This document shows, piece by piece, positions 1 through 64,000 of a stretch of 64,000 nt of DNA. The first letter of the stretch is position 1, and every line of letters begins with the position of its first letter. The stretch comes from an uncultured Acidobacteriaceae bacterium (GTDB lineage Bacteria; Acidobacteriota; Terriglobia; Terriglobales; Acidobacteriaceae). Under the pieces are notes generated by a model that saw nothing but the letters and a program-made list of their open reading frames with translations, did no database searches and was not told the origin of the DNA. The DNA is taken from contig CAVSWK010000024.1 in NCBI GenBank assembly GCA_963731525.1, positions 72,164 to 136,163 of the forward strand, in the 5' to 3' direction. The translations under genes and the position numbers were made by a program.

Positions 1-313
1 GGCCTTGTGGGAGTTGGGGGGTGGGGTAGTGGTCGGCGCGGCGTCCGGGGCGGCAGTCTGATCAGGCACGCTCTGAGCAAAAAGCACTGGAGCTGACAGC
101 AAGAGCCCCACAACCATCCATCTGCATGTGCATTGCATCAGAATCTCCGCGCTTTCGCGAGCGGCTACAAGACCCACTACGCCCTGCCTGATTTTACCAC
201 CGCTTGTAGAACGCCGACGCGCCTAATTTCTTGCGCGTCAATGACGAAGGAACCATTGCAGGCGTTGCCCTTGCAAAACATTGAGTCTACCTTCGGCGGC
301 GACAGCGCGTAAA

Positions 314-1360
314 ATGCCAGCGGAGGCTTTCGCTTTGGGCATTGCTTTGAAACCGGCGCTGCGGAATCGAGGCCGCTGCCGACGATGGCTGTGGCTGCTG
401 CTGCTGGGAGCGTCCGTCTTCACCCATGCCCAGACCTGCCAGAGCGCCGCCGATATGGATGTCGCCGTGCGCACGGCGCTCGAAACCGCGGCCAAGCGCT
501 ACTTCGAAATGTCGGCGCGCGGCGATACGGCTGCCTTGAAGCAGAACTCCATTGCCACCGTGGCAGCCAGTTTTGCCGGCATCGAAACCGCAGTCAAAGA
601 GAACGAGGGCGCATTCACCGGCGCACAAGCAACGGTTCGTCCGCCTTTTTTGCTGACCGCCGACGGCCCGGAACCGCTGGCGCGTGCGGAATTCCTTTGC
701 GGAGTATTTGGGAAGTCGGGCCAGACAAAGGATAGCTCGGTATTTGTCCTGAATAATCTGCCCCCCGGCAAGTACGGCGTGACCATTCTTGATGTGAACG
801 GCGGCAAAGTTGCCATGACTCTGACGCTGGTTCTTGAGCAGGCAGGCGTCGAATGGAAACTGGCAGGCTTTTACGCGAAATCCCCGTATGCGGCAGGACA
901 CGATGCCGCGTGGTTCACGCAGCGGGCCCTCGACCTCAAGGCCAAAGCTCAGAGTCACAACGCCTGGTTGTACTACCGCGAGGCGATCGCCCTGTCCACT
1001 CCCGTGGACTTCATGAGCACGCTCGCTACCGACAAACTCTACGACGGGGCGCAAGCTATGCAACCCGCTGATGTGCCCGCCAACGGCAACACAGTGGATA
1101 TAAGCGCCGCCGGCAAGATCTATCGTATAACCGAAATCTTTCCGCTGGCCGTGGGCGACGATCTTGACGTGGTAGTAAAGTATGAGGCCGCCGATGTATC
1201 GAATACGGCGCGCACGTTCCAGGAGAATACGGCTGTGATCAAGGCCCTGATAGCGAAGTTTCCGGAATTTCGCGAAGCTTTTGCCGGAGTGGTGGCGCGG
1301 GCGGTCGATCCTTCCGGCCACGACTACGGCACGCTGCTGGCGATGAAGGACATCAAATAG
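314..1360 (+). CDS. hypothetical secreted protein
   Basis: ORF 281..1360. The ATG at 314 is followed by a basic stretch and the hydrophobic core LWLLLLGASVFTHAQ, which looks like a Sec signal peptide. No family recognised. Confidence 0.5.
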   Translation: MPAEAFALGIALKPALRNRGRCRRWLWLLLLGASVFTHAQTCQSAADMDVAVRTALETAAKRYFEMSARGDTAALKQNSIATVAASFAGIETAVKENEGAFTGAQATVRPPFLLTADGPEPLARAEFLCGVFGKSGQTKDSSVFVLNNLPPGKYGVTILDVNGGKVAMTLTLVLEQAGVEWKLAGFYAKSPYAAGHDAAWFTQRALDLKAKAQSHNAWLYYREAIALSTPVDFMSTLATDKLYDGAQAMQPADVPANGNTVDISAAGKIYRITEIFPLAVGDDLDVVVKYEAADVSNTARTFQENTAVIKALIAKFPEFREAFAGVVARAVDPSGHDYGTLLAMKDIK

Positions 1361-1461
1361 CTGGTCCACAGTTGCCTTCCCCGTCCAGCCGGACTAGTAT
1401 TTTTCAGGGTCATTTCAGCGCAACCAAACTCTCTCACTCGATCTCGTTCTAAGGAGGATTT

Positions 1462-2967
1462 ATGGGTATCGCAGTTTCCCCAATCCAGATTGATTCACGC
1501 GTCAGCGACTTCATTGGCAAGCCGCGCAAAATGCTGATCGACGGCAAGTGGGTGAATGCCGCGTCGGGCAAAACTTTCCCAACCTACAATCCGGCCACCG
1601 GCGAAGTTCTGGCGCAGGTCGCGGAGGGCGATAGCCAGGACATTAACCTTGCCGTGAAGGCCGCGCGCAAGGCGTTCGACAGCGGTCCCTGGTCGCGCCT
1701 GACGGCCTCGGAGCGCGGCAGGCTGGTGTGGAAACTGGCCGACTTGCTGGAAGAGCACGTCGAAGAATTCGCGACGTTGGAAACACTTGATAACGGCAAG
1801 CCGCTCACCGTAGCGCGCGCCGCCGATGTTCCTCTGGCCGTCGATATGTTCCGCTACATGGCGGGATGGGCGACCAAGCTCGAAGGCACGACCATTCCCA
1901 TCTCGGTGCCGTACACGCCCGGCGCAAACTACCACGTCTACACGCTCCGCGAGCCGGTCGGGGTCGTGGGCCAGATTATCCCGTGGAATTTCCCGCTGCT
2001 GATGGCGGTGTGGAAGCTGGCGCCGGCGCTGGCCTCGGGATGCACGGTGGTGTTAAAACCGGCCGAGCAGACGCCGCTTTCCGCGCTGCGTTTGGGCGAG
2101 TTGATTATGGAAGCCGGATTCCCGGACGGCGTGGTCAACATCGTTCCCGGATACGGCGAGACGGCGGGCGCGGCCCTGGCAGCGCACGATCTGGTCGATA
2201 AAATTGCCTTCACCGGATCGACGGAAGTGGGCAAGCTGATTGTGCACGCGGCCACTGGAAACCTGAAAAAAGTCTCGCTCGAACTCGGCGGCAAATCGCC
2301 GAACGTCGTTTTCAAAGATGCCGACATGGACACCGCGATCGCCGGTGCTGCCAGCGCCATCTTTTTCAACCACGGCCAGTGTTGCTGTGCCGGGTCCCGC
2401 CTGTACGTCGAGCGGCCAATCTTCGATCGCGTGGTCGAGGGCGTGGCGGCCAAGGCGGAAAAGATCAAGGTAGGCTCGGGACTGGATCCGGCGACCCACA
2501 TGGGCCCGCTGGTTTCCGAAGAACAGCTGCAGCGCGTCTGCAACTATCTCGAAATCGGGATGGCCGAAGGCGCCAAGGCCGCGTCGGGCGGGCGCAAAAT
2601 CAGTGGCAAGGGATACTTCGTCGAGCCCACCGTTTTAGTCAACACCAAAGACTACATGAAGGTCGTGCAGGAAGAGATCTTTGGGCCGGTGGTAGCGGCG
2701 ATTCCATTCGACGATCCGGAAGAGTTGGTGTCTCGGGCCAACGATTCCGTGTACGGCCTGGCGGCGGGAATCTGGACCAACGACGTCTCGAAAGCACACC
2801 GGACAGCAGCGTTGCTGCGCGCCGGAACCGTCTGGATCAACTGCTATAACATCTTCGACGCGGCGCTGCCCTTCGGAGGCTACAAGCAGTCGGGATGGGG
2901 ACGCGAGATGGGTAAAGACGTTCTCAGTCTCTACACGCAGACCAAGGCGGTGTGCGTCAGGATGTAG
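1462..2967 (+). CDS. NAD(P)-dependent aldehyde dehydrogenase
   Basis: RBS AAGGAGG at 1451-1457. ALDH motifs ELGGKSP, FFNHGQCCCAGSR (catalytic Cys region) and PFGGYKQSGWGRE. 501 aa, a typical length. Confidence 0.9.
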   Translation: MGIAVSPIQIDSRVSDFIGKPRKMLIDGKWVNAASGKTFPTYNPATGEVLAQVAEGDSQDINLAVKAARKAFDSGPWSRLTASERGRLVWKLADLLEEHVEEFATLETLDNGKPLTVARAADVPLAVDMFRYMAGWATKLEGTTIPISVPYTPGANYHVYTLREPVGVVGQIIPWNFPLLMAVWKLAPALASGCTVVLKPAEQTPLSALRLGELIMEAGFPDGVVNIVPGYGETAGAALAAHDLVDKIAFTGSTEVGKLIVHAATGNLKKVSLELGGKSPNVVFKDADMDTAIAGAASAIFFNHGQCCCAGSRLYVERPIFDRVVEGVAAKAEKIKVGSGLDPATHMGPLVSEEQLQRVCNYLEIGMAEGAKAASGGRKISGKGYFVEPTVLVNTKDYMKVVQEEIFGPVVAAIPFDDPEELVSRANDSVYGLAAGIWTNDVSKAHRTAALLRAGTVWINCYNIFDAALPFGGYKQSGWGREMGKDVLSLYTQTKAVCVRM

Positions 2968-2978
2968 GCTGGTAGGCC

Positions 2979-3031
2979 GTGTGGGGACGGGCGCCCTCGC
3001 CCGTCCAGGCCGAGCGTAGCTCGGCAGCTGC
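2979..3031. repeat. 53-nt hairpin-containing intergenic repeat, copy 1
   Basis: GTGTGGGGACGGGCGCCCTCGCCCGTCCAGGCCGAGCGTAGCTCGGCAGCTGC. It contains two internal hairpins. An inverted near-identical copy lies at 3444-3496. Confidence 0.8.
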
Positions 3032-3075
3032 GTGCAGCCACACCAACTCTGGAATCGTTAGACGGTGATTCAAAT

Positions 3076-3099
3076 GGCGGCCTGCGGGCCGCCTTTCTT
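3076..3099 (+). terminator. Rho-independent terminator downstream of the aldehyde dehydrogenase gene
   Basis: Stem GGCGGCC, loop TGCG, stem GGCCGCC, followed by TTTCTTA. Confidence 0.6.
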
Positions 3100-3126
3100 A
3101 TGCGAACAATTCGTGTGGAAAGATGT

Positions 3127-3200
3127 TGGAGGCGCGGGTGAGAATCGAACTCACGATAGAGGTTTTGCAGACCTCGGCCTTACCACTTGGCTACCGCGCC
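3127..3200 (-). tRNA. tRNA-Cys (anticodon GCA)
   Basis: The reverse complement GGCGCGGTAGCCAAGTGGTAAGGCCGAGGTCTGCAAAACCTCTATCGTGAGTTCGATTCTCACCCGCGCCTCCA folds as a cloverleaf. It has a GCA anticodon, a GTTCGATTC T-loop and an encoded CCA. Confidence 0.95.
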
Positions 3201-3240
3201 GGCTAGTGTCGCCAAACGACACGCTAAGACTAGCACGCTA

Positions 3241-3270
3241 AAACGAAAAGCCCTCGCTGCTGCAGGGCTT
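3241..3270 (-). terminator. hairpin plus T-tract between tRNA-Gly and tRNA-Cys
   Basis: On the minus strand: AAGCCCT, a 9-nt loop, AGGGCTT, then TTCGTTTT. Confidence 0.45.
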
Positions 3271-3278
3271 CTAGAAAC

Positions 3279-3353
<75 letters not shown>

Positions 3354-3443
3354 CCAACTGTTTGAGTATAAACGACCCCGTCCCAGGGGAGCAAACATGG
3401 CTTCCTCTGCCGGCTACGGCACCCAGAGCTGCCCTGGCCACTG

Positions 3444-3496
3444 GCAACTGCCGAGCTGCGCTCGGCTTGGACGGGCGAGGGCGCCCGTCCCCACAC
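3444..3496. repeat. 53-nt intergenic repeat, copy 2 (inverted relative to 2979-3031)
   Basis: The reverse complement matches copy 1 with about 3 mismatches. Together the two copies bracket the tRNA-Cys/tRNA-Gly pair. Confidence 0.8.
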
Positions 3497-3522
3497 GAAC
3501 CTTGCAAAGCCTCAGCCAACTC

Positions 3523-4248
3523 CTAATATTTAGCTCCCGCTGGCGTCTGGTTGGCGGCGGCTGTGATCTGGTTGCGGACATCCCAGAGATCTTTGTACAA
3601 CCAGCTCTCCATTCGTTGCTGCAGCACTTCCACCGGCGTCCCCATGGTACCGACGACGCGGCCTCCGATGATGCGTTCGGCGAGCTTGAGATGGTGGAAA
3701 CGGAACAGCTGCATACGTTCATCGAAGTCGAGCAGGCGCTCGGCGACATCGTGCAGCCCGAAGAATTCCTCGTGACGGCGATAAAGCTCGCCGACGGTAA
3801 GCCCCGCGCGGCTGAGCTGCTCGTGGAAGGCGTGGCCGAGGCGCGGGCCGATGTGCAGCAGCGAAAGGAATCCCGGAGAGTCCAGGCCGCTGCCGTGCCC
3901 GAGGCCGGCGCGAATGAGGTGGTAGTCGCAGGGCGTAATGGTCTCCAGAATGTGCAGCAGGCCGATGGGAGGTTCGAGCAGCGAGATGGCGCGACGGATC
4001 AGGCGCGCGCTGTTTCCATAGTCGGCGTGCTCGAGTGCCTCGAGGGCGCGGCCAAGTTCAAAAGCCGCTCCCTTCATGAGCAGTTCCGAGCTCTGGTGCA
4101 CGACCAAAAATGTCATTTCATCTTTGTGCAGCAGTTCTTCGGGCGACTTTTGCAGGGCGAGCAGTTCGTCGGTTCGCAGATAGCGCTCGTAGTCGGTCGC
4201 TGCCTTGCCGGGAAGAATCGGTTTGGTGAATTCGTCGCGATGTGCCAT
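3523..4248 (-). CDS. kynA: tryptophan 2,3-dioxygenase
   Basis: TDO-family sequence (DYERYLRTDELLALQ..., HQSSELLMK, RFHHLKLAERIIG). The start is placed at MAHRDEF (ATG 4248) because the longer ORF would overlap the upstream gene's stop. Confidence 0.8.
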   Translation of the reverse strand: MAHRDEFTKPILPGKAATDYERYLRTDELLALQKSPEELLHKDEMTFLVVHQSSELLMKGAAFELGRALEALEHADYGNSARLIRRAISLLEPPIGLLHILETITPCDYHLIRAGLGHGSGLDSPGFLSLLHIGPRLGHAFHEQLSRAGLTVGELYRRHEEFFGLHDVAERLLDFDERMQLFRFHHLKLAERIIGGRVVGTMGTPVEVLQQRMESWLYKDLWDVRNQITAAANQTPAGAKY

Positions 4249-4259
4249 TCGGAACCTGT

Positions 4260-4985
4260 TCAGGACTGCAAGTGTTCGGCCGGATGATGCGGCGCCCACT
4301 GCGGATCTTCATCCGGCGTTACGATCTGGCCGTCGCGCATGTGAACGATGCGGTCGCCATACTCGGCGGCTTCGGGATTGTGCGTAATCATGAGCACGGT
4401 TTGCCCCAGATCCTTGTTCGACTGGCGCAGCATGTCGAGAACGACGCTCGAGCTTTTCGAATCCAGGTTGCCGGTGGGTTCGTCGGCCAGCACGATGGCG
4501 GGGCGGTTGATGAGCGCGCGGGCTAGAGCGACTCTCTGCTGCTCGCCGCCGGATAGCTCGTTCGGCCGATGCTCCAAACGTTGCGCGATGCCCAGCATAT
4601 CGGTGATCTTCTTCAGGAATGCGGGATCGGGAGCACCCAGGCCGGCGATGTCAACGGCGATCTCGATATTCGAGCGCGCGCTGAGCGTAGGCAGAAGATT
4701 GAATTTCTGGAAGACGAATCCGATCTTGCGCTTGCGCAACCGGGTGCGCTCGCCGTCGGAAAGCGTGGCAAAATCGACGCCATCGATGGTGACACTCCCA
4801 GAGTCGGCACGGGACAGTCCGCCGAGCAGATAAAAGAGCGTCGACTTGCCGCTGCCCGAAGGGCCCACGACCGTAACGAACTCCCCTTTTTGCACGCTGA
4901 AGGAAACACCACGCAGGGCTGGCACGTCCACTTTGCCAACCCGGTAGGTCTTGCGCAGTTCCCTGGCTTCGATGAAGGCCGACAT
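4260..4985 (-). CDS. ABC transporter ATP-binding protein (MacB/LolD/FtsE-like)
   Basis: Walker A GPSGSGKST, signature LSGGEQQR, Walker B IVLADEPT. No adjacent permease gene is visible. Confidence 0.9.
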   Translation of the reverse strand: MSAFIEARELRKTYRVGKVDVPALRGVSFSVQKGEFVTVVGPSGSGKSTLFYLLGGLSRADSGSVTIDGVDFATLSDGERTRLRKRKIGFVFQKFNLLPTLSARSNIEIAVDIAGLGAPDPAFLKKITDMLGIAQRLEHRPNELSGGEQQRVALARALINRPAIVLADEPTGNLDSKSSSVVLDMLRQSNKDLGQTVLMITHNPEAAEYGDRIVHMRDGQIVTPDEDPQWAPHHPAEHLQS

Positions 4986-5030
4986 CCAGTGGAAACGATA
5001 TCACACGAAGGCGGCAAAAATCGGCAGCCC

Positions 5031-5459
5031 TCACGCCACGGTGGCGTGCTCCGCGTTCACCGCGCGGGCGCGGAGTTCAACCGGACGCTTGGGACCCCGC
5101 TTGCGCACCAGCAACAGGCGAATGCGTTCCAGCAGTTCCGCGGGTTCGTACATTCCCTTGGGCAGAAAAACATCGGCCAGCGTTTCGCGTTCGTAGATTT
5201 TGGTGTGGCCGGAGATCAGCATGGCCGGAGTTTGGGGAGAAACACGTTTGACTTCTTCAATCAGACGCGAACCATCCATACCGGGCATGATCAGGTCGGT
5301 GAGCACCAGGTCAACCCCGCCGCGGCGGAAGGCTTCGAGAGCCATTTCGCCGCTGTTGTACGCGAGCACGCGGTAGCCTCGCGTTTCCAGCAGAACTTTG
5401 CGAATGGAGAGCGCCTGTTCGTTATCGTCCACACAAAGAATCGTTTTCTTGGGCTTCAT
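5031..5459 (-). CDS. single-domain response regulator (CheY-like receiver)
   Basis: ILCVDDNEQ...DLVLTDLIMPGMDG...ISGH receiver motifs. Start chosen at MKPKKTIL (ATG 5459). Confidence 0.8.
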   Translation of the reverse strand: MKPKKTILCVDDNEQALSIRKVLLETRGYRVLAYNSGEMALEAFRRGGVDLVLTDLIMPGMDGSRLIEEVKRVSPQTPAMLISGHTKIYERETLADVFLPKGMYEPAELLERIRLLLVRKRGPKRPVELRARAVNAEHATVA

Positions 5460-5655
5460 TGGTCTGACCGGGGGACTGTCGTCACAAATGTTTTCTGAAT
5501 TCGATACCTGATTTCTTTTTTGGGAACTGGGAACGAGGTGAATGCTAAATACAATCGCGGCTCTAGTAAAGTAGCGCGACCGCCACTGGCACTTCGGTGT
5601 TTGGTAAGAACGTGCCATCGGCCTGAGAGCCGCGCCGGTCACAGCGTTTGATCTG

Positions 5656-6594
5656 CTAGATCGGAATCATGACTTGACCGCGGAGAACTTCCACACAATT
5701 TCCACCGACACGCACATTGACCACCTGGTTATCCTGCCCATCATTTTGCCGATCATCCCGCTTTGTCGCGCGAACAAAAATCCTGCTGGGACGGCGCATT
5801 TCGAGCCCCTGCTCGATCAAAACCTGCTCATCGCTGGCGGCAACGCCATGCGCCACCATCCAGGCGGCACAGCATCCGGCGGCGGACCCGGTGGCGGGAT
5901 CGTCTCCGTTGTAAAAAATCATGCGGGCGTGGAGACGGGCCTTCGGATCGACGGTTTCGCGGCAAACAAAGTAAAAGAATTTCCCGCCGCTGCGCCCGAG
6001 ATATTCGGCGGAGCCGTCGAGATCGAGGCGAAGCTTCTCGACCGTCCGCAGCGACCGCAGCGCGACCATGGTAAAAGGAATTCCGGTGGAAACGGTTTGG
6101 ATGGGCACGGAGTCGTCGAAGTCAGCCGCCGTCAGGCCCGTGAGACGCGCGACGGTATCTACGTCGTGGATCAGGCCGAACTCGGGATTCATCTGCGTCA
6201 TTTCCCCGAAGATAGGTTCCTGAGTTGCTCCCTGGGTGAAGCGCACCGGAACGGTACCGACGTTCAGATCGAGCCGGACTTCGTCTGGTTCGGCGGATGC
6301 GCCGGCCTCGCCATGCAGAACGAAAGCGGTACCCAGCGTCGGATGTCCGGCAAATGGCAATTCTTCCTGCACAGTAAAGATGCGCACCCGCACGCCGCGA
6401 GTCTTTTCCGCGGCGGCATCTCCCGGCAGAATAAAGGTGGTTTCGGAAAGATTCATTTCGCGCGCCAAGGCCTGCATATGCTCAGTGCTCAGGCCGCGTC
6501 CGTCGAGGAAAACCGCCAGCGAGTTGCCGGTGAGGGCGCGGTCGGTGAACACATCGACCTGCACCATGGAGAGTTTCCGGATTGAGGTATCCAT
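5656..6594 (-). CDS. PhzF-family phenazine-biosynthesis-like isomerase
   Basis: N-terminal VQVDVFTDRALTGNSLAVF and overall PhzF-like length. Start at MDTSIRKL (6594); the alternative start is MVQVDVF (6567). Confidence 0.75.
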   Translation of the reverse strand: MDTSIRKLSMVQVDVFTDRALTGNSLAVFLDGRGLSTEHMQALAREMNLSETTFILPGDAAAEKTRGVRVRIFTVQEELPFAGHPTLGTAFVLHGEAGASAEPDEVRLDLNVGTVPVRFTQGATQEPIFGEMTQMNPEFGLIHDVDTVARLTGLTAADFDDSVPIQTVSTGIPFTMVALRSLRTVEKLRLDLDGSAEYLGRSGGKFFYFVCRETVDPKARLHARMIFYNGDDPATGSAAGCCAAWMVAHGVAASDEQVLIEQGLEMRRPSRIFVRATKRDDRQNDGQDNQVVNVRVGGNCVEVLRGQVMIPI

Positions 6595-6683
6595 AAATTT
6601 TACAGAGTTCCTTTCTTCCATTAGACGGAGCATAACCGCCGCCGGATGCGATACCATTACTAAAAACTACGTGAGGAAAGAAC

Positions 6684-7343
6684 ATGTCTCTACGCATCAA
6701 TTCCGAAGCTCCCAACTTCACCGCCGAAACCACGCAAGGCACAATCAACTTTCACGAATGGATCGGCAACGGCTGGGCCATCCTGTTTTCGCACCCCAAG
6801 GATTTCACTCCGGTGTGCACCACGGAACTGGGCTACATGGCGGGTCTGCAGCCCGAGTTCGCCAAACGCAACACGAAAATTATTGGGCTAAGCGTGGATC
6901 CGGTAACCAGCCACGGCAAGTGGGCCGCTGACATCGAGGAAACGCAGGGTCACAAGGTGACCTATCCGATGATCGGCGATCCGGAACTCAAGGTCGCGAA
7001 GCTCTATGACATGCTGCCCGCCGAGGCTGGAACCACCAGCGAAGGCCGCACGGCAGCCGACAACGCCACAGTGCGCACGGTCTTCGTGATTGGTCCGGAC
7101 AAGAAGATCAAGCTGATGCTGATCTACCCTATGAGCAGCGGACGAAATTTCGATGAGGTGCTGCGCGCGCTGGATTCGATCCAGCTCTCCGCGAAACACA
7201 ACGTGGCCACGCCCGTGAACTGGAAACCAGGGCAGGACGTGATCATTCCCACATCGGTCTCAGAAGACCAGGCCAAGCAGAAATATCCCGGCGGCTGGAA
7301 GACTCTGAAGCCCTATCTGCGAGTGGTGGCGCAGCCGAAGTAG
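6684..7343 (+). CDS. 1-Cys peroxiredoxin (Prx6-like)
   Basis: FSHPKDFTPVCTTELG peroxidatic-Cys motif, 219 aa, RBS GAGGAAAG upstream. Confidence 0.9.
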   Translation: MSLRINSEAPNFTAETTQGTINFHEWIGNGWAILFSHPKDFTPVCTTELGYMAGLQPEFAKRNTKIIGLSVDPVTSHGKWAADIEETQGHKVTYPMIGDPELKVAKLYDMLPAEAGTTSEGRTAADNATVRTVFVIGPDKKIKLMLIYPMSSGRNFDEVLRALDSIQLSAKHNVATPVNWKPGQDVIIPTSVSEDQAKQKYPGGWKTLKPYLRVVAQPK

Positions 7344-7361
7344 TTCGTGTTACGTTCCCAA

Positions 7362-7414
7362 CGAACTTCTCCACAAACTTGCTCGCGAACTTTTTTGCGA
7401 ACTTTTTCGAACTT
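7362..7414 (+). promoter_or_regulatory. four CGAACTT heptamers immediately upstream of tRNA-Sec
   Basis: CGAACTT occurs at 7362, 7386, 7398 and 7408, interspersed with T-tracts. The last copy ends 2 nt before the tRNA 5' end. Function unknown; it could be a promoter or UP-like element. Confidence 0.3.
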
Positions 7415-7415
7415 C

Positions 7416-7512
7416 GGAAGCGCATGCGGTCCGGTGATCGTCCCGGTCTTCAAAACCGGCGGGCGGCATCTCCGATGTTGCCGGTGTGTTCGACTCACAC
7501 ACGCTTCCGCCA
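7416..7512 (+). tRNA. selC: tRNA-Sec (anticodon UCA)
   Basis: 97 nt: GGAAGCGC...CCGGTGA...CTTCAAA (TCA anticodon)...long variable arm...GGTGTGTTCGACTCACAC...CGCTTCCGCCA. The block pattern matches E. coli selC (GGAAG..CCGGTGA..CTTCAAA..GGTTCGACTC..CTTCCGCCA). Confidence 0.93.
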
Positions 7513-7523
7513 AAACAAAGGAT

Positions 7524-8657
7524 TTAGCCAGCCTTGCGATCTGTTTGCGATCCGTTAAGAGCTAACCCTGCCACTTTCCCACACGCTACGGCCATTTCGT
7601 CGGTGACCACATCCCCGTAGGTGTTCATCGTTGTGCGAATGTCCGCGTGCCGCATCAACTTTTGTTGGACGGTCATCGGAGTTCCCACCGCGTCAAGCCA
7701 TGAGCGGTACGTGTGCCGCATGCTGTGCGTGCTGACGTGCGCGATACCAGCGGCAGATGCGGCTTTCTGGTATGCATCGTTAACGCTGTCGGCTGACCAC
7801 GGCAGACGCCCTAGTTGCGCTGGGGAGGCGAAAATCCAATTCCCCTGTGCGGAGAATCTAGTTGTTTGCTTCCACAGATTGAGTGTGTCGAGCATGGTTT
7901 GGCTGACTGTAATCGCCTCGCGCGAAGTTTCGGTTTTCACTTCATCTATTCGTTGTCGAACGATGCCACGTTCTACGCTGAGTTTTCTGTCGAGCCAATC
8001 CACATCCGACCACCGCAGTGCGAGGCATTCGCTAATTCGCAAACCTAAGCACACGCATACGAGGGCAATGGTGCGGAATATTTCCCGGAGGTGAACGATG
8101 AACCGCTGGAACTCATCGACCGTCACACTGCGCGGTTTGCTACATCGCTTCGACGCGCCTTTGATGGTAACCAGTTCCATAGGGTTTCGCTGTGTCGGCA
8201 CGTCACCGCGCCACATCGCGAAATCCCACAGGATGCGAAGCAATCCGCGAACGGCTGCTCTACTCCGTGGTGTAAGTTCGAGAGATTGCAGCCACAATTC
8301 AGCAGGACGCGCCTGCACGTCTGCGATCTCGCCCTCACCCCACCTCGGGATAACGTGATTCTTCAGCCATGCTTCATACGATCTTCGCGTACTGTAGCGT
8401 TGCGGCATCTTCTCTGCTCGGTACTGTTCGATCAGCGAGCACACCGTAATAATTCCCTCGGTGCTCAACCTCGGGTCCGGCAATGCGTACTGGAAAGATT
8501 GCGCTACTCGCCAAGCCGCTCCCTTGGTTGGATATTCCTCCAAGGTCCCGATTTGTTTCGAACGGCGCTTTCCTTCTTCCCACCACAGGAAATTCCAAGT
8601 TTTCCTTCGTTTGTCAAAGACCACACTACCCGTTTTGTACCGTGCTGCCCTTTTCAT
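7524..8657 (-). CDS. int: tyrosine-type site-specific integrase
   Basis: C-terminal catalytic motifs HSMRHTYRSWL and LMRHADIRTTMNTYGDV (R..HxxR..Y). The stop lies 12 nt from the tRNA-Sec 3' end. Confidence 0.9.
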   Translation of the reverse strand: MKRAARYKTGSVVFDKRRKTWNFLWWEEGKRRSKQIGTLEEYPTKGAAWRVAQSFQYALPDPRLSTEGIITVCSLIEQYRAEKMPQRYSTRRSYEAWLKNHVIPRWGEGEIADVQARPAELWLQSLELTPRSRAAVRGLLRILWDFAMWRGDVPTQRNPMELVTIKGASKRCSKPRSVTVDEFQRFIVHLREIFRTIALVCVCLGLRISECLALRWSDVDWLDRKLSVERGIVRQRIDEVKTETSREAITVSQTMLDTLNLWKQTTRFSAQGNWIFASPAQLGRLPWSADSVNDAYQKAASAAGIAHVSTHSMRHTYRSWLDAVGTPMTVQQKLMRHADIRTTMNTYGDVVTDEMAVACGKVAGLALNGSQTDRKAG

Positions 8658-8917
8658 TCCGCCATCCTTTCGTCAGGGCGCACGGATGGCGTAGTGGATG
8701 TTAGCACGGGTGATTCCAGAAGGACCGCGTCTAAGTCAGCTTGCCGGAAGCGCCAAACGCGACGCTTGGTACCTGATAGTGCAAAGGCTTTCACCCTGCC
8801 TTGCCGAACCCAGAGCAGGAGCGTGCGGACTTTCACCCTGAGGTATCGCGCAGACTCAGCGGCGGTGAGCCATTCGGTAGTCGGAGGAGTTGCGGATTGG
8901 GCAGACGTTGTGGTCAT
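8654..8917 (-). CDS. xis: excisionase-family helix-turn-helix DNA-binding protein
   Basis: WLTAAESARYLRVKVRTLLLWVRQGRVKAF is a MerR/AlpA-type HTH. Its stop overlaps the integrase start (ATGA at 8654-8657). Confidence 0.7.
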   Translation of the reverse strand: MTTTSAQSATPPTTEWLTAAESARYLRVKVRTLLLWVRQGRVKAFALSGTKRRVWRFRQADLDAVLLESPVLTSTTPSVRPDERMAE

Positions 8918-8995
8918 CGCGAATGAGATACTCCCTGGAAATTAATCTTGCCGTTCTTCACTGGAAGTGGTGCATCTTCAAATCATCCGGCGGTT

Positions 8996-9118
8996 TCAAG
9001 ACATGGCGTACCCCGATGTCGTCTCTTTTTCGGCGTCGTCGTGCATCTGCTTGGCGACATATAGTAGGAGAACGCCAACTGCCACAAGACAGAGAACTCC
9101 CAGCAGGGTTATTTTCAT
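8996..9118 (-). CDS. 40-aa hydrophobic membrane peptide
   Basis: MKITLLGVLCLVAVGVLLLYVAKQMHDDAEKETTSGYAMS. RBS AGGAG lies 5-6 nt upstream. The ATG overlaps the stop of the zinc-ribbon gene (ATGA at 9115-9118). It is below the ORF-track length cutoff. Confidence 0.45.
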   Translation of the reverse strand: MKITLLGVLCLVAVGVLLLYVAKQMHDDAEKETTSGYAMS

Positions 9119-9498
9119 TTTTTCTCCTTGTTCCAACTGACCACGCCCGGACAATCCTTCCCTGGACAGCGATAGCCCTCGAATTTGCCGTCCATCCAAC
9201 TGGTCTTGAGCAGATCGGGGACAATCCAAAACGTGGTCCCACATTCGGGGCACTTCCGCTGATACCTGCTTTGGAGGTCGTCCAGTCGTTTCCAGATGTT
9301 GCGTTTTTCGCCTTCGCCAACGAGCTGCTCGAAGATCCGAACGCCGACCTTGCTGCGCACGAACAACTGGACACCGCAAGGGTCACAAATCACGTAGGGT
9401 TTTTTCTTCTTGGTTTCGCGTTCATCAAGACCCTGCCCGCAAAGGGGGCAGGGGAACCGGTGTATCGGACGCTGAATCAGATCTAACGGCACATGCAA
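9115..9498 (-). CDS. double zinc-ribbon protein
   Basis: Two CxxC pairs, twice: CPLCG...CDPCG and CPECG...CPGKDCPG. The start is TTG 9498 or GTG 9492. Confidence 0.55.
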   Translation of the reverse strand: MHVPLDLIQRPIHRFPCPLCGQGLDERETKKKKPYVICDPCGVQLFVRSKVGVRIFEQLVGEGEKRNIWKRLDDLQSRYQRKCPECGTTFWIVPDLLKTSWMDGKFEGYRCPGKDCPGVVSWNKEKK

Positions 9499-9503
9499 TC
9501 TCT

Positions 9504-9590
9504 ATTGTTAATATAATCTAACAATTGCAATTATTATGAATTGGCATCTTGGCACTTGTCAATATAAAAGAATAATCTTGCAATTGTTAA
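9504..9590. promoter_or_regulatory. AT-rich divergent promoter region with palindromic operator-like sites
   Basis: Palindrome ATTGTTA-N8-TAACAAT at 9504-9525. The 12-nt TAACAATTGCAA (9519-9530) recurs inverted as TTGCAATTGTTA (9578-9589). The region lies between the divergent zinc-ribbon and XRE genes. Confidence 0.55.
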
Positions 9591-9615
9591 TGTGCTGCCA
9601 TATCCTACAAACATT

Positions 9616-10014
9616 ATGGAAAACTTCGGGAGCTACATGCGCAGGGTGCGAAAATCGAAGGGTTTGACGCTTAAACAGGTCGAGATCCAGGCTAAAGTCT
9701 CCAATGCCTACATTTCCCAGATCGAGCGAGGGTTGAGAAAGCCTCCCCACCCCGACATCCTCAAAAGGTTAGCCAAAACATACGATGTTCCACACCGGGA
9801 GCTTTTGGTCGTTGCGGGCTACTTGGACGAAGACTCGCAGGCGGTTGCTGCGAAGAGAAAAATCGAAGAGGCGTTTGAGCATGTCCGGACTGATCCTACT
9901 TTTAAGCAAGGAACTCGCCTCAGAGGGACCCATGTCAGCCTTGAAACGAAGCGCTTTATCGTGGAAATGTACGAAAAGCTGACGCAGCGCAGCTTATTGA
10001 AAGAAGGAGCCTAA
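9616..10014 (+). CDS. XRE-family helix-turn-helix transcriptional regulator
   Basis: MRRVRKSKGLTLKQVEIQAKVSNAYISQIERGLRKP is a canonical Cro/C1 HTH. Start at ATG 9616. Confidence 0.85.
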   Translation: MENFGSYMRRVRKSKGLTLKQVEIQAKVSNAYISQIERGLRKPPHPDILKRLAKTYDVPHRELLVVAGYLDEDSQAVAAKRKIEEAFEHVRTDPTFKQGTRLRGTHVSLETKRFIVEMYEKLTQRSLLKEGA

Positions 10015-10020
10015 AACAGG

Positions 10021-10635
10021 TTGGAATTGTTAAACGGTGAAATCGACGCTTCTCCGATTGTGGGGTTCTGCAAGGCGGTAATTTCTCGCCATGCTGAGCA
10101 CTGGCCACCCACAGAACAAACACTGGCCGAGGAGTTTGTGCAATGGTTGGGTCTCAAGACCTTCTTGACCCGAGTTGAGCTAGTCGAACTGTGCGTATCC
10201 AAGAAGATCAATCTCTCATTCGCTGAACTGCCCTCCGAACTTCGTGGCTTCAACTGCTCATTTGAGAATAAGGCGGAAATTGTTATTGCCCAGCGTGAGA
10301 CGGTCCCCGGCGCTGATTTGCATACCCTTTTTCACGAGCTCCGAGAATTGCTCGAAAACGCTTTTGTTGAACATAGATATGCTACTTTGAGCGCGGACGA
10401 TTTATTGGAAGTACAAGCCGACGTTTTCGCAATGTCGGCACGCATGCAAGTTGTTATAAAGGAAATTCTTGCTTTTGTGGAGATTGTAAAGAATGCTAAC
10501 GCGAAATGGGCTCGCTACCTTGGTCTTGGCGTTATTGGTATTACCGGAATCATTTACCTGCTCAATTGTGTTTTCCTGCCGCGGCTCGAAGAAATAGAAT
10601 CTGAGGTGAAACGCCAGCGTTACGTACGTATGTAA
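10021..10635 (+). CDS. ImmA/IrrE-like (COG2856-type) domain protein with C-terminal TM helix, HExxE variant
   Basis: Sits immediately after the XRE gene. LFHELRELLEN occupies the position of the HExxH motif, and EVQADVFAMSARM resembles the downstream E..AN.FA motif. TM segment YLGLGVIGITGIIYLLNCVFL. TTG start. Confidence 0.45.
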   Translation: MELLNGEIDASPIVGFCKAVISRHAEHWPPTEQTLAEEFVQWLGLKTFLTRVELVELCVSKKINLSFAELPSELRGFNCSFENKAEIVIAQRETVPGADLHTLFHELRELLENAFVEHRYATLSADDLLEVQADVFAMSARMQVVIKEILAFVEIVKNANAKWARYLGLGVIGITGIIYLLNCVFLPRLEEIESEVKRQRYVRM

Positions 10636-10930
10636 CGTTGGCCCACCAAGTTCTTCTCGATGGCCAATGCGGAATCTCTTCACTCACCAGTGTGGTCATA
10701 GTTTTTCCGCTTGACACTGGCCATTAACTCGCCTATATTCCCCGGCAATCCTAGTAAGAGAGATTTTGATCTCAAGCGGTCTCTGAGACTTTCTTGGCGG
10801 GACTTCTTCCCTTCCACACGGGTGTTCACCCGTCTTTGTGCGCGAAGGACATGTCGCGTCCAAATTACTGCGCGTCGAAGGATGCGCTGCAATTTCTATA
10901 AATGCTTTCTCCGCACGCAAAAGGAAGATT

Positions 10931-11719
10931 ATGCAGATTCGCTTTCTCCGCCGTTTCCTGCCTTTCGTGTTTTTCCTCTACAGTTCGGTTTCTCTTTTCT
11001 CCCAGAACAAGACGCCGGTCCGCGATGACCATGCGCTGAAAATAGTGCAAACCGCGATAAACAATATGGGTGCGGCAAGCAGCGCGAGCGGCGTGCAGGA
11101 CTGCGTGCTTACCGGGATCAGCGTAGCGGATTCCAACCCTGACCTCCGCAAGGATTTTACTTGGACGATTGCGGGAGACGAGTTCCGTTTCGAAGTGAAA
11201 TCTGCGAAGGGAACAGGTCTCTTTGTTAGCGGTCATGGAAGTCCTGGACGGATGTCCAATGGAACGTTCTCCCGTATCAACTACCACGTGGCTCGCGCGA
11301 ATGTCCCATACTACTTGCCCGGCTTACTGTTGGCGCGAGAACTCGCCAATCCCAACTTCACAGTGAAATATGTTGGTGCGGTCACGACCGAGGGACGGCG
11401 AGCCGCGCATATTCATCTCGGTGACGGATCAGACAAAATCGCAGCCTTGGTGACGCCCCAGGAGTGGTACTTCGACCTCAATTCCGGATTGCCGCTGCGC
11501 GTCGAGTTTCACATTCCCACAAATGAAAACGCGGAGGATTTGTTTAACGGCGCCTACGAATTTTCAGATTTTCGTTCGGTCAGCGGCATGCTCGTACCTT
11601 TTCAAATCTCATTCTCGCAGGAACACCAGCCGCTCCGAGTGATCTCTTTCAATTCAGTGGCGTTCAACGTAGGAGTTTCGCCCTCGGTCTTCGACGTCCC
11701 GAAGGGGGTGGGTCAATGA
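10931..11719 (+). CDS. hypothetical secreted protein, translationally coupled to the RHS gene
   Basis: ATG 10931 with RBS AAGGAAG. Signal peptide FLPFVFFLYSSVSLFSQ. The stop overlaps the RHS start (ATGA at 11716-11719). Confidence 0.55.
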   Translation: MQIRFLRRFLPFVFFLYSSVSLFSQNKTPVRDDHALKIVQTAINNMGAASSASGVQDCVLTGISVADSNPDLRKDFTWTIAGDEFRFEVKSAKGTGLFVSGHGSPGRMSNGTFSRINYHVARANVPYYLPGLLLARELANPNFTVKYVGAVTTEGRRAAHIHLGDGSDKIAALVTPQEWYFDLNSGLPLRVEFHIPTNENAEDLFNGAYEFSDFRSVSGMLVPFQISFSQEHQPLRVISFNSVAFNVGVSPSVFDVPKGVGQ

Positions 11720-12787
11720 AACGTCACGCCATCAGAGTTTGCATGCTACTCGCTTTGTTTGTGTCCGGCTGTGCTGGTTGGTCGATGGCGCAGGACCAAG
11801 ACGACATTCGGCAAGGTATCAACGCCTATGGGACATACCGTGGCGGAGACATTGATTTGGTCAGCATGACGAACGGAAATGTGACTGTGCAAATTCCGCT
11901 AGTCTCTTATCCACAACGCGGCAAACTGAATCTCGGCTACAGGCTCGTGTACAACAATAAGATCTACGCGCAGAGAGTGATTTGCATTATCGATGAGTGC
12001 ACGACTTACGTTGGGCTCCGAAGTCTTTTTTCGCCTTTGGTTCCGGTCGCAGATGGCAGCTTTACTTCGAAATCGACCACCATCCAAGAAGTCGGTGGTA
12101 CTGGCACAGTGACCTTCGCCAGCTATTCCTTGGTTGCTGCCGATGGGGCCAGTCACCAATTGGCCGCGCTGTCTTCAGCGGGCACTAATTTTGAAACCGT
12201 CGATGGAACAGGGCTTTTCTCCTCCAGTGGGTATCTAACTGATGCGAACGGAACGCGAGTTTGGGAGGAAGACACTAACGGGAATCAAATTACCCAATTG
12301 TCTGGCACACTAACGGATACCGTGGGACGAAGTATCCCCAACCTGCCCGGCGGGACCAGCTCCAGCGGCGCCGGTGCATGTCCAAGCGGGCCACTACCGG
12401 TCTATTCCAACTCTTCGTGGGTGGTTCCGGGACCAAACGGCGGTACCTCAACGTTCGTATTCTGCTACGCGCAGGTCGATGTCGTCGAATCCTTTGACAT
12501 AACTGACGACACGCAAGTTTGGGGGTATTTGAACTTTCTCCAGAGTGTGGTCTTGCCCAATGGAACGGCCTGGACATTTCAATATAGTACCGATGGCTAT
12601 GGCGATCTGACGCAAATCACGTTTCCCACTGGGGGAACAATTTCCTACGTCTGGACAGAGGGCGCGACTTGTACGGTTGCTCTGCCCCCTCGATGGTTGG
12701 CTTCGCGTACTGTGAACGCAAATGATGGTACGGGAAACCATACCTGGACCTATTCATATGTTGGTGGGCCTACAACGGTTGCCGACC
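11716..12787 (+). pseudogene. RHS/YD-repeat lipoprotein, 5' fragment (interrupted by IS3-family element)
   Basis: Lipobox-like LFVSGC signal. The reading frame runs straight into the IS left end at 12788. Confidence 0.8.
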
Positions 12788-12847
12788 TGTCCCGCCTCAG
12801 CTGGAAATGGAGAAAGCGTTCGTCCGTTAAGATAGCGGAGCGAACGT

Positions 12848-13162
12848 ATGAGAAAAGAGCGCAAGCATTACACAGCTGAGGAGAAGGTGGCCATTCTGCG
12901 GCGCCATCTTTTAGACAAGGTCCCGGTTTCCGATCTGTGTGAAGAACTGGGCCTGCAGCCGACGGTGTTCTACCGCTGGCAAAAGGAGTTCTTCGAGAAC
13001 GGAGCGGCCGCCTTCCAAGCGACGGAACGTCCTCGCCGCCAGGCGGAGGAGAAGCAGAAACGGATTGAGTTCTTGGAGAAGAAGGTGCAGACCAAGGACG
13101 AGGTCCTGGCCGAGCTGATGGCGGAGCACATCGCGTTAAAAAAAAGCGTTGGGGAACTCTGA
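12848..13162 (+). CDS. IS3-family transposase OrfA (HTH)
   Basis: YTAEEKVAILRRHLLDKVPVSDLCEELGLQPTVFYRWQKEF is a typical IS3 OrfA. Confidence 0.9.
   Translation: MRKERKHYTAEEKVAILRRHLLDKVPVSDLCEELGLQPTVFYRWQKEFFENGAAAFQATERPRRQAEEKQKRIEFLEKKVQTKDEVLAELMAEHIALKKSVGEL
13138..13145 (+). promoter_or_regulatory. A8 slippery run, probable programmed -1 ribosomal frameshift site (OrfA-OrfB fusion)
   Basis: The A-run AAAAAAAA followed by G lies near the end of orfA. orfB is in the -1 frame relative to orfA (start positions mod 3 are 2 and 1). Confidence 0.7.
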
Positions 13163-13185
13163 CCGAGACCTGGGTACCACACGAT

Positions 13186-14205
13186 GTGCGGGATCAGGTG
13201 GTGGATTTCGTTCGGCGCTGGTCGGAGAAGACCGAGATCAGCGTCGGCCGATTTATTCATTGGCTGGGGGTGACCGTGAGCAAGTTTTACAACTGGGGGC
13301 AGCGCTATGGGCGAGTGAATGAGCACAACGGTTGGGTACCCCGCGATTTCTGGTTGGAGACGTGGGAGAAAGAAGCCATCATCGGCTTCCACGTGAACAA
13401 TCCGTTGGAAGGCTATCGGCGACTTACGTTCATGATGTTGGATCAGGATGTGGTGGCAGTGAGCCCGGCGAGCGTATGGCGTGTGCTGAAACAAGCGGGA
13501 TTACTGACGCGCTGGAAAGCGAAGCCGTCGCGCAAGGGCACTGGCTTCGAACAGCCGCTGCAGCCGCACCAGCACTGGCATGTGGATGTTTCCTATATCA
13601 ACCTGTCGGGTACGTTCTATTACTTATGCAGCGTGCTGGATGGATGCAGTCGTTTTCTGGTGCATTGGGATCTGCGGGAGTCGATGAAGGAAGCGGACAT
13701 CGAGAGGATTCTGGAACGAGCCAAGGAGAAGTACCCGGGAGCTAAGCCGCGGATCATCTCCGACAACGGACCGCAGTTCATCGCTCGGGACTTCAAGGAG
13801 TTCATTCGTATCTCCGGGATGACGCACGTGCGCACCTCGCCGTTTTACCCGCAGTCGAACGGAAAAATCGAACGCTGGCATAAGTCGCTCAAACGGGAGT
13901 GCATCCGGCCACTGACCCCGTTGACGCTGGAAGATGCGCGCCGCCTGATTCAAATCTACGTGGATCACTACAACACGGTGCGACTGCACAGCGCGATCGG
14001 CTATGTGACGCCGCAGGATCGGCTCGCCGGACGACAGGCCGAGATCCACGCGGCTCGCGATCGCAAGCTAGAGGAGGCGCGTAGACGACGGCAACTTCGC
14101 CGGCAGCAGACGGCGTCTTTAAGATTTGCACACTCTTCAACCGCAGCTACAATGACCTCGCCGGGTGAAACGGAAGCGGGCTCTGCCGGGAGGCAACCAT
14201 GCTGA
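13186..14205 (+). CDS. IS3-family transposase OrfB (DDE/rve integrase core)
   Basis: HWHVDVSYI..., ISDNGPQFIA, YPQSNGKIERWHKSLKRE, YNTVRLHSAIGYVTP are rve-domain motifs. Confidence 0.92.
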   Translation: MRDQVVDFVRRWSEKTEISVGRFIHWLGVTVSKFYNWGQRYGRVNEHNGWVPRDFWLETWEKEAIIGFHVNNPLEGYRRLTFMMLDQDVVAVSPASVWRVLKQAGLLTRWKAKPSRKGTGFEQPLQPHQHWHVDVSYINLSGTFYYLCSVLDGCSRFLVHWDLRESMKEADIERILERAKEKYPGAKPRIISDNGPQFIARDFKEFIRISGMTHVRTSPFYPQSNGKIERWHKSLKRECIRPLTPLTLEDARRLIQIYVDHYNTVRLHSAIGYVTPQDRLAGRQAEIHAARDRKLEEARRRRQLRRQQTASLRFAHSSTAATMTSPGETEAGSAGRQPC

Positions 14206-14399
14206 GGGATAACCTGGTGGGGCTCATCGAGCCGATGCTCAGCAGCGCGGGAGCCAATCCTCTCGCGCTCTGCATTGCGATGAACGAGTCATCGGACGAT
14301 AGACCCCAAGATGCCTTGAAAATCCCCGCCCCGAAGGGGCGGAATCTTACACTAACGGAGAACGCCGCTTCTCCATTTCACGCTGAGCCAAAACAGACC

Positions 14400-16870
14400 C
14401 GCTTGGGAACCACACGGTTTACACGAACACTCAATTGTCCTTGTGTACTTCCTACACCACGGAGATCCAGTATTACCAGGGCGCTGTCCAGTCTGCGAAC
14501 CTGTTGAAGACTGTATCCACAACGTACTCCAGGACAGTCAGTCCGTTCGCGCCGGAAGTGGGCGAAGCCTACATGAACATTGTGCCCACCCAGATCACGA
14601 CCACTTGGGCAAACGGCAAGACCAGTATGATGACGAAATCCTACGATGCTGGGTTTACTTTCCCAAGCCCCAGATACAACGACCCAACGCAATACACGGG
14701 GATCTACGGAAAAGTGCTGGTCGAGAAGGAGTACGACTACGGCACAACCTCGGGCCAGCCTGGACCGCTGCTGAGACAGACGAACACCAGCTACGCCTGG
14801 CAAAGTCCCAATCCGAATTATTCCACCTATCTCAGCAACAACATGCTGAATCTGATTTACTCAACCCAGATCACCGATGGCACCAATCAGAAGGCCTACA
14901 CCCAGTATGGCTACGATGAAACCTCGACGATTGCGTCCGGAATGGGAGCGGCTCAGAATCTCGACCTTTCGGTGTGGACGGGCACCCTCCGCGGTAATCA
15001 AACGTCGGTGAATCGCTGGCTGAACCTACCCACGGTGCAGACGCTGACCAGCAAAACGACGTACTACGACACTGGGATGCCCTCCGTCGCGAAAGATCCT
15101 CTGCTCAATCCGACGACCTATTTCTATTCGAGCACATTTCAAGACGCATATGTGACGCAGGTCCAAAACGCGTTAAGCCAGAGCACATACCACAACTACG
15201 ACTACGACACCGGGTTGCTGACTTCTACCACCGATCCGAACGGTCAAGTCACCAGTGACAGCTACGACGTTGACTGGCGGCTGACGAATGTTACCCGCCC
15301 GACAGGCGGGGGCCTGACCTCATTCTGCTACACGGACCTCGGTGGCTCGACTTGCACTCAAGGCAGCGCACCATATCAAGTCGTTATTACCAAGGAGATC
15401 ACCAGCGCGAAGAATGAAACCGCGACTGCGATTGTGGATGGAGTCGGGCGGCTCGAACACACCCAGCTGAACTCTGATCCCGAAGGCACCGACTATGTTG
15501 ACGATGGCTACGATGGAGTGGGAAACAAAGCCACGACCAGCAACCCCTATCGCACGACTTCCGACTCCACCTACGGAATCAGCACGAATAGCTACGATGT
15601 CCTCCATCGCGTGACGCAGGTCACGCAGCCCGATGGCTCCCTTCTCAAGACCGCATATTGTGGCAATACAACCTTGGTCACGGATGAGGCTGGGCACTGG
15701 CGTCGAAGCACGGTTGACGGCTTGGGCCATCTGATCGAAGTGGATGAGCCCAATTCTCCGACTGCGACCGTCAATTCCAACGGTTGTCCGGGCTCCAACG
15801 ACCCGATCTGGGCAACCACGTACGGATACGATCAGCTGGGCAATCTCCTGAGCGTGCTGCAAGCCGGTTCTCGCCAGCGCACCTTTACATATGACTCGCT
15901 GTCGCGCCTTTTGACTGCTACCAATCCTGAATCCGGCACCTTGACCTATACATACGACGCCGATGGAAACGCGACCACGAAGGTCACTCCTCAGCAGGAC
16001 CAAAGTAGTCCTTCGGTCACCACAACGCTTAGCTATTGCTATGACGCGCTGAATCGTATCACCAGCAAGGCTTACAGCAACCAGTCGTGCCCGCAGACTA
16101 CTCCGGTCGCAACGTATTCGTATGATGGCAGCGGATGTCTGGGGCAATCCTCGTGCTACAACATCGGCCATCGAACGGGAATGACGGACCCAGCCGGGTC
16201 GGAATCCTGGGCGTATGACACGATGGGACGGACCGTCGTCCAGTCACGCACCACCAACAGCATTACCAAGACCACGAAATACACCTACAACCTGGATAGC
16301 TCGGCGGCCACGCTGACCTATCCCAGCGGGCGAGTCATGACCTACACTCCCGATACTGCTGGTCGTCCGAGCAACGTCAAGGACAACACCACAAGTGTCT
16401 ATTACGCCACCGGAACCTGTGCGAACGATGTATCGGGCAACGGGGTGTGCTACGCACCACAAGGAGCGGTAGCTCTGCTCCAGAATTCGTCCGAAATCGT
16501 TTCTACGCACATCTACAATGACCGGCTCCAGCCCTGCTGGACATATTCGACCACGGGGACCGCTCTGGCTTGGAGCACGACGCTTTGTACCGGCACTGCG
16601 ACCGCTGGGAACATGCTCGACCTGAAATACAACTTCAATCTTGGCTCGGATAACGGGAATCCGATCAGCATTACCAACAATCGCGTTACCGACCGCAGCC
16701 AGACCTTTAGCTACGACCAGTTGAACCGCATTTCGAAAGCGCAAACCACGGCAACTCATTCCAGCGATCCAACCGATTGCTGGGGCCAGGCATTCGGCTA
16801 TGCCCAACGATCCCAGTGGTCTTGGCCCGGACTGGCATCAGAATCCAGACCACAAGAACCCGAACGGTGA
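14400..16870 (+). pseudogene. RHS/YD-repeat protein, 3' fragment (core repeats)
   Basis: Many YD repeats (YDYDTGLLTSTTDPNGQ, YGYDQLGNLL, FTYDSLSRLLTATNPESG, YTYDADGN, FSYDQLNRI). In frame with 11716-12787 once the IS and one GACC copy are removed. Confidence 0.85.
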
Positions 16871-17165
16871 ACAATGGGTAAATGACAAGACCGGCGAAAA
16901 AGTGGAATTTGAACGGGGGAGGCCTGGCGAGACAGGTAACAAAGAGCACGATCACTGGCACTACACTCCGCCTGGTGGAGACAGGGGAAAGGACCACATC
17001 AGGCCGGGAGATGTAGGCAAGCTACTCATGGATGCCGGGCATGGAGTTGTTCAGACCATCAGAGAGCATCCGGTAGCCACCGGCGCGATAGTGGGCACCG
17101 TGGCAATAGGGGCGACAATCTTGACAGGTGGCGCGGCAGCGCCAGCGCTGGCCTTCGTTTTCTAG
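16800..17165 (+). CDS. RHS C-terminal tip (PNDPSGL core-end motif plus unrecognised His-rich domain and TM helix), out of frame with the core
   Basis: Starts MPNDPSGLG, matching the DPxGL motif that ends Rhs cores. It continues with KEHDHWHYTPPGG and the hydrophobic tail ATGAIVGTVAIGATILTGGAAAPALAFVF. It overlaps the end of the core ORF in a different frame. Confidence 0.5.
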   Translation: MPNDPSGLGPDWHQNPDHKNPNGEQWVNDKTGEKVEFERGRPGETGNKEHDHWHYTPPGGDRGKDHIRPGDVGKLLMDAGHGVVQTIREHPVATGAIVGTVAIGATILTGGAAAPALAFVF

Positions 17166-17190
17166 GGCCACAAGGACAGGAGTGTTTCAA

Positions 17191-17625
17191 ATGACGTTCG
17201 AGGAGTTAGACAACGAGCTGCCAAATGGGTTCCACGATGCGCAGCTTCACAACGTGAGAATCGATTACGTGCGCGGGACGATGGCATTGCATATGAGTTT
17301 TTGGGTTGGAGACCTCAACGGTCCCAACAAAGAAGAATACAGGCCTGGAGAGGTACGGATAACGGGCCTTTACTTCTGCGCGATCGACCCGCCTGATCCT
17401 ACCTATCGGTACGTGCCGCATGGGTCTGCTTTGAACGTCTCGGGAGACCCCGCCAAGCCCGATACATTCCCGGCGCTTGAAAAACTCTCGCGGACTCTTC
17501 CGCCCGGAGTTTCGTGCTATCGATTCTTCGTGCATGAGTGGAACTCGTTCATCAACTTAGCTGCGAAGGACGTTCAGGTTTCCTGGATTGAGGAGGGAGC
17601 GCCGACAGCGGTTGCAACATCCTAG
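17191..17625 (+). CDS. putative cognate immunity protein
   Basis: Small cytoplasmic ORF immediately 3' of the toxin tip, with RBS AGGACAGGAG. The call rests on position only. Confidence 0.45.
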   Translation: MTFEELDNELPNGFHDAQLHNVRIDYVRGTMALHMSFWVGDLNGPNKEEYRPGEVRITGLYFCAIDPPDPTYRYVPHGSALNVSGDPAKPDTFPALEKLSRTLPPGVSCYRFFVHEWNSFINLAAKDVQVSWIEEGAPTAVATS

Positions 17626-17643
17626 CCAAGCAGTATAAGCAAG

Positions 17644-18156
17644 TCAGGTGTTTTTCCTGACTACCTGTGGGACATTCTGGGCGAGCAGCTTCTCGAACGC
17701 CTCCCGTTGCTCGGCGGTGGGAAAGACGCGCTTCGGAATCACGGTAAACGATCGAGAGCCGTAGTAGAGCACGAAAGAGTGGGCATCAATGAGCGCCCGC
17801 GAATACATGCTCCACTGGAGCTGTGAGTCGATGTGCGCTGTGCGGAAGTGGATACCCTCCGGTGAAAACGTGAGTGAATAATCATCACGAAACTTCGGCT
17901 CGCGCCGGAACACCACGGACGGAATGACCGCGAAGGCTGCAACCAGCATGAGGGCGAAGACAGCCGCAATCCCGACCACTACTATGCCGTACAAACGCGA
18001 GTTCGGAGAACGCCAAAGGTAAGCACCGAAGGCCACGGTCGCAACGATGACCACGATGTCGAGCCGGAGACGAAGGCGCGAAGCATAGTGAGCGCGCATC
18101 GCTCGCACGTAGTCGCTCTCCAAGTACCGGAATGAGAGGTTAACCGTCGAATCCAC
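17644..18156 (-). CDS. YcxB-like membrane protein
   Basis: Two TM helices followed by a soluble domain (...FTVIPKRVFPTAEQREAFEKLL), resembling the YcxB family. Confidence 0.45.
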   Translation of the reverse strand: MDSTVNLSFRYLESDYVRAMRAHYASRLRLRLDIVVIVATVAFGAYLWRSPNSRLYGIVVVGIAAVFALMLVAAFAVIPSVVFRREPKFRDDYSLTFSPEGIHFRTAHIDSQLQWSMYSRALIDAHSFVLYYGSRSFTVIPKRVFPTAEQREAFEKLLAQNVPQVVRKNT

Positions 18157-18264
18157 GGGATGCCTTTAGGTGCAACCAAGTTTATCGCGATGAGGGCTGC
18201 CGCGCATCTTCCGGCGTCTGCCCTTTCAGCACCACGATCCGCCGCATTCCGTAGGTGGAGGAAC

Positions 18265-18630
18265 ATGAAGATCGAACAGCATTTTCGCGAGCCGACTCCC
18301 ACGGAGGCAGAGGTTATGCGGCGACTCTTAGCGGCGGACTTTCCCGGCAAGGAGGAAATAGGGAAACAGTTGGCCGGTTGCCGAGTACGGATCATCGACG
18401 ACGAGGGCAGCCTGGAACTCGAACCGAGTGCTGCGGCTCGGCCCGCCACGGTCGAAAAGCGAATACCGGTGGAAGCTGATGCGGTCGATGAAGATGGGAT
18501 ACACGTCCACTTCCTGCTCCACGTGGTTAAGGGTTTCGCAAAAGAGCTGGAAGTCTATAAAGACGACGGAACGCCGATCAGGCGAATGCCCAGCCCGAAT
18601 GATCTTGAGATCATCGTGCTGCCAGCGTGA
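18265..18630 (+). CDS. hypothetical protein (orphan immunity-like)
   Basis: ATG 18265 with RBS GGTGGAGG. Small acidic protein in a polymorphic-toxin neighbourhood. Confidence 0.4.
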   Translation: MKIEQHFREPTPTEAEVMRRLLAADFPGKEEIGKQLAGCRVRIIDDEGSLELEPSAAARPATVEKRIPVEADAVDEDGIHVHFLLHVVKGFAKELEVYKDDGTPIRRMPSPNDLEIIVLPA

Positions 18631-19058
18631 TTCCGACTGCTCACCAGAGTGCCAGCTGTTGGCGTTCCTGAGCGGCCAGAGCGAGCGATCCCGGAGCGGG
18701 TGAGGGTCGGGGCAGGTACTCCGATTGCGCTGGGTGTTCTGAGAGTTTTTCTTTTAGCCGTGGGTTTCGTTCTGGCCGCGCCGGGGTGTGGCGCGGCCTT
18801 GCCGTCTGCGGTGCCGATCCGGTTCCTGATTCCGGGTGTCCTGGCCCGCCGATCCGCGCCGTGATCCGGGTCAGTTTAGCCGCCCGATGCGGCCCTGATT
18901 CGAGTGCCGATTCCTGACCCGGCAGTGTGGCGATTCCGGCACGGTTGTGCGGGCAGTTTCGTACTCCCGGAGAGCCGTGGTGGGGTTGAGGTTTTTTTGC
19001 GCTGCCTTCGGCATCGGCAGATGAGGGTGACACGTCACCCCTGGGAAGGTTCCTGCAC

Positions 19059-21512
19059 CTACTTGTGAAATGCGACATCCACATTAGGCGGACGAAAGTC
19101 CACCTGGAAATTCGTAAAGATCAAATCGCGCTTACCGCTGTGATTGAGATCAGCGGCGGTCATTGAGACCGTGTCCGCTCCGGAAGCAAAGAACGACCGG
19201 CTGAACTGGCCGTTGCTATTGTCGAAGAAAATCACTGCCTGCTGGGCAAGCATCAGCCCCGCCGCAACGTCAAGGTGGCCGTCGTTGTTGAAGTCTCCCA
19301 CTGCCAGTCCGCCCACATTTCCTCCCGTGTTGAGTTCGGTGGCCAAATAAAAGGTGCCGTCACTTTGACCGTAGTAGATGCCGATGCTCTGCTCGTCGCC
19401 AAGTGAAATCGCGACATCATCCTTGCCGTCTCCGTTGAAGTCGGCGACCACGGCGACCGCTCCGTCGACGAGCGGCAAAACTTCACTCGTTACAACGTCA
19501 AAAGTCCGATTGCCTGCGTTGAGCAAGGTAGCTCCGCCGACCGCGATGTCCAGCTTGCCATCGCCGTTGAAATCGCCGATGACGTAAGGTCCGCTTGAAT
19601 ACACGTTGGGCGTAGCCACCGGAGTGAACTGATAATCGCCGTTGCCATAGAAGATTTGACCAACGCCAACGATGTCGGGATGACCATCGCCATCCATATC
19701 GGCTACCATAATTGGCCCGTTGATAGGTGGCAGGGTAATTGGGGAGGATGAGAAACCGAATGTTCCATTGTTTGGCCAGATGACCAGACCGGCGTCTGAA
19801 TTCCCGATCAGATCAACCACGCCTTTTCCGGTGAGGTCGGCCACCATGAAAGAAGTTGGGTTCGTGTTGGCTGTGAACTGGAATGAATCGTTGCCCTGGT
19901 TCTGAAAGACCGTGCCGGAGATGTTGTCAGGAACTCCTCCAACGAAGATGTCCAGCAGGCCGTCGCCGTTGATGTCCCCGGCGTATGCGGTCGTGGCCAC
20001 TTGCGGCGTTAGAGCAAGGGCCGAAGGAAAATTGCGACCGGTTTGACCAAGCGCAACCGATACGAAACTGAAACGATCCGGCACAATAACATCAGGCAGG
20101 CCGTCGCCGTTGATGTCTCCTTCCGCGATGCCTACTCCTTGCGGTCCGACTACCTGCTGCGGCGTAAAGTTTCCGTGTCCGTCGCCAAACAAGTAGAGAA
20201 TATGCGATGGCTCGGTCTCGCCGTCTGTACCAGCCAGGTCGGGAAACCCGTCGTGATCAAAATCGCCGATCACAAACTGGTAAACGTCATAGCCAGGAGG
20301 GGAGATCGTCACACTCGAAACTTGCTGAAACGAGCCGTCGCCTTTGCCCTTGAATGAATAGAGCTGGAGGACGGTGTTTGGTTGTACCACCTGCACTACA
20401 AGGTCTGGAATTCCATCCAAATTGAAGTCGATGATGTTGGTCAAGCCGCCGATTCCGTTGAGGCCGGGCGTGGGACTATCGGAGAATCGGCCCGATCCTT
20501 GGTTCAACAGAGTGTGGACAACAAACGGCCCTAACGGCGAATTTTGCGTCGAGTAAACGATGTCGGGTTTGCCGTCGCCGTTGAGGTCTCCAATCGAGAA
20601 GTAGGTGTTGCCATTCATTGTGGACAGAATGGCAGCGGCAGGAAAGTTTCCTCCACCGGTGTTCCGCAGCCATTGCAAGTTGCTCGTCGTTCCCGATCCT
20701 TGCTCGCCTGAGAGTACCAAGTCCTTCAGTCCGTCGCCATCAAGGTCTGCGAGGTACTCAGTGACGGGAGTACCGAGATATGGCACCTGCGAGGAAGCGG
20801 TTTGCTGGAAATTGCCGTGCCCGTCGCCGTGAAAAACCGTGACCACACTATTGGACCCCGATTGGGTCACGGACACGAGATCAGCGATGCCGTCACCATC
20901 CACATCGCCGACAAGGAGCGCATAAGGGGTCACCATGGAAATAACGGTAGGAGGAGCGAGTGAACCATCCGAGCGGCCATCCAAGATAGCAATCCCCCCG
21001 GAACCGTTGGGGACATCGTTCGGCATGATAACGTCGGCTAGACCATCGCCGTTGACATCGGCGACAGCGATCCAAGGCGCGTCACTCTCTGTGCCGACCA
21101 GAAAGCCAGGAATCGCATTCATGACGAATGGACCTTGCTGCGGCGCATAAACGCTAAGCGAAACGGCATTGGAAGTGCCGGTACTCTGCTGCACAGTGAT
21201 CTGATGGGTGGCGACTGTGTTATCGAAACTAGGACTAACCTCGGCTTGCAGTGTATGAGGATCTAATATATCCGTGGAAACTGCTTGTCCGTCTATTTGT
21301 ACGAGGGCGTCGGAATTGAAGTTCGACCCGGAAACCAACAAAGTGCCGAGCGGGACGCCCACCATCAGGTTGGTAGGCGACAGAGTTGCGATTGTTGGAC
21401 CAGTACCGCCGCCACCACCACCGCCTGATCCGCCGGAACTTCCGCCACAGGAACAAAACGTCAGCAGCACGACCGTGAGGCCCATGCACACCAGTGGGCG
21501 ATAACTGACCAT
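19059..21512 (-). CDS. secreted IPT/TIG plus FG-GAP/VCBS repeat protein (about 14 blades)
   Basis: Signal/lipobox LLTFCSCGG, a Gly/Ser linker, an IPT-like domain, then about 14 repeats of the D.(N/D)GDG..D(L/I)V type. Confidence 0.85.
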   Translation of the reverse strand: MVSYRPLVCMGLTVVLLTFCSCGGSSGGSGGGGGGGTGPTIATLSPTNLMVGVPLGTLLVSGSNFNSDALVQIDGQAVSTDILDPHTLQAEVSPSFDNTVATHQITVQQSTGTSNAVSLSVYAPQQGPFVMNAIPGFLVGTESDAPWIAVADVNGDGLADVIMPNDVPNGSGGIAILDGRSDGSLAPPTVISMVTPYALLVGDVDGDGIADLVSVTQSGSNSVVTVFHGDGHGNFQQTASSQVPYLGTPVTEYLADLDGDGLKDLVLSGEQGSGTTSNLQWLRNTGGGNFPAAAILSTMNGNTYFSIGDLNGDGKPDIVYSTQNSPLGPFVVHTLLNQGSGRFSDSPTPGLNGIGGLTNIIDFNLDGIPDLVVQVVQPNTVLQLYSFKGKGDGSFQQVSSVTISPPGYDVYQFVIGDFDHDGFPDLAGTDGETEPSHILYLFGDGHGNFTPQQVVGPQGVGIAEGDINGDGLPDVIVPDRFSFVSVALGQTGRNFPSALALTPQVATTAYAGDINGDGLLDIFVGGVPDNISGTVFQNQGNDSFQFTANTNPTSFMVADLTGKGVVDLIGNSDAGLVIWPNNGTFGFSSSPITLPPINGPIMVADMDGDGHPDIVGVGQIFYGNGDYQFTPVATPNVYSSGPYVIGDFNGDGKLDIAVGGATLLNAGNRTFDVVTSEVLPLVDGAVAVVADFNGDGKDDVAISLGDEQSIGIYYGQSDGTFYLATELNTGGNVGGLAVGDFNNDGHLDVAAGLMLAQQAVIFFDNSNGQFSRSFFASGADTVSMTAADLNHSGKRDLIFTNFQVDFRPPNVDVAFHK

Positions 21513-21744
21513 CTGCCGTATTACACAGCAGAGTAAGTGCATTGTCCACAGAGGACAACGGCTCTAAAGTTATCTTCCGGGACGGAGAGAGGAGAATTCT
21601 CTGCACAGAAGTCGGTCCCGTCCGATCAGCTTGGAAGAAATCTGCGATCCGATTGCAATCCGTTTGCTGGTTTACCACTGCTTTCCAAGTACTTTCATGC
21701 CATCCGTGGCCCTGCATGTTGTTGAATTTACGTTGTCATGCGGA

Positions 21745-21768
21745 TTCGACTCACACACGCTTCCGCCA
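21745..21768 (+). repeat. direct repeat of tRNA-Sec 3' end (att-like, 24 nt)
   Basis: TTCGACTCACACACGCTTCCGCCA is identical to 7489-7512. Identity starts in the T-loop. Confidence 0.9.
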
Positions 21769-21994
21769 TTTAGTTTCAGTGATTTATGGGAAGACGCAGG
21801 TCGTCGCATACTGAGAATTACGGGCAATCAGAGTTTGCGGTGATAAAAACGTGAGCGCGATCGGTTACTGGGTCACGGGCTGATGTCACTGCTGCAGGGG
21901 CGATTCGCGGGGCTCTCGGTGGGCTCGGAAACCCACAGCAAGCCATTCCCGGTCGGCGTGTAGGCATTGAATCATTGAGCCACTTTCCAATGAT

Positions 21995-23596
21995 TCAATG
22001 ACTCGATTCAGGAAACTTAAAGTCAACGTTGATCCGGATTAGGTTCTTCACCGGTTTTCCATCAAGCTCATAGGGTTTGTACCGCCAGTGCTGCACTGCG
22101 TCCACGGCGGGCTGGGCAAGCAAAGGCTCGCCCTCGATAACTCTGACATCGCGCAACGTTCCATCCTCCATGATCACTGCGGCCAGAACGACCTTGCCCT
22201 CCAGGCGCAGCAGACGGGCCTGGGCAGGATAGACTGGCGGAACGCGGTGCACGAGCTGGCCGCCCGAAATCCCGCGCGACACCGGCACACCGAGCCCGGG
22301 CAACGAAACTTTCGTGGAGAGAACTTCGTTGAGAGCGGACTGATTCGTCGAGCCGGCGGAGATCGAGGGCGGCTCGGTCGAGGCGGTCTCATCCGAGCGC
22401 GAATCGGTGGAGCGCGAGGCGTTGTGCGATCCAATCTGCGCGCGGGGAACCTCGTGCGTGACGGTGAAATCGGCACCAACGTCCGTCGCAGTTTTCTCTC
22501 CCGAGACTACGTCCACTTTTGAGGCGAACTTCACGGGAGTTCCGGCTGAAGTCTTTCCGCTGGATGGAAACAGGGATTCGCCACCCGGATTCGCCTTCCA
22601 GAGTGGGTCATTATCGGGAGGATGTTTGTCGGGAGAATGTGCGGTTACGGCGTTGACGGTTGTGGTGCCGACAGAAGACGGCTTCGCCGCATGCGCCTTG
22701 CCATCCGCTTTATCCGGACCTCGCCACCCAAGCCAGATCACCAGGGCAAGCAGCGAGATCGCCACGAGGCCGATGGCGCCCAAAGCAAACGGTCGCGATC
22801 GAGTTCCCAGGAAAGCGAGAGCCACGTCCCTGACACCATCCGACACCGGTAGCAGGCTGGAGGATTGCGGCGTCGCCACCGGAAAGGTCGGCGCGGCGGA
22901 CGATGCGCCATGCGGTTGCGATGCGCGTGCGCGTTCCGCGAGCTCTGCCAGTTGTTGAAGAAGAGCAAGATGCTGTTTGCTGAAGGCTGCGGGCTGGGTG
23001 GAAAAAGCTTCGAGAATTCCGTTGATCTCGCGCCGACCCTGAATCGGCAAGACGGCAATCGAGCGCAAACCGAGGCTGCGGCAGACTTCCACATCGACGA
23101 GCGGATCATTCTCGGTATCTGCGCAATGCTGAATTTTACCGGTGCGCAAACACTCCCCCGAGATTCCAGTCTCCGCACCCAACTGCGCACCGAGAGCGGG
23201 AGCCGTGTCGCCACTGCGCGCGCGGCACACCATCGCGCCTTCCTTCCACATCACAAGTGCGGCTCCGGAGGCGCCCGTCAGTTGTCGGGCGGCGTCTGTG
23301 ATGGTCGCCAGTATCGGGTCCAGGCGGTGGCCCCCGGCTGCGATCAGCTCCTTCAGGGGCGACAGGGCAGCGCTCTCGTCAAAGTTGCCGGACCGACTGG
23401 AGGAAGTTTCCGGCGAAGAATCGCGGGCAAAAGCACTGAGTATTTTCCCGGAGCGAAGCGGCTTTGGTTGAGGCACAACCACAGGTCTCTCTCGGTCGGT
23501 AAATTGCCGGACAAAACCAGTAGAACACAAGCGAAGCGCGCGATTTTGCCGAAGTATGAGCCAACTCCGCGCGCCTGTCAAGACAACGCTCCACAT
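21995..23596 (-). CDS. GAF domain - TM - TonB C-terminal domain protein
   Basis: GAF-like region (HCADTENDPLVDVEVCRSLGLRSIAVLPIQGRREINGILEAFS), TM helix FALGAIGLVAISLLALVIWLGW, C-terminal PPVYPAQARLLRLEGKVVLAAVI...YKPYELDGKPV (TonB_C). Start uncertain. Confidence 0.75.
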   Translation of the reverse strand: MWSVVLTGARSWLILRQNRALRLCSTGFVRQFTDRERPVVVPQPKPLRSGKILSAFARDSSPETSSSRSGNFDESAALSPLKELIAAGGHRLDPILATITDAARQLTGASGAALVMWKEGAMVCRARSGDTAPALGAQLGAETGISGECLRTGKIQHCADTENDPLVDVEVCRSLGLRSIAVLPIQGRREINGILEAFSTQPAAFSKQHLALLQQLAELAERARASQPHGASSAAPTFPVATPQSSSLLPVSDGVRDVALAFLGTRSRPFALGAIGLVAISLLALVIWLGWRGPDKADGKAHAAKPSSVGTTTVNAVTAHSPDKHPPDNDPLWKANPGGESLFPSSGKTSAGTPVKFASKVDVVSGEKTATDVGADFTVTHEVPRAQIGSHNASRSTDSRSDETASTEPPSISAGSTNQSALNEVLSTKVSLPGLGVPVSRGISGGQLVHRVPPVYPAQARLLRLEGKVVLAAVIMEDGTLRDVRVIEGEPLLAQPAVDAVQHWRYKPYELDGKPVKNLIRINVDFKFPESSH

Positions 23597-23661
23597 GCCA
23601 GCAGCACTCTCGGCACTATTTTTCTGCCTTGTTTCCAGTCCTTGAAGTGTTTCAGCTTAAG

Positions 23662-24311
23662 TAGGCCTGCCCCTCAATTATGCTCACGGCCCCGAGCGTC
23701 GTGGGCGTTTCATGGAAATCCCTTCATCATGCGACTGCTGCTTTCGTCGGTCCCTCTGATCGCTTCGACTTTCGCCGGTTGCGGGTTCTTCTTGTCGGGA
23801 GCGGGCTTGACCCCGTGAACGCTGACCCCTTGCTCCAACTGGGTCATGAGAGTTCGGAGGTTCTCGTCGCCGGCATACAGGAGCTTGCGCATTTCCGCGC
23901 TGGCCCTCAGGGCTTCCTCATACGCGCCCCGAGCTTTGGCAAGAAGCGGAAGGTGTGCAGTCAACGCACTAGCGTTCTTGGTGCACTCGTTCACCGCTTC
24001 TGTGTACGTCTTCATGGTTGGTGGCAACAATGGCTGGTTATCATCTTCGGCAAGAACCTTCTGAGGACCAACTGCGAAATTCCCTTTTTCGTCCCGGTTG
24101 TGTTTTAACGACTCAATCAGCACGGCGCCGACGGACTCCAAGTCCGGCATCTGCGAGGCGAACTCGGGCTGCGCGCCCACAGCATCATCGTGATTTTTCC
24201 ACATTCGCTTCACTCCTTTACATCTTCACTACTCCTGACCGGACGGCGGGAGGTGTGCATTATGTACTGGTTGGCAAGAAGAGTCAAACTTCACGCGCTG
24301 ACGGGGTGCTT
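23662..24311 (-). repeat. ~650-bp segmental duplication, copy 1 (small gene plus its upstream region)
   Basis: About 90% identical by eye to 26829-27463, including the 5' leader and RBS region. Confidence 0.8.
23710..24213 (-). CDS. hypothetical protein (paralog 1), first gene of the GAF-TonB_C operon
   Basis: 167 aa, starting MKRMWKNHDDAVGAQPEF. Long stretches are identical to the 162-aa ORF at 26876-27364. Confidence 0.6.
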   Translation of the reverse strand: MKRMWKNHDDAVGAQPEFASQMPDLESVGAVLIESLKHNRDEKGNFAVGPQKVLAEDDNQPLLPPTMKTYTEAVNECTKNASALTAHLPLLAKARGAYEEALRASAEMRKLLYAGDENLRTLMTQLEQGVSVHGVKPAPDKKNPQPAKVEAIRGTDESSSRMMKGFP

Positions 24312-24468
24312 TCTCGCGCTGCAACCGCGGCGCCAACGAGTGGACCGCCGACGGCGTTAGCACAAGCTTGTGCAATCTGTTCGCCCTTTGATGAGGTCAA
24401 TGAGTGAAATCGGGATGTTTCGCCAACTGTGAAGCGCATTGTCGAATTACTGCTTTCGCGGTTGCACA

Positions 24469-26700
24469 CTATCGTCGCGCGCTCGCGACCTTGATGCCGT
24501 GGGAGCTAGCGGCATAGCGTGCAATGCCTTTGTACAGCGCTTCGGCGACCTGTTCGCGGTAGCCATCGCTGCGCAACTTCTGCTCGTCTGTGGGACTGCT
24601 GACGAACGAAACTTCCGCCAGGATCCCCGGCATCGCGCTTTCCGTCAGCACTACGAAGGTAGCTTCCCTGATGCCGCGGTCGCGCAGACCCGGATTCTGC
24701 GCCGACAGTGTCCCGTACAGGGAGCGCTGCACACTCTCCGCCAGCCTTCTCGACTGCTCAACCCGCCCTTGCAAATCGGCAGGCGAAAGCGATGCTGTCG
24801 CCGCATTCCTGCCGCCTGAGCCTGGCCGCATATCCACATCTTTCGAATCCGGCACCATGAAGAAGCTTGTGTAGTACGTTTCCACCCCGCGCGCCGAAGG
24901 AAGATCGCTGTAGTTGGCGTGCACGGAAACGAATAGATCGGCCTGCGCCTGATTGGCAATACTGGCGCGCTCGGCCAGAGGAACATAGCTGTCATCCTGT
25001 CGCGTGTAGATTACCTCCATTCCCAATCGACCTTCGAGCAACTTGCCCAGCCGCTGCCCAATCTCGAGCACCAGATCTTTTTCGAACAAGCCGTCGCGCC
25101 CCACCGCGCCCCCGTCTCGACCACCGTGGCCCGCATCGACCACGATGCACATCTTGGCAACACGCCGCTGCAGTTGCAAATCTTCCTGCGTCGGCGGCGG
25201 AACCACGATTAATAGTTTGTTTTTCTCCGCTTCGGTCGCATTCGGGGACCGATTCACCGTGCTCTTGGGGCTCGCCCCGAGGTTGCGCACTTCAACCACC
25301 AGCCGGTAGGGATTCGGCTCCAGGCTCACCGAGAAATCTGTGTTGGCCTTCGTCTCCAGCACAATGCGCGTCATGCCGGTCCCGGGCTGAGCCACGCGGA
25401 TGCGTTGGAGCAGTGCATCGCCCACCTCGATTGATTTCCATGCAAGGTTGGAAGCCGGCTCTGTATCGTGCAGATCGAAATAGATGCGATCGGGATTGGC
25501 CAGGCGGTGCACTTCATACTGCACCTGATCTTCAAGATTAAGAACCACCGTACTCGAATCCGCCGCCGACCAGTGCTGGATTCCGGTGACCATGGGAAAC
25601 CTCGACAATTCCTGCGGCTTGGCAGGTGAATCAGTCGCCTGGCTTCCATTGAAAGTCGTGCCCGAATTGATGTTGGCGGGATTCGCTGCCGTCCCTGCGA
25701 ATGGAGCGGCCGGCGCGTCCTTCGCCGCGGCGCCCATCAGCTTCGGCGCCATCTTTTCCGTTCGCGCCGTCTGGTTGGCCAACTGCGACGGTTTCAGCTT
25801 CCACCAGGCTCCTCCCACTAACGCTGAGACAATGACAATGCACACCAGCAGAACCGGCATGCCAGGCCGGCGAGTCACGCTATCCGGTGCCTCGGCTGGC
25901 ATCTCGGGTTCAGCGACGGGCACGGCTTCTGGCTCGCTCAGAGCCGCTTCCAACTTCGTTGCCGCGACCTGCGCGGACTCTGCAAAGCGATCCTCATCCT
26001 CCGGCGTGAGCGCTCCCATCACTAATTCAGCCAGCAAGCCCAGGTTGCGGACATCTCTGTCGTTGAATCCGAACGGTAGCGCTGAAAACGCCTGCAGCAA
26101 CCCAATCCCACGCCTCCGCCCGCACAGCGGCACCGCGACCATGGAGCGTGCGCCCAAGCGCCTGCACGCCTGCAAGTTGACCCGTGCATCCGTCTCGGTG
26201 TCAGCGCAGCTCAGGATCTGGGCCGTGCGGAAGCAGGCCCCGGAGAAAGACGAATCGCGGTCGATGCGCGCGCCCAAGTTGGGCCGGACCGTTCCCGCCG
26301 CCGCCTGCAAAACAATCTCGTTGTTTTCCGCCATCGCAATCGCCAGGCCATCCGCGCCAGTGATCGCTACTGCTATGTCGGCGACGAGTTGAAGTACCTC
26401 ATCCAGAGTGAACTGCTCTCCCTCTTCAAGCTCCGCCTCGGGAACAGCCGCATCGTCCCCGGTCCGGCGAGTTTCTTTCCTCCGGCGCGCCTGCTCGTTC
26501 AGCGCCAAGAACGCCAGTAACGCCTGCAACGTGTTGCGATGCGATGGTTGTTGCGTGGAATCCGCAGGATCTGTGGTGGAGTTCGAAGCGGTCTGCCCGG
26601 GCGAGCAGAGAGGTACTACAACTCCGGCAGAAGAAGTCTGCCCTTCAAGGCTCGGGTTGGTGGTCGCTGTCGCCATTCCTAGCCCAAGTGCACAATTCAA
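24469..26700 (-). CDS. GAF domain - TM - AMIN - N-acetylmuramoyl-L-alanine amidase (AmiC-like)
   Basis: GAF-like region paralogous to 21995-23596 (SCADTETDARVNLQACRRLGARSMVAVPLCGRRRGIGLLQAFS). TM helix VLLVCIVIVSALVGGAWW. AMIN-like block (RIYFDL...RIRVAQ). Amidase_3 motifs (IVVDAGHGGRDGGA, FVSVHAN). Confidence 0.8.
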   Translation of the reverse strand: MNCALGLGMATATTNPSLEGQTSSAGVVVPLCSPGQTASNSTTDPADSTQQPSHRNTLQALLAFLALNEQARRRKETRRTGDDAAVPEAELEEGEQFTLDEVLQLVADIAVAITGADGLAIAMAENNEIVLQAAAGTVRPNLGARIDRDSSFSGACFRTAQILSCADTETDARVNLQACRRLGARSMVAVPLCGRRRGIGLLQAFSALPFGFNDRDVRNLGLLAELVMGALTPEDEDRFAESAQVAATKLEAALSEPEAVPVAEPEMPAEAPDSVTRRPGMPVLLVCIVIVSALVGGAWWKLKPSQLANQTARTEKMAPKLMGAAAKDAPAAPFAGTAANPANINSGTTFNGSQATDSPAKPQELSRFPMVTGIQHWSAADSSTVVLNLEDQVQYEVHRLANPDRIYFDLHDTEPASNLAWKSIEVGDALLQRIRVAQPGTGMTRIVLETKANTDFSVSLEPNPYRLVVEVRNLGASPKSTVNRSPNATEAEKNKLLIVVPPPTQEDLQLQRRVAKMCIVVDAGHGGRDGGAVGRDGLFEKDLVLEIGQRLGKLLEGRLGMEVIYTRQDDSYVPLAERASIANQAQADLFVSVHANYSDLPSARGVETYYTSFFMVPDSKDVDMRPGSGGRNAATASLSPADLQGRVEQSRRLAESVQRSLYGTLSAQNPGLRDRGIREATFVVLTESAMPGILAEVSFVSSPTDEQKLRSDGYREQVAEALYKGIARYAASSHGIKVASARR

Positions 26701-26828
26701 AGCAATATGTACACCAGTAAAATGATCCTCAATTAGTCACTCAGGCTACTGCATCTGGTGAACTGCGTCAGCTAGGAACGGTCTTTCCCCCGACTCCTGC
26801 GGCAGCGTAAGCCGAACGTGACGCGATA

Positions 26829-27463
26829 TAGGCCTGCCCCTCAATTATGCTCACGGCCCCGAGCGTCCTGGGCTTTCATGGAAATATATTCGCACGACCT
26901 CCGCCTTCGGCGGTCGCTCTCATTCTTTCGACTTTCGCCGGTTCAGGGCTTTTCTTGTCGGGAGCGAGCTTGCCTGGTTGAATGCTCACCCCTTGCTCCA
27001 ACTGGGTCATGAGAGTTCGAAGGTTCTCGTCGCCGGCATCCAGGAGCTTGCGCATTTCCGCGCTGGCCCTCAGGGCTTCCTCATACGCGCTCCGAGCTTT
27101 GGCAAGAAGCGGAAGGTGTGCAGTCAACGCACTAGCGTTCTTGGTGCACTCGTTCACCGCTTCTGTGTACGTCTTCATGGTTGGTGGCAACAATGGCTGG
27201 TTATGATCTTCGGCAAGAACCTTCTGGGGAACAATAGCGGAATTCCCTTTCTTGAAAGACTCAACGAGCGCGTCGCCGAGCGACGCCAAGTCCGATCTCT
27301 GCTTCGAGGCGAAATCGGGCTGCGCGCCCACAGCATCATCCTGATTTTTCCACATTCGCTTCACTCCTTTACATCTTCACTACTCCTGACGGGACGACGG
27401 GAGGTGTGCATTATGTACTGGTTGGCCAAGAAGAGTCAAACTTCAGGCCCTGACGGGGTGCTT
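26829..27463 (-). repeat. ~635-bp segmental duplication, copy 2
   Basis: See 23662-24311. Confidence 0.8.
26876..27364 (-). CDS. hypothetical protein (paralog 2), first gene of the GAF-amidase operon
   Basis: 162 aa, a paralog of 23710-24213. Confidence 0.6.
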   Translation of the reverse strand: MKRMWKNQDDAVGAQPDFASKQRSDLASLGDALVESFKKGNSAIVPQKVLAEDHNQPLLPPTMKTYTEAVNECTKNASALTAHLPLLAKARSAYEEALRASAEMRKLLDAGDENLRTLMTQLEQGVSIQPGKLAPDKKSPEPAKVERMRATAEGGGRANIFP

Positions 27464-27507
27464 CCCTTTTGATTGACATTGCTTGCCTGGCTGGAATAAG
27501 TGATGCT

Positions 27508-27670
27508 AACAGGCGTGGCTGTTGAAAAACTCCGTTTCCGCTCCAAACAAGCAAAATTTGGGGGGTAGAAAATGTCTAGGCGACCCGAGGAAGTCGCTTG
27601 TAGGGCTTCCTGACGCGATTTCATTTTTGCGAATTTCGCGGGAAGGAGTTTTTCAACAGCCACGCCTGTT
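27508..27670. repeat. MITE-like element: perfect 26-nt terminal inverted repeats around a 111-nt core
   Basis: AACAGGCGTGGCTGTTGAAAAACTCC at 27508-27533. Its exact reverse complement is at 27645-27670. Confidence 0.7.
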
Positions 27671-27718
27671 TTGAACAACTGACCGAAACAGATGCCGTCA
27701 TGAGCTAAACTCATTCAC

Positions 27719-28063
27719 GTGAAAAAGTCACCAGTTGCTTCCACGAGGCGGTACCATCACATCGGAATTCCCACTACCGAGCGTCGAGAAGGTGAACGCC
27801 TGATCGAGCGCTATGCGACGTTCGTGTCTGGATATGAAACGAGCACCTACGGGATCGAGTGGATGCGGTTCGAACGTGAAGCGCCGGTCCCTGAACTTGT
27901 GCGTACTGTTCCGCATGTCGCCTTCGAAGTGGACGACCTCTCCGCTGAAATCGCCGGAAAAGAGATACTTATTGCGCCCAACTCACCCTCACCGGGCGTG
28001 ACCGTCGCTTTTATTGTCGAGAATGGAGCCCCAGTCGAGTTTCTCCAGTTTGATAAGAAGTGA
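27719..28063 (+). CDS. small VOC/glyoxalase-fold-like protein
   Basis: YHHIGIPT...PHVAFEVDD pattern resembles vicinal-oxygen-chelate fold proteins. GTG start. Confidence 0.45.
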   Translation: MKKSPVASTRRYHHIGIPTTERREGERLIERYATFVSGYETSTYGIEWMRFEREAPVPELVRTVPHVAFEVDDLSAEIAGKEILIAPNSPSPGVTVAFIVENGAPVEFLQFDKK

Positions 28064-28190
28064 TGCTTGAAAACCGTCAATGGGGTTGTGGCGGATCGTT
28101 GGCGAAAAATCTCTTTTACACTCATTAACTGGGTTCCGCCACGGTTTGGTTTTCGCGTTGTCACCGTCACCACGGAGGTGTTCTGATCCT

Positions 28191-28364
28191 ATGATTCGGC
28201 TGCCAATATTGGAAGACGAGTTGGCCTTTCTAGAGAAGCTCTTGCCAGATTTGGAAACAAGGCCGGATTTGGGTCATCTGGCAATTGAGATCAAAAAGCG
28301 AATTGATAAGATTCGTCAAGAGATCCGCGCCCTAAAAACAAAGGGTGACCAAGATTCAAAGTAG
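28191..28364 (+). CDS. small hypothetical coiled-coil protein
   Basis: ATG 28191 with GGAGGTG upstream. 57 aa. Weak support. Confidence 0.3.
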   Translation: MIRLPILEDELAFLEKLLPDLETRPDLGHLAIEIKKRIDKIRQEIRALKTKGDQDSK

Positions 28365-28608
28365 CCCACTGCCCCATTGTTGACGAAATATCGTTTACAC
28401 TCGCAATCCCCGCCTGACCATCCCCCTGTCCTTTAGTCCGAACTCAGAGAACACTTTCGATTAGAGCCGCCGCTCTGATCTGGTGCTATTTTCGATTCGA
28501 AAAGGAGATTGCATAATGCTCAGCCAGCCCTCCCCCCTTTTGTATTTTTGTCCCGCCTCAGCTGGAAATGGAGAAAGCGTTCGTCCGTTAAGATAGCGGA
28601 GCGAACGT

Positions 28609-28923
28609 ATGAGAAAAGAGCGCAAGCATTACACAGCTGAGGAGAAGGTGGCCATTCTGCGGCGCCATCTTTTAGACAAGGTCCCGGTTTCCGATCTGTG
28701 TGAAGAACTGGGCCTGCAGCCGACGGTGTTCTACCGCTGGCAAAAGGAGTTCTTCGAGAACGGAGCGGCCGCCTTCCAAGCGACGGAACGTCCTCGCCGC
28801 CAGGCGGAGGAGAAGCAGAAACGGATTGAGTTCTTGGAGAAGAAGGTGCAGACCAAGGACGAGGTCCTGGCCGAGCTGATGGCGGAGCACATCGCGTTAA
28901 AAAAAAGCGTTGGGGAACTCTGA
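28609..28923 (+). CDS. IS3-family transposase OrfA
   Basis: Identical to 12848-13162. Confidence 0.9.
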   Translation: MRKERKHYTAEEKVAILRRHLLDKVPVSDLCEELGLQPTVFYRWQKEFFENGAAAFQATERPRRQAEEKQKRIEFLEKKVQTKDEVLAELMAEHIALKKSVGEL

Positions 28924-28946
28924 CCGAGACCTGGGTACCACACGAT

Positions 28947-29966
28947 GTGCGGGATCAGGTGGTGGATTTCGTTCGGCGCTGGTCGGAGAAGACCGAGATC
29001 AGCGTCGGCCGATTTATTCATTGGCTGGGGGTGACCGTGAGCAAGTTTTACAACTGGGGGCAGCGCTATGGGCGAGTGAATGAGCACAACGGTTGGGTAC
29101 CCCGCGATTTCTGGTTGGAGACGTGGGAGAAAGAAGCCATCATCGGCTTCCACGTGAACAATCCGTTGGAAGGCTATCGGCGACTTACGTTCATGATGTT
29201 GGATCAGGATGTGGTGGCAGTGAGCCCGGCGAGCGTATGGCGTGTGCTGAAACAAGCGGGATTACTGACGCGCTGGAAAGCGAAGCCGTCGCGCAAGGGC
29301 ACTGGCTTCGAACAGCCGCTGCAGCCGCACCAGCACTGGCATGTGGATGTTTCCTATATCAACCTGTCGGGTACGTTCTATTACTTATGCAGCGTGCTGG
29401 ATGGATGCAGTCGTTTTCTGGTGCATTGGGATCTGCGGGAGTCGATGAAGGAAGCGGACATCGAGAGGATTCTGGAACGAGCCAAGGAGAAGTACCCGGG
29501 AGCTAAGCCGCGGATCATCTCCGACAACGGACCGCAGTTCATCGCTCGGGACTTCAAGGAGTTCATTCGTATCTCCGGGATGACGCACGTGCGCACCTCG
29601 CCGTTTTACCCGCAGTCGAACGGAAAAATCGAACGCTGGCATAAGTCGCTCAAACGGGAGTGCATCCGGCCACTGACCCCGTTGACGCTGGAAGATGCGC
29701 GCCGCCTGATTCAAATCTACGTGGATCACTACAACACGGTGCGACTGCACAGCGCGATCGGCTATGTGACGCCGCAGGATCGGCTCGCCGGACGACAGGC
29801 CGAGATCCACGCGGCTCGCGATCGCAAGCTAGAGGAGGCGCGTAGACGACGGCAACTTCGCCGGCAGCAGACGGCGTCTTTAAGATTTGCACACTCTTCA
29901 ACCGCAGCTACAATGACCTCGCCGGGTGAAACGGAAGCGGGCTCTGCCGGGAGGCAACCATGCTGA
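28947..29966 (+). CDS. IS3-family transposase OrfB
   Basis: Identical to 13186-14205. Confidence 0.92.
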   Translation: MRDQVVDFVRRWSEKTEISVGRFIHWLGVTVSKFYNWGQRYGRVNEHNGWVPRDFWLETWEKEAIIGFHVNNPLEGYRRLTFMMLDQDVVAVSPASVWRVLKQAGLLTRWKAKPSRKGTGFEQPLQPHQHWHVDVSYINLSGTFYYLCSVLDGCSRFLVHWDLRESMKEADIERILERAKEKYPGAKPRIISDNGPQFIARDFKEFIRISGMTHVRTSPFYPQSNGKIERWHKSLKRECIRPLTPLTLEDARRLIQIYVDHYNTVRLHSAIGYVTPQDRLAGRQAEIHAARDRKLEEARRRRQLRRQQTASLRFAHSSTAATMTSPGETEAGSAGRQPC

Positions 29967-30446
29967 GGGATAACCTGGTGGGGCTCATCGAGCCGATGCT
30001 CAGCAGCGCGGGAGCCAATCCTCTCGCGCTCTGCATTGCGATGAACGAGTCATCGGACGATAGACCCCAAGATGCCTTGAAAATCCCCGCCCCGAAGGGG
30101 CGGAATCTTACACTAACGGAGAACGCCGCTTCTCCATTTCACGCTGAGCCAAAACATTTGCGGTGCCCCGTGTGCCCTGGAAACCCCGTTCGAGGTCTGG
30201 GGATCAAGCGACAGGATGCCACGCAAGGAACCAAGCTAAACGTCCTTGCGGCTACGTGCGGACATTCCTGGATGCTTTCAGATGGCACTGCCATGGCAAT
30301 CAGGAAGGGCCTCGCAGCAGATAGGCGCATAATCTCGGCGTTCCTGGACGCCATCTGATGGTTGAGTTTTCGCTTGCGAACGCCGATCTGTACCGAGCTT
30401 CAGAGGAGCGCCTCAGGAACGCATTGATGTTGGGGACAACCCGCCA

Positions 30447-30914
30447 ATGCTTAGCCTTGTATTCATCGCGGTCGTGACTACCCTGGCCGTGTTCACTATT
30501 TTGGCCAAAACATGCGCGGGCAAAACCAAAAAGGCAGAAAAGTGGGAGAAGGGAGAAATCATCAAGCAGCTCTTGGCACTATCTGAGCGCGAAAACAGCA
30601 GTTCGGTAGTCGCAGCTCCTCCGGCCAGAAGTCCATGCTCTGCGTCCACCTCATCCACATGCGGTGACACATCGCGAAAGGGCACATCTCGGGGGCGCAA
30701 CTCGAAGCGAAGATACCCGACCGCGAGCTCTCAGCCCCCGATCTTACCCAGACCCAACCAAGCCGACGCCCAAATTGAAGAAAAAATCCGCCAACGCGCG
30801 TATGAGTTGTATCAAGAACGTGGCCGAGTGAATGGAAGCCCAACAGATGACTGGCTGCAAGCAAAACAGGAAGTGTTGAGCCGCAAAGCCCGAGCGGGCA
30901 ACGGATCGTCCTAA
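30447..30914 (+). CDS. membrane-anchored DUF2934-like protein
   Basis: N-terminal TM helix. C-terminal IRQRAYELYQERGRVNGSPTDDWLQAKQEV matches the DUF2934 signature. Confidence 0.6.
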   Translation: MLSLVFIAVVTTLAVFTILAKTCAGKTKKAEKWEKGEIIKQLLALSERENSSSVVAAPPARSPCSASTSSTCGDTSRKGTSRGRNSKRRYPTASSQPPILPRPNQADAQIEEKIRQRAYELYQERGRVNGSPTDDWLQAKQEVLSRKARAGNGSS

Positions 30915-31084
30915 TCATTTCTCGTCTGTACTTCGCGGCGAAAAGGAACAACTCCAGAGTTGTCGCAACCAGGCGTCTCTAATAATGTCGGCAGTGTCAA
31001 GCAATTACACGCAATATAAAAAGGCGCCCACTTTGCGGTAGGTTGTGATTGTTGGGATCACCACTTACCAAAAGGAGCGCCGTT

Positions 31085-32157
31085 ATGAAGCAAGAAAAGT
31101 ATATTGGCATGGACGTTCACCAAGCAACGATCTCGGTTGCCGTCATGGATTCCAATGGCAAGCTGATCATGGAATGCATCCTGGAGACGAAGGCGGCCAC
31201 GATTCTGGAGTTCATCGATGGGCTACGCGGAAGTCTATCGGTGACCTTTGAAGAGGGAACTTCTGCCGCCTGGTTGCATGATCTGCTGAAACCTCATGTC
31301 ACCCATCTTGTGGTCTGCGATCCAAGGAAGAACGCCCTGCTGAAAGACGGCAGCAAGAGTGACCGGATCGATGCGCGCAAGCTGGCCGAGTTGTTACGCG
31401 GCAACCAGCTCCATTCGGTGTACCACGGAGAGCACGGGGTGCGCACCTTAAAGGAGTTGGGTCGCAGCTATCAAACGCTCACGAAAGATATCACTCGAGT
31501 CATGAGTCGGATCAAAGCGCTGTACCGCAGCTGGGCGATTCCCTGTAGCGGAGCCACGGTCTATGCCCCGCGACATCGCGCCGAGTGGTTGGCTAAGATC
31601 CCGCAACCCGGAGTTCGTCTGCGGGCCGAACGGTTGTATCAGCAACTGGATCTATTGCAACCGGTGCGCCAGGAAGCGCGACGCGACCTGCTGCGAGAGA
31701 GCCGCCAACATCATGTCGTGAAATTGCTGCGTCAGGTTCCCTCGATCGGTCCCATTCGTGCCGCCTTGCTAGTGGCGCTGCTGCAGACACCCCACCGTTT
31801 CCGTACCAAGCGTCAGCTGTGGGCTTACAGTGGTTTCGCGATCGAGACTCACGACAGCGGCGAGTACCGCTATGTCAGAGGGAAGCTACGACGAAACCGG
31901 GAGCGCATCACCGTGCGGGGACTGAATGACAACCATAATCATGATCTGAAGAACCTGTTCAAAGGCGCTGCTCTCTCTGCGAGTACTCGCCCCGGACCGC
32001 TGTACGATTTCTATGGTGCCCTCCTGGAGAAGGGGATGCGTCCAACCATGGCCCGTCTCACCCTGGCACGGCACGAAAGATTGCCGCGATCACTTTAACC
32101 ATTTGGAAGAAAGGAGCAAGTTTCGACGCCAAACAATTGCATCGGCAAGCCGCTTGA
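31085..32157 (+). pseudogene. IS110-family transposase, frameshifted by a 5-nt tandem duplication
   Basis: N-terminal YIGMDVHQATISVAV (DEDD family). GCACG GCACG at 32066-32075 shifts the frame. Removing one copy restores the typical C-terminus LARKIAAITLTIWKKGASFDAKQL. Confidence 0.8.
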
Positions 32158-32794
32158 GCGTCTCTGGTAAGAGGCCTTTCCATCTCCGGTGATTCTCTCG
32201 GGTGGTGGTCGGTCGGGTTCTCGAGACGCTCGGTTCGAGGTGAGTATCAGTCAATGAGATCGGCCCTGTGTGCTTCGGCACCGAGTCACCCATTACACGT
32301 TATGCCTCCTCGGATAACCAGAAATAGCGATAGGCCACGAGCCTCCGATAGAACCATGGTTGACACTCCAATCAACCAGGTCCGCTTGCCAAGTTTCAAG
32401 ACTCGATTGGCGTGGTCACCACCGGAAGATGAAACCCACGGGAAGGGCAAACAAGCCAGAGCAAAACCTCTCGAGCGCAATCGAGGGGCACTTACAGTCA
32501 GTGGGCTGGATCTCGAGACTAAAATCTTCTCGGCCTCCGGTCGAGGGAGAATTTTTTTCTTGACATCCCTTTTTATAGAACTCATTGAGAATTGGCCGAT
32601 CTGGTCAATGCGCAGTCGCACTCGTAGCGCGGTCACACTCGTACCCCAGGAGAGTGCAGTGATAAAAACGTGATAGTTCTATGCTCAAAACGGGTCAAAA
32701 GGGATCAGGACGCGTCAGAACGTCATCCTGGAAAGTCCTTGAAGAATCATGTAGAGTAGAGAATTTTCACAACGGTTCAGAACACACTGTGTGA

Positions 32795-32860
32795 TCTTCA
32801 AAACCGGCGGGCGGCATCTTCGATGTTGCTGGTGTGTTCGACTCACACACGCTTCCGCCA
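32795..32860 (+). repeat. direct repeat of tRNA-Sec 3' two-thirds (att-like, 66 nt, 2 mismatches)
   Basis: TCTTCAAAACCGGCGGGCGGCATCTTCGATGTTGCTGGTGTGTTCGACTCACACACGCTTCCGCCA matches 7447-7512. Identity starts in the anticodon loop. Confidence 0.9.
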
Positions 32861-33341
32861 ACTATGTAATCGCTGCGACCCTGCATGAAGGTGCCGATAT
32901 CTGGGATGACATCGGCGATCAGTAGGTTCGTACCGGGCGCCACAGACTTGATTCGGCACGCAGCTTCACTGTCTCTCCAGCGCACTCGCCTTACTGCGCA
33001 GGCGGCTCCGGTCGAAAGCAAAAGACTATCGTTACCTCCCGAGGCGAGTGTTTTTCCGCAACGGATTGGGTGGAGCACTTCCCAACGTAGTTCACGTCCG
33101 GGGCATCTTACCGAACTCCATTGCTGCCTATCGCAAGCTCTCTGGATCCCGCGCGATTGTTGCTACGGCGGGTGTGCGGTTACCATGTTTATAAGACACA
33201 TCAATCTCGATTGCATCCCAATGCTCGGCGGGCCCGACGTAGTACGGCGCCAATCACCAATCCTAGAATCAGGCCCGCAATTATTTTGATAATCTTCTCT
33301 CTCCATGACAGGTCAATTGCGACTCTGGCGAGAGAGACAGA

Positions 33342-34220
33342 TTAGTTCCCAGCTGCCGCCTGTTGTCCAGAACTCCTCGGCGACAAACGCAGGTGGACCA
33401 GAATGTTCAGATGATTCCCGACCAGGACATTGAAATTTGCGGGGCCAGGATAGTCCTCGGCATTGCCCGCATACGGCGCTTCGGGAAGGGCAGGAGCCAT
33501 CAGAAGCGTTCCCGTGCACTGGGAGCCGCGATAGTCCTCACCCACACCGGCTTGCGCTTCGCAGTTTTTATCCTGAACTACGGGCGGCCAGTAGGTGCTG
33601 ACTACAGCCCTCACCAATTGGGGGTAATCCTCGCGGAACATACGCGTCGACCCTGACGCCACGATGCTGCCGTCTTTCTGCCCCTTCCCGTCGGCCGCCG
33701 GAAGAGAGAAAACGAAAGTGGCTTCGTGCGAAACGCGATGGATCATCGGGGGGCCATACACGGGTCCCGCGTAGGCTTCACTCGGGGTCGCCTCGACGTT
33801 GCGATCCACGCGTGTCAGGATCAGATTGCCTGTGGTTTGCAGCCGCCCGTCCGCCGTCCGGACAGCTCCCTTGGAGTGGAAACATACCAATGTGTGATTC
33901 GACAGATCGGCCTCCCATTGACTCAGGAATTTCCCGTCCTCATCAATATCTGGCGTCATAGAGCCAGCCGGATAGATTCTGAAATCGAAGGAGGACTTGG
34001 CGGGGTTGTCATTGTCCAGTTCGACTCGACCATTAACCCGGGAGAAGCCGAGGGTTACGTCTATTTTCGTTTTTCCATAATCCGTTGTCGCGTCCGTGAT
34101 CAGTTGGGCATCGGAATGACGGGCGTCTACCTTCCAGGACCCGGTCGTGACGGTAGGCTGGCTGGGAACGCCCATAGCGAGCATTCCTGCCACTGCGAGT
34201 AGAACCGTGTATTTAAACAT
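33342..34220 (-). CDS. YceI-like domain secreted protein
   Basis: Signal peptide MFKYTVLLAVAGMLAMG, then WKVDARHSDAQLITD...GFSRVNGRVELD, typical of the YceI family. RBS GGAGGAG. Confidence 0.6.
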   Translation of the reverse strand: MFKYTVLLAVAGMLAMGVPSQPTVTTGSWKVDARHSDAQLITDATTDYGKTKIDVTLGFSRVNGRVELDNDNPAKSSFDFRIYPAGSMTPDIDEDGKFLSQWEADLSNHTLVCFHSKGAVRTADGRLQTTGNLILTRVDRNVEATPSEAYAGPVYGPPMIHRVSHEATFVFSLPAADGKGQKDGSIVASGSTRMFREDYPQLVRAVVSTYWPPVVQDKNCEAQAGVGEDYRGSQCTGTLLMAPALPEAPYAGNAEDYPGPANFNVLVGNHLNILVHLRLSPRSSGQQAAAGN

Positions 34221-34544
34221 TTTCTTCTCCTCCATGTAGATTCTGTGTTTTTCATGAAGCTGGCCAACGAAGTCGACGTAGGCTGGCTCCCTGATCATTC
34301 ATTCCCGTGAAGACGCAGCTGACTATGATGCTGCCTTCCCTCCATCGATTTCGGGGGCGGTGGATTCTTCACCCGCCCTGATACCCAACTCAACAAACGC
34401 ACTGGGGGACATAAACGATTTGCCCCATTCCGAGTCGCAGCGGACGGCCGGGTTTGTGGCGACAGTCTCCGCCAGGAAAGTTTTTTCGACCCGGGTTCCC
34501 AGAGTGCGATCTTCCCGGGGGCATTCTATAGGCGACGGTTTGAA

Positions 34545-34862
34545 ATGATACACTTCTGTGAGTTTTTGGGCGACCAGCTGACAAGCAATCTACCGTGCAT
34601 TACGGACCTCATGCCGGACTACCGGACAAACCTCGCCTTGTACCCAAGATTCCAGGCCTTCTTCGGTGAGTATCAGCCGCCAACCCTGATTGTCTGGGGC
34701 AAGAACGATGTCGTCTTTCCGCCGGAAGGGGCGACTCCATATGCCCGCGATCTCAAGAACATCAAGACCCATATGCTAGATACCGGCCTGGAGACGCACG
34801 GGGAAGAAGTAGCAAGTCATATCGAATCTTTCTTCCTTATGCGGCAATCCAAAGCGGCATAG
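34545..34862 (+). pseudogene. alpha/beta-hydrolase C-terminal remnant
   Basis: Only the last ~100 aa are present (PPTLIVWGKNDVVFPPEGA...HMLDTG-LETH). The expected GHFALE catalytic-His segment is shortened, and there is no N-terminal two-thirds. Confidence 0.6.
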
Positions 34863-34900
34863 ATGCGGGGTCGGCTGGCCCGAAGCCGAAACGAGAACCC

Positions 34901-35545
34901 ATGTCCCACAACTTTGGATCGTTGGTGTTCACTCCGGCCATTAAGGCCTTGCAAGAGCGATACGGCAGCCGCCGGCAATACGCGGGGCTTGAGGGGTCAG
35001 AGCCGTCGCCCGTTCGCCTTGGCCCGCAGGAGTCGGAGTTCATCGGCGAACGCGACACCTTCTATATGGCGACTCTGGGCTTGACCGGTTGGCCTTACGT
35101 TCAGCACCGAGGCGGCCCGAAAGGTTTTCTGAAGGTGATCGACGAAAGGACCATCGCTTTCGCCGATTTTCGCGGGAACAAGCAGTACATCACTACCGGC
35201 AACCTGATCACCGACAACCGGGTAGCGCTTATCCTGGTCGACTATCCAAGACAGTTACGTCTCAAAATCCTGGGTCGGGTTGAGATTTTCGAAGGAGAGC
35301 AAGCGCGAGAGTGGCTCAAGAAAGTTCGCGACCCAGCGTACAAGGCATTTACCGAGAGGGTATACGTAATCCGAATCGAGGCCTTCGACTGGAATTGCCA
35401 ACAACACATTGTTCCCCGGTACACGGAGGAAGAAATTCGAGAGGCGGTCGCCCCCGCAGAAAACAGAATGCGCGAATTAGAGCAAGAGAATCAGAAACTC
35501 CGGGAGGAGCTCTCGCGTCTCGGCAAGAAAAACGGAAATATTTAA
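34901..35545 (+). CDS. pyridoxamine 5'-phosphate oxidase-family FMN-binding protein
   Basis: TFYMATLGLTGWPYVQHRGGPKGFLKV...FADFRGNKQYITTGNL...ALILVDY is a split-barrel PNPOx-like pattern. Coiled-coil tail. Confidence 0.7.
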   Translation: MSHNFGSLVFTPAIKALQERYGSRRQYAGLEGSEPSPVRLGPQESEFIGERDTFYMATLGLTGWPYVQHRGGPKGFLKVIDERTIAFADFRGNKQYITTGNLITDNRVALILVDYPRQLRLKILGRVEIFEGEQAREWLKKVRDPAYKAFTERVYVIRIEAFDWNCQQHIVPRYTEEEIREAVAPAENRMRELEQENQKLREELSRLGKKNGNI

Positions 35546-35574
35546 CTCAAATCACACCGAAGGAAATCGGAGTG

Positions 35575-36372
35575 ATGACCACCATGGCCGGCAACGAACG
35601 ATTCCAGAATGGTGCGCAAGATTACGTCGCGTACCTTGAGACACCCGAGGGCCGATTGCGCACCGACTTGGCATTCGCCCACCTGAAGGATTTTCTTCCC
35701 CGGTCGCAGGCCGAGGAGTCATTGTATGCGCTGGATGTCGGGTGCGGCACAGGAGCGACGGCGGTTCGCCTGGCGCGTCTTGGCATCCGCGTTACGCTGC
35801 TGGATTCGTCTCCGGCGATGCTCGATATAGCGAAACGCACAGCACTGGAAGCAGGAGTTACTGACAAAATCATATTGCAAATCGGCGACGCTACCCGGTT
35901 GACGAACTTGTTTCAGACTCGATCGTTCGATGTAATTCTGTGCCACAACGTACTGGAATATCTCGACGACCCGATTGCTGTGTTGCGCGGCGCGGCTCGC
36001 GCCTTGCGGGATTCATCAGGGATACTGTCAGTCCTTGTGCGGAACCGGGCCGGCGAAGTATTCAAGGCCGCTATCCAAGCCGGCGATTTGGCGGCTGCGG
36101 AAAATAACCTCACCGCTGAGTGGGGGCAAGAGTCTTTGTACGGAGGCCGGGTACGACTGTTTACGTCAGGTGGCCTGCAAGCCATGCTGAAAGCGGCGTC
36201 GCTGGCGGTGATTGCCGAGCGGGGTGTACGCGTCCTTGCGGATTACTTGCCGTCTTGGATTTCCCGCAGCGCAGACTACGAACGGATTCTTAAACTGGAG
36301 CGCAAACTGAGCAGCCGGCCAGAGTATGCCGCAGTCGCGCGCTACACACAATGCTTCGCGCGTTTGCTTTGA
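35575..36372 (+). CDS. class I SAM-dependent methyltransferase
   Basis: LDVGCGTGATAVRLARLG (motif I) and FDVILCHNVLEYL. Start at ATG 35575 rather than the overlapping upstream extension. Confidence 0.8.
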   Translation: MTTMAGNERFQNGAQDYVAYLETPEGRLRTDLAFAHLKDFLPRSQAEESLYALDVGCGTGATAVRLARLGIRVTLLDSSPAMLDIAKRTALEAGVTDKIILQIGDATRLTNLFQTRSFDVILCHNVLEYLDDPIAVLRGAARALRDSSGILSVLVRNRAGEVFKAAIQAGDLAAAENNLTAEWGQESLYGGRVRLFTSGGLQAMLKAASLAVIAERGVRVLADYLPSWISRSADYERILKLERKLSSRPEYAAVARYTQCFARLL

Positions 36373-36378
36373 TGGTCG

Positions 36379-37470
36379 ATGGTTGATGGAGAATGGTTCA
36401 TGAATAACGTCGCCGGCAAATCTTCCTCCATCCCATCCGTCGCGAGGGCGCCTGATACCACGATTGCGCTTGGGCTCGGGCTCACCAACGAGTGTAACCT
36501 CTCCTGCGCTTTCTGCTACCGAGATCCAACCCGCACTGATCGACTCTCTCTGGATCACGTGAAATCCGTCATGGAACGACTGCCGATCCGTTCGGTGAAT
36601 CTGGGCACCGGTGAGAACGGCATGCATCCGGAGTTCAAAGCGATTCTGGCCTACCTGCGAACGCAACCGATCAAGCTCACCATCACTTCCAACGGCCACA
36701 GCGTTGCTGCTTTGGAAGACAACGAGTTGCGCGCCTTTCACGATATTGAGTTTTCTCTTGATTACCCGACGCAAGCCGAACAGGATGCACAGCGCGGAAG
36801 CGGTAATTGGGAGCTGATCCACCAGCAAGCGGAACGTTGTGTGAGGCTGGGTGTGCCCGTAACCATCGTCGCGGTCATGATGAAAGCGAACTACTTGCGC
36901 CTGGCGGAGGTAGCGCGAGTAGCCAAACAGTTTGACGCTCCCCTGCGTGTGAGCGTGTACCAGGCGGTACGATCCGACATCTATGCGTTGTCCTACGAAG
37001 AGTATTGGGAGGGGTTCCGGCATCTCTTTGCGGAAACCGACGTGATCGCCATTGGCGAGCCGCTGGTTCGAGCGATCGCAGGCCTCCCGCCGCTCCGGGG
37101 AGGATGTGGCGTAAGCACCGTGAGGGTTACGCCGCGCGCCACGACGCAGCCCTGCGTTTATTGGCCGGGATCGGGGGAGCCGCTGTCGGATTTGATCTCG
37201 ATGGGGCTCGACATTCTAGACTCACCGCCCTTCGACCAAGCCCGCACGCTTCCCGATGCGTGCAAGCCCTGTGAGTTCCGGGACTCATGCCATGGTGGCT
37301 GTGCCGGACGCCGACGCCTCCAGGGCGCGCTGCTAGAGCCCGACTGTTACTGTCCGATCGTTCGCGGGGAGCGTCCGAACCTGAAGATTCGCATGGCCGC
37401 CACCCGCGACCTGCCCAAGTTGAGCAGTTCGTGCACTACCGTAGTGATTGCCAGAGAGGCTGATTCGTGA
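36379..37470 (+). CDS. radical SAM protein with C-terminal SPASM/twitch-like Cys cluster
   Basis: CNLSCAFCY (CX3CX2C), and CKPCEFRDSCHGGCAGRR plus CYCP near the C-terminus. Alternative start at 36400. Confidence 0.8.
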   Translation: MVDGEWFMNNVAGKSSSIPSVARAPDTTIALGLGLTNECNLSCAFCYRDPTRTDRLSLDHVKSVMERLPIRSVNLGTGENGMHPEFKAILAYLRTQPIKLTITSNGHSVAALEDNELRAFHDIEFSLDYPTQAEQDAQRGSGNWELIHQQAERCVRLGVPVTIVAVMMKANYLRLAEVARVAKQFDAPLRVSVYQAVRSDIYALSYEEYWEGFRHLFAETDVIAIGEPLVRAIAGLPPLRGGCGVSTVRVTPRATTQPCVYWPGSGEPLSDLISMGLDILDSPPFDQARTLPDACKPCEFRDSCHGGCAGRRRLQGALLEPDCYCPIVRGERPNLKIRMAATRDLPKLSSSCTTVVIAREADS

Positions 37471-37520
37471 AGAACGGTCAACTGCCCGAACCAGCCCGTC
37501 CGCTGTTTATTGAGCTCCGT

Positions 37521-38258
37521 TTATTGCGCTTTCATCCAGGTATCCGAGCCTGTCAGCTTAACTGCTACGTCTGAAATGAAGATGTGCAGGGGCTTGCCAT
37601 CGGCGGTGCCGCGGTGCTCCGTTGAGATCAGGAGAGGACCGGCCTTCTTGTAGCCCGCCCAGGTTGCGTTGACGAGGCTCGGCTTCTCGGTCCCGCCGTG
37701 GTGGAAGACAAGGTACTCGACGCGGTTGTCTTTGCCGACGTAGAGTTCCCAGGTGTCGCCGGGCGTGTAGCCGCCGACCTCCGGGGCATACTTCACTGCG
37801 ACCAGCTCGGCCGAGCCACTGCCAACCGGCAGTTTATGCATACCTTCGTCGGTCACGGTGGCGCTGGTGTCCCAGTAAGCATGGAGCGGGAACAGAAGCC
37901 AATAGTTATCGTTGGTGAAGCCCCGATCGATTTCATTTTTCACGTTGTCGGGCTGGCTGCTGAGCTCGGAGCGCATGTAGGTAACCTTGACCGGCTTGCC
38001 GTCTTTATCCTTCCCCTCGTAGGAGACCTTGCCGGTTTTGGGCTCCCACTCCCACGTGCGAGAAAGTTTGAAGAGCCCGGTAATTTCCCCGTTCCAGGTG
38101 TAGCGTATCGCCTCGATTTGTCCAAACGAATCGAGACCATAGGTCTTGGCGACCTGATCGAGAATTGGCGGGCGATTCTGCGCCCACGAGGTTGCAGCAA
38201 GGACAAGCACAGCGAAAGCCAGAAATCGGAACATCGTTGCACGGCTCGCATTTGTCAT
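37521..38258 (-). CDS. hypothetical secreted protein (paralog of 42199-42954)
   Basis: Signal peptide FRFLAFAVLVLAATSWAQ. About 85% identity to the other copy. Confidence 0.6.
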   Translation of the reverse strand: MTNASRATMFRFLAFAVLVLAATSWAQNRPPILDQVAKTYGLDSFGQIEAIRYTWNGEITGLFKLSRTWEWEPKTGKVSYEGKDKDGKPVKVTYMRSELSSQPDNVKNEIDRGFTNDNYWLLFPLHAYWDTSATVTDEGMHKLPVGSGSAELVAVKYAPEVGGYTPGDTWELYVGKDNRVEYLVFHHGGTEKPSLVNATWAGYKKAGPLLISTEHRGTADGKPLHIFISDVAVKLTGSDTWMKAQ

Positions 38259-38376
38259 AGAGTTCGCTCCTCGGTGAATTGAACGGATGCTTTCTTGGAT
38301 GACGGGCAAAGGCTTCCGGATACAGAAGTCGACCGCGCACACCGCCGCCGAAAGCACGCTAATGATGGAATTAGTA

Positions 38377-39024
38377 TTACGCACTGATTCCTGAGGTTTC
38401 GAGAGAAGAGATCAAATCAACGACTTCATTTGTGGTCACAATGGCACTGGCGTAGTTCGGGATATTGACGTCGAGAGCGGCGTGCATTTCCTCATCCGAG
38501 TAATCCGTGGTCGCGTCTTTTACCATTGTGACCTCGTAGCCAAGCTCAGCGGCATAACGAACCGTTGCCTCCACACACGTGTGTGCGATCAGTCCCATGA
38601 CGATGAGCTGATGGATGCCATGTTTCTTGAGTTGCAAATCCAAATCCGTATTGGCGAAACCACTGGAACCCCAATGCTCGAGCGCCACGATTTCGCCCGG
38701 TTGAGGTTTGAACTCGCTGCGAACCTCGCCACCCCAGGTGCCGTATTCGAACGTCTTGTGCAACCACGCTGCCTTCTGGATGGGCGCAATGTACTTCCAA
38801 GTCTCGTAGTCGCCTGGACGGTATCGACGATGCAGCGCATAGAAAACGCGAAGCTCCGCCTTCCGCGCAGCATTCAGGACTTGCAGCATATGAGGAATAC
38901 AATCATTTGCTTCTGCAACCGTCTTCAAGCGACCCCATACTTTGCCTCCCTCGGAAATGAAATCGTTGTACGGGTCGATGACGAGAAGTGCAGTGATCTC
39001 TTTGTCATACTTCAGATTTGCCAT
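38377..39024 (-). CDS. isochorismatase-family cysteine hydrolase
   Basis: ALLVIDPYNDF...LIVMGLIAHTCVE motifs. Confidence 0.8.
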   Translation of the reverse strand: MANLKYDKEITALLVIDPYNDFISEGGKVWGRLKTVAEANDCIPHMLQVLNAARKAELRVFYALHRRYRPGDYETWKYIAPIQKAAWLHKTFEYGTWGGEVRSEFKPQPGEIVALEHWGSSGFANTDLDLQLKKHGIHQLIVMGLIAHTCVEATVRYAAELGYEVTMVKDATTDYSDEEMHAALDVNIPNYASAIVTTNEVVDLISSLETSGISA

Positions 39025-39042
39025 GTCCTTTCCTCCTCGCAA

Positions 39043-39594
39043 TTAGGGTGCGTAATGGGTGAAGACATAGTCGCGATCTTTCGCAGGCCTGTGGCAGGGG
39101 AAGCAGGTCTCGTGCAGCGCCTTGTCGCCCGCCTTTCCGCCCGTAAAGTCAGCGAACCCCCAGCCGCCCGTCGCCGCGTACTTCCTTGAGTCCTTGACCA
39201 TGAATTGAACATTCACGGGGGACCCGACAACGAAAGATTGAGCGCCGGGGAACGGACCGTCCAGGACTTCGTTGTTGTTTTCCGACGGGACACGAGTCCA
39301 ATGAATCGCGGCAATGATGGCGCCGTCTGGGAACGGGAGCGTCCCTTCCTTAAAGGCCTTGACCGCTATATCGTTGCCGAATTGAGCGCGCAGCTGGTCG
39401 GCCTTGCCTGGTACCAGAAGTTGGTCCACGGCGATCAATTTCCAATCGCGGTATCCGGCCGGAATTGTGACGCCGTATACCGGGGAGGCGATCGGGGAGG
39501 CCGCTTCATCGGCGTGCCCGGATGCGGGAGCCGTGAAGGCGACAACACCGGCCAGGCTTGCAACTGCAACCAGCAAGAAAGCGACCCGTTTCAT
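39043..39594 (-). CDS. cytochrome P460-family protein
   Basis: Signal peptide, YRDWKLIAV, and C-terminal heme motif CFPCH. Confidence 0.65.
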   Translation of the reverse strand: MKRVAFLLVAVASLAGVVAFTAPASGHADEAASPIASPVYGVTIPAGYRDWKLIAVDQLLVPGKADQLRAQFGNDIAVKAFKEGTLPFPDGAIIAAIHWTRVPSENNNEVLDGPFPGAQSFVVGSPVNVQFMVKDSRKYAATGGWGFADFTGGKAGDKALHETCFPCHRPAKDRDYVFTHYAP

Positions 39595-39695
39595 AATTGT
39601 TCCTCCTTGTTAATACGCTTACGCGCAAGCTGACGACAGTCTGGAATTTCTCTTGCCCTAAGGAGTGACGCTCATACTCCTGGCGAAGGCGCCCT

Positions 39696-40007
39696 TCAAG
39701 CTCCGTGCAAATCGGCAATCACCCTGAACGTTCGAACATCGAGCTTCCCTTCCAGAAGGGTTGCGGCGTCCGCAACGAAACGGCGGAGGACCGGATTCTC
39801 CCGATGTCTGTTGAAATGCTCTTGCGATTCGTAGCGCTCGTAGAGGAACCACAAGGCGGGATCTGCTATGGAGCGGTGCAGATCATAGATCATCACTCCC
39901 GGGTCCGAACGGGACGCTAGAACGAGGGCCTCAAGCCGACCCGCAAGCTCTTCTTCCTTTCCAGCTTTGCTGCGTAGGAACACAGCGTTAGCGATGGACT
40001 CTGTCAT
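39696..40007 (-). CDS. antibiotic-biosynthesis-monooxygenase (ABM) family protein
   Basis: 103 aa, with the Y.LHRS...P..F.LYE.Y.S.E....H pattern typical of YgiN-like proteins. Confidence 0.7.
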   Translation of the reverse strand: MTESIANAVFLRSKAGKEEELAGRLEALVLASRSDPGVMIYDLHRSIADPALWFLYERYESQEHFNRHRENPVLRRFVADAATLLEGKLDVRTFRVIADLHGA

Positions 40008-40052
40008 GTTCGTTCTCCTCGTCAGTGATCAGTTTCGATACGGATACGCGGC

Positions 40053-40520
40053 TCATGCTGCGTCTTCCTTTCTCGCCGTACCGTTCCGGGCTTCGATGGC
40101 CTTGACCGAGTTTTCAAATGCCTTTTCCAAAACGCTCCTGCCGATCGTCCCAAGCACGAAGCCGAGCAACCGTCCCTTGAGGTTCTTGCCCTCGCGTACG
40201 ACGACCACATCAATGTCGGTCGTGCCGTTGGGCTGACGCGTGAAGGTGTAGGTGTGGCCCGACGCTCCTCCCCAGGTGTTGGAGTCGGTCGTCGTGAGGA
40301 CGACGTGGTTAGGATCGGACCAGTCGTAGTGCAGGCGTTCCCAAATGCCGCCCGAGCCCTCCGTGACGTCGGCCTCCGACGGCCCACGGTGATGCACCTT
40401 GAGGTACTCGTCGGCGCTGTTGCCAAAGAGCCTCGAGCGGCCAGGCCCGAAGTCGGTGAGCCCGGCGACGTACTGCTCGGGCGTCGAGGTGGTCGTCTGC
40501 TGGAGATGGATCGTGGACAT
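40053..40520 (-). CDS. SRPBCC-family protein
   Basis: Size and pattern (PEQYVAGLTDFGP...) resemble the polyketide cyclase/START-like fold. Moderate support. Confidence 0.5.
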   Translation of the reverse strand: MSTIHLQQTTTSTPEQYVAGLTDFGPGRSRLFGNSADEYLKVHHRGPSEADVTEGSGGIWERLHYDWSDPNHVVLTTTDSNTWGGASGHTYTFTRQPNGTTDIDVVVVREGKNLKGRLLGFVLGTIGRSVLEKAFENSVKAIEARNGTARKEDAA

Positions 40521-40534
40521 GCGTGCTCCTTTCG

Positions 40535-41296
40535 CTAGGCGGCGACGAATTGCTGCCCGCCGTCGATGTCGTAGGTTGCGCCCGTGAGGGCGGTGTTGGT
40601 CATGATGTGCACGGCGAGCGCGGCGACGTCGGCCGGTCCGACGACGCGCCGGATAGGAAGCGTCGTGCGAAGCTGATTGCGGCGGTTTTCGAGTTTATCG
40701 CCGAGCAGCGATGCCGACAACGGTGTGTCGACGAAGCCGGCGGCGATGAGGTTGACGCGGACGGGCGCCAGCTCGAGCGCCAGGCTGGCGGTGAGGGCGG
40801 GGAGTGCGGCGGTGACCGTCGGCACGATCCCCAGTCCGATGCCGGGGCGGCGGCCTCCAGTGCCGCCCATGAACAGGAGCGTGCCTCCCGGTCTCACCTT
40901 GTGGGCGGCGTTACGGGCGACCTGGAGCATCAGCAGGGGGTGTGCGTCGAGGTCGCGGCGCGCCTGCTCGATGTCCATCTCGAGGAGGCGCCCGTAGTGC
41001 GGCCCGCCGGCGGTCACCATCACGTGGTCGATCGTGGCCGGCAGGTCACGGAAGAATCGCTCGAGGGCAGCGGGGTCCGTAGCGTCGAAGGCCGCGGTGC
41101 TCAGCGCTTCGAGCTCGCTTGCGGCGCGCTGGAGCGGCTCGGGATTGCGGCCGGTGAGGATCACCTTGGCCCCCTCAGCGCGCGCTCGCCGGGCTGTTTC
41201 GAGCCCGATGCCGGCGCTGCCGCCGATCACGACGACGGTTTGCCCGAGGAGTTCCGGTTCGCGCTGCCTGGGAATAGTAGTGGTTGCGGCGCTCAT
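40535..41296 (-). CDS. SDR-family oxidoreductase
   Basis: VVVIGGSAGIGLETARR Rossmann motif, 253 aa. Confidence 0.85.
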   Translation of the reverse strand: MSAATTTIPRQREPELLGQTVVVIGGSAGIGLETARRARAEGAKVILTGRNPEPLQRAASELEALSTAAFDATDPAALERFFRDLPATIDHVMVTAGGPHYGRLLEMDIEQARRDLDAHPLLMLQVARNAAHKVRPGGTLLFMGGTGGRRPGIGLGIVPTVTAALPALTASLALELAPVRVNLIAAGFVDTPLSASLLGDKLENRRNQLRTTLPIRRVVGPADVAALAVHIMTNTALTGATYDIDGGQQFVAA

Positions 41297-41346
41297 GATT
41301 CCTCCGATCAGCAGTTTAATGTCACTCTCGCTTCAAGGCGAGACGC

Positions 41347-41985
41347 TCATTGCGGCAGCTCTTCGCCGGACTGCTCTGCCACCATGTACTTGGCGCACCA
41401 GTCGGGCCAGTTGGGATCTGCCTCGCCGATGCGCTTCTCGTGCTTGCCGTGGGCGGTCGCCGCACGCCGAAGCGCGCTCGCCAGGTCGCTTGCGGAGCCG
41501 AACGAAGTTGCGCCAGGGTCGATGCGCCCAGGAAGCCGGGTCGTGATCTCCTGCAGCAGCCAGCCGTTGCCGTCGGGATCGCTGAACGAGGCGCGCGAAC
41601 GGTAGGTGCGACGTTCGGGATCGAGACCGCTGACCCGGCCCTCCGTGCCGATGTGGAAGAACTCGCTCACCTCGATGCCGGCGGCTACCAGCTTGTCCCG
41701 GGCGGCCACGATGTCGGAAACGATCAAGTACCCCTTGCCTGAACCGGGCACAGCCGACGTGAGGGTCGTGCCGAATTGGACCGAGCACCCAGAGCCCGGC
41801 GGCGTGAACTGGACTACGCCGGGCGGCGTGACGTCCAGCCTCCACCCGAGCCTTCCGTAGAACTCCTTCGCGCGGTCGATATCTGAGACGGGGATGACGA
41901 CGACCTCGAGCTTCATATCGACTTTCACGACGCTCGCATTGCTGGGCGGGTTGCTAGTACGGATTTCATACGTCGGATTTGCCAT
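41347..41985 (-). CDS. VOC/glyoxalase-family protein with C-terminal extension
   Basis: VVIPVSDIDRAKEFYGRLGW...FSDPDGNGWLLQE. Start at MANPTY (41985) with RBS AGGAGG. Confidence 0.7.
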   Translation of the reverse strand: MANPTYEIRTSNPPSNASVVKVDMKLEVVVIPVSDIDRAKEFYGRLGWRLDVTPPGVVQFTPPGSGCSVQFGTTLTSAVPGSGKGYLIVSDIVAARDKLVAAGIEVSEFFHIGTEGRVSGLDPERRTYRSRASFSDPDGNGWLLQEITTRLPGRIDPGATSFGSASDLASALRRAATAHGKHEKRIGEADPNWPDWCAKYMVAEQSGEELPQ

Positions 41986-42198
41986 GTCCTTTCCTCCTAT
42001 GCTGCGACTGACATCTGCCCGGAGTCGAGACAGGAGAGCCTCTATCATCGAAGATCTCGTGCTGCTTTGCGAACAGCGTGAGCGGCCGGTCGCAACTTCT
42101 TCATGCCCCGCTCCACGGGACAACGTCGCCTGCCAAGTCCCCGCACTACGGGGTGATTGGCTGATTCGTGAAAAACGACCGCAACCTGCGCGTTCGTC

Positions 42199-42954
42199 CT
42201 ATTTCGCGTCCATCCAGGTGTCTGAGCCCGCCACTTTAACCGACACGTTAGACAGGGAGAGGTGCAGGGGTTTGCCGTCGGCTGTGCCGCGGTGCTCGGT
42301 CGAGACCCACAGAGGACCGGCCTTTTTGTAGCCGGCCCAGGCGGCGCTGACGAGGCTCGGCTTTGCGGCCCCGCCGTGGTGGAAGACAAGATACTCGACG
42401 CGGTTGTCTTTGCCGACGTAGAGTTCCCAGGTGTCGCCGGGCGTGTAACCGCCCGCTTCCGCGGGATACTTCACCGCAACCAGTTCGGCCGAACCGTTGC
42501 CCACCGGCAGTTTATGCATACCTTCATCGGTCACGGTGGCGCTGGTGTCCCAATAAGCATGGAAGGGGAAGAGAAGCCAATAGTTATCGTTGACGAAGCC
42601 CGACTCGATTTCCTTTTTCACGGACTCGGGCTGGTTGCTGAGCTCGGAGCGCATGTAGGTAACCTTCACCGGCTTGCCCTCTTTGTCTTTCCCCTCGTAG
42701 GACACCTTGCCAGTCTTGGGTTCCCATTCCCAGGTGCGCGAAAGTTTGATGAGTCCGGGGATATCCAGGTTGAAGGTATAGCGGATGGCTTCGATTTGCC
42801 CATAGGAATCGAGACCGTAGGTCTTGGCGATCTGTTCGAGAATTGGCGGACGCGTCTGCGCCCAGGAGGTTGCAGCAAGAACAAGAACAAGAACAAGGAA
42901 CAGCACTGCAAAAGCCAGACGACGGGTCATCGTTGCACGGCTCGAATTTGTCAT
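42199..42954 (-). CDS. hypothetical secreted protein (paralog of 37521-38258)
   Basis: See 37521-38258. The signal peptide is lengthened by an (AAGAAC)3 repeat. Confidence 0.6.
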   Translation of the reverse strand: MTNSSRATMTRRLAFAVLFLVLVLVLAATSWAQTRPPILEQIAKTYGLDSYGQIEAIRYTFNLDIPGLIKLSRTWEWEPKTGKVSYEGKDKEGKPVKVTYMRSELSNQPESVKKEIESGFVNDNYWLLFPFHAYWDTSATVTDEGMHKLPVGNGSAELVAVKYPAEAGGYTPGDTWELYVGKDNRVEYLVFHHGGAAKPSLVSAAWAGYKKAGPLWVSTEHRGTADGKPLHLSLSNVSVKVAGSDTWMDAK

Positions 42955-43102
42955 GGGATTCGCTCCTCGGTGAATTGAACGGACGCCGTCTAGGATGACG
43001 ATCAAAGGCTTCGGGATGCAGGAATTGTGTGTGGCGCCAAGCCGATTCATTCAATGCGGCAATGGGTAGGCTTCGCACCTGGATCGTCTTCGCAATGGAC
43101 GC

Positions 43103-44437
43103 CTAGTCCGTTGAACATCCGGGCACCGCCGGTCGCCTGAAGCGGCGCAACCCGATAATTGCACCGGCCGCTGCCACGGACCCATATTCCAGCAGCATAA
43201 TCCAGCCAGGAACTGACCACGGACGCCCAACCGCGCGCAGATGCCAAACGTAGTAAGTAGGGATAATGCTCACTGTCCAGATGATGATCGGCACCGTCGT
43301 GGCCGAGCGCAGGAACGGCAGCAGCCAGAGCAGGTACCATGGATATACGACCGGCGCACAGAGAAGCGATGCTGCCATGGGCCATGCAAATGCGTCCGAA
43401 GACCATGCCTCAGACTTTCTTCTCAGCCAGATTGCGGTAAGAAAGCCGACGAGCACTGCCAGCCCAATTGCAAGCTGCGGCGCCGCCACTCGCTCGAGCG
43501 TTGCAAATACCGGATCATTGAAGCGGAAACTCTGCACGTAAGTGCCGAGTGAGCCGATCGGAATCCGCCCGTGGTTCAGAAATGGTACGTATAGGAGTCC
43601 GACCACGACTGCCGCCAGGGCCGCATCGCGCATACGAACCCGCCTCCAGTAAAGTGGCAGCAGTACAATCGGGAGGAATTTCACTGCGACAGCCAGCCCG
43701 AATGCCAGTGCCGCAACCGTACGCCAGCGCCGTTCTAGCGCGGCGAAAGACAGCAACAGCAGCAGCACGCCGACAATATCGATGTGACCGCTGCCCGCCA
43801 CTTCTGTCGCCAGCAGTGGGTTCCAGGCATACGCCAAAACCCAGTGCGTTCCTTGCCCACTGCGACGCAATATGTCGAGCAAAACGAGAACGATCGCCAA
43901 GTCGCAAACTACAAATGCTACTTTCAGCGCAAAGATGGACTCATGAATCGCGGTTACGGCGCGGAAGAAAAGCTCAGCGCCCGCTGGATATGGGCTCGGC
44001 AAATCCGGGTTGTTCAGCGTGCGGGTTTCGGGTGTGTGCAACGCGCCGAGCGCAGGATCGCTGGGAATGACAACATACGGGTTATAGCCGAGCCGTTGCA
44101 CGCGGCCATCCCAAACATATCGATGAATGTCATCATCTGAACCCGGCGGCATCAGTAGAAATGGAAGATGCCACAGCGCGGCCAACACGAGCCCGATGAC
44201 GATGACGCGCCGCGGGAATTTTGGCGTGGAGAAGAACTCACGAATGGCGAAGAGGTACGCGATGCCCGCAACTGCCAGCGGAATGATAAAGGACGCTGCA
44301 CCGATGCTGCTGAACTTGCGTGAGCAGATCGTCAGCGCCACAAGCAAGATGGTGCCGAACCCGTACAGCCTGCGGGATGGCGTGAACTTCACAGGTCTCC
44401 CGTGCCCGTCCGCAACTGTGCCACCGCCTGTCCCCAC
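43103..44437 (-). CDS. polytopic membrane glycosyltransferase (GT87/DUF2029-like)
   Basis: More than 10 predicted TM helices, with an early DDDIHRYVWDGR loop typical of GT-C mannosyltransferase-like proteins. Confidence 0.55.
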   Translation of the reverse strand: MGTGGGTVADGHGRPVKFTPSRRLYGFGTILLVALTICSRKFSSIGAASFIIPLAVAGIAYLFAIREFFSTPKFPRRVIVIGLVLAALWHLPFLLMPPGSDDDIHRYVWDGRVQRLGYNPYVVIPSDPALGALHTPETRTLNNPDLPSPYPAGAELFFRAVTAIHESIFALKVAFVVCDLAIVLVLLDILRRSGQGTHWVLAYAWNPLLATEVAGSGHIDIVGVLLLLLSFAALERRWRTVAALAFGLAVAVKFLPIVLLPLYWRRVRMRDAALAAVVVGLLYVPFLNHGRIPIGSLGTYVQSFRFNDPVFATLERVAAPQLAIGLAVLVGFLTAIWLRRKSEAWSSDAFAWPMAASLLCAPVVYPWYLLWLLPFLRSATTVPIIIWTVSIIPTYYVWHLRAVGRPWSVPGWIMLLEYGSVAAAGAIIGLRRFRRPAVPGCSTD

Positions 44438-45120
44438 TGTTTCAGCCAGACCGCCGTTCGTGGCGCCCTAGCCGGAGCGAGCCGCAGTTCCGCGGCAAGC
44501 CGAGTTAAGTCGCCCTCCACGTCGATGTCGTAGAAGGGATCCGTGAAGCCAACGGAAAGCTGCAGTCCGCGAGCGCGCGCCAGCAGGGCCTCAAGCGCGC
44601 TCTTAGTGCCCATGCCGTCGCCATCGAAAAGCGCTGGATGAGCGGCCTTGGCCCCTACGAGATAATAGCCGCCATCATGTGTCGGTCCAACAACCACGTC
44701 GTGCCCGGTGAGCGCCTCGAACGCGCTCCCGAGAACCGAAGCCGGCAGATGCGGGCTGTCGCTGTTGAAGGCAACGACGCGTTGCCGGCCAGGCGCTGCG
44801 AAGTGTGCAAACACCGAGGTCAGGCCTGCCGCAAGGCCCTCCCCTTTCTGCGCCACGACAACCGCCCTACCTCGCGCCAACCGCGTTAGTTCTTCGACAT
44901 CCGAAGCGGGGCACATAATGGCAACCTCCACAGTGCCCAACGAGCACGCTAGCACCATTGTGTCGTCCAAAAGGCAGCGATAGAGTTCGGTGACCGCTTC
45001 AACTGGAAGGCTCTGAGCTAAACGGGTCTTGACCATGCCCGGCCTGGGTGCTTTTGCCATGACAACCAGCGTGCGGCCCCTGTTAGGCGAATGTGCTGTA
45101 TTTTCGCTGGAGGATTCCAT
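44389..45120 (-). CDS. DUF2064-family (TIGR04282-like) protein
   Basis: VVMAKAPRPGMVKTRL signature. Start at ATG 45120. Confidence 0.65.
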   Translation of the reverse strand: MESSSENTAHSPNRGRTLVVMAKAPRPGMVKTRLAQSLPVEAVTELYRCLLDDTMVLACSLGTVEVAIMCPASDVEELTRLARGRAVVVAQKGEGLAAGLTSVFAHFAAPGRQRVVAFNSDSPHLPASVLGSAFEALTGHDVVVGPTHDGGYYLVGAKAAHPALFDGDGMGTKSALEALLARARGLQLSVGFTDPFYDIDVEGDLTRLAAELRLAPARAPRTAVWLKQWGQAVAQLRTGTGDL

Positions 45121-45141
45121 AAGAGATCGCTGTGCCAAGAC

Positions 45142-45865
45142 TCACGCCGGCCGTGGCATTCCGGCCCTTCGATGCCGAAAATAATAGCGCACTATCAGAC
45201 TGAGGATGAACCACGCCGCTCCGACTGTGCCCCTCAGCGTACCGCTAATCTTCGATTTCCCAATGCGCGGATAATAGCTCACCGGCACCTCAACGATGCG
45301 GAATCCCCCGAGCGCTACCTTTTAGAATTATTTCAACCGCCCAGCCGTACGTGTTCTCTTGGAGCTCAAGCCGGCGAAGGACATCTGCTCGCCCGGCGCG
45401 GAACGGTCCGAGGTCGCTTATCCTTAGACCATACAAAAGCCTGATCAGGCCAGCCGCCAGGCGGTTACCAAACGCGGCGTGCCAAGGCAACGCCCCACGA
45501 ATGCTCTGCTTCCCCAGGCGCGAACCCAGCGTAATATCGGCACGTCCGTCAATGATTGGAGCTAAGAGAATCGGCAGTTCAGCGGGTCGATCGCTGTAAT
45601 CGCCGTCGAGGAACACTACAACGTCAGGGCTACTTGCACCAGCCAGTCCGGTCAAACAGGCGCGACCGTATCCGCGGCGAGGTTCGTGGAGGACGCGGGC
45701 TCCCATCTTGGAGGCGATCTCGGGAGTCCCGTCGGTTGAATTGCTGTCTACAACCAAGACCTCAGTGACAATATCGGCCGGGAGATCGGCTAAGACGCGG
45801 CCGATGGATTGCGCTTCATTGTGCGTAGGAATGACGACCGACACTCGCACTTGATCTTCTTTCAA
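45142..45865 (-). pseudogene. family-2 glycosyltransferase with +1 frame break near 45318-45324
   Basis: VSVVIPTHNE and FLDGDYSD motifs. After ...EIILK the conserved continuation (GFRIVEVPVSYYPRIGKSKISG...) is in another frame, ending at 45142. Confidence 0.7.
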
Positions 45866-45894
45866 GTAAATATGCTCAAGTCAACACGCCCAAG

Positions 45895-46386
45895 TCACCA
45901 CCATGGCGAGGACGGCCAGCGCCGCGCCAGCAAGGCGTCGACGCCCCACGCTCGACCGGCGCGCCCCACCGCCAGCGCGAGCGCTGCCATCACCGAAACC
46001 AGCAGTTCCCAAATCCACGACGTGCCCCACTCCGACACCCAAAGGCTGCCCAGATACAGAAATGCTACAAACGCGACCGGGCGCGTCAGCAGACCGATGA
46101 CCAGCAGGATTCCGAGACCGATCTCGGTCACCGCCTGCATAGGAGCCGCCATCGCGGCGTGACTCGCCGCCAAACCCATCACTGCCTTCCACGCGGCCGG
46201 CGAGTGACTCGCCTTTATGTAATAGTTGATCAGGCCAGCGTAGCCCGCTGGGGTGTAGAGACCCTTTCCCAGATTTTCGAAGAAGACCCACACCAACATT
46301 GCGCCGATCGTGACCCGTACTATTGCCAGTCCATTTGCCGCGGGCAGGGTGGCTGCATTTTGCGTTGGGGTTGCGTTCGTCATCAT
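45895..46386 (-). CDS. DoxX-family membrane protein
   Basis: Four TM helices. The pattern resembles DoxX/TQO small-subunit proteins. Confidence 0.6.
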   Translation of the reverse strand: MMTNATPTQNAATLPAANGLAIVRVTIGAMLVWVFFENLGKGLYTPAGYAGLINYYIKASHSPAAWKAVMGLAASHAAMAAPMQAVTEIGLGILLVIGLLTRPVAFVAFLYLGSLWVSEWGTSWIWELLVSVMAALALAVGRAGRAWGVDALLARRWPSSPWW

Positions 46387-46675
46387 CGTGGCCCTCGTAA
46401 CATATGGATGCCGTGCCAGTTTGCAACGGGAATACAGGGCAATATCTTAAGCGGTTCTCCCAGTTCTTGCTAGTGGATGTACTCGCTTGACGGAGCCTCC
46501 GGCCATGGGCTATAACGATCTTCCCCAGCTACCTGGACGCGCATGCTCATCCGCTGCAATCGCGGCTTCACTTGACGGTAGATTCCTCGCCGCCGCCCGG
46601 TGGTTGCGCTAATCTCTCTTCCAACACTACTCACATTCATCATCGGTGCACAGTCCCTGCACTAAGAAGGAAGCC

Positions 46676-47791
46676 ATGCATTCTCAGCGGATTCGAATCA
46701 AGCCCGTCTTTTTGAGTTTCGTGGCGGCTAGCGTTGCTATAGGAATCTCCGTCCGCGCGTTTGGTGGCGATGCCTCCAAGGCGACGCAACCAAAGCAGGC
46801 GTCGTTCCAGGTAAGAAATGAATTCAAGGTGCAAGTACCGAAAGGGGCCAAGACGGTGCGCATGTGGTTCAGCGTTCCACAGGAAGACGCCGTGTCTGTG
46901 ATTCGTGAATTCAGCGTCGCCGCCGATTTTCCCGTCCACTACTACCGGGACGATTGGGGAAATCGCGTAGGGTATGCGGAAGTCAATGCACCCGCCGAAG
47001 GCCCGATCACGATCCGCGAAGCGTTTGGACTGACGCGCACCGAGACTCGCAACGACATCGACCCAGCTAAAACCCGTCCGCTGACAGATCAGGAACGGGC
47101 GGCGCTCTTCGCGTATCTGCAACCTTCGAGCCACGTCATCATCACCGACCAGCTGAAGTCCCTTTCCGCTTCGATCGTCGGGGGCGAAACAAATCCCATT
47201 CTCGCTGCTCGAAAGATTTACAACTGGACGCTCGAAAACGTGGATTATTGGGTGAAGGACCCCGACCACCTGAAGGCCTCCCCGGTGGGCAGCACAGAAT
47301 ATTGCCTGAGGACAAAAACTGGGAACTGCACGGATTTTCATTCCCTTTTTGCATCGCTCGCTATGGCGGCCGGTATTCCCACCCGCATGGTCTACGGTTC
47401 GCTCCTAAAGCCCACCTTGAATGGCATCCAAATCGACGGAAGCTATCACTGCTGGATCCAGTTCTTCGCGCCCAACTACGGCTGGCTCCCGCTTGACGTT
47501 TCCCTCGCGAATATCTACGGCAAGGAGTTCCCAGTCACAGATAAAAATAAAAAGCTCGTCGAGCTGACGACGGCGACCGGTTACAAGGGTCTCGATCCAA
47601 GCAAAGTCGATTATTACTTTGGAAACCTCGATGAGAGGCGCGTGACGTGGTCGATGGGGCGTGACCTGATCCTGCAGCCTCCGCAGAATGACGGGCCGGT
47701 GAATGCGCTCGCGAAAATCTACGTCGAAGTGGATGGCAAACAATCCGCGGATTGGACTCGCGAATTCACCTACACCGAGGTCGCGAAATAG
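46676..47791 (+). CDS. transglutaminase-like cysteine protease-fold protein (secreted)
   Basis: TGNCTDFHSLFASLAMAAGIPTRMVYG...YHCWIQFF...GWLPLD gives a Cys-His-Asp triad context. Confidence 0.8.
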   Translation: MHSQRIRIKPVFLSFVAASVAIGISVRAFGGDASKATQPKQASFQVRNEFKVQVPKGAKTVRMWFSVPQEDAVSVIREFSVAADFPVHYYRDDWGNRVGYAEVNAPAEGPITIREAFGLTRTETRNDIDPAKTRPLTDQERAALFAYLQPSSHVIITDQLKSLSASIVGGETNPILAARKIYNWTLENVDYWVKDPDHLKASPVGSTEYCLRTKTGNCTDFHSLFASLAMAAGIPTRMVYGSLLKPTLNGIQIDGSYHCWIQFFAPNYGWLPLDVSLANIYGKEFPVTDKNKKLVELTTATGYKGLDPSKVDYYFGNLDERRVTWSMGRDLILQPPQNDGPVNALAKIYVEVDGKQSADWTREFTYTEVAK

Positions 47792-47891
47792 TTGTTAGTT
47801 GTTAGTCGTCGGTCGTCAGTCGTTGGCAAACGGCCATCGACGATCGACCAACGAATTCAAAGTAGAATTCTTTCCAGCAGAGGAGACCACA

Positions 47892-49286
47892 GTGGAACTT
47901 TGGAGACCTGACCCCACTTTTTACCCTTCACCGCGAATGGCGATGAAAGCGCCCGCGGAAAAGCTGGCATTTGTGGCCATGCTCAACGCGGAAGATAATG
48001 GACGTCCCGATGCCCTGGGTGTGGTCGATGTGGACCCGGCGTCCACGACTTATGGTGGACTGGTGGGCCGCGTGGACATGCCCAACCCCGGCGACGAATT
48101 GCACCACTTCGGCTGGAACGCTTGCAGCGCTTGCCTCTGCCCATACATGCCGCATCCGCATACGGAGCGGCGCTACTTGATCGTGCCGGGCATCAAGTCT
48201 TCGCGAATCCACGTTATTGATACGAAACCCGATCCGCGAAATCCGAGAATCGTCAAGGTGATTGAGGCCAACGTCCTGGCTGAACGTGCGGGCTACAGCC
48301 GGCCGCACACAGTGCATTGCGGTCCTGAGGGAATTTTCTGCAGCGCGCTTGGCTCCGCTACGGGAGACGGTCCGGGCGGAATTTTCGTCATGGATCCCGA
48401 CAGCTTTGAGATTTTGGGAAAATGGGAAATCGACCGCGGGCCGCAATTTCTTGCGTACGACTTCTGGTGGCATTTGGGCTTTGACACAATGATCAGCAGC
48501 GAGTGGGGAACGCCGAACATGGTGGAAACCGGCGTCAACCCAGAAATTCTTTTGAAGGGCGGCTACGGCCACTCGTTGCATGTGTGGGATCTGCGAAAAC
48601 GCCGTCACCTGCAGACATTGGATTTGGGCGCCGAGCAACAAATGGCTCTGGAGCTTCGCCCGGCACACGATCCGAGCCGCGCGTACGGATTTCTTGGCGT
48701 AGTGGTATCGCTGAAAGATTTGTCCGCTTCCATTTGGGTTTGGCATCGCGACAATGGCAAATGGGGCGTGACGAAAGTGATCGAAATTCCCGCCGAGCCC
48801 GCCGAGCCCGAAAAGTTGCCGCCGTTGCTCAAGGGATTCAAGGCCGTGCCGCCACTGATCACGGACATCAATCTGTCGCTCGACGACCGCTTCCTTTATA
48901 TCTCCTGTTGGGGCACCGGCGAATTTCTGCAATACGACGTGTCCGACCCTTTCCATCCCAAAAAGACAGGTTCCCTGCATCTGGGTGGTATCGTGCGCCG
49001 CGCTGGACATCCGAAGAATCCCAGCGCGCCCTTGAACGGCGGCCCGCAAATGGTGGAGGTGAGCCGCGACGGACGTCGAGTCTATTTCACGAACTCGCTT
49101 TATGCACCGTGGGACGCGCAGTTCTATCCGGACGGAATTCAGAGCTGGATGGTAAAGCTCGATGCCAAGCCCGAGGGCGGCATGGAGATCGACCCGAAAT
49201 TCTTTCTTGAATTCGGGAATCTCCGCGGCCATCAGGTCCATTTGGAGGGTGGCGACGCCTCGTCCGACTCTTACTGCTACTCATGA
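47892..49286 (+). CDS. selenium-binding protein family (SBP56; methanethiol-oxidase-like)
   Basis: FYPSPRMAMKAPAEKLAFV, ELHHFGWNACSACLCP, RRYLIVPG..SSRIHVIDTKPDP. GTG 47892 is preceded by GGAGAC. Confidence 0.85.
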   Translation: MELWRPDPTFYPSPRMAMKAPAEKLAFVAMLNAEDNGRPDALGVVDVDPASTTYGGLVGRVDMPNPGDELHHFGWNACSACLCPYMPHPHTERRYLIVPGIKSSRIHVIDTKPDPRNPRIVKVIEANVLAERAGYSRPHTVHCGPEGIFCSALGSATGDGPGGIFVMDPDSFEILGKWEIDRGPQFLAYDFWWHLGFDTMISSEWGTPNMVETGVNPEILLKGGYGHSLHVWDLRKRRHLQTLDLGAEQQMALELRPAHDPSRAYGFLGVVVSLKDLSASIWVWHRDNGKWGVTKVIEIPAEPAEPEKLPPLLKGFKAVPPLITDINLSLDDRFLYISCWGTGEFLQYDVSDPFHPKKTGSLHLGGIVRRAGHPKNPSAPLNGGPQMVEVSRDGRRVYFTNSLYAPWDAQFYPDGIQSWMVKLDAKPEGGMEIDPKFFLEFGNLRGHQVHLEGGDASSDSYCYS

Positions 49287-49945
49287 ACCATTCTCCGCTC
49301 TGGCCCTGGGCTGCGTTGTTTCTTCTCGGGGCCTACCATGGCGTCAATCCGGGAATGGGCTGGCTTTTTGCTGTCGCACTTGGAATGCAGAAAAAGAGCG
49401 CCTCTGCGGTATGGCAATCCCTCGTGCCGATTGCCGCAGGACATTTTGTTGCGATCGGGCTGGTAGTGGCTGCGGCGGTCGTTGCCGGTGCAGTGGTGCC
49501 CTTGGGTTACGTCAAGATAGCCGCCGCTTGCGTTCTTCTTGCCTTTGGACTTCACCGGTTAATACGGAAAAGCCATCCACGTTGGGGCGGAATGCAAATC
49601 GGTTTTCGCGATTTGTGCATTTGGTCCTTCCTGATGGCTTCCGCTCACGGTGCCGGCTTCATGCTGCTGCCCATCTTGCTGAAAATGTCAGCGCTCCACG
49701 CGGCGGCTGACTCCGGCGATTCTGCTCACCATCTGCACGCGCTCGGTTTGGCCGGACCTTGGACCGCGTCAATCGCCTTGCTTGTCCATACGCTCGGATA
49801 TCTTCTCGTGACCGGGCTGATCGCCTTCGTCGTCTATAAGAGGCTGGGTCTCGACATTCTGCGAACAACCTGGGTCAATTTAGACCTGATCTGGGCCGTG
49901 GCGCTCATCGCCACCGCTGGCTTCACACTGCTGGTTCCCACGTAG
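49283..49945 (+). CDS. six-TM membrane protein, NicO/RcnA-like putative metal transporter
   Basis: GAYHGVNPGMGW resembles the G..HA..PGHGK NicO motif. His-rich loop SGDSAHHLH. The ATG overlaps the SBP56 stop (ATGA). Confidence 0.4.
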   Translation: MNHSPLWPWAALFLLGAYHGVNPGMGWLFAVALGMQKKSASAVWQSLVPIAAGHFVAIGLVVAAAVVAGAVVPLGYVKIAAACVLLAFGLHRLIRKSHPRWGGMQIGFRDLCIWSFLMASAHGAGFMLLPILLKMSALHAAADSGDSAHHLHALGLAGPWTASIALLVHTLGYLLVTGLIAFVVYKRLGLDILRTTWVNLDLIWAVALIATAGFTLLVPT

Positions 49946-50177
49946 GTTCTGATGTCCAAACGATGGATGCGTATTCCCCTTCGATTAAGCGATAGCGGTC
50001 ATCCGTCATAGCGCCGCGTAATATGCTCGATCTTGGGGTCGCCTGGCTGATCGCCGAGCTCAACGAGGAAGGCCAAGGCGGGCTAAATCTGTGCTTGATA
50101 ATGACGGAAGTTAGAATTTTCACCGGAATACGCGATTGATTCTAAAGGCTCTGCCTTTGTTTGCAACACCGGTGCAC

Positions 50178-50202
50178 GTTCGACTCACACACGCTTCCGC
50201 CA
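50178..50202 (+). repeat. direct repeat of tRNA-Sec 3' end (att-like, 25 nt)
   Basis: GTTCGACTCACACACGCTTCCGCCA is identical to 7488-7512. A degenerate CCGGTG match lies just upstream. Confidence 0.9.
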
Positions 50203-50271
50203 GTTTTCAATCAAGCGACCCACTCAGTTTTTTCGCAGCCTGCTCGAGCAATCCTCGACTAGGATATCCCT

Positions 50272-53200
50272 ATGAGCGTGCGCCGCGCCGCCGAGCAAGT
50301 CATTATGGACGCAGAAGAGCGCTTTGAAGGCTTCGGAAACCTGATGCCCTTCAAGGTGCACGACATCCTTCTTGTGTCTAGCCTCTACGATTCTTTCATT
50401 CTCCGCGAGGACGGCCGGCTCAACGAACTGCTGATCGACGAATCGCTCGAACTCAACCTCCGGCAGATCCCGGGAATTACGCACGTCTCCAGCTGCGCCG
50501 AGGCTCTTCATCTGGCAACTTCCAATCCGCAATTCAACCTGATTGTCACCAACCTCGCCGTCGGCGACATGGACGCCGCGCAGCTCGCACACGAGGTCCG
50601 CCGCGCCGGCCTCGATGTGCCCGTCGTGGTTCTGGCCTACGACTATCGCGAGATCAAGAATTTTGTAGCGCGGAACCCCGTCACCGAGATCGAACGCGTT
50701 TTTCTTTGGCAGGGCAATGCCCGCATCCTGATCGCGATCGTCAAGTACATCGAGGATAAACGCAACGTCCAGCACGACACGCACGCCATCGGCGTGCCGG
50801 TACTGCTGGTCGTGGAAGACAACATCCGTTACTACTCGTCGTTCCTGCCCGTGATCTATACCGAGCTGATCAAGCAATCGCGGCGCGTGATCCAGGAAGG
50901 CATCAACGTGGCGCACAAGCTGGTGCGCACGCAGGCGCGACCGAGAATTCTGCTGAGTTCGAACTTCGAAGACGCGGCCCGGCTGGTGCAGGAATATCGT
51001 GAGTATCTGTTCGGGCTGGTGGCGGACGTAGAGTTCCCCCGGGACGGCAAGCTGAGTCCGGAGGCGGGCTTTGACCTTGCGCGCATGGTGAAGAGCCTGG
51101 TGCCGGACGTGCCCGTAGTGTTGCAAACCAGCCGCACCGAATTCCGCGCGCGGGCGCATGCCGAGGGCTATTCGTTTCTGCGAAAGCGATCCCCCACTTT
51201 GCTGAAAGACCTGCGCCAGATATTGACCGAGCAGTTCGGGTTTGGCGACTTCGTGTTTCGTCTGCCGGATGCGAGCGAAGTCGGACGAGCGAAAGACATG
51301 AACGAACTGGAAGAGCAATTGCAAACTGTTCCGGCGGAAAGCATCGTCTTTCACTCGCAGAGCAATCACTTCTCCCACTGGCTGATGGCGCGCACTGAGT
51401 TTGCGTTGGCGGCCAAGCTCCGCCCGCGAAAAGTTTCGGATTTTGCCAGCCCCGAACATCTGCGCCGCGATCTGATCGAATCGATCAACCAATACCGCTG
51501 CGAACAGAACGAAGTCCTGATCGGCGACTTCAAAGCGGATACGTTCAAGCCTTCGGAATCAAGTTTTCTACGGATCGGCTCGGGGTCGCTGGGCGGAAAA
51601 GCTCGCGGCCTCGCCTTTGTGCGCCACCTTTTACGCAAGAACCGCATCACCCGCCGCTTTCCCGGCGTTCGCATCTCGGTGCCTCCAGCCGTTGTGCTGG
51701 CGACGGATGTGTTCGATCAATTTGTGGCCGAGAATAACCTCCTGGATTTTGCCTTGCAATGCGAAGATGACGCTGAAATCCAGCGGACGTTCCTGGCCGC
51801 ACCGCTATCCCCCTCCCTCAACGAAGACCTGAAATCGTTCCTGGCGGAGGTGAACCATCCGTTGGCGGTGCGCTCGTCCAGCCTGCTGGAGGATTCGCAA
51901 TACCAGCCTTTCACCGGAGTGTATGAGACGTTCATGCTGGGCAACCAGCAAGCAGATCCAGCGGACCGGCTGACGGCACTAAGTGAAGCCATCCGGCGCG
52001 TCTATGCCTCCACCTTCAGCCGCCATGCGAAGGCCTATGTGCGAGCTACGCCCTACCGTTTGGAAGAGGAAAAAATGGCGGTGATTCTCCAGCAGGTTGT
52101 GGGCACGCCCCACAGGCAGCGCTTTTATCCGGATTTCTCCGGAGTGGTACGCTCGCGCAATTTTTATCCCGTCCCTCCGATGACCTTCGAGGACGGTATC
52201 GCGGCCATCGCTCTCGGCCTGGGCCGGGCCGTGGTGGATGGCGGGAAGTGCTTGACTTTCTGCCCGCGTTATCCCCGCAACCTGGTGCAGTTTTCCTCGG
52301 TCGAAGACATACTGGCCAACTCGCAGTCGGAATTCTGGGCTTTGGAGCTGGATGGCGCTTCGGACGGCCGTCCGGGGCATTGGCACGAGCGGCGCTTCAG
52401 CCTGGATGCTGCCGAGAGCGATGGCACACTGCGGGCGCTGGCCTCAACCTACTCCCGGGACAATCACGCGGTCTATGATGGCGTGAGCCGGGCGGGCACA
52501 CGCATCGTGACCTTTGCCCCCATGCTCAAGCATGGCACTTTCCCACTGGCTGAGATTCTCGATGACCTGGTCCGGGCAGGCGAGGATGCGCTGGGTAATC
52601 CGGTGGAGATCGAATTTGCGGTGCGTTTGCCCCAGCAAGCTGGGTCATCATCTGGACCAGCGACTGGCCCTATGTCCGGCCCAGCGGCGGAGTTTGGCTT
52701 CCTGCAGATCCGGCCACTGACGCTGGCGCGCGACACCGAGGACTTAGCCCTTGACGATGTGCAACCCGAGCAGTTGATCTGCCGGAGCGGTAAAGTTCTG
52801 GGCAACGGTCGCATCGAGAATCTTTACGATGTGATCGTGGTCGATTCGCAGCGCTTCGAGCGCAGTCGCAGCCAGGAAGTGGCCAAATCGGTCGCTCAGT
52901 TGAATCGCCTGCTCCAGGGGAAGAACCGCCCCTATCTGCTGATCGGGGTTGGGCGCTGGGGATCGACCGAACCTTGGCTGGGCATTCCGGTCGAATGGGA
53001 TGAAATCTCCGGCGCGCGTGCGATTGTTGAGGCCGGATTTCGCGATTTTCGCGTCACCCCCTCGCAGGGCAGCCATTTCTTCCAGAATCTCACTGCCTTT
53101 CAGATCGGTTACTTCACCGTGAATCCAGATGTCGGCGAAGGCTCAATCGATTGGCAGTGGTTAGCGCAACAACCGGCCGAGGAAGAGCAAGGCTGTGTCC

Positions 53201-53316
53201 GCCACTTGCAGTTTGCGGAACCGATTCGCGTCGTGATGAACAGCCGCACCAGTCAAGGCGTAATCTTCAAGCCCGAAGTGCGGCCGAGCGAAGTCACCAG
53301 AAGCTCTGAGCTCTAG
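50272..53316 (+). CDS. receiver-like domains fused to a PEP/pyruvate-binding (PPDK_N-type) PEP-utilising enzyme
   Basis: GSLGGKARGLAFV and PLAVRSSSLLEDSQ motifs. N-terminal CheY-like folds (HDILLVSSLYD). Confidence 0.8.
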   Translation: MSVRRAAEQVIMDAEERFEGFGNLMPFKVHDILLVSSLYDSFILREDGRLNELLIDESLELNLRQIPGITHVSSCAEALHLATSNPQFNLIVTNLAVGDMDAAQLAHEVRRAGLDVPVVVLAYDYREIKNFVARNPVTEIERVFLWQGNARILIAIVKYIEDKRNVQHDTHAIGVPVLLVVEDNIRYYSSFLPVIYTELIKQSRRVIQEGINVAHKLVRTQARPRILLSSNFEDAARLVQEYREYLFGLVADVEFPRDGKLSPEAGFDLARMVKSLVPDVPVVLQTSRTEFRARAHAEGYSFLRKRSPTLLKDLRQILTEQFGFGDFVFRLPDASEVGRAKDMNELEEQLQTVPAESIVFHSQSNHFSHWLMARTEFALAAKLRPRKVSDFASPEHLRRDLIESINQYRCEQNEVLIGDFKADTFKPSESSFLRIGSGSLGGKARGLAFVRHLLRKNRITRRFPGVRISVPPAVVLATDVFDQFVAENNLLDFALQCEDDAEIQRTFLAAPLSPSLNEDLKSFLAEVNHPLAVRSSSLLEDSQYQPFTGVYETFMLGNQQADPADRLTALSEAIRRVYASTFSRHAKAYVRATPYRLEEEKMAVILQQVVGTPHRQRFYPDFSGVVRSRNFYPVPPMTFEDGIAAIALGLGRAVVDGGKCLTFCPRYPRNLVQFSSVEDILANSQSEFWALELDGASDGRPGHWHERRFSLDAAESDGTLRALASTYSRDNHAVYDGVSRAGTRIVTFAPMLKHGTFPLAEILDDLVRAGEDALGNPVEIEFAVRLPQQAGSSSGPATGPMSGPAAEFGFLQIRPLTLARDTEDLALDDVQPEQLICRSGKVLGNGRIENLYDVIVVDSQRFERSRSQEVAKSVAQLNRLLQGKNRPYLLIGVGRWGSTEPWLGIPVEWDEISGARAIVEAGFRDFRVTPSQGSHFFQNLTAFQIGYFTVNPDVGEGSIDWQWLAQQPAEEEQGCVRHLQFAEPIRVVMNSRTSQGVIFKPEVRPSEVTRSSEL

Positions 53317-53516
53317 CCGTCAGTTCTCAGTCAAACCGAATCACATAGGGACGGAGGCATTCGTCCGTCCAGTCGGGGCGAACCGGAGCCCGACAAGCCC
53401 GGCGTTGGAACCTAGCTGACAACTTCCTCTGGTGGAAAATTCGTTGTGTCCGGAACGGAGGAGGGTTACGATTTCCCATCGGAAAATTCCAGATAGAAAC
53501 TCAATTTGGAGGCGAA

Positions 53517-53870
53517 ATGAAACGCCTATTCGCAGGACTGCGCGCTTTGGCGCTCCTTTCTTTGATCTCATATCTAACCCCAGTTCAGGCACTAACATCG
53601 GCAATCGCGAGCAGTGCGGCAGGGCGGTTCGGCTATGATGTCTCCGAGGAAGTCACACTGAATGGCACGGTCTCGGCTGGACACCGGATTGAGTTAACGG
53701 GTGCGATGACGAGTATTGCGATGACGAGTATTAAGGATAAACAGGTATTCCTGGTGCGCACGGCAAGAGTGGGTGGCGAGGTCAATGCCATCCGGAACGA
53801 GCACGGGTTCCCGCTGCCGCCGCAGGCAAGTCCGCGGACGAGCCAGAAGACGGCAGGGACGTCATTATGA
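53517..53870 (+). CDS. hypothetical secreted protein
   Basis: Signal peptide, RBS GGAGGCG. The stop overlaps the next gene's start (ATGA). Contains a 15-nt in-frame tandem duplication (AMTSI AMTSI). Confidence 0.5.
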   Translation: MKRLFAGLRALALLSLISYLTPVQALTSAIASSAAGRFGYDVSEEVTLNGTVSAGHRIELTGAMTSIAMTSIKDKQVFLVRTARVGGEVNAIRNEHGFPLPPQASPRTSQKTAGTSL

Positions 53871-56800
53871 ACCGCAGGGTTTACGCGAGCATTCTCGGCT
53901 TAATTTTCCTGATGTTAAGTTTCTTGATGGGCTGTGGTAGTGGGTCGAGTTCGACAACTCCGGTGGAATCGATCGCAGCGACTAGCGGAACACCGCAAAC
54001 CGCGACGGTAGGCACGGCGTTTGCGCCGCTGATAGCGACGGTGACGCAGAGCGGATCGCCGGTTCCATCGCCGGTGAGCGGCGTGACGGTCACGTTCACG
54101 GCTCCGGCGACGGGAGCGAGCGGCACTTTCGCGAATGCAACGAATACGACAACGGCAACGACGGACGCGAACGGCAACGCCTCCGCGACGTTCACAGCGA
54201 ATGGGACGGAGGGCGGACCTTACACGGTGACGGCTGCGGCTACAGGCGTGTCGACAACCGCCAGTTTCAGCCTGACGAACGCGGCGGGAGCGCCGACCGA
54301 AATCGCGGATTTGAGCGGAGGCGGGCAAAGCGCAGCTGTCGGCACGGCGTTTCCAAATCCGCTGGCGGGGACCGTGGTGGACAGTCACGGCAACCCGGTG
54401 AGCGGCGTGGTGGTGACGTTCGCGGCTCCGGGATCGGGCGCGAGCGGCACATTCGCGGGTACACCACCGTCAGCAACAGCAGCGGTGACCACCGGCTCGA
54501 ACGGAGTGGCCACCTCGCCCACGTTCACAGCGAACGCGACAGTCGGCGGTCCTTATAGTGTGACCGCCGCGCTTCCAGGGTTGCCGCCGTCGGCCGCCTT
54601 CAGCCTGACGAACACAGCGTCGGTAGTCGAAATGGTCATGGCGACGGGCGGAACACCGCAAAGCGCGCCGGACGATACAGCGTTTGCAACGCCGCTGACG
54701 GCCACTGTGACGGCGGGCGGATCGCCGGTGAGCGGGGTGACGGTCACGTTCACGGCGCCGAACTTCGGGTGCGAGCAGTACTTTTGCGAATGGAACGAAT
54801 ACGACAATGGCAGTGACCAATGGGAGTGGCATGGCCACTTCTACTACGTTCTCCGCAAATGGGACATTGGGAACTTACACGGTGATGGCTACGGTCCCAG
54901 GAGGGTCGGGGCCGGCCAACTTCAGTCTGACCAACATCGTGGGCGCGCCGGCATCGATCACGGCGACGAGCGGTACGCCGCAAAGCGCGACGATCGACAC
55001 GGCATTTGCTGCTCCCCTGGTGGCGACGGTGCTGGACAAGGGCTCGAACCCGGTAAGCGGAGTATCGGTGACCTTCACGGCGCCAACTACGGGCGCGAGC
55101 GGCACTTTTGCGAATGGAACGAATACGACAATGGTCACGACCAACGCCAGCGGCGTTGCCACTTCGACTACGTTCTCCGCGAATGGAACTGTCGGCGGAC
55201 CTTATACCGTGACGGCTACGGTTGCTGGAGTGTCAACACCGGCTAACTTCAGTCTGACGAACCTGGTGGGCGCGCCGGCATCGATCACGGCGACGAGCGG
55301 TACGCCGCAAAGCGCGACGATCGACACGGCATTTGCTGCTCCCCTGGTGGCGACGGTGCTGGACAAGGGCTCGAACCCGGTGAGCGGAGTATCGGTGACC
55401 TTCACGGCTCCAACTACGGGCGCGAGCGGCACTTTTGCGAATGGAACGAATACGACAACGGCAACGACCAACGCCAGCGGCGTTGCCACTTCCACTACGT
55501 TCTCCGCAAATGGGACGGCTGGGGCCTATACGGTCACGGCTACGGTTGCAGGAGTAACGGCACCGGCCGACTTCAGTCTGACAAACACAGCGGGAGCGGC
55601 GGCATCGATCACGGCGACGAGCGGAACGCCGCAAAGCGCAGCGATCAATACGGCGTTTGCTGCGCCTCTCGTGGCGACAGTTCTGGACAAGGGCTCGAAC
55701 CCGGTGAGCGGCGTGACGGTGACGTTCACGGCTCCGACTACGGGTGCGAGCGGCACCTTTGCGAATGGAACGAATACGACAACGGCTACGACCAACGCGA
55801 GCGGCACGGCCACTTCGAGTACGTTCTCCGCGAATGGAACCGTCGGCGGACCTTACACGGTCACAGCAACGGTTGCTGGAGTGTCGACACCGGCCGACTT
55901 CAGTCTGACAAACACGGCGGTGGCATCGAGCAACTATTCGTTCTATGTAAGCGGACTGGAAGAACTGAATGACGGCCCGAATTTTTACGCCCTCGCAGGA
56001 TCGGTGACCATCGATTCGAATGGCCACGTCCTTGGCGGCGAGCAAGACTATAACGACGGTTTCGGACTCCTGTCACACCAGCCTGGCGGCGACACAATCA
56101 CGGGCGGAACTCTGAAAGTGAATGCTAACACCGGCCAGGGAACACTTACCCTGATCACAAACAACATGAGTTTGGGCGTGAACGGGACCGAAATCCTCGG
56201 TGTTCAGTTTGTGAACACCAAGCACGCGCTCGTCGTTCAGTTTGATGGGACGGCAACATCCAGCGGAAGCATGGACGCGCAGACCCTGTCGAGCACGCTC
56301 AACGACGGGAACTACGCCTTCACTTTTTCCGGAGTGGATACCCTCTATTTCCCCATCGTTTTCGGAGGCGTCTTCTCGATCAGCACCAATGGCACCAAGT
56401 TGGCGGGTTTTTACGACGTGGATGATCCTAATTATGCGCCGCCTGTGGCTCTTAACCAAGCTTTTAACGGAACCATTTCAACGGCCGATCCCTTTGGGCG
56501 AGGGACTATCACTGGCGCCGTTCTAGGAGATATAGATATCTCCCTCGTGTATTACATCGTTGGCCCGGAAGTCATACGGATCATTGATGTGGATAGCCTT
56601 ATGGGGATGAATACTGGCGATGCGGGCATTGGCTCGGCATTCGGCCAGGGCACTGGCACCTTCAGCAACACATCGCTCGGAGCGTCGGTGTTTGGTGTCG
56701 AAAGCAACTCGGATGGGAACCTCTTTGCCGCGGCCGGCATGTTGACGACGGTTCCCGCTGGCGGCACATTCCAGGGCGTTGGGGATGACGATGAAATCTA

Positions 56801-57521
56801 CAATACGGTTAGTGCTAGCGGCTCCTCTATCTCGGGCACCTATTCCATTGCGGCCAATGGATACGGCAACCTGACGATCACGAACGCGGGCTTGGGCGAC
56901 GTGACCGACCTTGGCATTTATATGACGGACCCAACTCTCAACCTGAATGATCCGAATAACAAGACCAGCGGATTAGGGGGCGCTCTTATTGCCGACCTGG
57001 ATGATGTGAATAATCTCAGCGGCACGGGGCTCAACGGCACAGGAGTGCTGATTCCACAACAGCAGCCAATTGAGGAGTCCAGCTTTACAGGCAACTATGC
57101 CTTTGGAGCGCAGGATTACTACTACCTGCTCAATTTGAACAGTCCCGGTTGGGAATTCGATTTTGTCGGGCAAGGATCGGTCACGAACCTGGTTTTGAAC
57201 GGAACCGGCTTGGTCAGTGATCCGTTCGCTGCCTTCAGCGCCAACTTGGCGGACAACGGGGTCGTTTTCTCGGGGACTGTGACTCCTGACGCGAATAACG
57301 CTGGGCGCTATACAATTCCGCTGGCGATCACGATTGGTACTGACTCACCGGTTGCTTTCTCGGTAGTCATCTATCAGGCAAGCGGGGGACAATTGTTCTG
57401 GTTGGACGACGATGGTGCTAATAGTGTTTTCCTTGGAGTGCTGGAGCAGCAGGGGCCGCTGACCGGAATACCCGCGGTAACAAGAGGCTCGGCGAAATCC
57501 AGGCTGAAACATCCGCAATAG
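53867..57521 (+). pseudogene. large surface protein with about 6 Big_1-type Ig-like repeats plus a ~540-aa C-terminal domain; +1 frame break at ~54761
   Basis: Lipoprotein-like signal FLMGCGSG. Repeat period of 324-327 nt from ~53960 to ~55915. An extra base in CCGAACT (54758-54764) relative to sister repeats splits the gene into ORFs 53867-55246 and 54807-57521. Confidence 0.75.
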
Positions 57522-57615
57522 CAAAATAAACAGGCTTCGCCCGGACATGAACCAATCCTAGGCAGCCCGGGTTCGACAAGTTCATGCTCCGGAGGTCCCG
57601 CACCGGAATGCGAGT

Positions 57616-58573
57616 TTAGTGCGCGCCTAAGTCTGCGTAGCGCTTGAAGCTCGAGAGCGCGACCTGGTCATTGCCGGGAATGTAGAAACCAAATTTCCCG
57701 GCTGAGAGGTTTGCTCCACTCCACTTGTCCAAAGCCACCCAACTGTCTCCGCTTTTCGCCTGATGAACAATTTCCGTGGGCGACACGTGAATCTGGATCG
57801 TGTGGAAACTCTTCTTCTCGCTCTTGTACGGGATTTTGGCTTCGTCCGTCTTCTGACCATTGCGGAAGACAGTCCGGTAGAAGTTGTTCTCGTCTATCTG
57901 GAACAAGACGTAGTTCTGGGCGTCAATATAGTTCACCACCCATTGCAGGCGGTGGCCTTTTTGCAGCATGGCGGAAAAAACAAATGTCCCCGCAGTGGGC
58001 GACACACCGTACAGCACGAAATCTCCACCCTTGCGGACGAAGGCTCCCTTGTCCTGCTTCCATCCGGACGGGTCGTCCCACAACGACATTCCGCTTGGCC
58101 CCAAAGGCAGGTCGAGAACCTTGGACTGTCCCGCCACAACTTCAACCGTGGAGGTGCGAGTCAGATTGTCCGCCGTGCGCGTGCTCAACGTGTATGTTCC
58201 CGGAGTCAGGTTGAGTGCGCTGCCGGAGGTCACTTTAATCGGAGCCGTTCCTGCCCTGGTCAGATTTACCGTGGCATCCGCGGGCGTGAACGTGATCTTT
58301 ACCTCGCCAGTGGCTGCTTCCAGCGCTGTTTCCGCCGTCGTAAGTGTTACATTCGCTCCCGCTACAAACCGTCTTTTGAATCCGCTTGGGTTTGAAGCCA
58401 TCCCTGTGTAGTTCGACCACGTGGTCGCCGGGAGTGATGTTGGCGGCGGTGAAACTTCCATCCGATTGCACGGTTCCCGCCGGCACCTGGTCAATCAGCA
58501 CCTGTGCCCCAGGGAGTGCGCCCTGGATGGAGAGCGACGCCAGATGCGGAATCGGCTTCAAATTGAACGTCAA
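57616..58573 (-). pseudogene. frameshifted continuation of the Ser/Thr kinase ectodomain (PEGA-like plus lectin/DUF1080-like)
   Basis: ORFs 58235-58573 and 57616-58494 continue the PEGA-like repeats (LSIQGALPGAQVLIDQVPAG...) in the two other frames. Confidence 0.55.
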
Positions 58574-61500
58574 CGTGCGCTGCTTCGCCTTTGCGAATTC
58601 GAACTTTCTGCTCCGGCAGATCCTGAAAGCCGTTCTTGCTGACCTTGACTACGTAGTCCTTCGGCTCCAGGTTCGAAATTCGCAACTGGCCGCCTGCGGT
58701 CGTGTCCTTCTGCGGCTGACCGTTGAGGAACACGCGGGCCTTGTCTTCGCCGGTCACCACGACCAGTGTGCCAATGTTCCTGCCCGACTCCAGAAAAGTG
58801 GTGAGCGACGGCATCGGCCCGGCGTCGACATCAAGCTTGTACTGGTCACTGCCCTGGGTCAGCGTCAGTTCATGAGTGCCGGACCTCACTTGTGTGAGCT
58901 GCCAGCCGTCCTGACCAATGGCAGTCGGAGTTTGCCCGTCCCAGCTGAGTTTGGCCGCGGGATCGCTGACAAACACCTGCAAGCGGTCGCCGAGGTTGCT
59001 GACAACCACCGCCAACACGCCCTTCGCTGTGATCGGTCGCTTGACCACCGGCATGGCGCCGGCCTCAGTCGCGAAGCTGAACGACGCACTGCCTTGCGGC
59101 CCATCAAACTTGAGCTTGTGCTCGCCGGGCCCGATGTTATTGAGCGTCCACTGCGCGCCTCCAAGATCGACCGGCGACTGGTCGTCAAACGAGACTTTCC
59201 CGACGCCGGTGTCCGACGACAGCTCCACCACCGCCAGCGCCGGCTCAAGGGTTAATTCGATGGAGTTCGGCGCCCCGGCTTTGGCATCGAAGGCCACGGT
59301 CTGGGGCTGGTAACCCTGCAACTGCGCTTCGATCTGATAAGTTCCTCCCGGCAGATCGATTTGCAGATCCGACACGCCGCGGACTTCGTGGTTGACGCTT
59401 ATGGTGGCACCCGCGGGGGTAGTGTGCACCAGCACGCCGAACTGGGCAACAGGTGGCGGCGCACTGGCAGGACGAGGATGCCTCCCCAGGAGCCAGAACA
59501 CCAACAACAAAGCCACCACCGAGGCTCCCGCCACAACCATTTGGCCGCGTGAAAGTTTCACGGGAGGTTTCGGACGCTTTGGACCGGTTATCGCGGGCCG
59601 GGGTCTGGCGGGCGCAGGTTTAACTTCTGATGACGGGGGAACCGCAGGCGTAATAGCCGCCAAAGGAGGCGCTGGTGGACTCTTTGTCTCAGCCGCGGAC
59701 GGCGCTCCATCGATTGTCGGCGTAGAGTACAGCGACATAGTGCTTTGGCCGGCATCCGAGCCGACAACCTCCCCCTGCTGATCCGACTTGCGCTCTTCCC
59801 GGCCCTGACTCGGTTTCTTTCCCTGAACCGTGGCCACGTTTAGGCGTTGCAAAAGGCCATTCGCCGAAGACAAAACCTCTTCGTCGTCCAGGTAGCGATT
59901 GGCCAGTGCCAGCACGCGTTCGGCAGAGGCCTGCCTGGTCGCAGCGTCGGAGAGCGTTTCGGCTTCCTGCTCCATGCGGCGCAGTTCTCCGAGATCACGG
60001 CGCCTGGCCTGGCCGCGCTGCGCCAGCAGTTCCCGCTGCAACGTGTCTTGAGTCTGGACCAGCCTGGGCTCACGGGGATATACCGCCAGCGCTTCCTCGA
60101 TGCGCGCCCGCGCCCCCGCCACATCTCCTGCAGCTTGCAGCTTGCGTGCCTGGGAAAGGAATTCACTAACCAACTGTTCCCGCTTTTGGTCGGAAATCAG
60201 CGTGCGCACCGTCTTGGCCAGGGGATGACCAGGATTCAGGTCGACCGCCTGCTGCGCCAGGCGGTCGGCTTCCTGCCAGTTGCTCTCCGCTATCACGCGG
60301 GCTTGTTCGAGGAGTGCATTGCAAAGCACGGCCCGGGTCAGTGCATTGTGCTCGTCCAGTTCGTAGGCCTCGCGCAGGAGCTTGATTCCTTCCACGGCCC
60401 GGTTTTGTGCGCACAGTTCCTGGCCTTCGGTCATCAGGCGATGCGCCTCTGTCGAACGCTGCACTCCGTCGTTGGCCAGCTTCTCCAGTTCGGCCAGTTC
60501 GGCATCGTTCGGGAATTCCGCCTTCGCCTGTTGCAGCAAGTCCAGGGCGCGCGCGTAGTCGCTGGAATGTATGCAGGCATCGATCTTTTCCACCCACCCG
60601 GTTTTTGCCTCGATGCGGCTCTGCTGCTCGCGACGTTTCTGCAGCCGCTCCACTTCAAACTTCAAGCCAGGATACTGGCTGTAGATGGTTCGCAGGATTT
60701 CCCAGTCATTGAGCGCGTCTCCGAATGCACCTTCCGCTTCATGATGGAGGGCGCGCGCGACGATGGAGTTCACCAGGTCGCGCTTGTCTTTCACCGGCCG
60801 CAGCGCGCGCTCGAAGTGGGTCTCCCCAGGATGCTGCTCCAGGGCTTCTTTCAGGATGTTCACCCGCTTGTCGAGATCAGGCTCGGCTTCCACTTGCCGG
60901 TCGATGGCCGCAATGTACGCCGAAAGTTCCTGCCGCTGCTGTTCTTCGATGTCGTACTTGAGCGCCTGAAAAATCGCGTTGTTGGGATACTTCGTGACGT
61001 AGGTTTCGCAGGTGGCGAGCGCTTTGCTGAAGTTGCGCTCCCTTAGCTGCTTTCGCGCTTCAGCGTACGCGGTGTTCATCGCGTCATGTTCGGAGCGGAC
61101 CTCGTTGTAAAGACTCTGGTAGGTGGCGTCGTGCTCTGGAGTCGAAGCATCGGGCGCACGCCGGTCCAGTTCCAGAACCACCGCCAGCTTACTGAGTGCG
61201 CTGCTAACGTCTCCCTTCTGCCAGGCTTCCATGGCCGCACGGTGAATTTGCGTCTTTTCCTGGCGTAGCTTGTTGTATTCGTGCTCCTGGCGATCGACCT
61301 CAGCGATGAGTTGCAAGGCACGGCCTTCCTTCGGCCGGAGTTGCAGCACGTTTTGCAGAGCTTCGAGCGCGTGCGGGTAGGCGTGATTGTCGATGTGCTG
61401 GCGTGCCAGCCGGTACCAGTTCTCAATCTGCTTGTCGCTGCGCCGGTTTTCGATTTGGCTCCTCAGCGACAAAGCCTGCGCGTTGTCCGGTTCCATCTCC

Positions 61501-62597
61501 AGGATGTCCTGGAGCTTCTGCAGTGCCAGCGGGTCTTCTTGCTCTTCGAAGCGGGCTTTGGCGGCTTCCAGGAGCTGCGCAATCGTCTTGCGCCTTACGG
61601 CCGCATCGAGCTGATGGCGCAACCTGCTGATCGAACTGTCGATGTGGCCTTCCGCTTCCAGTTCGCCCAGAATTTCTCCAGCAAACTGGTAGTCACCACT
61701 TTCCAGCGCCTTGGTGGCGCGTTCCAGCCGCGGCCGTGTGCGTGAGGAATCGAAGAACTCGATCGGCTCATTGCGCAACGCCTTGTTAAGGACCTCGCTG
61801 AACTCGCGCGCACTCGAGAAACGGTGCCACGGCTGCTTGGCCATGCCCTTGTGCACCACCCGCCCAATGGATTGGCTTACGGCGGGATTGATCTCCGAAG
61901 CCGGCGGCGGAACCTGCTTCCGAATTGCTTCGACAATCTCGTCTGGCCGCGCTCGCTGGAAGGGTTGCCGGCCGGTGAGCGCTTCGTAGCACACCACGCT
62001 TAGCGAAAAGATGTCGGACAGAGCCGACAGCGGTTTCATCTCGATCTGCTCCGGGGACATGTAGAGCAGCGTACCCTTGAGTGCCCGGGTGGAACGGGTT
62101 TCAGTTATGTGCGCGACACCGAAATCGATGATTTTCACCGAGTCGTCTTCCATTACGAAGATGTTGCTCGGCTTCAGGTCTCGGTGCACCAGGCCGCGCT
62201 CGTGCGCCGCCTGCAGGCCCCGGCAGGCCTGGGTAATAATTCCGACCGTGCGCTCCACGGTCAGCCGGTGGCTGGCCTTGCGGATAAATGTCTCCAGGGT
62301 TGTACCCGGCAGGAGCGGCATCACGAAGTACGGCTTGTTCTTGCCCCCCTCCTCGAACTCACCGATGTCGAAGATCTCGACAATGTTGGGATGGCTCATG
62401 GAGGCCAGCACATCACATTCGCGGTAGAACAGCTGCAGCGAGGCAGGATCGGGGATGTCGAGGATGGTCTTAACGGCCACTTCGCGCCGAATGACGGTAT
62501 CATAGGCGCGATAAACCACTCCCATGCCGCCTTGCCCTAACACCTCTCTTACTTCGTAGCGGCCGGCCAGTTTGCGCGGAACAAGGGAACCCTCCAT
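58491..62597 (-). CDS. Ser/Thr protein kinase with long TPR-like region, TM helix and PEGA-like extracellular domains
   Basis: GQGGMGVVYRA, HRDLKPSNIFV, GTLLYMSPEQ. Helical repeats across ~aa 300-900. TM helix MVVAGASVVALLLVFWLLG. Confidence 0.9.
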   Translation of the reverse strand: MEGSLVPRKLAGRYEVREVLGQGGMGVVYRAYDTVIRREVAVKTILDIPDPASLQLFYRECDVLASMSHPNIVEIFDIGEFEEGGKNKPYFVMPLLPGTTLETFIRKASHRLTVERTVGIITQACRGLQAAHERGLVHRDLKPSNIFVMEDDSVKIIDFGVAHITETRSTRALKGTLLYMSPEQIEMKPLSALSDIFSLSVVCYEALTGRQPFQRARPDEIVEAIRKQVPPPASEINPAVSQSIGRVVHKGMAKQPWHRFSSAREFSEVLNKALRNEPIEFFDSSRTRPRLERATKALESGDYQFAGEILGELEAEGHIDSSISRLRHQLDAAVRRKTIAQLLEAAKARFEEQEDPLALQKLQDILEMEPDNAQALSLRSQIENRRSDKQIENWYRLARQHIDNHAYPHALEALQNVLQLRPKEGRALQLIAEVDRQEHEYNKLRQEKTQIHRAAMEAWQKGDVSSALSKLAVVLELDRRAPDASTPEHDATYQSLYNEVRSEHDAMNTAYAEARKQLRERNFSKALATCETYVTKYPNNAIFQALKYDIEEQQRQELSAYIAAIDRQVEAEPDLDKRVNILKEALEQHPGETHFERALRPVKDKRDLVNSIVARALHHEAEGAFGDALNDWEILRTIYSQYPGLKFEVERLQKRREQQSRIEAKTGWVEKIDACIHSSDYARALDLLQQAKAEFPNDAELAELEKLANDGVQRSTEAHRLMTEGQELCAQNRAVEGIKLLREAYELDEHNALTRAVLCNALLEQARVIAESNWQEADRLAQQAVDLNPGHPLAKTVRTLISDQKREQLVSEFLSQARKLQAAGDVAGARARIEEALAVYPREPRLVQTQDTLQRELLAQRGQARRRDLGELRRMEQEAETLSDAATRQASAERVLALANRYLDDEEVLSSANGLLQRLNVATVQGKKPSQGREERKSDQQGEVVGSDAGQSTMSLYSTPTIDGAPSAAETKSPPAPPLAAITPAVPPSSEVKPAPARPRPAITGPKRPKPPVKLSRGQMVVAGASVVALLLVFWLLGRHPRPASAPPPVAQFGVLVHTTPAGATISVNHEVRGVSDLQIDLPGGTYQIEAQLQGYQPQTVAFDAKAGAPNSIELTLEPALAVVELSSDTGVGKVSFDDQSPVDLGGAQWTLNNIGPGEHKLKFDGPQGSASFSFATEAGAMPVVKRPITAKGVLAVVVSNLGDRLQVFVSDPAAKLSWDGQTPTAIGQDGWQLTQVRSGTHELTLTQGSDQYKLDVDAGPMPSLTTFLESGRNIGTLVVVTGEDKARVFLNGQPQKDTTAGGQLRISNLEPKDYVVKVSKNGFQDLPEQKVRIRKGEAAHVDVQFEADSASGVALHPGRTPWGTGAD

Positions 62598-62750
62598 GAC
62601 ACTCCCCCGGGGAGGTCAACGATCTTAGCAGGCATTGGGCCTTTGCTCCAAGACCGCCCGTTCCGCAGGCGCTAGCACGTTGGCGTGGTGGCACCGGAGG
62701 TCTATCCGGTATATCATGTGCCTCAAGTTTGGACTGGCCCCCCGCACTTC

Positions 62751-64000
62751 ATGGAGCAGGTACCGTCAAATAGAATCGAGGACTTGATCCGCGAGCGAGC
62801 TCGCCTCGATGTTGAGCTCGAACGGTGCAAAGAGCTGGTCACGATCTTGTTGGTAGACATTGTAGGGTCCACCCGATTCTACGACGAACATGGTGATGTG
62901 GCCGGTCTGGTGATGGTCCAGAAATGCCTGGACCTGCTCATCCCGCTGATCGAGCAACGCAATGGGATTGTGATCAAAACCATTGGCGATGCGATTCTGG
63001 CGCGTTTCTGCAACGTGGAGGAGGCAGTCCAGTCCGCAATGCAAATCCAACGCGATCTTTCCGATCGCAATCAGCATCGTGCTCCGACCGATCAAATTCA
63101 TGTTCGCGTGGCCATCAACCTCGGCCTGGCTCTCCTGAAAGGCAACGACGTCTTCGGCGACGTGGTCAACGTCACCGCACGTATCGAAGGCGCCACTGAC
63201 GCAGACGAGATTGCGATTTCCCCTTCGGTTTACGAGAAGATCCAGCACCGTTGGGGAACCCGGGTTCGCAGAAAGGCCTCGGGAGTAGAACTGAAAGGCA
63301 AGTTAGGAAAACTGGACCTTTATGCGGTGGAGTGGCGAGCGGAAATGACAGCCGAGCCCTCCCCTCCGCGGCCGTCGAGCGACCAACTGATCAAAGCCAC
63401 GGGTCTACACGATTTTGCGGATTTGTTGCGCCCCAGTGCCCCCGGTTCGCTGGTTGGAAGGCCCGGCGTGTCACCGCGGCAACCTGGCTTGGACAAGACG
63501 GCAGTGCTGGGGGCAAAGGAAATAGAGGTAGAAGAGTCTCCCGACACCGGTGTACGGTTCGTGTTGCAGCAAGTTTTTTCCGATGGCTCTTTCGGGCAAC
63601 GCCATAATCTCGACCACCCTGGAATGATCGCCGGGCAGAAGGGTGAAATCGCTTTAACCGAGGATCCGCAAATCGCCGCGCAGCACGCCCGTTTCACCCA
63701 ACTCGGCGCCGAAGTTTACGTTGAAGACATGGCAAGCTCTTGCGGAGTCTACCTCCAGGTTCGCGAACCGCAGCGATTAAAAGATGGCGACGTGATCCAG
63801 ATCGGCCAGCAGCGTCTGCGTTTTGTCATTCAAGGACAACCTATTCCTGCGGCGCCTGCCGTGTCCCTTGATCGCACGGCGGCCTTGACCAGCCCCTTCG
63901 CGAAAGCGCCAGCAGCAGCCTCGTTGTTCTTGCTCAACTCCAACGATCGGGAAACTGATCGTTACGAACTTCGGGGCGTCGAGACCTCCTTCGGGCGTTC
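62751..64000 (+). CDS. class III adenylate/guanylate cyclase fused to FHA domain(s), partial (runs off the window)
   Basis: My own translation from ATG 62751: LLVDIVGSTRF, IKTIGDAILARF, GDVVNVTARIE (cyclase), then GQKGEIALTEDPQIAAQHARF...DGDVIQIGQQRLRFV (FHA). It is absent from the ORF track because there is no stop codon inside the window. Confidence 0.8.
   Translation, partial: MEQVPSNRIEDLIRERARLDVELERCKELVTILLVDIVGSTRFYDEHGDVAGLVMVQKCLDLLIPLIEQRNGIVIKTIGDAILARFCNVEEAVQSAMQIQRDLSDRNQHRAPTDQIHVRVAINLGLALLKGNDVFGDVVNVTARIEGATDADEIAISPSVYEKIQHRWGTRVRRKASGVELKGKLGKLDLYAVEWRAEMTAEPSPPRPSSDQLIKATGLHDFADLLRPSAPGSLVGRPGVSPRQPGLDKTAVLGAKEIEVEESPDTGVRFVLQQVFSDGSFGQRHNLDHPGMIAGQKGEIALTEDPQIAAQHARFTQLGAEVYVEDMASSCGVYLQVREPQRLKDGDVIQIGQQRLRFVIQGQPIPAAPAVSLDRTAALTSPFAKAPAAASLFLLNSNDRETDRYELRGVETSFGR

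Follow-up and report, generated by a model that had tools for sequence, protein, structure and literature searches.

The 64,000-nt stretch of DNA analysed here (the window), from an uncultured Acidobacteriaceae bacterium, contains a 42.7-kb tandem array at its tRNA-Sec gene, which we consider to have been built up by repeated site-specific integration (accretion), with a probability of about 75%. Of its three segments, A would be the latest arrival and B an earlier one, with B and C now fixed remnants. The features of the array are listed in Table 1.

Table 1. Features of the tRNA-Sec array and its right flank, numbered from the first base of the window.
Feature	Position	Strand	Evidence or remarks
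Intact tRNA-Sec, anticodon TCA	7416-7512	+	ARAGORN, Rfam RF01852, core pattern; attL of array
Segment A, 14.2-kb integrative element of a tRNA-Sec-specific family	7513-21744		Shared int/xis module and right arm; atypical composition
Tyrosine integrase of A, 377 aa	7524-8657	-	PF00589, E = 7.7e-21
Two tandem arm-type repeats (TTGCGATCTGTT, TTGCGATCCGTT), left end of A	7534-7556	+	Motif search
Excisionase-like HTH gene of A, 87 aa	8654-8917	-	TIGR01764 'excise', 29.7 bits (cut-off 28.8)
Rhs/YD-repeat toxin gene of A, split by IS3-family insertion	10838-16870	+	RHS_repeat and YD_repeat matches
IS3-family insertion sequence copy 1, 1608 bp	12788-14395	+	HTH_Tnp_1 and rve domains, terminal inverted repeats
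Right arm of A: arm-type repeat 21653-21664 and family-conserved ...TTGAATTTACGTT..GGA just ahead of tRNA-fragment repeat	21642-21744	+	Homologous to right ends of L097 and L103 elements
24-nt tRNA fragment, tRNA positions 74-97	21745-21768	+	attR of A, left boundary of B
Segment B, 11.0 kb, recombinase-less	21769-32794		Pfam; tblastn
Left copy of 24-nt direct repeat near B ends; candidate arm-type site	21831-21854	+	21/24 identical, 15-mer exact
Right copy of B paired repeat	32650-32673	+	Ends 121 nt before 66-nt fragment
66-nt tRNA fragment, tRNA positions 32-97, 2 mismatches	32795-32860	+	attR of B (anticodon-loop sublocation), left boundary of C
Segment C, 17.3 kb, no mobility genes	32861-50177		Pfam
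25-nt tRNA fragment, tRNA positions 73-97	50178-50202	+	Distal boundary of array
Native right flank: tRNA trailer and PPDK_N-domain gene (50272-53316)	50203-53316	+	95% identical to L013 9931-12989

The tRNA-Sec gene, its repeats and the empty site

ARAGORN calls the gene as tRNA-SeC(tca), 97 nt, and it scores 67.5 bits against the Rfam model (gathering score 47). Its last 24 nt (7489-7512) form the common core of the array: the exact 24-mer TTCGACTCACACACGCTTCCGCCA occurs four times in the window, at 7489, 21745, 32837 and 50179, always on the plus strand, and did not occur in 100 dinucleotide-preserving shuffles with up to 3 mismatches permitted. The three internal and distal cores are identical and the fragments finish exactly at CCA; one additional A past CCA matches too in the 66-nt copy, and the distal copy is one base longer than the core. 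The repeats are spaced 14256, 11092 and 17342 bp apart (42,690 bp in sum). The original prediction of an intact tRNA-Sec followed by three same-orientation repeats of its 3' end was correct to the base by ARAGORN, Rfam and pattern search, and the cloverleaf confirms its claim that these start at two canonical crossover sublocations, the edges of the T-loop and of the anticodon loop. The 24-nt repeat begins at tRNA position 74, where the T-loop starts, the 25-nt repeat one base earlier on the final T-stem base (position 73), and the 66-nt repeat at position 32, one base ahead of the anticodon loop (33-39). Both sublocation classes, T-loop-type and anticodon-type, are listed in the Islander paper (Hudson, Lau & Williams 2015, PMC4383910; sublocations after Williams 2002). 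The 66-nt copy, which ARAGORN does not call as a tRNA, differs from the gene at position 57 in the variable-arm loop and at position 66, where a G-C pair becomes G-U; both mismatches are structurally neutral.

An empty site was found in L013, a metagenome-assembled genome (MAG) of a sister species within the Terriglobales, in which a PPDK_N gene lies 70 nt past tRNA-Sec. When 7513-50202 is deleted from the window in silico, 396 of 413 positions are identical to L013, with the junction ungapped and collinear, and the L013 counterpart of our native right flank directly follows the L013 tRNA-Sec and is collinear with the window from 50203 on. This sister-species site shows that the 42.7 kb was inserted at the 3' end of tRNA-Sec, as had been proposed. 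The empty site establishes this for the array as a whole, not segment by segment, and since the sole empty site is that of another species, the L013 lineage may have undergone a precise loss. A survey of 170 related loci detected none of the genes of A, B or C at a distance of 10 kb or less from tRNA-Sec or PPDK_N, and a search of related genomes for partial occupancy, with just one or two segments present, gave no case. Almost all relatives have a rearranged tRNA-Sec/PPDK_N neighbourhood, with PPDK_N beside tRNA-Arg or tRNA-Lys or, in one MAG, 1.1 Mb from tRNA-Sec.

Segment A and its relatives

Segment A is a bona fide mobile element and the sole block of the array that is demonstrably so. 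The stop codon of its integrase lies 11 nt from the 3' end of tRNA-Sec, and the motifs GLR207, H311xxR314, H337 and Y347 are present by inspection. No Pfam domain beyond PF00589 was detected in the protein, including the P4-type N-terminal arm-binding domain; among NCBIfam models it matches merely generic Xer and integron models, far under their cut-offs, and its best matches among solved structures are remote (E about 1e-5). With PF00589 alone detected, we rejected assignment to the enterobacterial selC type, which has a P4 integrase. The excisionase-like ORF is intact, overlaps the integrase start by 4 nt, and encodes a protein 74% identical to that of the HTH_17 gene upstream of int in L099. 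Pfam scans of the segments and tblastn searches for remnants bear out the expectation that an integrase is confined to the tRNA-proximal segment.

Homologues of the A integrase with 87%, 79% and 75% identity each lie 11 nt from a tRNA-Sec. The shared distal repeat was scored where the far end of an A-family element is visible, and the 24-nt repeat that ends A also terminates elements L097/L099 and L103/L104, at distances of 9.1 and 10.9 kb. A has the full set of features of this Terriglobales tRNA-Sec family, namely an integrase of at least 75% identity, the 11-nt spacing, an overlapping HTH_17/excisionase gene, and a distal 24-nt repeat (positions 74-97) with the conserved right arm in front of it; C has the 24-nt core without the A-family right arm at its right end. 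Only the tRNA, int and xis module (7416-8875, 86.6% identity) and the right arm (21654-21771, 85.6%) are common to A and the 9.1-kb L097/L099 element, which encodes an Rhs protein of 1401-1595 aa, while the L103 sister element carries a primase-like module. Allowing up to 1 mismatch, the arm motif TTGCRATCCGTT has three occurrences in the window (7534, 7545 and 21653). It is also present in L097, the L103 element having CACCTGCC repeats instead at both ends, and within each A-family element the arm-type repeats of the left end co-vary with those of the right. That integrases decay at this site in the clade is seen in L001-L010, where all that is left of an A-family integrase beside tRNA-Sec is some 125 nt.

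The cargo of A includes an FG-GAP protein and the Rhs toxin locus, of which three ORFs remain (10838-11719, 11716-12879 and 14435-16870), followed by small ORFs that are candidate immunity proteins. The IS3 copy that splits it is flanked by a GACC target duplication and is 100% identical to copy 2 in segment B. The composition of A is atypical (GC 0.550, with a minimum tetranucleotide correlation of 0.61 at 8-12 kb). Judging from its sequence, A is probably still active and excision-competent. A prophage identity was rejected, as Pfam scans of about 70 ORFs detected no genes for phage structure or packaging; nor do IMG/VR contigs contain the tRNA-Sec core. An integrative conjugative or mobilizable element was likewise rejected, no Pfam domains of a relaxase, coupling protein or T4SS being found in A, B or C.

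Segments B and C

No integrase, excisionase, relaxase or phage genes, nor remnants of them, were detected in B and C, and tblastn found no integrase remnant in B. The genes of B encode GAF-TonB_C, GAF-AMIN-amidase (between 650-nt direct repeats) and DUF2934 proteins, together with the second IS3 copy (28549-30156) and an IS110 transposase (31049-32098), and 21914-24421 matches, at 91% identity, a tRNA-free chromosomal locus of L191. C reproduces a conserved Terriglobales cluster in rearranged form (YceI-like, MTase, radical SAM, GT87, DUF2064, GT2 and DoxX), with additional isochorismatase, cytochrome P460, ABM, SDR, glyoxalase, transglutaminase and SBP56 genes. It shows 80-90% amino acid and 84% nucleotide identity to L198-L201, in which the cluster has no tRNA or integrase nearby. 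With its gene order rearranged, one gene duplicated, GT2 frameshifted and a hydrolase gene truncated, C gives the impression of a surplus copy in decay.

At the DNA level, the genes in B and C show 84-91% identity to ordinary chromosomal regions of other Terriglobales, a divergence similar to the interspecies divergence of the flanks. When tetranucleotide usage is correlated with that of the flanks, A scores 0.877, B 0.918 and C 0.957, so that composition grades from A through B and C into the flanks, a trend that supports A as the newest segment; C lies close to the flanks. Neither chromosomal-level identity nor composition therefore supports a foreign origin of B and C, least of all for C. 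The idea of three stacked elements stands for A as a mobile element and is not established for B and C as independent ones, which have no recombinase or transfer genes and whose genes are homologous to ordinary Terriglobales clusters. B and C are best read as decayed, integrase-less remnants resembling cis-mobilizable elements (CIMEs), being bounded by att sites (the tRNA fragments) and devoid of integration and transfer genes, and we infer that they were once autonomous or mobilisable. Near the far ends of B (32795) and C (50178) the arm-type motif of A is missing, which makes excision of these two segments by the A integrase improbable.

B retains a paired repeat near its two ends (Table 1); the window contains two occurrences of its 15-mer and no more, against an expectation of 0.11 with up to 2 mismatches allowed. 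C lacks any such pair. The 66-nt fragment has T57, as do the tRNAs of all the relatives (L013, L001-L010 and L097), and the window tRNA has C57, which supports a replacement of the 3' 66 nt of the gene by the attP copy of B, as this allele distribution would be expected from such an event. An integrase able to make the 66-nt crossover was found nowhere among the sequences searched.

Order of arrival and comparison with known systems

We propose that the single tRNA-Sec gene would have served as the attachment site for tyrosine-integrase elements in this Terriglobales (Acidobacteriota) genome, each integration involving a crossover inside the gene, whose 3' part would be rebuilt from the element's copy while the former 3' part was displaced to the far end of the newcomer. 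B would have entered through an anticodon-loop crossover, leaving the 66-nt fragment and bringing the C57 allele into the working tRNA, and C would be bounded distally by the 25-nt T-loop-type fragment. A, with its 24-nt core spanning T-loop to CCA, would have been last to arrive; B and C would later have lost their recombination genes to become fixed remnants, like CIMEs. B must have preceded A; C may have been the initial entrant into the tRNA, or may have used the T-loop site within the 66-nt fragment at a later time. Of the predicted order C, B, A, the precedence of B over A and the recency of A are thus upheld, and C first is just one of the permitted orders.

It is unlikely, in our view, that accretion in an earlier host had already joined B to C, or all three segments to one another, and that the composite was acquired in one integration between the tRNA and the 25-nt repeat, in which case the internal tRNA fragments would be carried relics and no record of events in the present lineage. 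Transfer of whole tandems is documented in other systems (PMC5704250), the lack of intermediate occupancy in related loci and the identity of the three cores would fit, and the typical Terriglobales cargo of B and C makes a related donor plausible. However, the left and right arms of A form a matched pair as in single elements elsewhere, so that A at least is its own unit, and T57 in the 66-nt fragment is the allele of the local clade, as befits a displaced resident end, although a donor could have had the same allele. Slightly less probable again is that A alone is mobile, B and C being native DNA caught between tRNA fragments by aberrant excision and re-integration or by recombination among old att remnants, and the L013 site a derived precise deletion. 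The ordinary, widely conserved genes of B and C with their interspecies-level identity, the host-like composition of C, and a neighbourhood rearranged in nearly all relatives are compatible with such a history; it would not account for fragments that start exactly at two canonical sublocations and finish exactly at CCA, nor for the appearance of C as a decaying extra copy, and the L013 tRNA has T57 where C57 would be expected after excision from an array like that in the window.

We regard a misjoin at the short tRNA repeats as very improbable, even though the source is a MAG contig (141,764 nt) and related contigs break at IS copies and near 49.15 kb. The repeats are merely 24-66 nt long, the contig breaks fall at the 1.6-kb IS and not at tRNA fragments, and other JGI metagenome contigs, assembled from two samples, cross each of the four junctions at 99.8-100% identity (tRNA to A in L093/L094, A to B in L095, B to C in L096, and C to flank in L011/L012).

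Accretion, the reading we favour, has close parallels. The array has the two ends by which Islander defines an island, an intact tRNA gene and same-orientation fragments, and the integrase that Islander also demands is present in A and in the array as a whole, not in B or C singly. As in Islander tandems, there is a regenerated tRNA at one end with displaced same-orientation 3' fragments at each boundary, T-stem/loop- and anticodon-type crossovers are combined, and several islands occupy one tDNA. Islander requires an integrase per member (125 tandems of at least two and 4 of at least three in 2168 genomes; PMC4383910), whereas here each member has a fragment and A alone an integrase, so the array falls outside the strict tandem class and the pipeline would report one island; the host, an uncultured peat-soil acidobacterium, also differs. 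In ICE/IME-CIME accretion in Streptococcus (ICESt1/ICESt3, IME_Sag2603_tRNAlys; Pavlovic 2004 and Bellanger 2011, via PMC5704250), a live element is similarly in tandem with decayed ones that keep att sites without integration or transfer genes, in the order integration, decay, and entry of a newcomer into the regenerated target. Unlike in those systems, no conjugation or mobilisation genes were seen in A, B or C, and the A arm repeats are missing at the far ends of B and C.

The target gene is shared with tRNA-Sec-integrating phages of Pseudomonas (Pf) and Burkholderia and with the enterobacterial selC islands (LEE, SHI-2, PAI-I536; P4-type integrases), where alternative or multiple occupants are likewise found at one tRNA-Sec, but the A integrase is unrelated to those of the selC islands outside the catalytic domain, and cargo and phylum differ. 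A also resembles Rhs islands, small int-xis islands with polymorphic-toxin cargo, in having int-xis at one end and variable cargo including an Rhs/YD-repeat protein, but its toxin gene is interrupted by an IS and no secretion-system genes are linked to it.

The rarity and interest first attributed to the array were overstated, as tandem tDNA arrays are catalogued (PMC4383910) and one live element stacked with decayed ones is described as the usual case (PMC5704250). Tandem tRNA islands are already well documented, as are both crossover sublocations and the use of tRNA-Sec as a target, and the array is a clear but ordinary case of mobile islands accumulating at a tRNA gene.

The tRNA-Sec array and its empty site

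The window carries a tRNA-SeC gene (67.5 bits against the tRNA-Sec model of Rfam, gathering score 47) whose 3' end recurs three times downstream in the same orientation (see table); this arrangement, claimed in the original prediction, is confirmed by ARAGORN, Rfam, pattern search and shuffles. The 24-mer TTCGACTCACACACGCTTCCGCCA, tRNA positions 74–97, starts at 7489, 21745, 32837 and 50179, on the + strand every time, and was not matched with up to three mismatches in 100 dinucleotide-preserving shuffles. Fragment spacings are 14,256, 11,092 and 17,342 bp (sum 42,690 bp), dividing the array into segments A, B and C. Every fragment ends exactly at CCA, and the DNA beyond is unrelated between copies. 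On the cloverleaf (anticodon loop at positions 33–39, T-loop at 74–80) the first base of the 66-nt fragment immediately precedes the anticodon loop, and the 24- and 25-nt fragments begin at the T-stem/T-loop edge, which supports the proposed use of these two crossover sublocations. The 66-nt fragment is mismatched at position 57, in the variable-arm loop, and at position 66, where a G-C pair becomes G-U. Scores from local alignment gave no sign, relative to shuffles, that any of the three repeats extends upstream as degenerate tRNA similarity. In a search for a source of the 66-nt (anticodon-loop) type, IMG/VR contained no exact match to the 5' part of the 66-nt block or to either the 24- or the 25-nt core, and none of the loci fetched showed a second type of fragment.

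Features of the array and its flanks (window positions)
Region	Feature	Position	Remarks
Left flank	88-nt inverted repeat around tRNA-Cys/tRNA-Gly pair	2978-3065 / 3410-3497	81% complementary
tRNA	tRNA-SeC(tca), 97 nt	7416-7512	+ strand
tRNA/A	Junction		spanned by contigs L093/L094
A	Tyrosine recombinase (integrase), 377 aa	7524-8657	- strand; PF00589, E = 7.7e-21; end 11 nt from tRNA
A	Excisionase-type HTH gene, 87 aa	8654-8917	intact; overlaps integrase start
A	XRE-type regulator
A	Rhs/YD-repeat gene		interrupted by IS3-family insertion with own 4-bp target duplication
A	IS3-family copy 1	12788-14395	target duplication GACC
A	YcxB and DUF6984 proteins
A	FG-GAP protein, 827 aa
A/B	24-nt tRNA fragment	21745-21768
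A/B	Junction		spanned by contig L095, covering 14269-28643
B	GAF-TonB_C gene	21995-23596	unusual domain fusion
B	650-nt direct repeats around amidase gene	23662-24311 / 26829-27463	88% identical; each with small paralogous protein gene
B	GAF-AMIN-Amidase_3 cell-wall amidase gene	24469-26700	unusual domain fusion
B	Perfect 26-nt inverted repeat	27508-27533 / 27645-27670	spacer 111 nt
B	IS3-family copy 2	28549-30156	100% identical to A copy; target duplication TTT (3 bp)
B	IS110 transposase
B/C	66-nt tRNA fragment	32795-32860	tRNA positions 32-97, 2 mismatches
B/C	Junction		spanned by contig L096, covering 32472-36205
C	244-aa gene, two copies	37522-38325 / 42200-43021	84% identical
C	GT2 glycosyltransferase gene	45140-45870	frameshift near 45320
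C	SBP56 family gene	47799-49286	640 bits
C/flank	25-nt tRNA fragment	50178-50202
C/flank	Junction		spanned by contigs L011/L012, from ~49150 onward
Right flank	PPDK_N-domain gene	50272-53316
Right flank	Big_1/invasin-like repeat protein gene	53867-57521	tandem units ~327 nt, 65-86% identical

In two JGI metagenomes (3300010379, 3300032160), contigs 99.8–100% identical to the window together span every junction and break at the 1.6-kb IS copies, not at the tRNA fragments; the array exists as a real molecule. In a genome scan with the right-flank PPDK_N protein, the window groups with uncultured Terriglobales/Acidobacteriaceae close to 'Candidatus Sulfotelmatobacter'. The closest genome (L013, a sister-species MAG, Terriglobales bacterium SMAG_U9048, DATEQN01; PPDK_N protein 96% identical) has the gene order tRNA-Cys, tRNA-Gly, tRNA-SeC, with the PPDK_N gene 70 nt further on. 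Window positions 1–7512 are 94–97% identical to L013 1531–9930 and positions 50178–53286 are 95% identical to L013 9906–12989, and in-silico removal of 7513–50202 leaves a sequence collinear with L013 (396/413 identical, junction ungapped). Compared with the sister species, the whole 42.7 kb has therefore been inserted at the 3' end of the tRNA, and L013 provides the empty site looked for in related genomes, with tRNA-Sec followed directly by right-flank-like sequence. Across 170 related loci, no homologue of the ~60 ORFs of the three segments lies less than 10 kb from tRNA-Sec or PPDK_N. Intermediate states of occupancy were not found: exact look-ups of window proteins (peroxiredoxin, PPDK_N, integrase, TonB-GAF, YceI-like) returned only same-population contigs at 99.8–100% identity, and none of 80 metagenome loci found with PPDK_N had an adjoining tRNA-Sec. 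The full tRNA followed by GTTTTCAATCAAGCG would be the junction form with the array lost, and the full tRNA followed by TTTAGTTTCAGTGATT would be the tRNA-B junction form.

Several other differences were observed in the flanks. About 3.8 kb between the PPDK_N and repeat-protein genes of L013 (12989–16767, against window 53286–53397) is missing from the window, a second insertion/deletion close to the tRNA-Sec site. In other Terriglobales (L015, L021, L060, L114) it is tRNA-Arg(tct) or tRNA-Lys(ttt), not tRNA-Sec, that lies directly upstream of the PPDK_N homologue, and in one MAG this gene is 1.1 Mb away from tRNA-Sec; PPDK_N repeatedly adjoins tRNA genes, in ever-changing contexts. The Big_1/invasin-like gene forms two overlapping ORFs in the window versus a single gene of 1097–1217 aa in the flank-spanning contigs L011/L012, likely through repeat collapse or frameshift. 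These contigs are otherwise identical to the window outside a 1.5-kb patch at 57500–59000, which holds 179 of the 181 differences and in which a single 1659-aa Ser/Thr kinase gene of the contigs is split into ORFs of 292 and 1368 aa.

Segment A and its integrase family

The proposal that the segment next to the tRNA is an integrase-bearing element is supported. Its integrase (catalytic residues, by inspection, R207, H311-x-x-R314, H337 and Y347) is not P4-type; PF00589 alone was detected in it, and solved structures give only remote matches. The adjacent excisionase-type gene matches TIGR01764 above the model cut-off. Homologues of the integrase number 4394 at E < 1e-20, and those checked at 87% (P0002), 79% (P0018) and 75% identity (P0038) all lie 11 nt from tRNA-SeC. 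The homologue P0105, at 69% identity, adjoins tRNA-Ser(gga) (11142–11231 in loci L193 and L195), so that the target tRNA of the family switches somewhere between 75% and 69% identity. Where the distal end was within reach, it was an identical 24-nt repeat 9.1 kb (L097/L099) or 10.9 kb (L103/L104) from the tRNA.

Segment A and the L097 element have in common only the tRNA, integrase and excisionase region (7416–8875, 86.6%) and the last 118 nt (21654–21771, 85.6%), their cargo being unlike. Within the 64-kb window the motif TTGCRATCCGTT, with no more than one mismatch, is confined to 7534, 7545 and 21653, at the two ends of A. L097 shares this motif; the L103 element instead has CACCTGCC repeats at both ends. 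Such end-to-end co-variation would be the behaviour expected of arm-type integrase-binding sites, and the attP form of A would consist of ...ACGTTGTCATGCGGA, the 24-nt core and AAACAAAGGATTTAGCC. A is a genuine element of a definable tRNA-Sec-specific family.

In a second, more distant species with an identical peroxiredoxin (L001–L010), the left flank is exactly syntenic as far as the 3' end of the tRNA, beyond which the sequence diverges. A frameshifted C-terminal remnant of an A-family integrase, ~125 nt long, lies 92–215 nt downstream of the tRNA-Sec (locus coordinates 10912–11035), with no distal repeat found within 10 kb, and its presence implies that occupation of the site followed by integrase decay recurs in the clade.

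The array holds an IS3-family element of 1608 bp (orfA/orfB, with imperfect terminal inverted repeats) twice in direct orientation, the first copy dividing the Rhs gene of A. Identical copies with separate target duplications indicate that transposition inside the array is recent, and because of the separate duplications IS-mediated recombination between the copies was rejected.

Segments B and C

No integrase, excisionase, relaxase or phage gene was found in B or C, and searches there for integrase remnants (tblastn with the A integrase, Pfam on 10 additional small ORFs) and for similarity of their left ends to that of A (sensitive blastn) were negative; an integrase is thus present solely in the tRNA-proximal segment, as had been noted. 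The left part of B (21914–24421) is 91% identical to L191, another Terriglobales chromosomal locus with neither tRNA nor integrase nearby, and members of the TonB-GAF family at 65–88% identity number in the hundreds. A paired repeat (21/24 identical, with an exact 15-mer absent from the remainder of the window) starts 62 nt inside the left end of B, and 121 nt separate its end from the 66-nt fragment; its resemblance to the paired arm sites of A suggests that the two ends of B belong together. An 11-mer common to the right ends of B and C is within chance expectation. Positions 27518–27657 match the extreme end of an unrelated contig (L163) at 77% and could be a small mobile repeat.

Segment C is a rearranged form of a cluster that is chromosomal, without tRNA linkage, in loci L198–L201 (DoxX, GT2, DUF2064, GT87, YceI-like, 244-aa gene, hydrolase, radical SAM, methyltransferase), with 80–90% protein and 84% DNA identity. 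In C the YceI-like gene is relocated, the hydrolase is a fragment only, the GT2 gene is frameshifted relative to the 235-aa L198 homologue (either a pseudogene or a sequencing error), and two copies of the 244-aa gene enclose a 3.8-kb block (genes for isochorismatase, cytochrome P460, ABM monooxygenase, SDR and glyoxalase) that seems to have been inserted into the conserved cluster. The right end of C is unlike the A-family right arm. B and C were rejected as recognisable island families, homologues of the B TonB-GAF and C YceI-like proteins being in ordinary chromosomal contexts with no tRNA or integrase. The presence of an SBP56 (56-kDa 'selenium-binding protein') gene inside an array at the selenocysteine tRNA is probably coincidence.

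Order of arrival and significance

Three stacked elements arriving in the order C, B, A had been proposed. This reading is supported in part: the architecture, the empty site, the crossover sublocations and the status of A hold up, and the former mobility of B and C and the exact order of arrival are inferred. Integration at the anticodon loop needs at least tRNA positions 32–97, thus B entered a full tRNA gene, and since A sits between the tRNA and B, A is later than B. C may have integrated first, or later at the T-loop site within the 66-nt fragment; the sequence allows either. In composition A stands furthest from the flanks (GC 0.550; tetranucleotide correlation to them 0.877, minimum 0.61 at 8–12 kb), and C is close to them (0.957); this gradient from A through B to C toward the flanks fits C as the oldest, and equally fits cargo of C derived from a close relative. 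Position 57 is T in the tRNA-Sec of L013, L001–L010, L097, L103 and L196 and in the 66-nt fragment, and C in the working tRNA of the window. This would be expected if the attP copy of B replaced the 3' 66 nt, and so supports displacement; T57 in L013 versus C57 in the window also argues against an origin of L013 by excision of a window-like array.

Alternatively, the tRNA-Sec site of Terriglobales might act as a gene-capture platform, in which B and C are integrase-less cassettes that move ordinary chromosomal operons between species and are integrated and excised in trans by resident integrases such as that of A; A and C have the exact 24-nt core in common. B would then need an unseen integrase acting at the anticodon loop, and we consider this explanation very improbable; if true, core-type clusters would be shuttled in a manner loosely comparable to a very large integron. 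In what is described as the common outcome of accretion, a live element stands in tandem with decayed, integrase-less elements that keep their att sites (CIMEs); whole composites have also been seen to transfer (PMC5704250). The Islander work covers regenerated tDNA with a displaced fragment, both sublocation classes (1836 T-stem-type and 2083 anticodon-type islands) and tandem arrays, of which 2168 genomes held 125 of at least two members and 4 of at least three, every member being required to have an integrase (PMC4383910).

Integration at tRNA-Sec is already known from Enterobacteriaceae, Pseudomonas and Burkholderia. The principle of island formation is already known, and knowledge of how such islands form is unchanged by this locus; what is new is the delineated tRNA-Sec-specific element family in Terriglobales. 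The locus is a cleanly delimited case of accreted islands in an uncultured acidobacterium of peat soil, from a group in which mobile elements have hardly been described, and it exposes a large tRNA-Sec-specific integrase-excisionase family that has a defined 24-nt core and whose arm repeats at the two ends co-vary. This family could aid the mapping of strain-level gene flow in Terriglobales, or supply site-specific integrases.

Follow-up and report, generated by a model that had tools for sequence, protein, structure and literature searches.

GAF-anchored envelope proteins of Terriglobia and their occasional linkage with a multi-copy small-gene cassette

In the 64-kb stretch of soil-acidobacterium DNA analysed here (the window), two adjacent minus-strand units each encode a small orphan protein, followed by a membrane protein which carries a cytoplasmic GAF domain, a single TM helix and a periplasmic envelope module. 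This GAF-TM-envelope layout is real and uncharacterised in the literature searched, where no description of GAF-TM fused to AMIN, AMIN-amidase or TonB_C was found. The two-gene layout is real as well; a dedicated system falls beyond the present evidence, since the small gene adjoins GAF-anchored proteins only occasionally. We tentatively prefer to read these as independent GAF-anchored envelope proteins; in one lineage they would have acquired a secondary coupling to a small-protein cassette, through read-through and possibly also through binding to the GAF.

Terriglobia are abundant in soils, and hardly any genetics has been done on their cell envelope. Hundreds of their proteins combine a cytoplasmic GAF domain and a single TM helix with AMIN, AMIN-amidase or TonB_C. 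If the GAF handle indeed positions or regulates a division-type amidase, this would be a different solution from the one known in Proteobacteria, where FtsEX-EnvC and NlpD are used. The small-gene cassette, orphan, multi-copy and probably highly expressed, is a separate puzzle.

Architecture of the two units

An earlier note on this DNA had described tandem minus-strand units sharing a duplicated head of about 640 bp, and repeat and pairwise alignment confirmed this (23662-24311 versus 26829-27463). The features of the two units are listed below; promoters and terminators were called as consensus matches only.

23662-24311, minus strand: head copy 1, a small-gene cassette (repeat and pairwise alignment, identity profile)
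24259-24287, minus strand: sigma-70-like promoter of small gene 1, TTGACT-17 nt-CATAAT (promoter scan, conservation elsewhere)
23710-24204, minus strand: small protein 1, 164 aa (ORF, homologues, AlphaFold model)
23662-23691, minus strand: 3' tail of cassette 1, conserved and without a following terminator hairpin (comparison with other cassettes)
23553-23581, minus strand: own promoter-like site of the GAF-TonB_C gene, TTGACA-17 nt-CATACT (promoter scan, conservation)
21995-23482, minus strand: GAF-TM-TonB_C protein, about 495 aa, GTG start at 23482 (Pfam, AlphaFold)
22928-23323, 22724-22789 and 22016-22240, minus strand: GAF, TM and TonB_C of this protein (Pfam, AlphaFold)
26829-27463, minus strand: head copy 2, a small-gene cassette of upstream element, promoter, leader, CDS and 3' tail (repeat families, pairwise alignment)
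27410-27439, minus strand: sigma-70-like promoter of small gene 2, TTGACT-18 nt-CATAAT (promoter scan, 10/12 matches; kept in many other loci)
26876-27355, minus strand: small protein 2, 159 aa, ATG start, orphan coiled-coil family (homologues; 159-aa gene calls in L120-L122)
26829-26858, minus strand: 3' tail of cassette 2 (GGCCGTGAGCATAATTGAGGGGCAGGCCTA), conserved and without a following terminator hairpin (comparison with other cassettes)
26704-26732, minus strand: own promoter-like site of the GAF-amidase gene, TTGAGG-17 nt-CATATT (homology with L117, L118)
24469-26676, minus strand: GAF-TM-AMIN-Amidase_3 protein, 735 aa, ATG at 26676 (Pfam, alignment to AmiC, 4BIN)
26008-26409, 25801-25860, 25300-25581 and 24520-25146, minus strand: GAF, TM, AMIN and Amidase_3 of this protein (Pfam)
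24727-24867, minus strand: insertion at the AmiC regulatory-helix position (alignment to 4BIN)

The head copies, each made up of a near-consensus sigma-70 promoter, a leader, the 159- or 164-aa orphan protein and a 48-nt tail, are 92-100% identical, the aligned blocks of the two intervals standing at 92-96% (repeat families D1, D2 and D4-D6, and pairwise alignment). Their likeness is far above chance, ends abruptly at both edges and is mosaic: about 97% in the promoter, leader and first codons, 50-80% in the N-terminal coding part, 196/200 bases in a core of 200 nt (24053-23854) including the synonymous sites, 72-90% in the C-terminal coding part and about 85% in the 3' tail. On the small-gene tree both window copies group together, apart from their orthologues. 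Since the core is nearly invariant, the flanks are mosaic and the window copies pair on the tree, gene conversion appears to have homogenised the two cassettes. Three other metagenome assemblies, which makes four in all, contain this four-gene array with the FG-GAP gene after it. In the window identical IS3 copies lie on either side of the region, and an IS110 element and an integrase are close by; a composite transposon was considered and rejected, the duplications flanking the IS3 copies being different (GACC/GACC versus TTTT/TTTG), so that separate insertions are likelier.

The small proteins had been given as 162-167 aa long, which agrees with the mechanical ORFs (26876-27364, 162 aa; 23710-24213, 167 aa); homologues and gene calls, however, place the start at an ATG (MWKN...) three codons inside these ORFs and 7 nt past AAGGAG, and the likely lengths are 159 and 164 aa. 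The likely true starts of the GAF genes (GTG 23482 and ATG 26676) are likewise not those of the longest ORFs. An Rfam search of 21800-27800 gave no match, and in folding the leader and the 3' tail do not surpass shuffled sequences (z = 0.08 and -0.18). The cassette 3' tail GTGAGCATAAT is similar to the XerC arm of E. coli dif; this reading was dropped as a post-hoc, unsupported half-site match.

The proposal that the N-terminal regions of both membrane proteins are GAF domains (Pfam PF13185 / PF01590) was borne out. In the TonB-type protein GAF_2 scored 57.3 bits (E=2.6e-15; cut-off 28.6) and GAF 54 bits (cut-off 22.4), in the amidase protein GAF_2 scored 46.3 bits (E=6.3e-12; cut-off 28.6) and GAF 40.5 bits (cut-off 22.4), and Foldseek comparison of the TonB-type GAF with solved GAF domains yielded target-normalised TM-scores of 0.72-0.82. 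The fold matches include the ligand-binding GAFs of cAMP-bound Lcd1 and fRMsr, and four cysteines (C86, C111, C120, C134) are conserved in the family. Identity between the two GAF regions is 35% (E=5e-28), in keeping with the suggested paralogy of two GAF-TM proteins with different periplasmic ends. The shared motif quoted for them is approximately right, although the two differ at 'RV' and in the exact spacing of 'RS...VP'.

The predicted domain order also stood. One protein ends in TonB_C (PF03544, 64.3 bits, E=1.4e-17, cut-off 24.6; TIGR01352, 38.7 bits versus a cut-off of 27.1), the other in AMIN (43.4 bits, E=3.8e-11) plus Amidase_3 (169.3 bits, E=1.1e-49), both above their cut-offs, and each has one hydrophobic helix following the GAF domain. 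In the AlphaFold model of the TonB-type protein the GAF domain (residues 36-188) and TonB_C have a pLDDT around 90 and the helix spans residues 230-253; its TM segment FALGAIGLVAISLLALVIWLGW contains no His and is preceded by a cytoplasmic region of about 230 residues. Both linkers are of low complexity and rich in Ser, Thr, Ala and Pro, with pLDDT, a low value of which is a proxy for disorder, below 50 between GAF and TM (192-218) and 29-44 in the Ser/Thr/Ala/Val-rich stretch between TM and TonB_C (about 257-404).

Both architectures are widespread, with 182 matches to the GAF-TM-TonB_C family and 638 to the GAF-TM-AMIN family, in varied gene contexts without the small gene. Many GAF-TM-AMIN relatives have no amidase, and in at least one of them the domain was lost by frameshift and deletion, so that this relative, at least, looks descended from an amidase-bearing form. 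The idea of a swapped periplasmic output is weakened by this, and TonB_C and AMIN form two distinct families, both widespread. The amidase may be a regulated enzyme, given the insertion where AmiC has its autoinhibitory helix. No GAF domain on a TonB-type protein was described in the literature searched. Neither exbB nor exbD was found among the annotated ORFs of the window or at the inspected loci of relatives; linkage with exbBD is not universal among TonB genes. The GAF of an HD-GYP gene adjoining the relatives' loci showed no likeness to the TonB-type GAF.

The small-gene cassette and its linkage with GAF genes

As the earlier note had stated, the small protein has no assignable family. 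No Pfam or NCBIfam family matched either window copy, Pfam assigned none to 30 members of the small family, and a family profile searched against PDB sequences returned only coiled-coil noise (Nuf2, FlgN, FliT; E >= 0.03). The label 'exonuclease VII small subunit', given by JGI to a few members, is backed by no profile. The AlphaFold model of small protein 1 consists of a single helix (residues 70-132), the remainder being of low confidence. The family comprises at least 342 proteins in 185 clusters at 50% identity and is almost confined to Terriglobia, 1 of 23 genome loci being labelled Deferrimicrobiaceae. The gene is a multi-copy one, and the same promoter, leader and tail surround copies which adjoin unrelated genes (PEPCK, FtsK-like, TonB-dependent receptor, TetR). 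The non-coding flanks of the cassette are more strongly conserved than parts of its CDS, which may point to a different biology; the gene is probably highly expressed.

Linkage with GAF genes was found in a minority of cases. A GAF gene lies downstream of the small gene in only 6 of 43 informative clusters at 90% identity, none is present within 6 kb at 22/23 species-representative genome loci, and the small gene is absent at 8/8 inspected GAF-TM-TonB_C or GAF-TM-AMIN loci elsewhere. The expected co-occurrence therefore holds in part, the small gene recurring directly upstream of GAF genes elsewhere but having no such neighbour in 37/43 clusters, and the notion of a partner protein is weakened by these counts. 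GAF genes are nevertheless the largest recurrent neighbour family of the small gene. They are on the same strand and directly downstream, 57-204 nt away, in four architectures (TonB_C, AMIN-amidase, GAF without TM and zinc-ribbon...GAF); the sole exception is a fifth case, a GAF-TonB_C gene in divergent orientation (L018). Linked small genes fall mainly into one clade of the tree and may go back to no more than one to three independent events, which makes the enrichment less strong than it seems from the raw counts.

A terminator-like hairpin, which in unlinked paralogues folds better than shuffled sequence (z = -2.7), follows 13/17 tail-bearing unlinked small-gene copies versus 0/5 linked ones, and no terminator-like site was predicted between the small gene and the GAF gene in either window unit. 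The two genes of each unit thus lie on the same strand without an intervening terminator, as in a single transcription unit; the promoter-like sites inside the units and the rarity of the linkage speak against one. These sites, located about 130-145 nt past the small-gene stop codon, also weaken the description of the units as operons, both being conserved at loci without the small gene. In L033, L114, L115 and L116, TTGACA and CATACT of the GAF-TonB_C site are invariant, its spacer is mostly conserved, and the homology with the window begins exactly at this site. The GAF-amidase site is homologous to TTGACT-17-CATACT before the GAF-TM-AMIN genes in L117 and L118.

Proposed explanation and its alternatives

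The explanation that we tentatively prefer would run as follows. The GAF-anchored proteins would be bitopic inner-membrane proteins of Terriglobia, in which a cytoplasmic GAF, a flexible linker, the TM helix, a second flexible linker and a periplasmic envelope module succeed one another; their genes, each presumably with its own promoter, are widespread without the small gene. The GAF would serve as a cytoplasmic handle for docking, oligomerisation or ligand, setting the place or the clustered state in which the tethered periplasmic module acts, without an allosteric gate. The cassette would be a multi-copy, lineage-specific element with a strong sigma-70 promoter, leader, 159-164-aa one-helix protein with disordered tails and 3' tail. 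In this lineage a hairpin-less copy placed directly upstream of each GAF gene would contribute read-through transcription, and the two genes would be co-transcribed. The helical small protein probably docks on the GAF, since the GAF is the only feature common to all linked neighbours.

It is also quite conceivable that the genes are juxtaposed with no partnership of their proteins, an autonomous, highly expressed small gene of unrelated function having been duplicated together with a GAF gene and acting as a promoter donor at most. That most small genes adjoin unrelated genes with promoter and tail unchanged would fit this, as would the own promoters of the GAF genes, the inspected GAF-TM loci free of the small gene, the IS-rich, recombination-prone region (IS3 pair, IS110, integrase) and the concentration of linked copies in one clade. 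However, the linkage involves four GAF architectures and one divergent case with the GAF as the only common denominator, no other neighbour family recurs as often, terminator loss is specific to linked copies, and the pairs are maintained across diverged populations. At the other end, it seems unlikely, though worth considering, that the orphan coiled-coil protein serves as an adaptor dedicated to GAF binding and in this way controls the placement, clustering or stability of the periplasmic modules (AmiC-type amidase, AMIN, TonB_C). If this were true, Acidobacteria would have a new FtsEX-independent route by which cell-wall cleavage and outer-membrane contacts are coupled to the cytoplasm.

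The earlier note had favoured inside-out signalling, with a ligand-sensing GAF, perhaps modulated by the small protein, gating the periplasmic effector. We regard such gating, taken as allosteric, as improbable. The N-in topology is real, with the GAF inside and the effector outside, the fold resembles that of ligand-binding GAFs, and the amidase insertion lies at the position of the AmiC autoinhibitory helix; but roughly 27 + 147 residues of linker surround a single TM helix, and since both linkers are of low complexity with pLDDT < 50, rigid transmembrane allostery is unlikely. The low-confidence linkers fit tethering or recruitment better than gating. A signalling helix or second TM segment that could relay a conformational change is lacking, TonB_C and AMIN possess no gateable activity, many relatives keep GAF-TM-AMIN after amidase loss, and most family members do without the small gene.

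Very improbable is a lysis-control or toxin-antitoxin-like pair, in which the small protein would neutralise a potentially lytic GAF-amidase by wrapping round its GAF. This recalls the membrane protein SpoIISA, whose cytoplasmic GAF-like domain is bound by the disordered SpoIISB (PMC3057836), and small-linked GAF-AMIN genes carry the amidase in 3/3 cases versus 0/3 of the unlinked ones inspected, a correlation that may be a single phylogenetic contrast. However, no sequence likeness to SpoIISA was detected, and SpoIISA has three TM helices ahead of its GAF against one behind it here; the genes come in the reverse order, with a promoter for each, and TonB_C-type and soluble GAF proteins, which are not lytic, also have the small gene as a neighbour. 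To outside-in sensing, in which periplasmic TonB_C or AMIN would detect the envelope state (receptor TonB box, septal peptidoglycan) and report via the GAF and the small protein, we give hardly any credence: bitopic proteins with a periplasmic sensor and a cytoplasmic partner-binding domain are common, anti-sigma factors being an example, but the GAF has no known output activity here, the unit contains no transcription factor, and the flexible linkers argue against signal transmission.

Comparison with known systems

A precedent for the docking proposed here is offered by SpoIISA-SpoIISB and PDE6/P-gamma, in both of which the partner of a GAF domain is a small protein, largely disordered or helical. 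In B. subtilis the small, natively disordered SpoIISB binds with nanomolar affinity to the cytoplasmic GAF domain of SpoIISA, which sits in the membrane and harms the envelope when active (PMC3057836). The fold matches of the TonB-type GAF include structures of PDE6-P-gamma; no SpoIISA chain is among the PDB sequence matches. No sequence relationship to either system was detected, and topology, gene order and transcription layout differ: SpoIISA has three N-terminal TM helices and a C-terminal GAF with the antitoxin gene downstream, while here the single TM follows the GAF and the small gene is upstream.

With FtsEX-EnvC there is a likeness in concept, since there, too, the activity of periplasmic peptidoglycan amidases at division is controlled from the cytoplasm. 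The known system works through an ABC-transporter-like complex and a LytM activator, neither of which is encoded in the window, whereas here a GAF is fused to the amidase itself. The AMIN and Amidase_3 domains align in one stretch with residues 21-395 of E. coli AmiC, a cell-division N-acetylmuramoyl-L-alanine amidase (PDB 4BIN), with corresponding positions of the GHGG, E/EKD and H/SVHAN motifs, and the alignment spans a segment missing from amidases without the regulatory helix. AmiA and AmiB also align in one stretch, and helix-less amidases split at the insertion, which by alignment only is one of 47 residues at the autoinhibitory-helix position. The NCBIfam AmiC model scored 135 bits against a cut-off of 700, and AmiC is a soluble periplasmic protein with a signal peptide, instead of which the window protein has about 270 cytoplasmic residues, including the GAF, and a TM anchor.

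With TonB, the TonB-type protein shares the N-in bitopic topology and the C-terminal TonB_C, and its VYPAQARLLRLEG resembles the YP region of E. coli TonB. The TonB anchor couples to ExbBD through a Ser-x3-His motif in its TM helix (S16/H20 in E. coli). In the TonB-type protein this motif is lacking, the TM having no His, and a Ser/Thr/Ala-rich spacer is present in place of the rigid Pro-rich periplasmic one. TonB-like proteins with extra domains, as here, are also represented by GltJ/GltG and SjdR. M. xanthus GltJ shows that partner recruitment and the control of assembly can be achieved by a cytoplasmic domain on a flexible linker (PMC11135422), and SjdR of Anabaena is a TonB-like protein which acts on septal peptidoglycan structure, not on uptake (PMC8262864).

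The array and its duplicated head

The array lies on the minus strand and begins with small gene 2, which precedes the GAF-amidase gene; small gene 1 and the GAF-TonB_C gene come next, followed by an FG-GAP repeat gene. The earlier note had seen two units with a repeated head, and this observation was confirmed: 23662-24311 and 26829-27463 are direct repeats, and the similarity ends abruptly on both sides. Pairwise alignment of the two copies gave a mosaic and not a uniform identity. It was about 97% over the upstream element, the TTGACT-17/18-CATAAT promoter, the leader of about 50 nt and the first codons, and 50-80%, with in-frame indels, in the N-terminal coding part. In the central coding core 196 of 200 bases were identical, synonymous positions included, while the C-terminal coding part showed 72-90% and the 48-nt tail after the stop codon about 85% identity. 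Both head promoters matched the consensus at 10 of 12 positions in the promoter scan. Since the two window copies pair together in the neighbour-joining tree of small genes, and not with their orthologues, this tree and the nearly identical core indicate gene conversion between them.

Elements of the small genes and promoter-like sites of the GAF genes (L-numbers are loci from other genomes or metagenomes)
TTGACTCTTCTTGGCCAAC..CATAATGCACACCTGCCGCC: small-gene promoter and leader, conserved across paralogues, e.g. L041 3160-3290, L054, L058, L071
23662-23691 and 26829-26858, minus strand: small-gene 3' tail, GGCCGTGAGCATAATTGAGGGGCAGGCC, its DNA sequence kept among paralogues
23553-23581, minus strand: promoter-like site of the GAF-TonB_C gene, TTGACA-17-CATACT, from the promoter scan
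26704-26732, minus strand: promoter-like site of the GAF-amidase gene, TTGAC/GG-17-CATAYT, within the homology to GAF-TM-AMIN loci free of the small gene

The array is flanked by two 100% identical IS3-family elements of 1608 bp in direct orientation, between which lie an RHS-repeat gene, the FG-GAP gene and both small gene plus GAF units. Because the flanking duplications of the elements are unlike (GACC/GACC and TTTT/TTTG), separate insertions are suggested rather than one composite transposition. The neighbourhood of integrase, GC dip and IS110 looks island-like; the dip (0.51-0.53 vs about 0.58) contains several ORFs without Pfam match. Duplication and gene conversion fit well with such a plastic region.

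Mobile and island-like features
12788-14395 and 28549-30156: IS3-family copies, orfA (HTH_Tnp_1) and orfB (rve), ends TG...CA
7524-8657: tyrosine integrase gene
8000-12000: GC dip
31049-32098: IS110-family transposase

Further repetition was seen elsewhere in the window. Repeat units of about 325 nt stand in tandem at 54071-55929, with 64-86% identity and partly inside a 904-aa ORF (54807-57521) with weak Big_1 and Invasin_D3 matches, probably a repetitive Ig-like surface protein. Two paralogous minus-strand genes (37521-38384 and 42199-43050; 287 and 283 aa) with about 84% DNA identity lie 4.7 kb apart, and neither has a Pfam match.

The small protein and its neighbours

The alignment of 30 homologues placed the start of the small proteins at an ATG (MWKN/MWKK) 7 nt past AAGGAG, which gives 164 and 159 aa, in agreement with the gene calls in other assemblies. 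At least 342 relatives were found, none of them in Pfam, NCBIfam or PDB, and when 1.84 billion representative proteins were searched by profile, only 185 clusters came back. The genome matches came from metagenome-assembled genomes of Terriglobia (Sulfotelmatobacter, Acidoferrum, Acidiferrales, Terriglobales) in 22 of 23 cases, the remaining one being labelled Deferrimicrobiaceae. AlphaFold predicted one helix of 63 residues (70-132, pLDDT >90), a weak helix at 25-42 and low confidence for the rest; the N-terminal third is acidic and the basic C-terminal tail ends in Phe/Trp-Pro. In many loci the promoter, leader and 3' tail are kept at the DNA level despite 60-70% protein identity and unrelated neighbours.

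Another tandem array with small genes occurs in L007, L060 and L068 (e.g. L007 6001-8548), where a 193-aa small protein with a 29-aa insertion precedes a 369-aa GAF protein without TM helix; the last gene is a second small paralogue, the N-terminal segment of which is internally duplicated. A 114-aa ORF without Pfam match (27719-28063, plus strand) is divergent from small gene 2 and is conserved in L120 and L121, also at this position. The loci L120-L122 come from peat and soil samples.

In order to follow the co-occurrence of small genes and GAF genes, 23 species-representative genome loci, 80 metagenome loci and those from exact-protein look-up were screened by an HMM derived from the GAF domains of the two window proteins. 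Directly downstream on the same strand, at a distance of 57-204 nt, a member of this GAF subfamily recurs (twice in the window), and in L018 a GAF-TonB_C gene adjoins the small gene in divergent orientation.

Loci with a linked GAF gene
L001-4, L044, L056, L120 and L122: amidase type
L035: TonB type
L039; L048; L007-9, L060 and L068: further linked loci

However, only 6 of 43 informative small-protein clusters (90% identity) were linked and 37 were not; most copies adjoin other genes (PEPCK, glucokinase, TonB-dependent receptor, TetR, FtsK-like). In the reverse view, of the contexts inspected elsewhere none of the five with GAF-TM-TonB_C and none of the three with GAF-TM-AMIN had a small gene. 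In the tree the linked small genes fall into one tight clade and two further positions, thus the independent linkage events may be as few as one to three. On the other side, GAF genes are the largest recurrent family among the neighbours, and the GAF domain is the sole element common to the four linked architectures (TM-TonB_C, TM-AMIN-amidase, the 369-aa protein without TM helix and zinc-ribbon...GAF). On the whole we consider functional coupling of the two genes a fair possibility that still falls short of probable, and their mere juxtaposition only slightly less likely. A dedicated adaptor role of the small protein, which is one form of such coupling, seems unlikely.

The designation of the units as operons holds only partly: it agrees with the lack of a predicted terminator-like site between small genes and GAF genes in the window, but the GAF genes have promoter-like sites of their own. 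Upstream of the GAF-TonB_C gene, the homology with four other Terriglobia loci, all of them free of the small gene and coding for GAF-TM-TonB_C proteins of 60-83% identity, starts exactly at the promoter (hexamers invariant, spacer mostly conserved) and runs on through a leader of about 85 nt into the coding region, the start of which is probably GTG 23482. For the GAF-amidase gene the homology with GAF-TM-AMIN loci lacking the small gene begins about 90 nt upstream of ATG 26676. Since the sites are common with small-gene-free loci, both GAF genes brought their own promoters. Behind the conserved tail, 13 of 17 tail-bearing unlinked copies carry a strong terminator-like hairpin (in L041 its fold z is -2.7) vs none of 5 linked ones, and the duplication boundary in the window falls exactly between the tail and the place of this hairpin. 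Judged from the sequence, read-through from the strong small-gene promoter into the GAF gene is plausible. It would matter more in the relative L001, where the promoter belonging to the amidase gene itself has lost its -35 element to a deletion.

Domains and history of the GAF-TM proteins

The N-terminal regions of both large proteins, 35% identical, scored as GAF, GAF_2 and GAF_3 in Pfam above curated cut-offs; the TonB_C domain at the C-terminus of one protein and the AMIN and Amidase_3 domains of its counterpart also exceeded theirs. The family has conserved Cys residues in the GAF domain. Foldseek agreed for the TonB-type protein, the GAF part of which matched many solved GAF domains (target-normalised TM-scores 0.72-0.82). 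The AlphaFold model of this protein has a confident GAF domain (36-188), a low-confidence segment (192-218), the TM helix (230-253), about 150 low-confidence, Ser/Thr/Ala-rich residues (257-403) and a confident TonB_C domain (405-490). In the GAF-amidase sequence a Pro/Glu/Ala-rich segment separates GAF and TM. Neither protein has a signal peptide; in both, the GAF domain must therefore lie in the cytoplasm and the C-terminal part in the periplasm.

A periplasmic motif, DP.W..NPGGE.LF.S.GK.SAG.PVKFA.KVD, stands soon after the TM helix in all GAF-TM-TonB family members (alignment A6; window 22400-22560, residues ~292-325 of 495), also in those of about 390 aa without detectable TonB_C. The TonB-type protein lacks several features of a canonical energy transducer and is not classed here as a TonB: its TM helix has no His, and it has no Pro-rich rod. 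The ORFs annotated in the 64-kb window included no exbBD genes, though TonB genes are not always linked to these.

The relatives of the first 315 residues of the amidase protein are mostly GAF-TM-AMIN proteins of about 470 aa without Amidase_3. With the closest complete relative, P0392, identity is 86% across residues 1-471, and two residues further on P0392 ends. At its locus (L117, 6400-6600) a 1-nt indel created the stop codon of the 476-aa gene; past it 63 codons of homology to the window linker remain, then the catalytic domain is deleted. These sequence remnants argue that the amidase was lost in the P0392/L117 lineage rather than gained in the window. Thus the shared paralogous GAF-TM module stands, but instead of the 'swapped output' proposed before, it is more fitting to speak of two families, separate and both widespread: GAF-TM-TonB_C, and GAF-TM-AMIN either with the amidase or lacking it.

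Outside this lineage (L033, L115, L116 and the P0175 context) GAF-TM-TonB_C genes are divergent to a GAF plus HD-GYP gene (HHERVDGSGYP motif), and a GT2/Glyco_transf_21 gene also lies beside them. The GAF domains of the neighbouring genes have no similarity to each other. Cytochrome c7-like genes occur in L114 and L118, upstream of a GAF-TonB_C and a GAF-AMIN gene, respectively. These neighbourhoods may hint at a connection with c-di-GMP signalling.

Possible mode of action and known counterparts

The earlier interpretation, a small protein modulating a GAF domain that gates a periplasmic effector, is partly supported: the GAF-TM architecture was confirmed, the small gene as part of a 'system' is unproven. 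Conformational gating across the membrane is considered unlikely, because the single TM helix is flanked on either side by a long linker of low complexity and low confidence. We favour a tether-and-recruit model, in which the cytoplasmic GAF domain would bind itself, a ligand or a partner, and this binding would set the place and oligomeric state of the periplasmic module.

As an architecture, these proteins belong to known kinds but represent an uncharacterised variant. In the GAF-amidase protein, the periplasmic part aligned in one stretch with residues 21-395 of E. coli AmiC (4BIN), across a 47-residue insertion where amidases without the regulatory helix split into two matches. Precedents for tether-and-recruit can be named for several parts of the model. 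P-gamma of PDE6 is a small disordered protein that binds a GAF domain, and its structures are among the Foldseek matches of the GAF part. SpoIISB, likewise small and disordered, binds a GAF domain (PMC3057836), GltJ recruits partners by cytoplasmic domains on flexible linkers (PMC11135422), and the TonB-like protein SjdR plays a part in septal peptidoglycan (PMC8262864).
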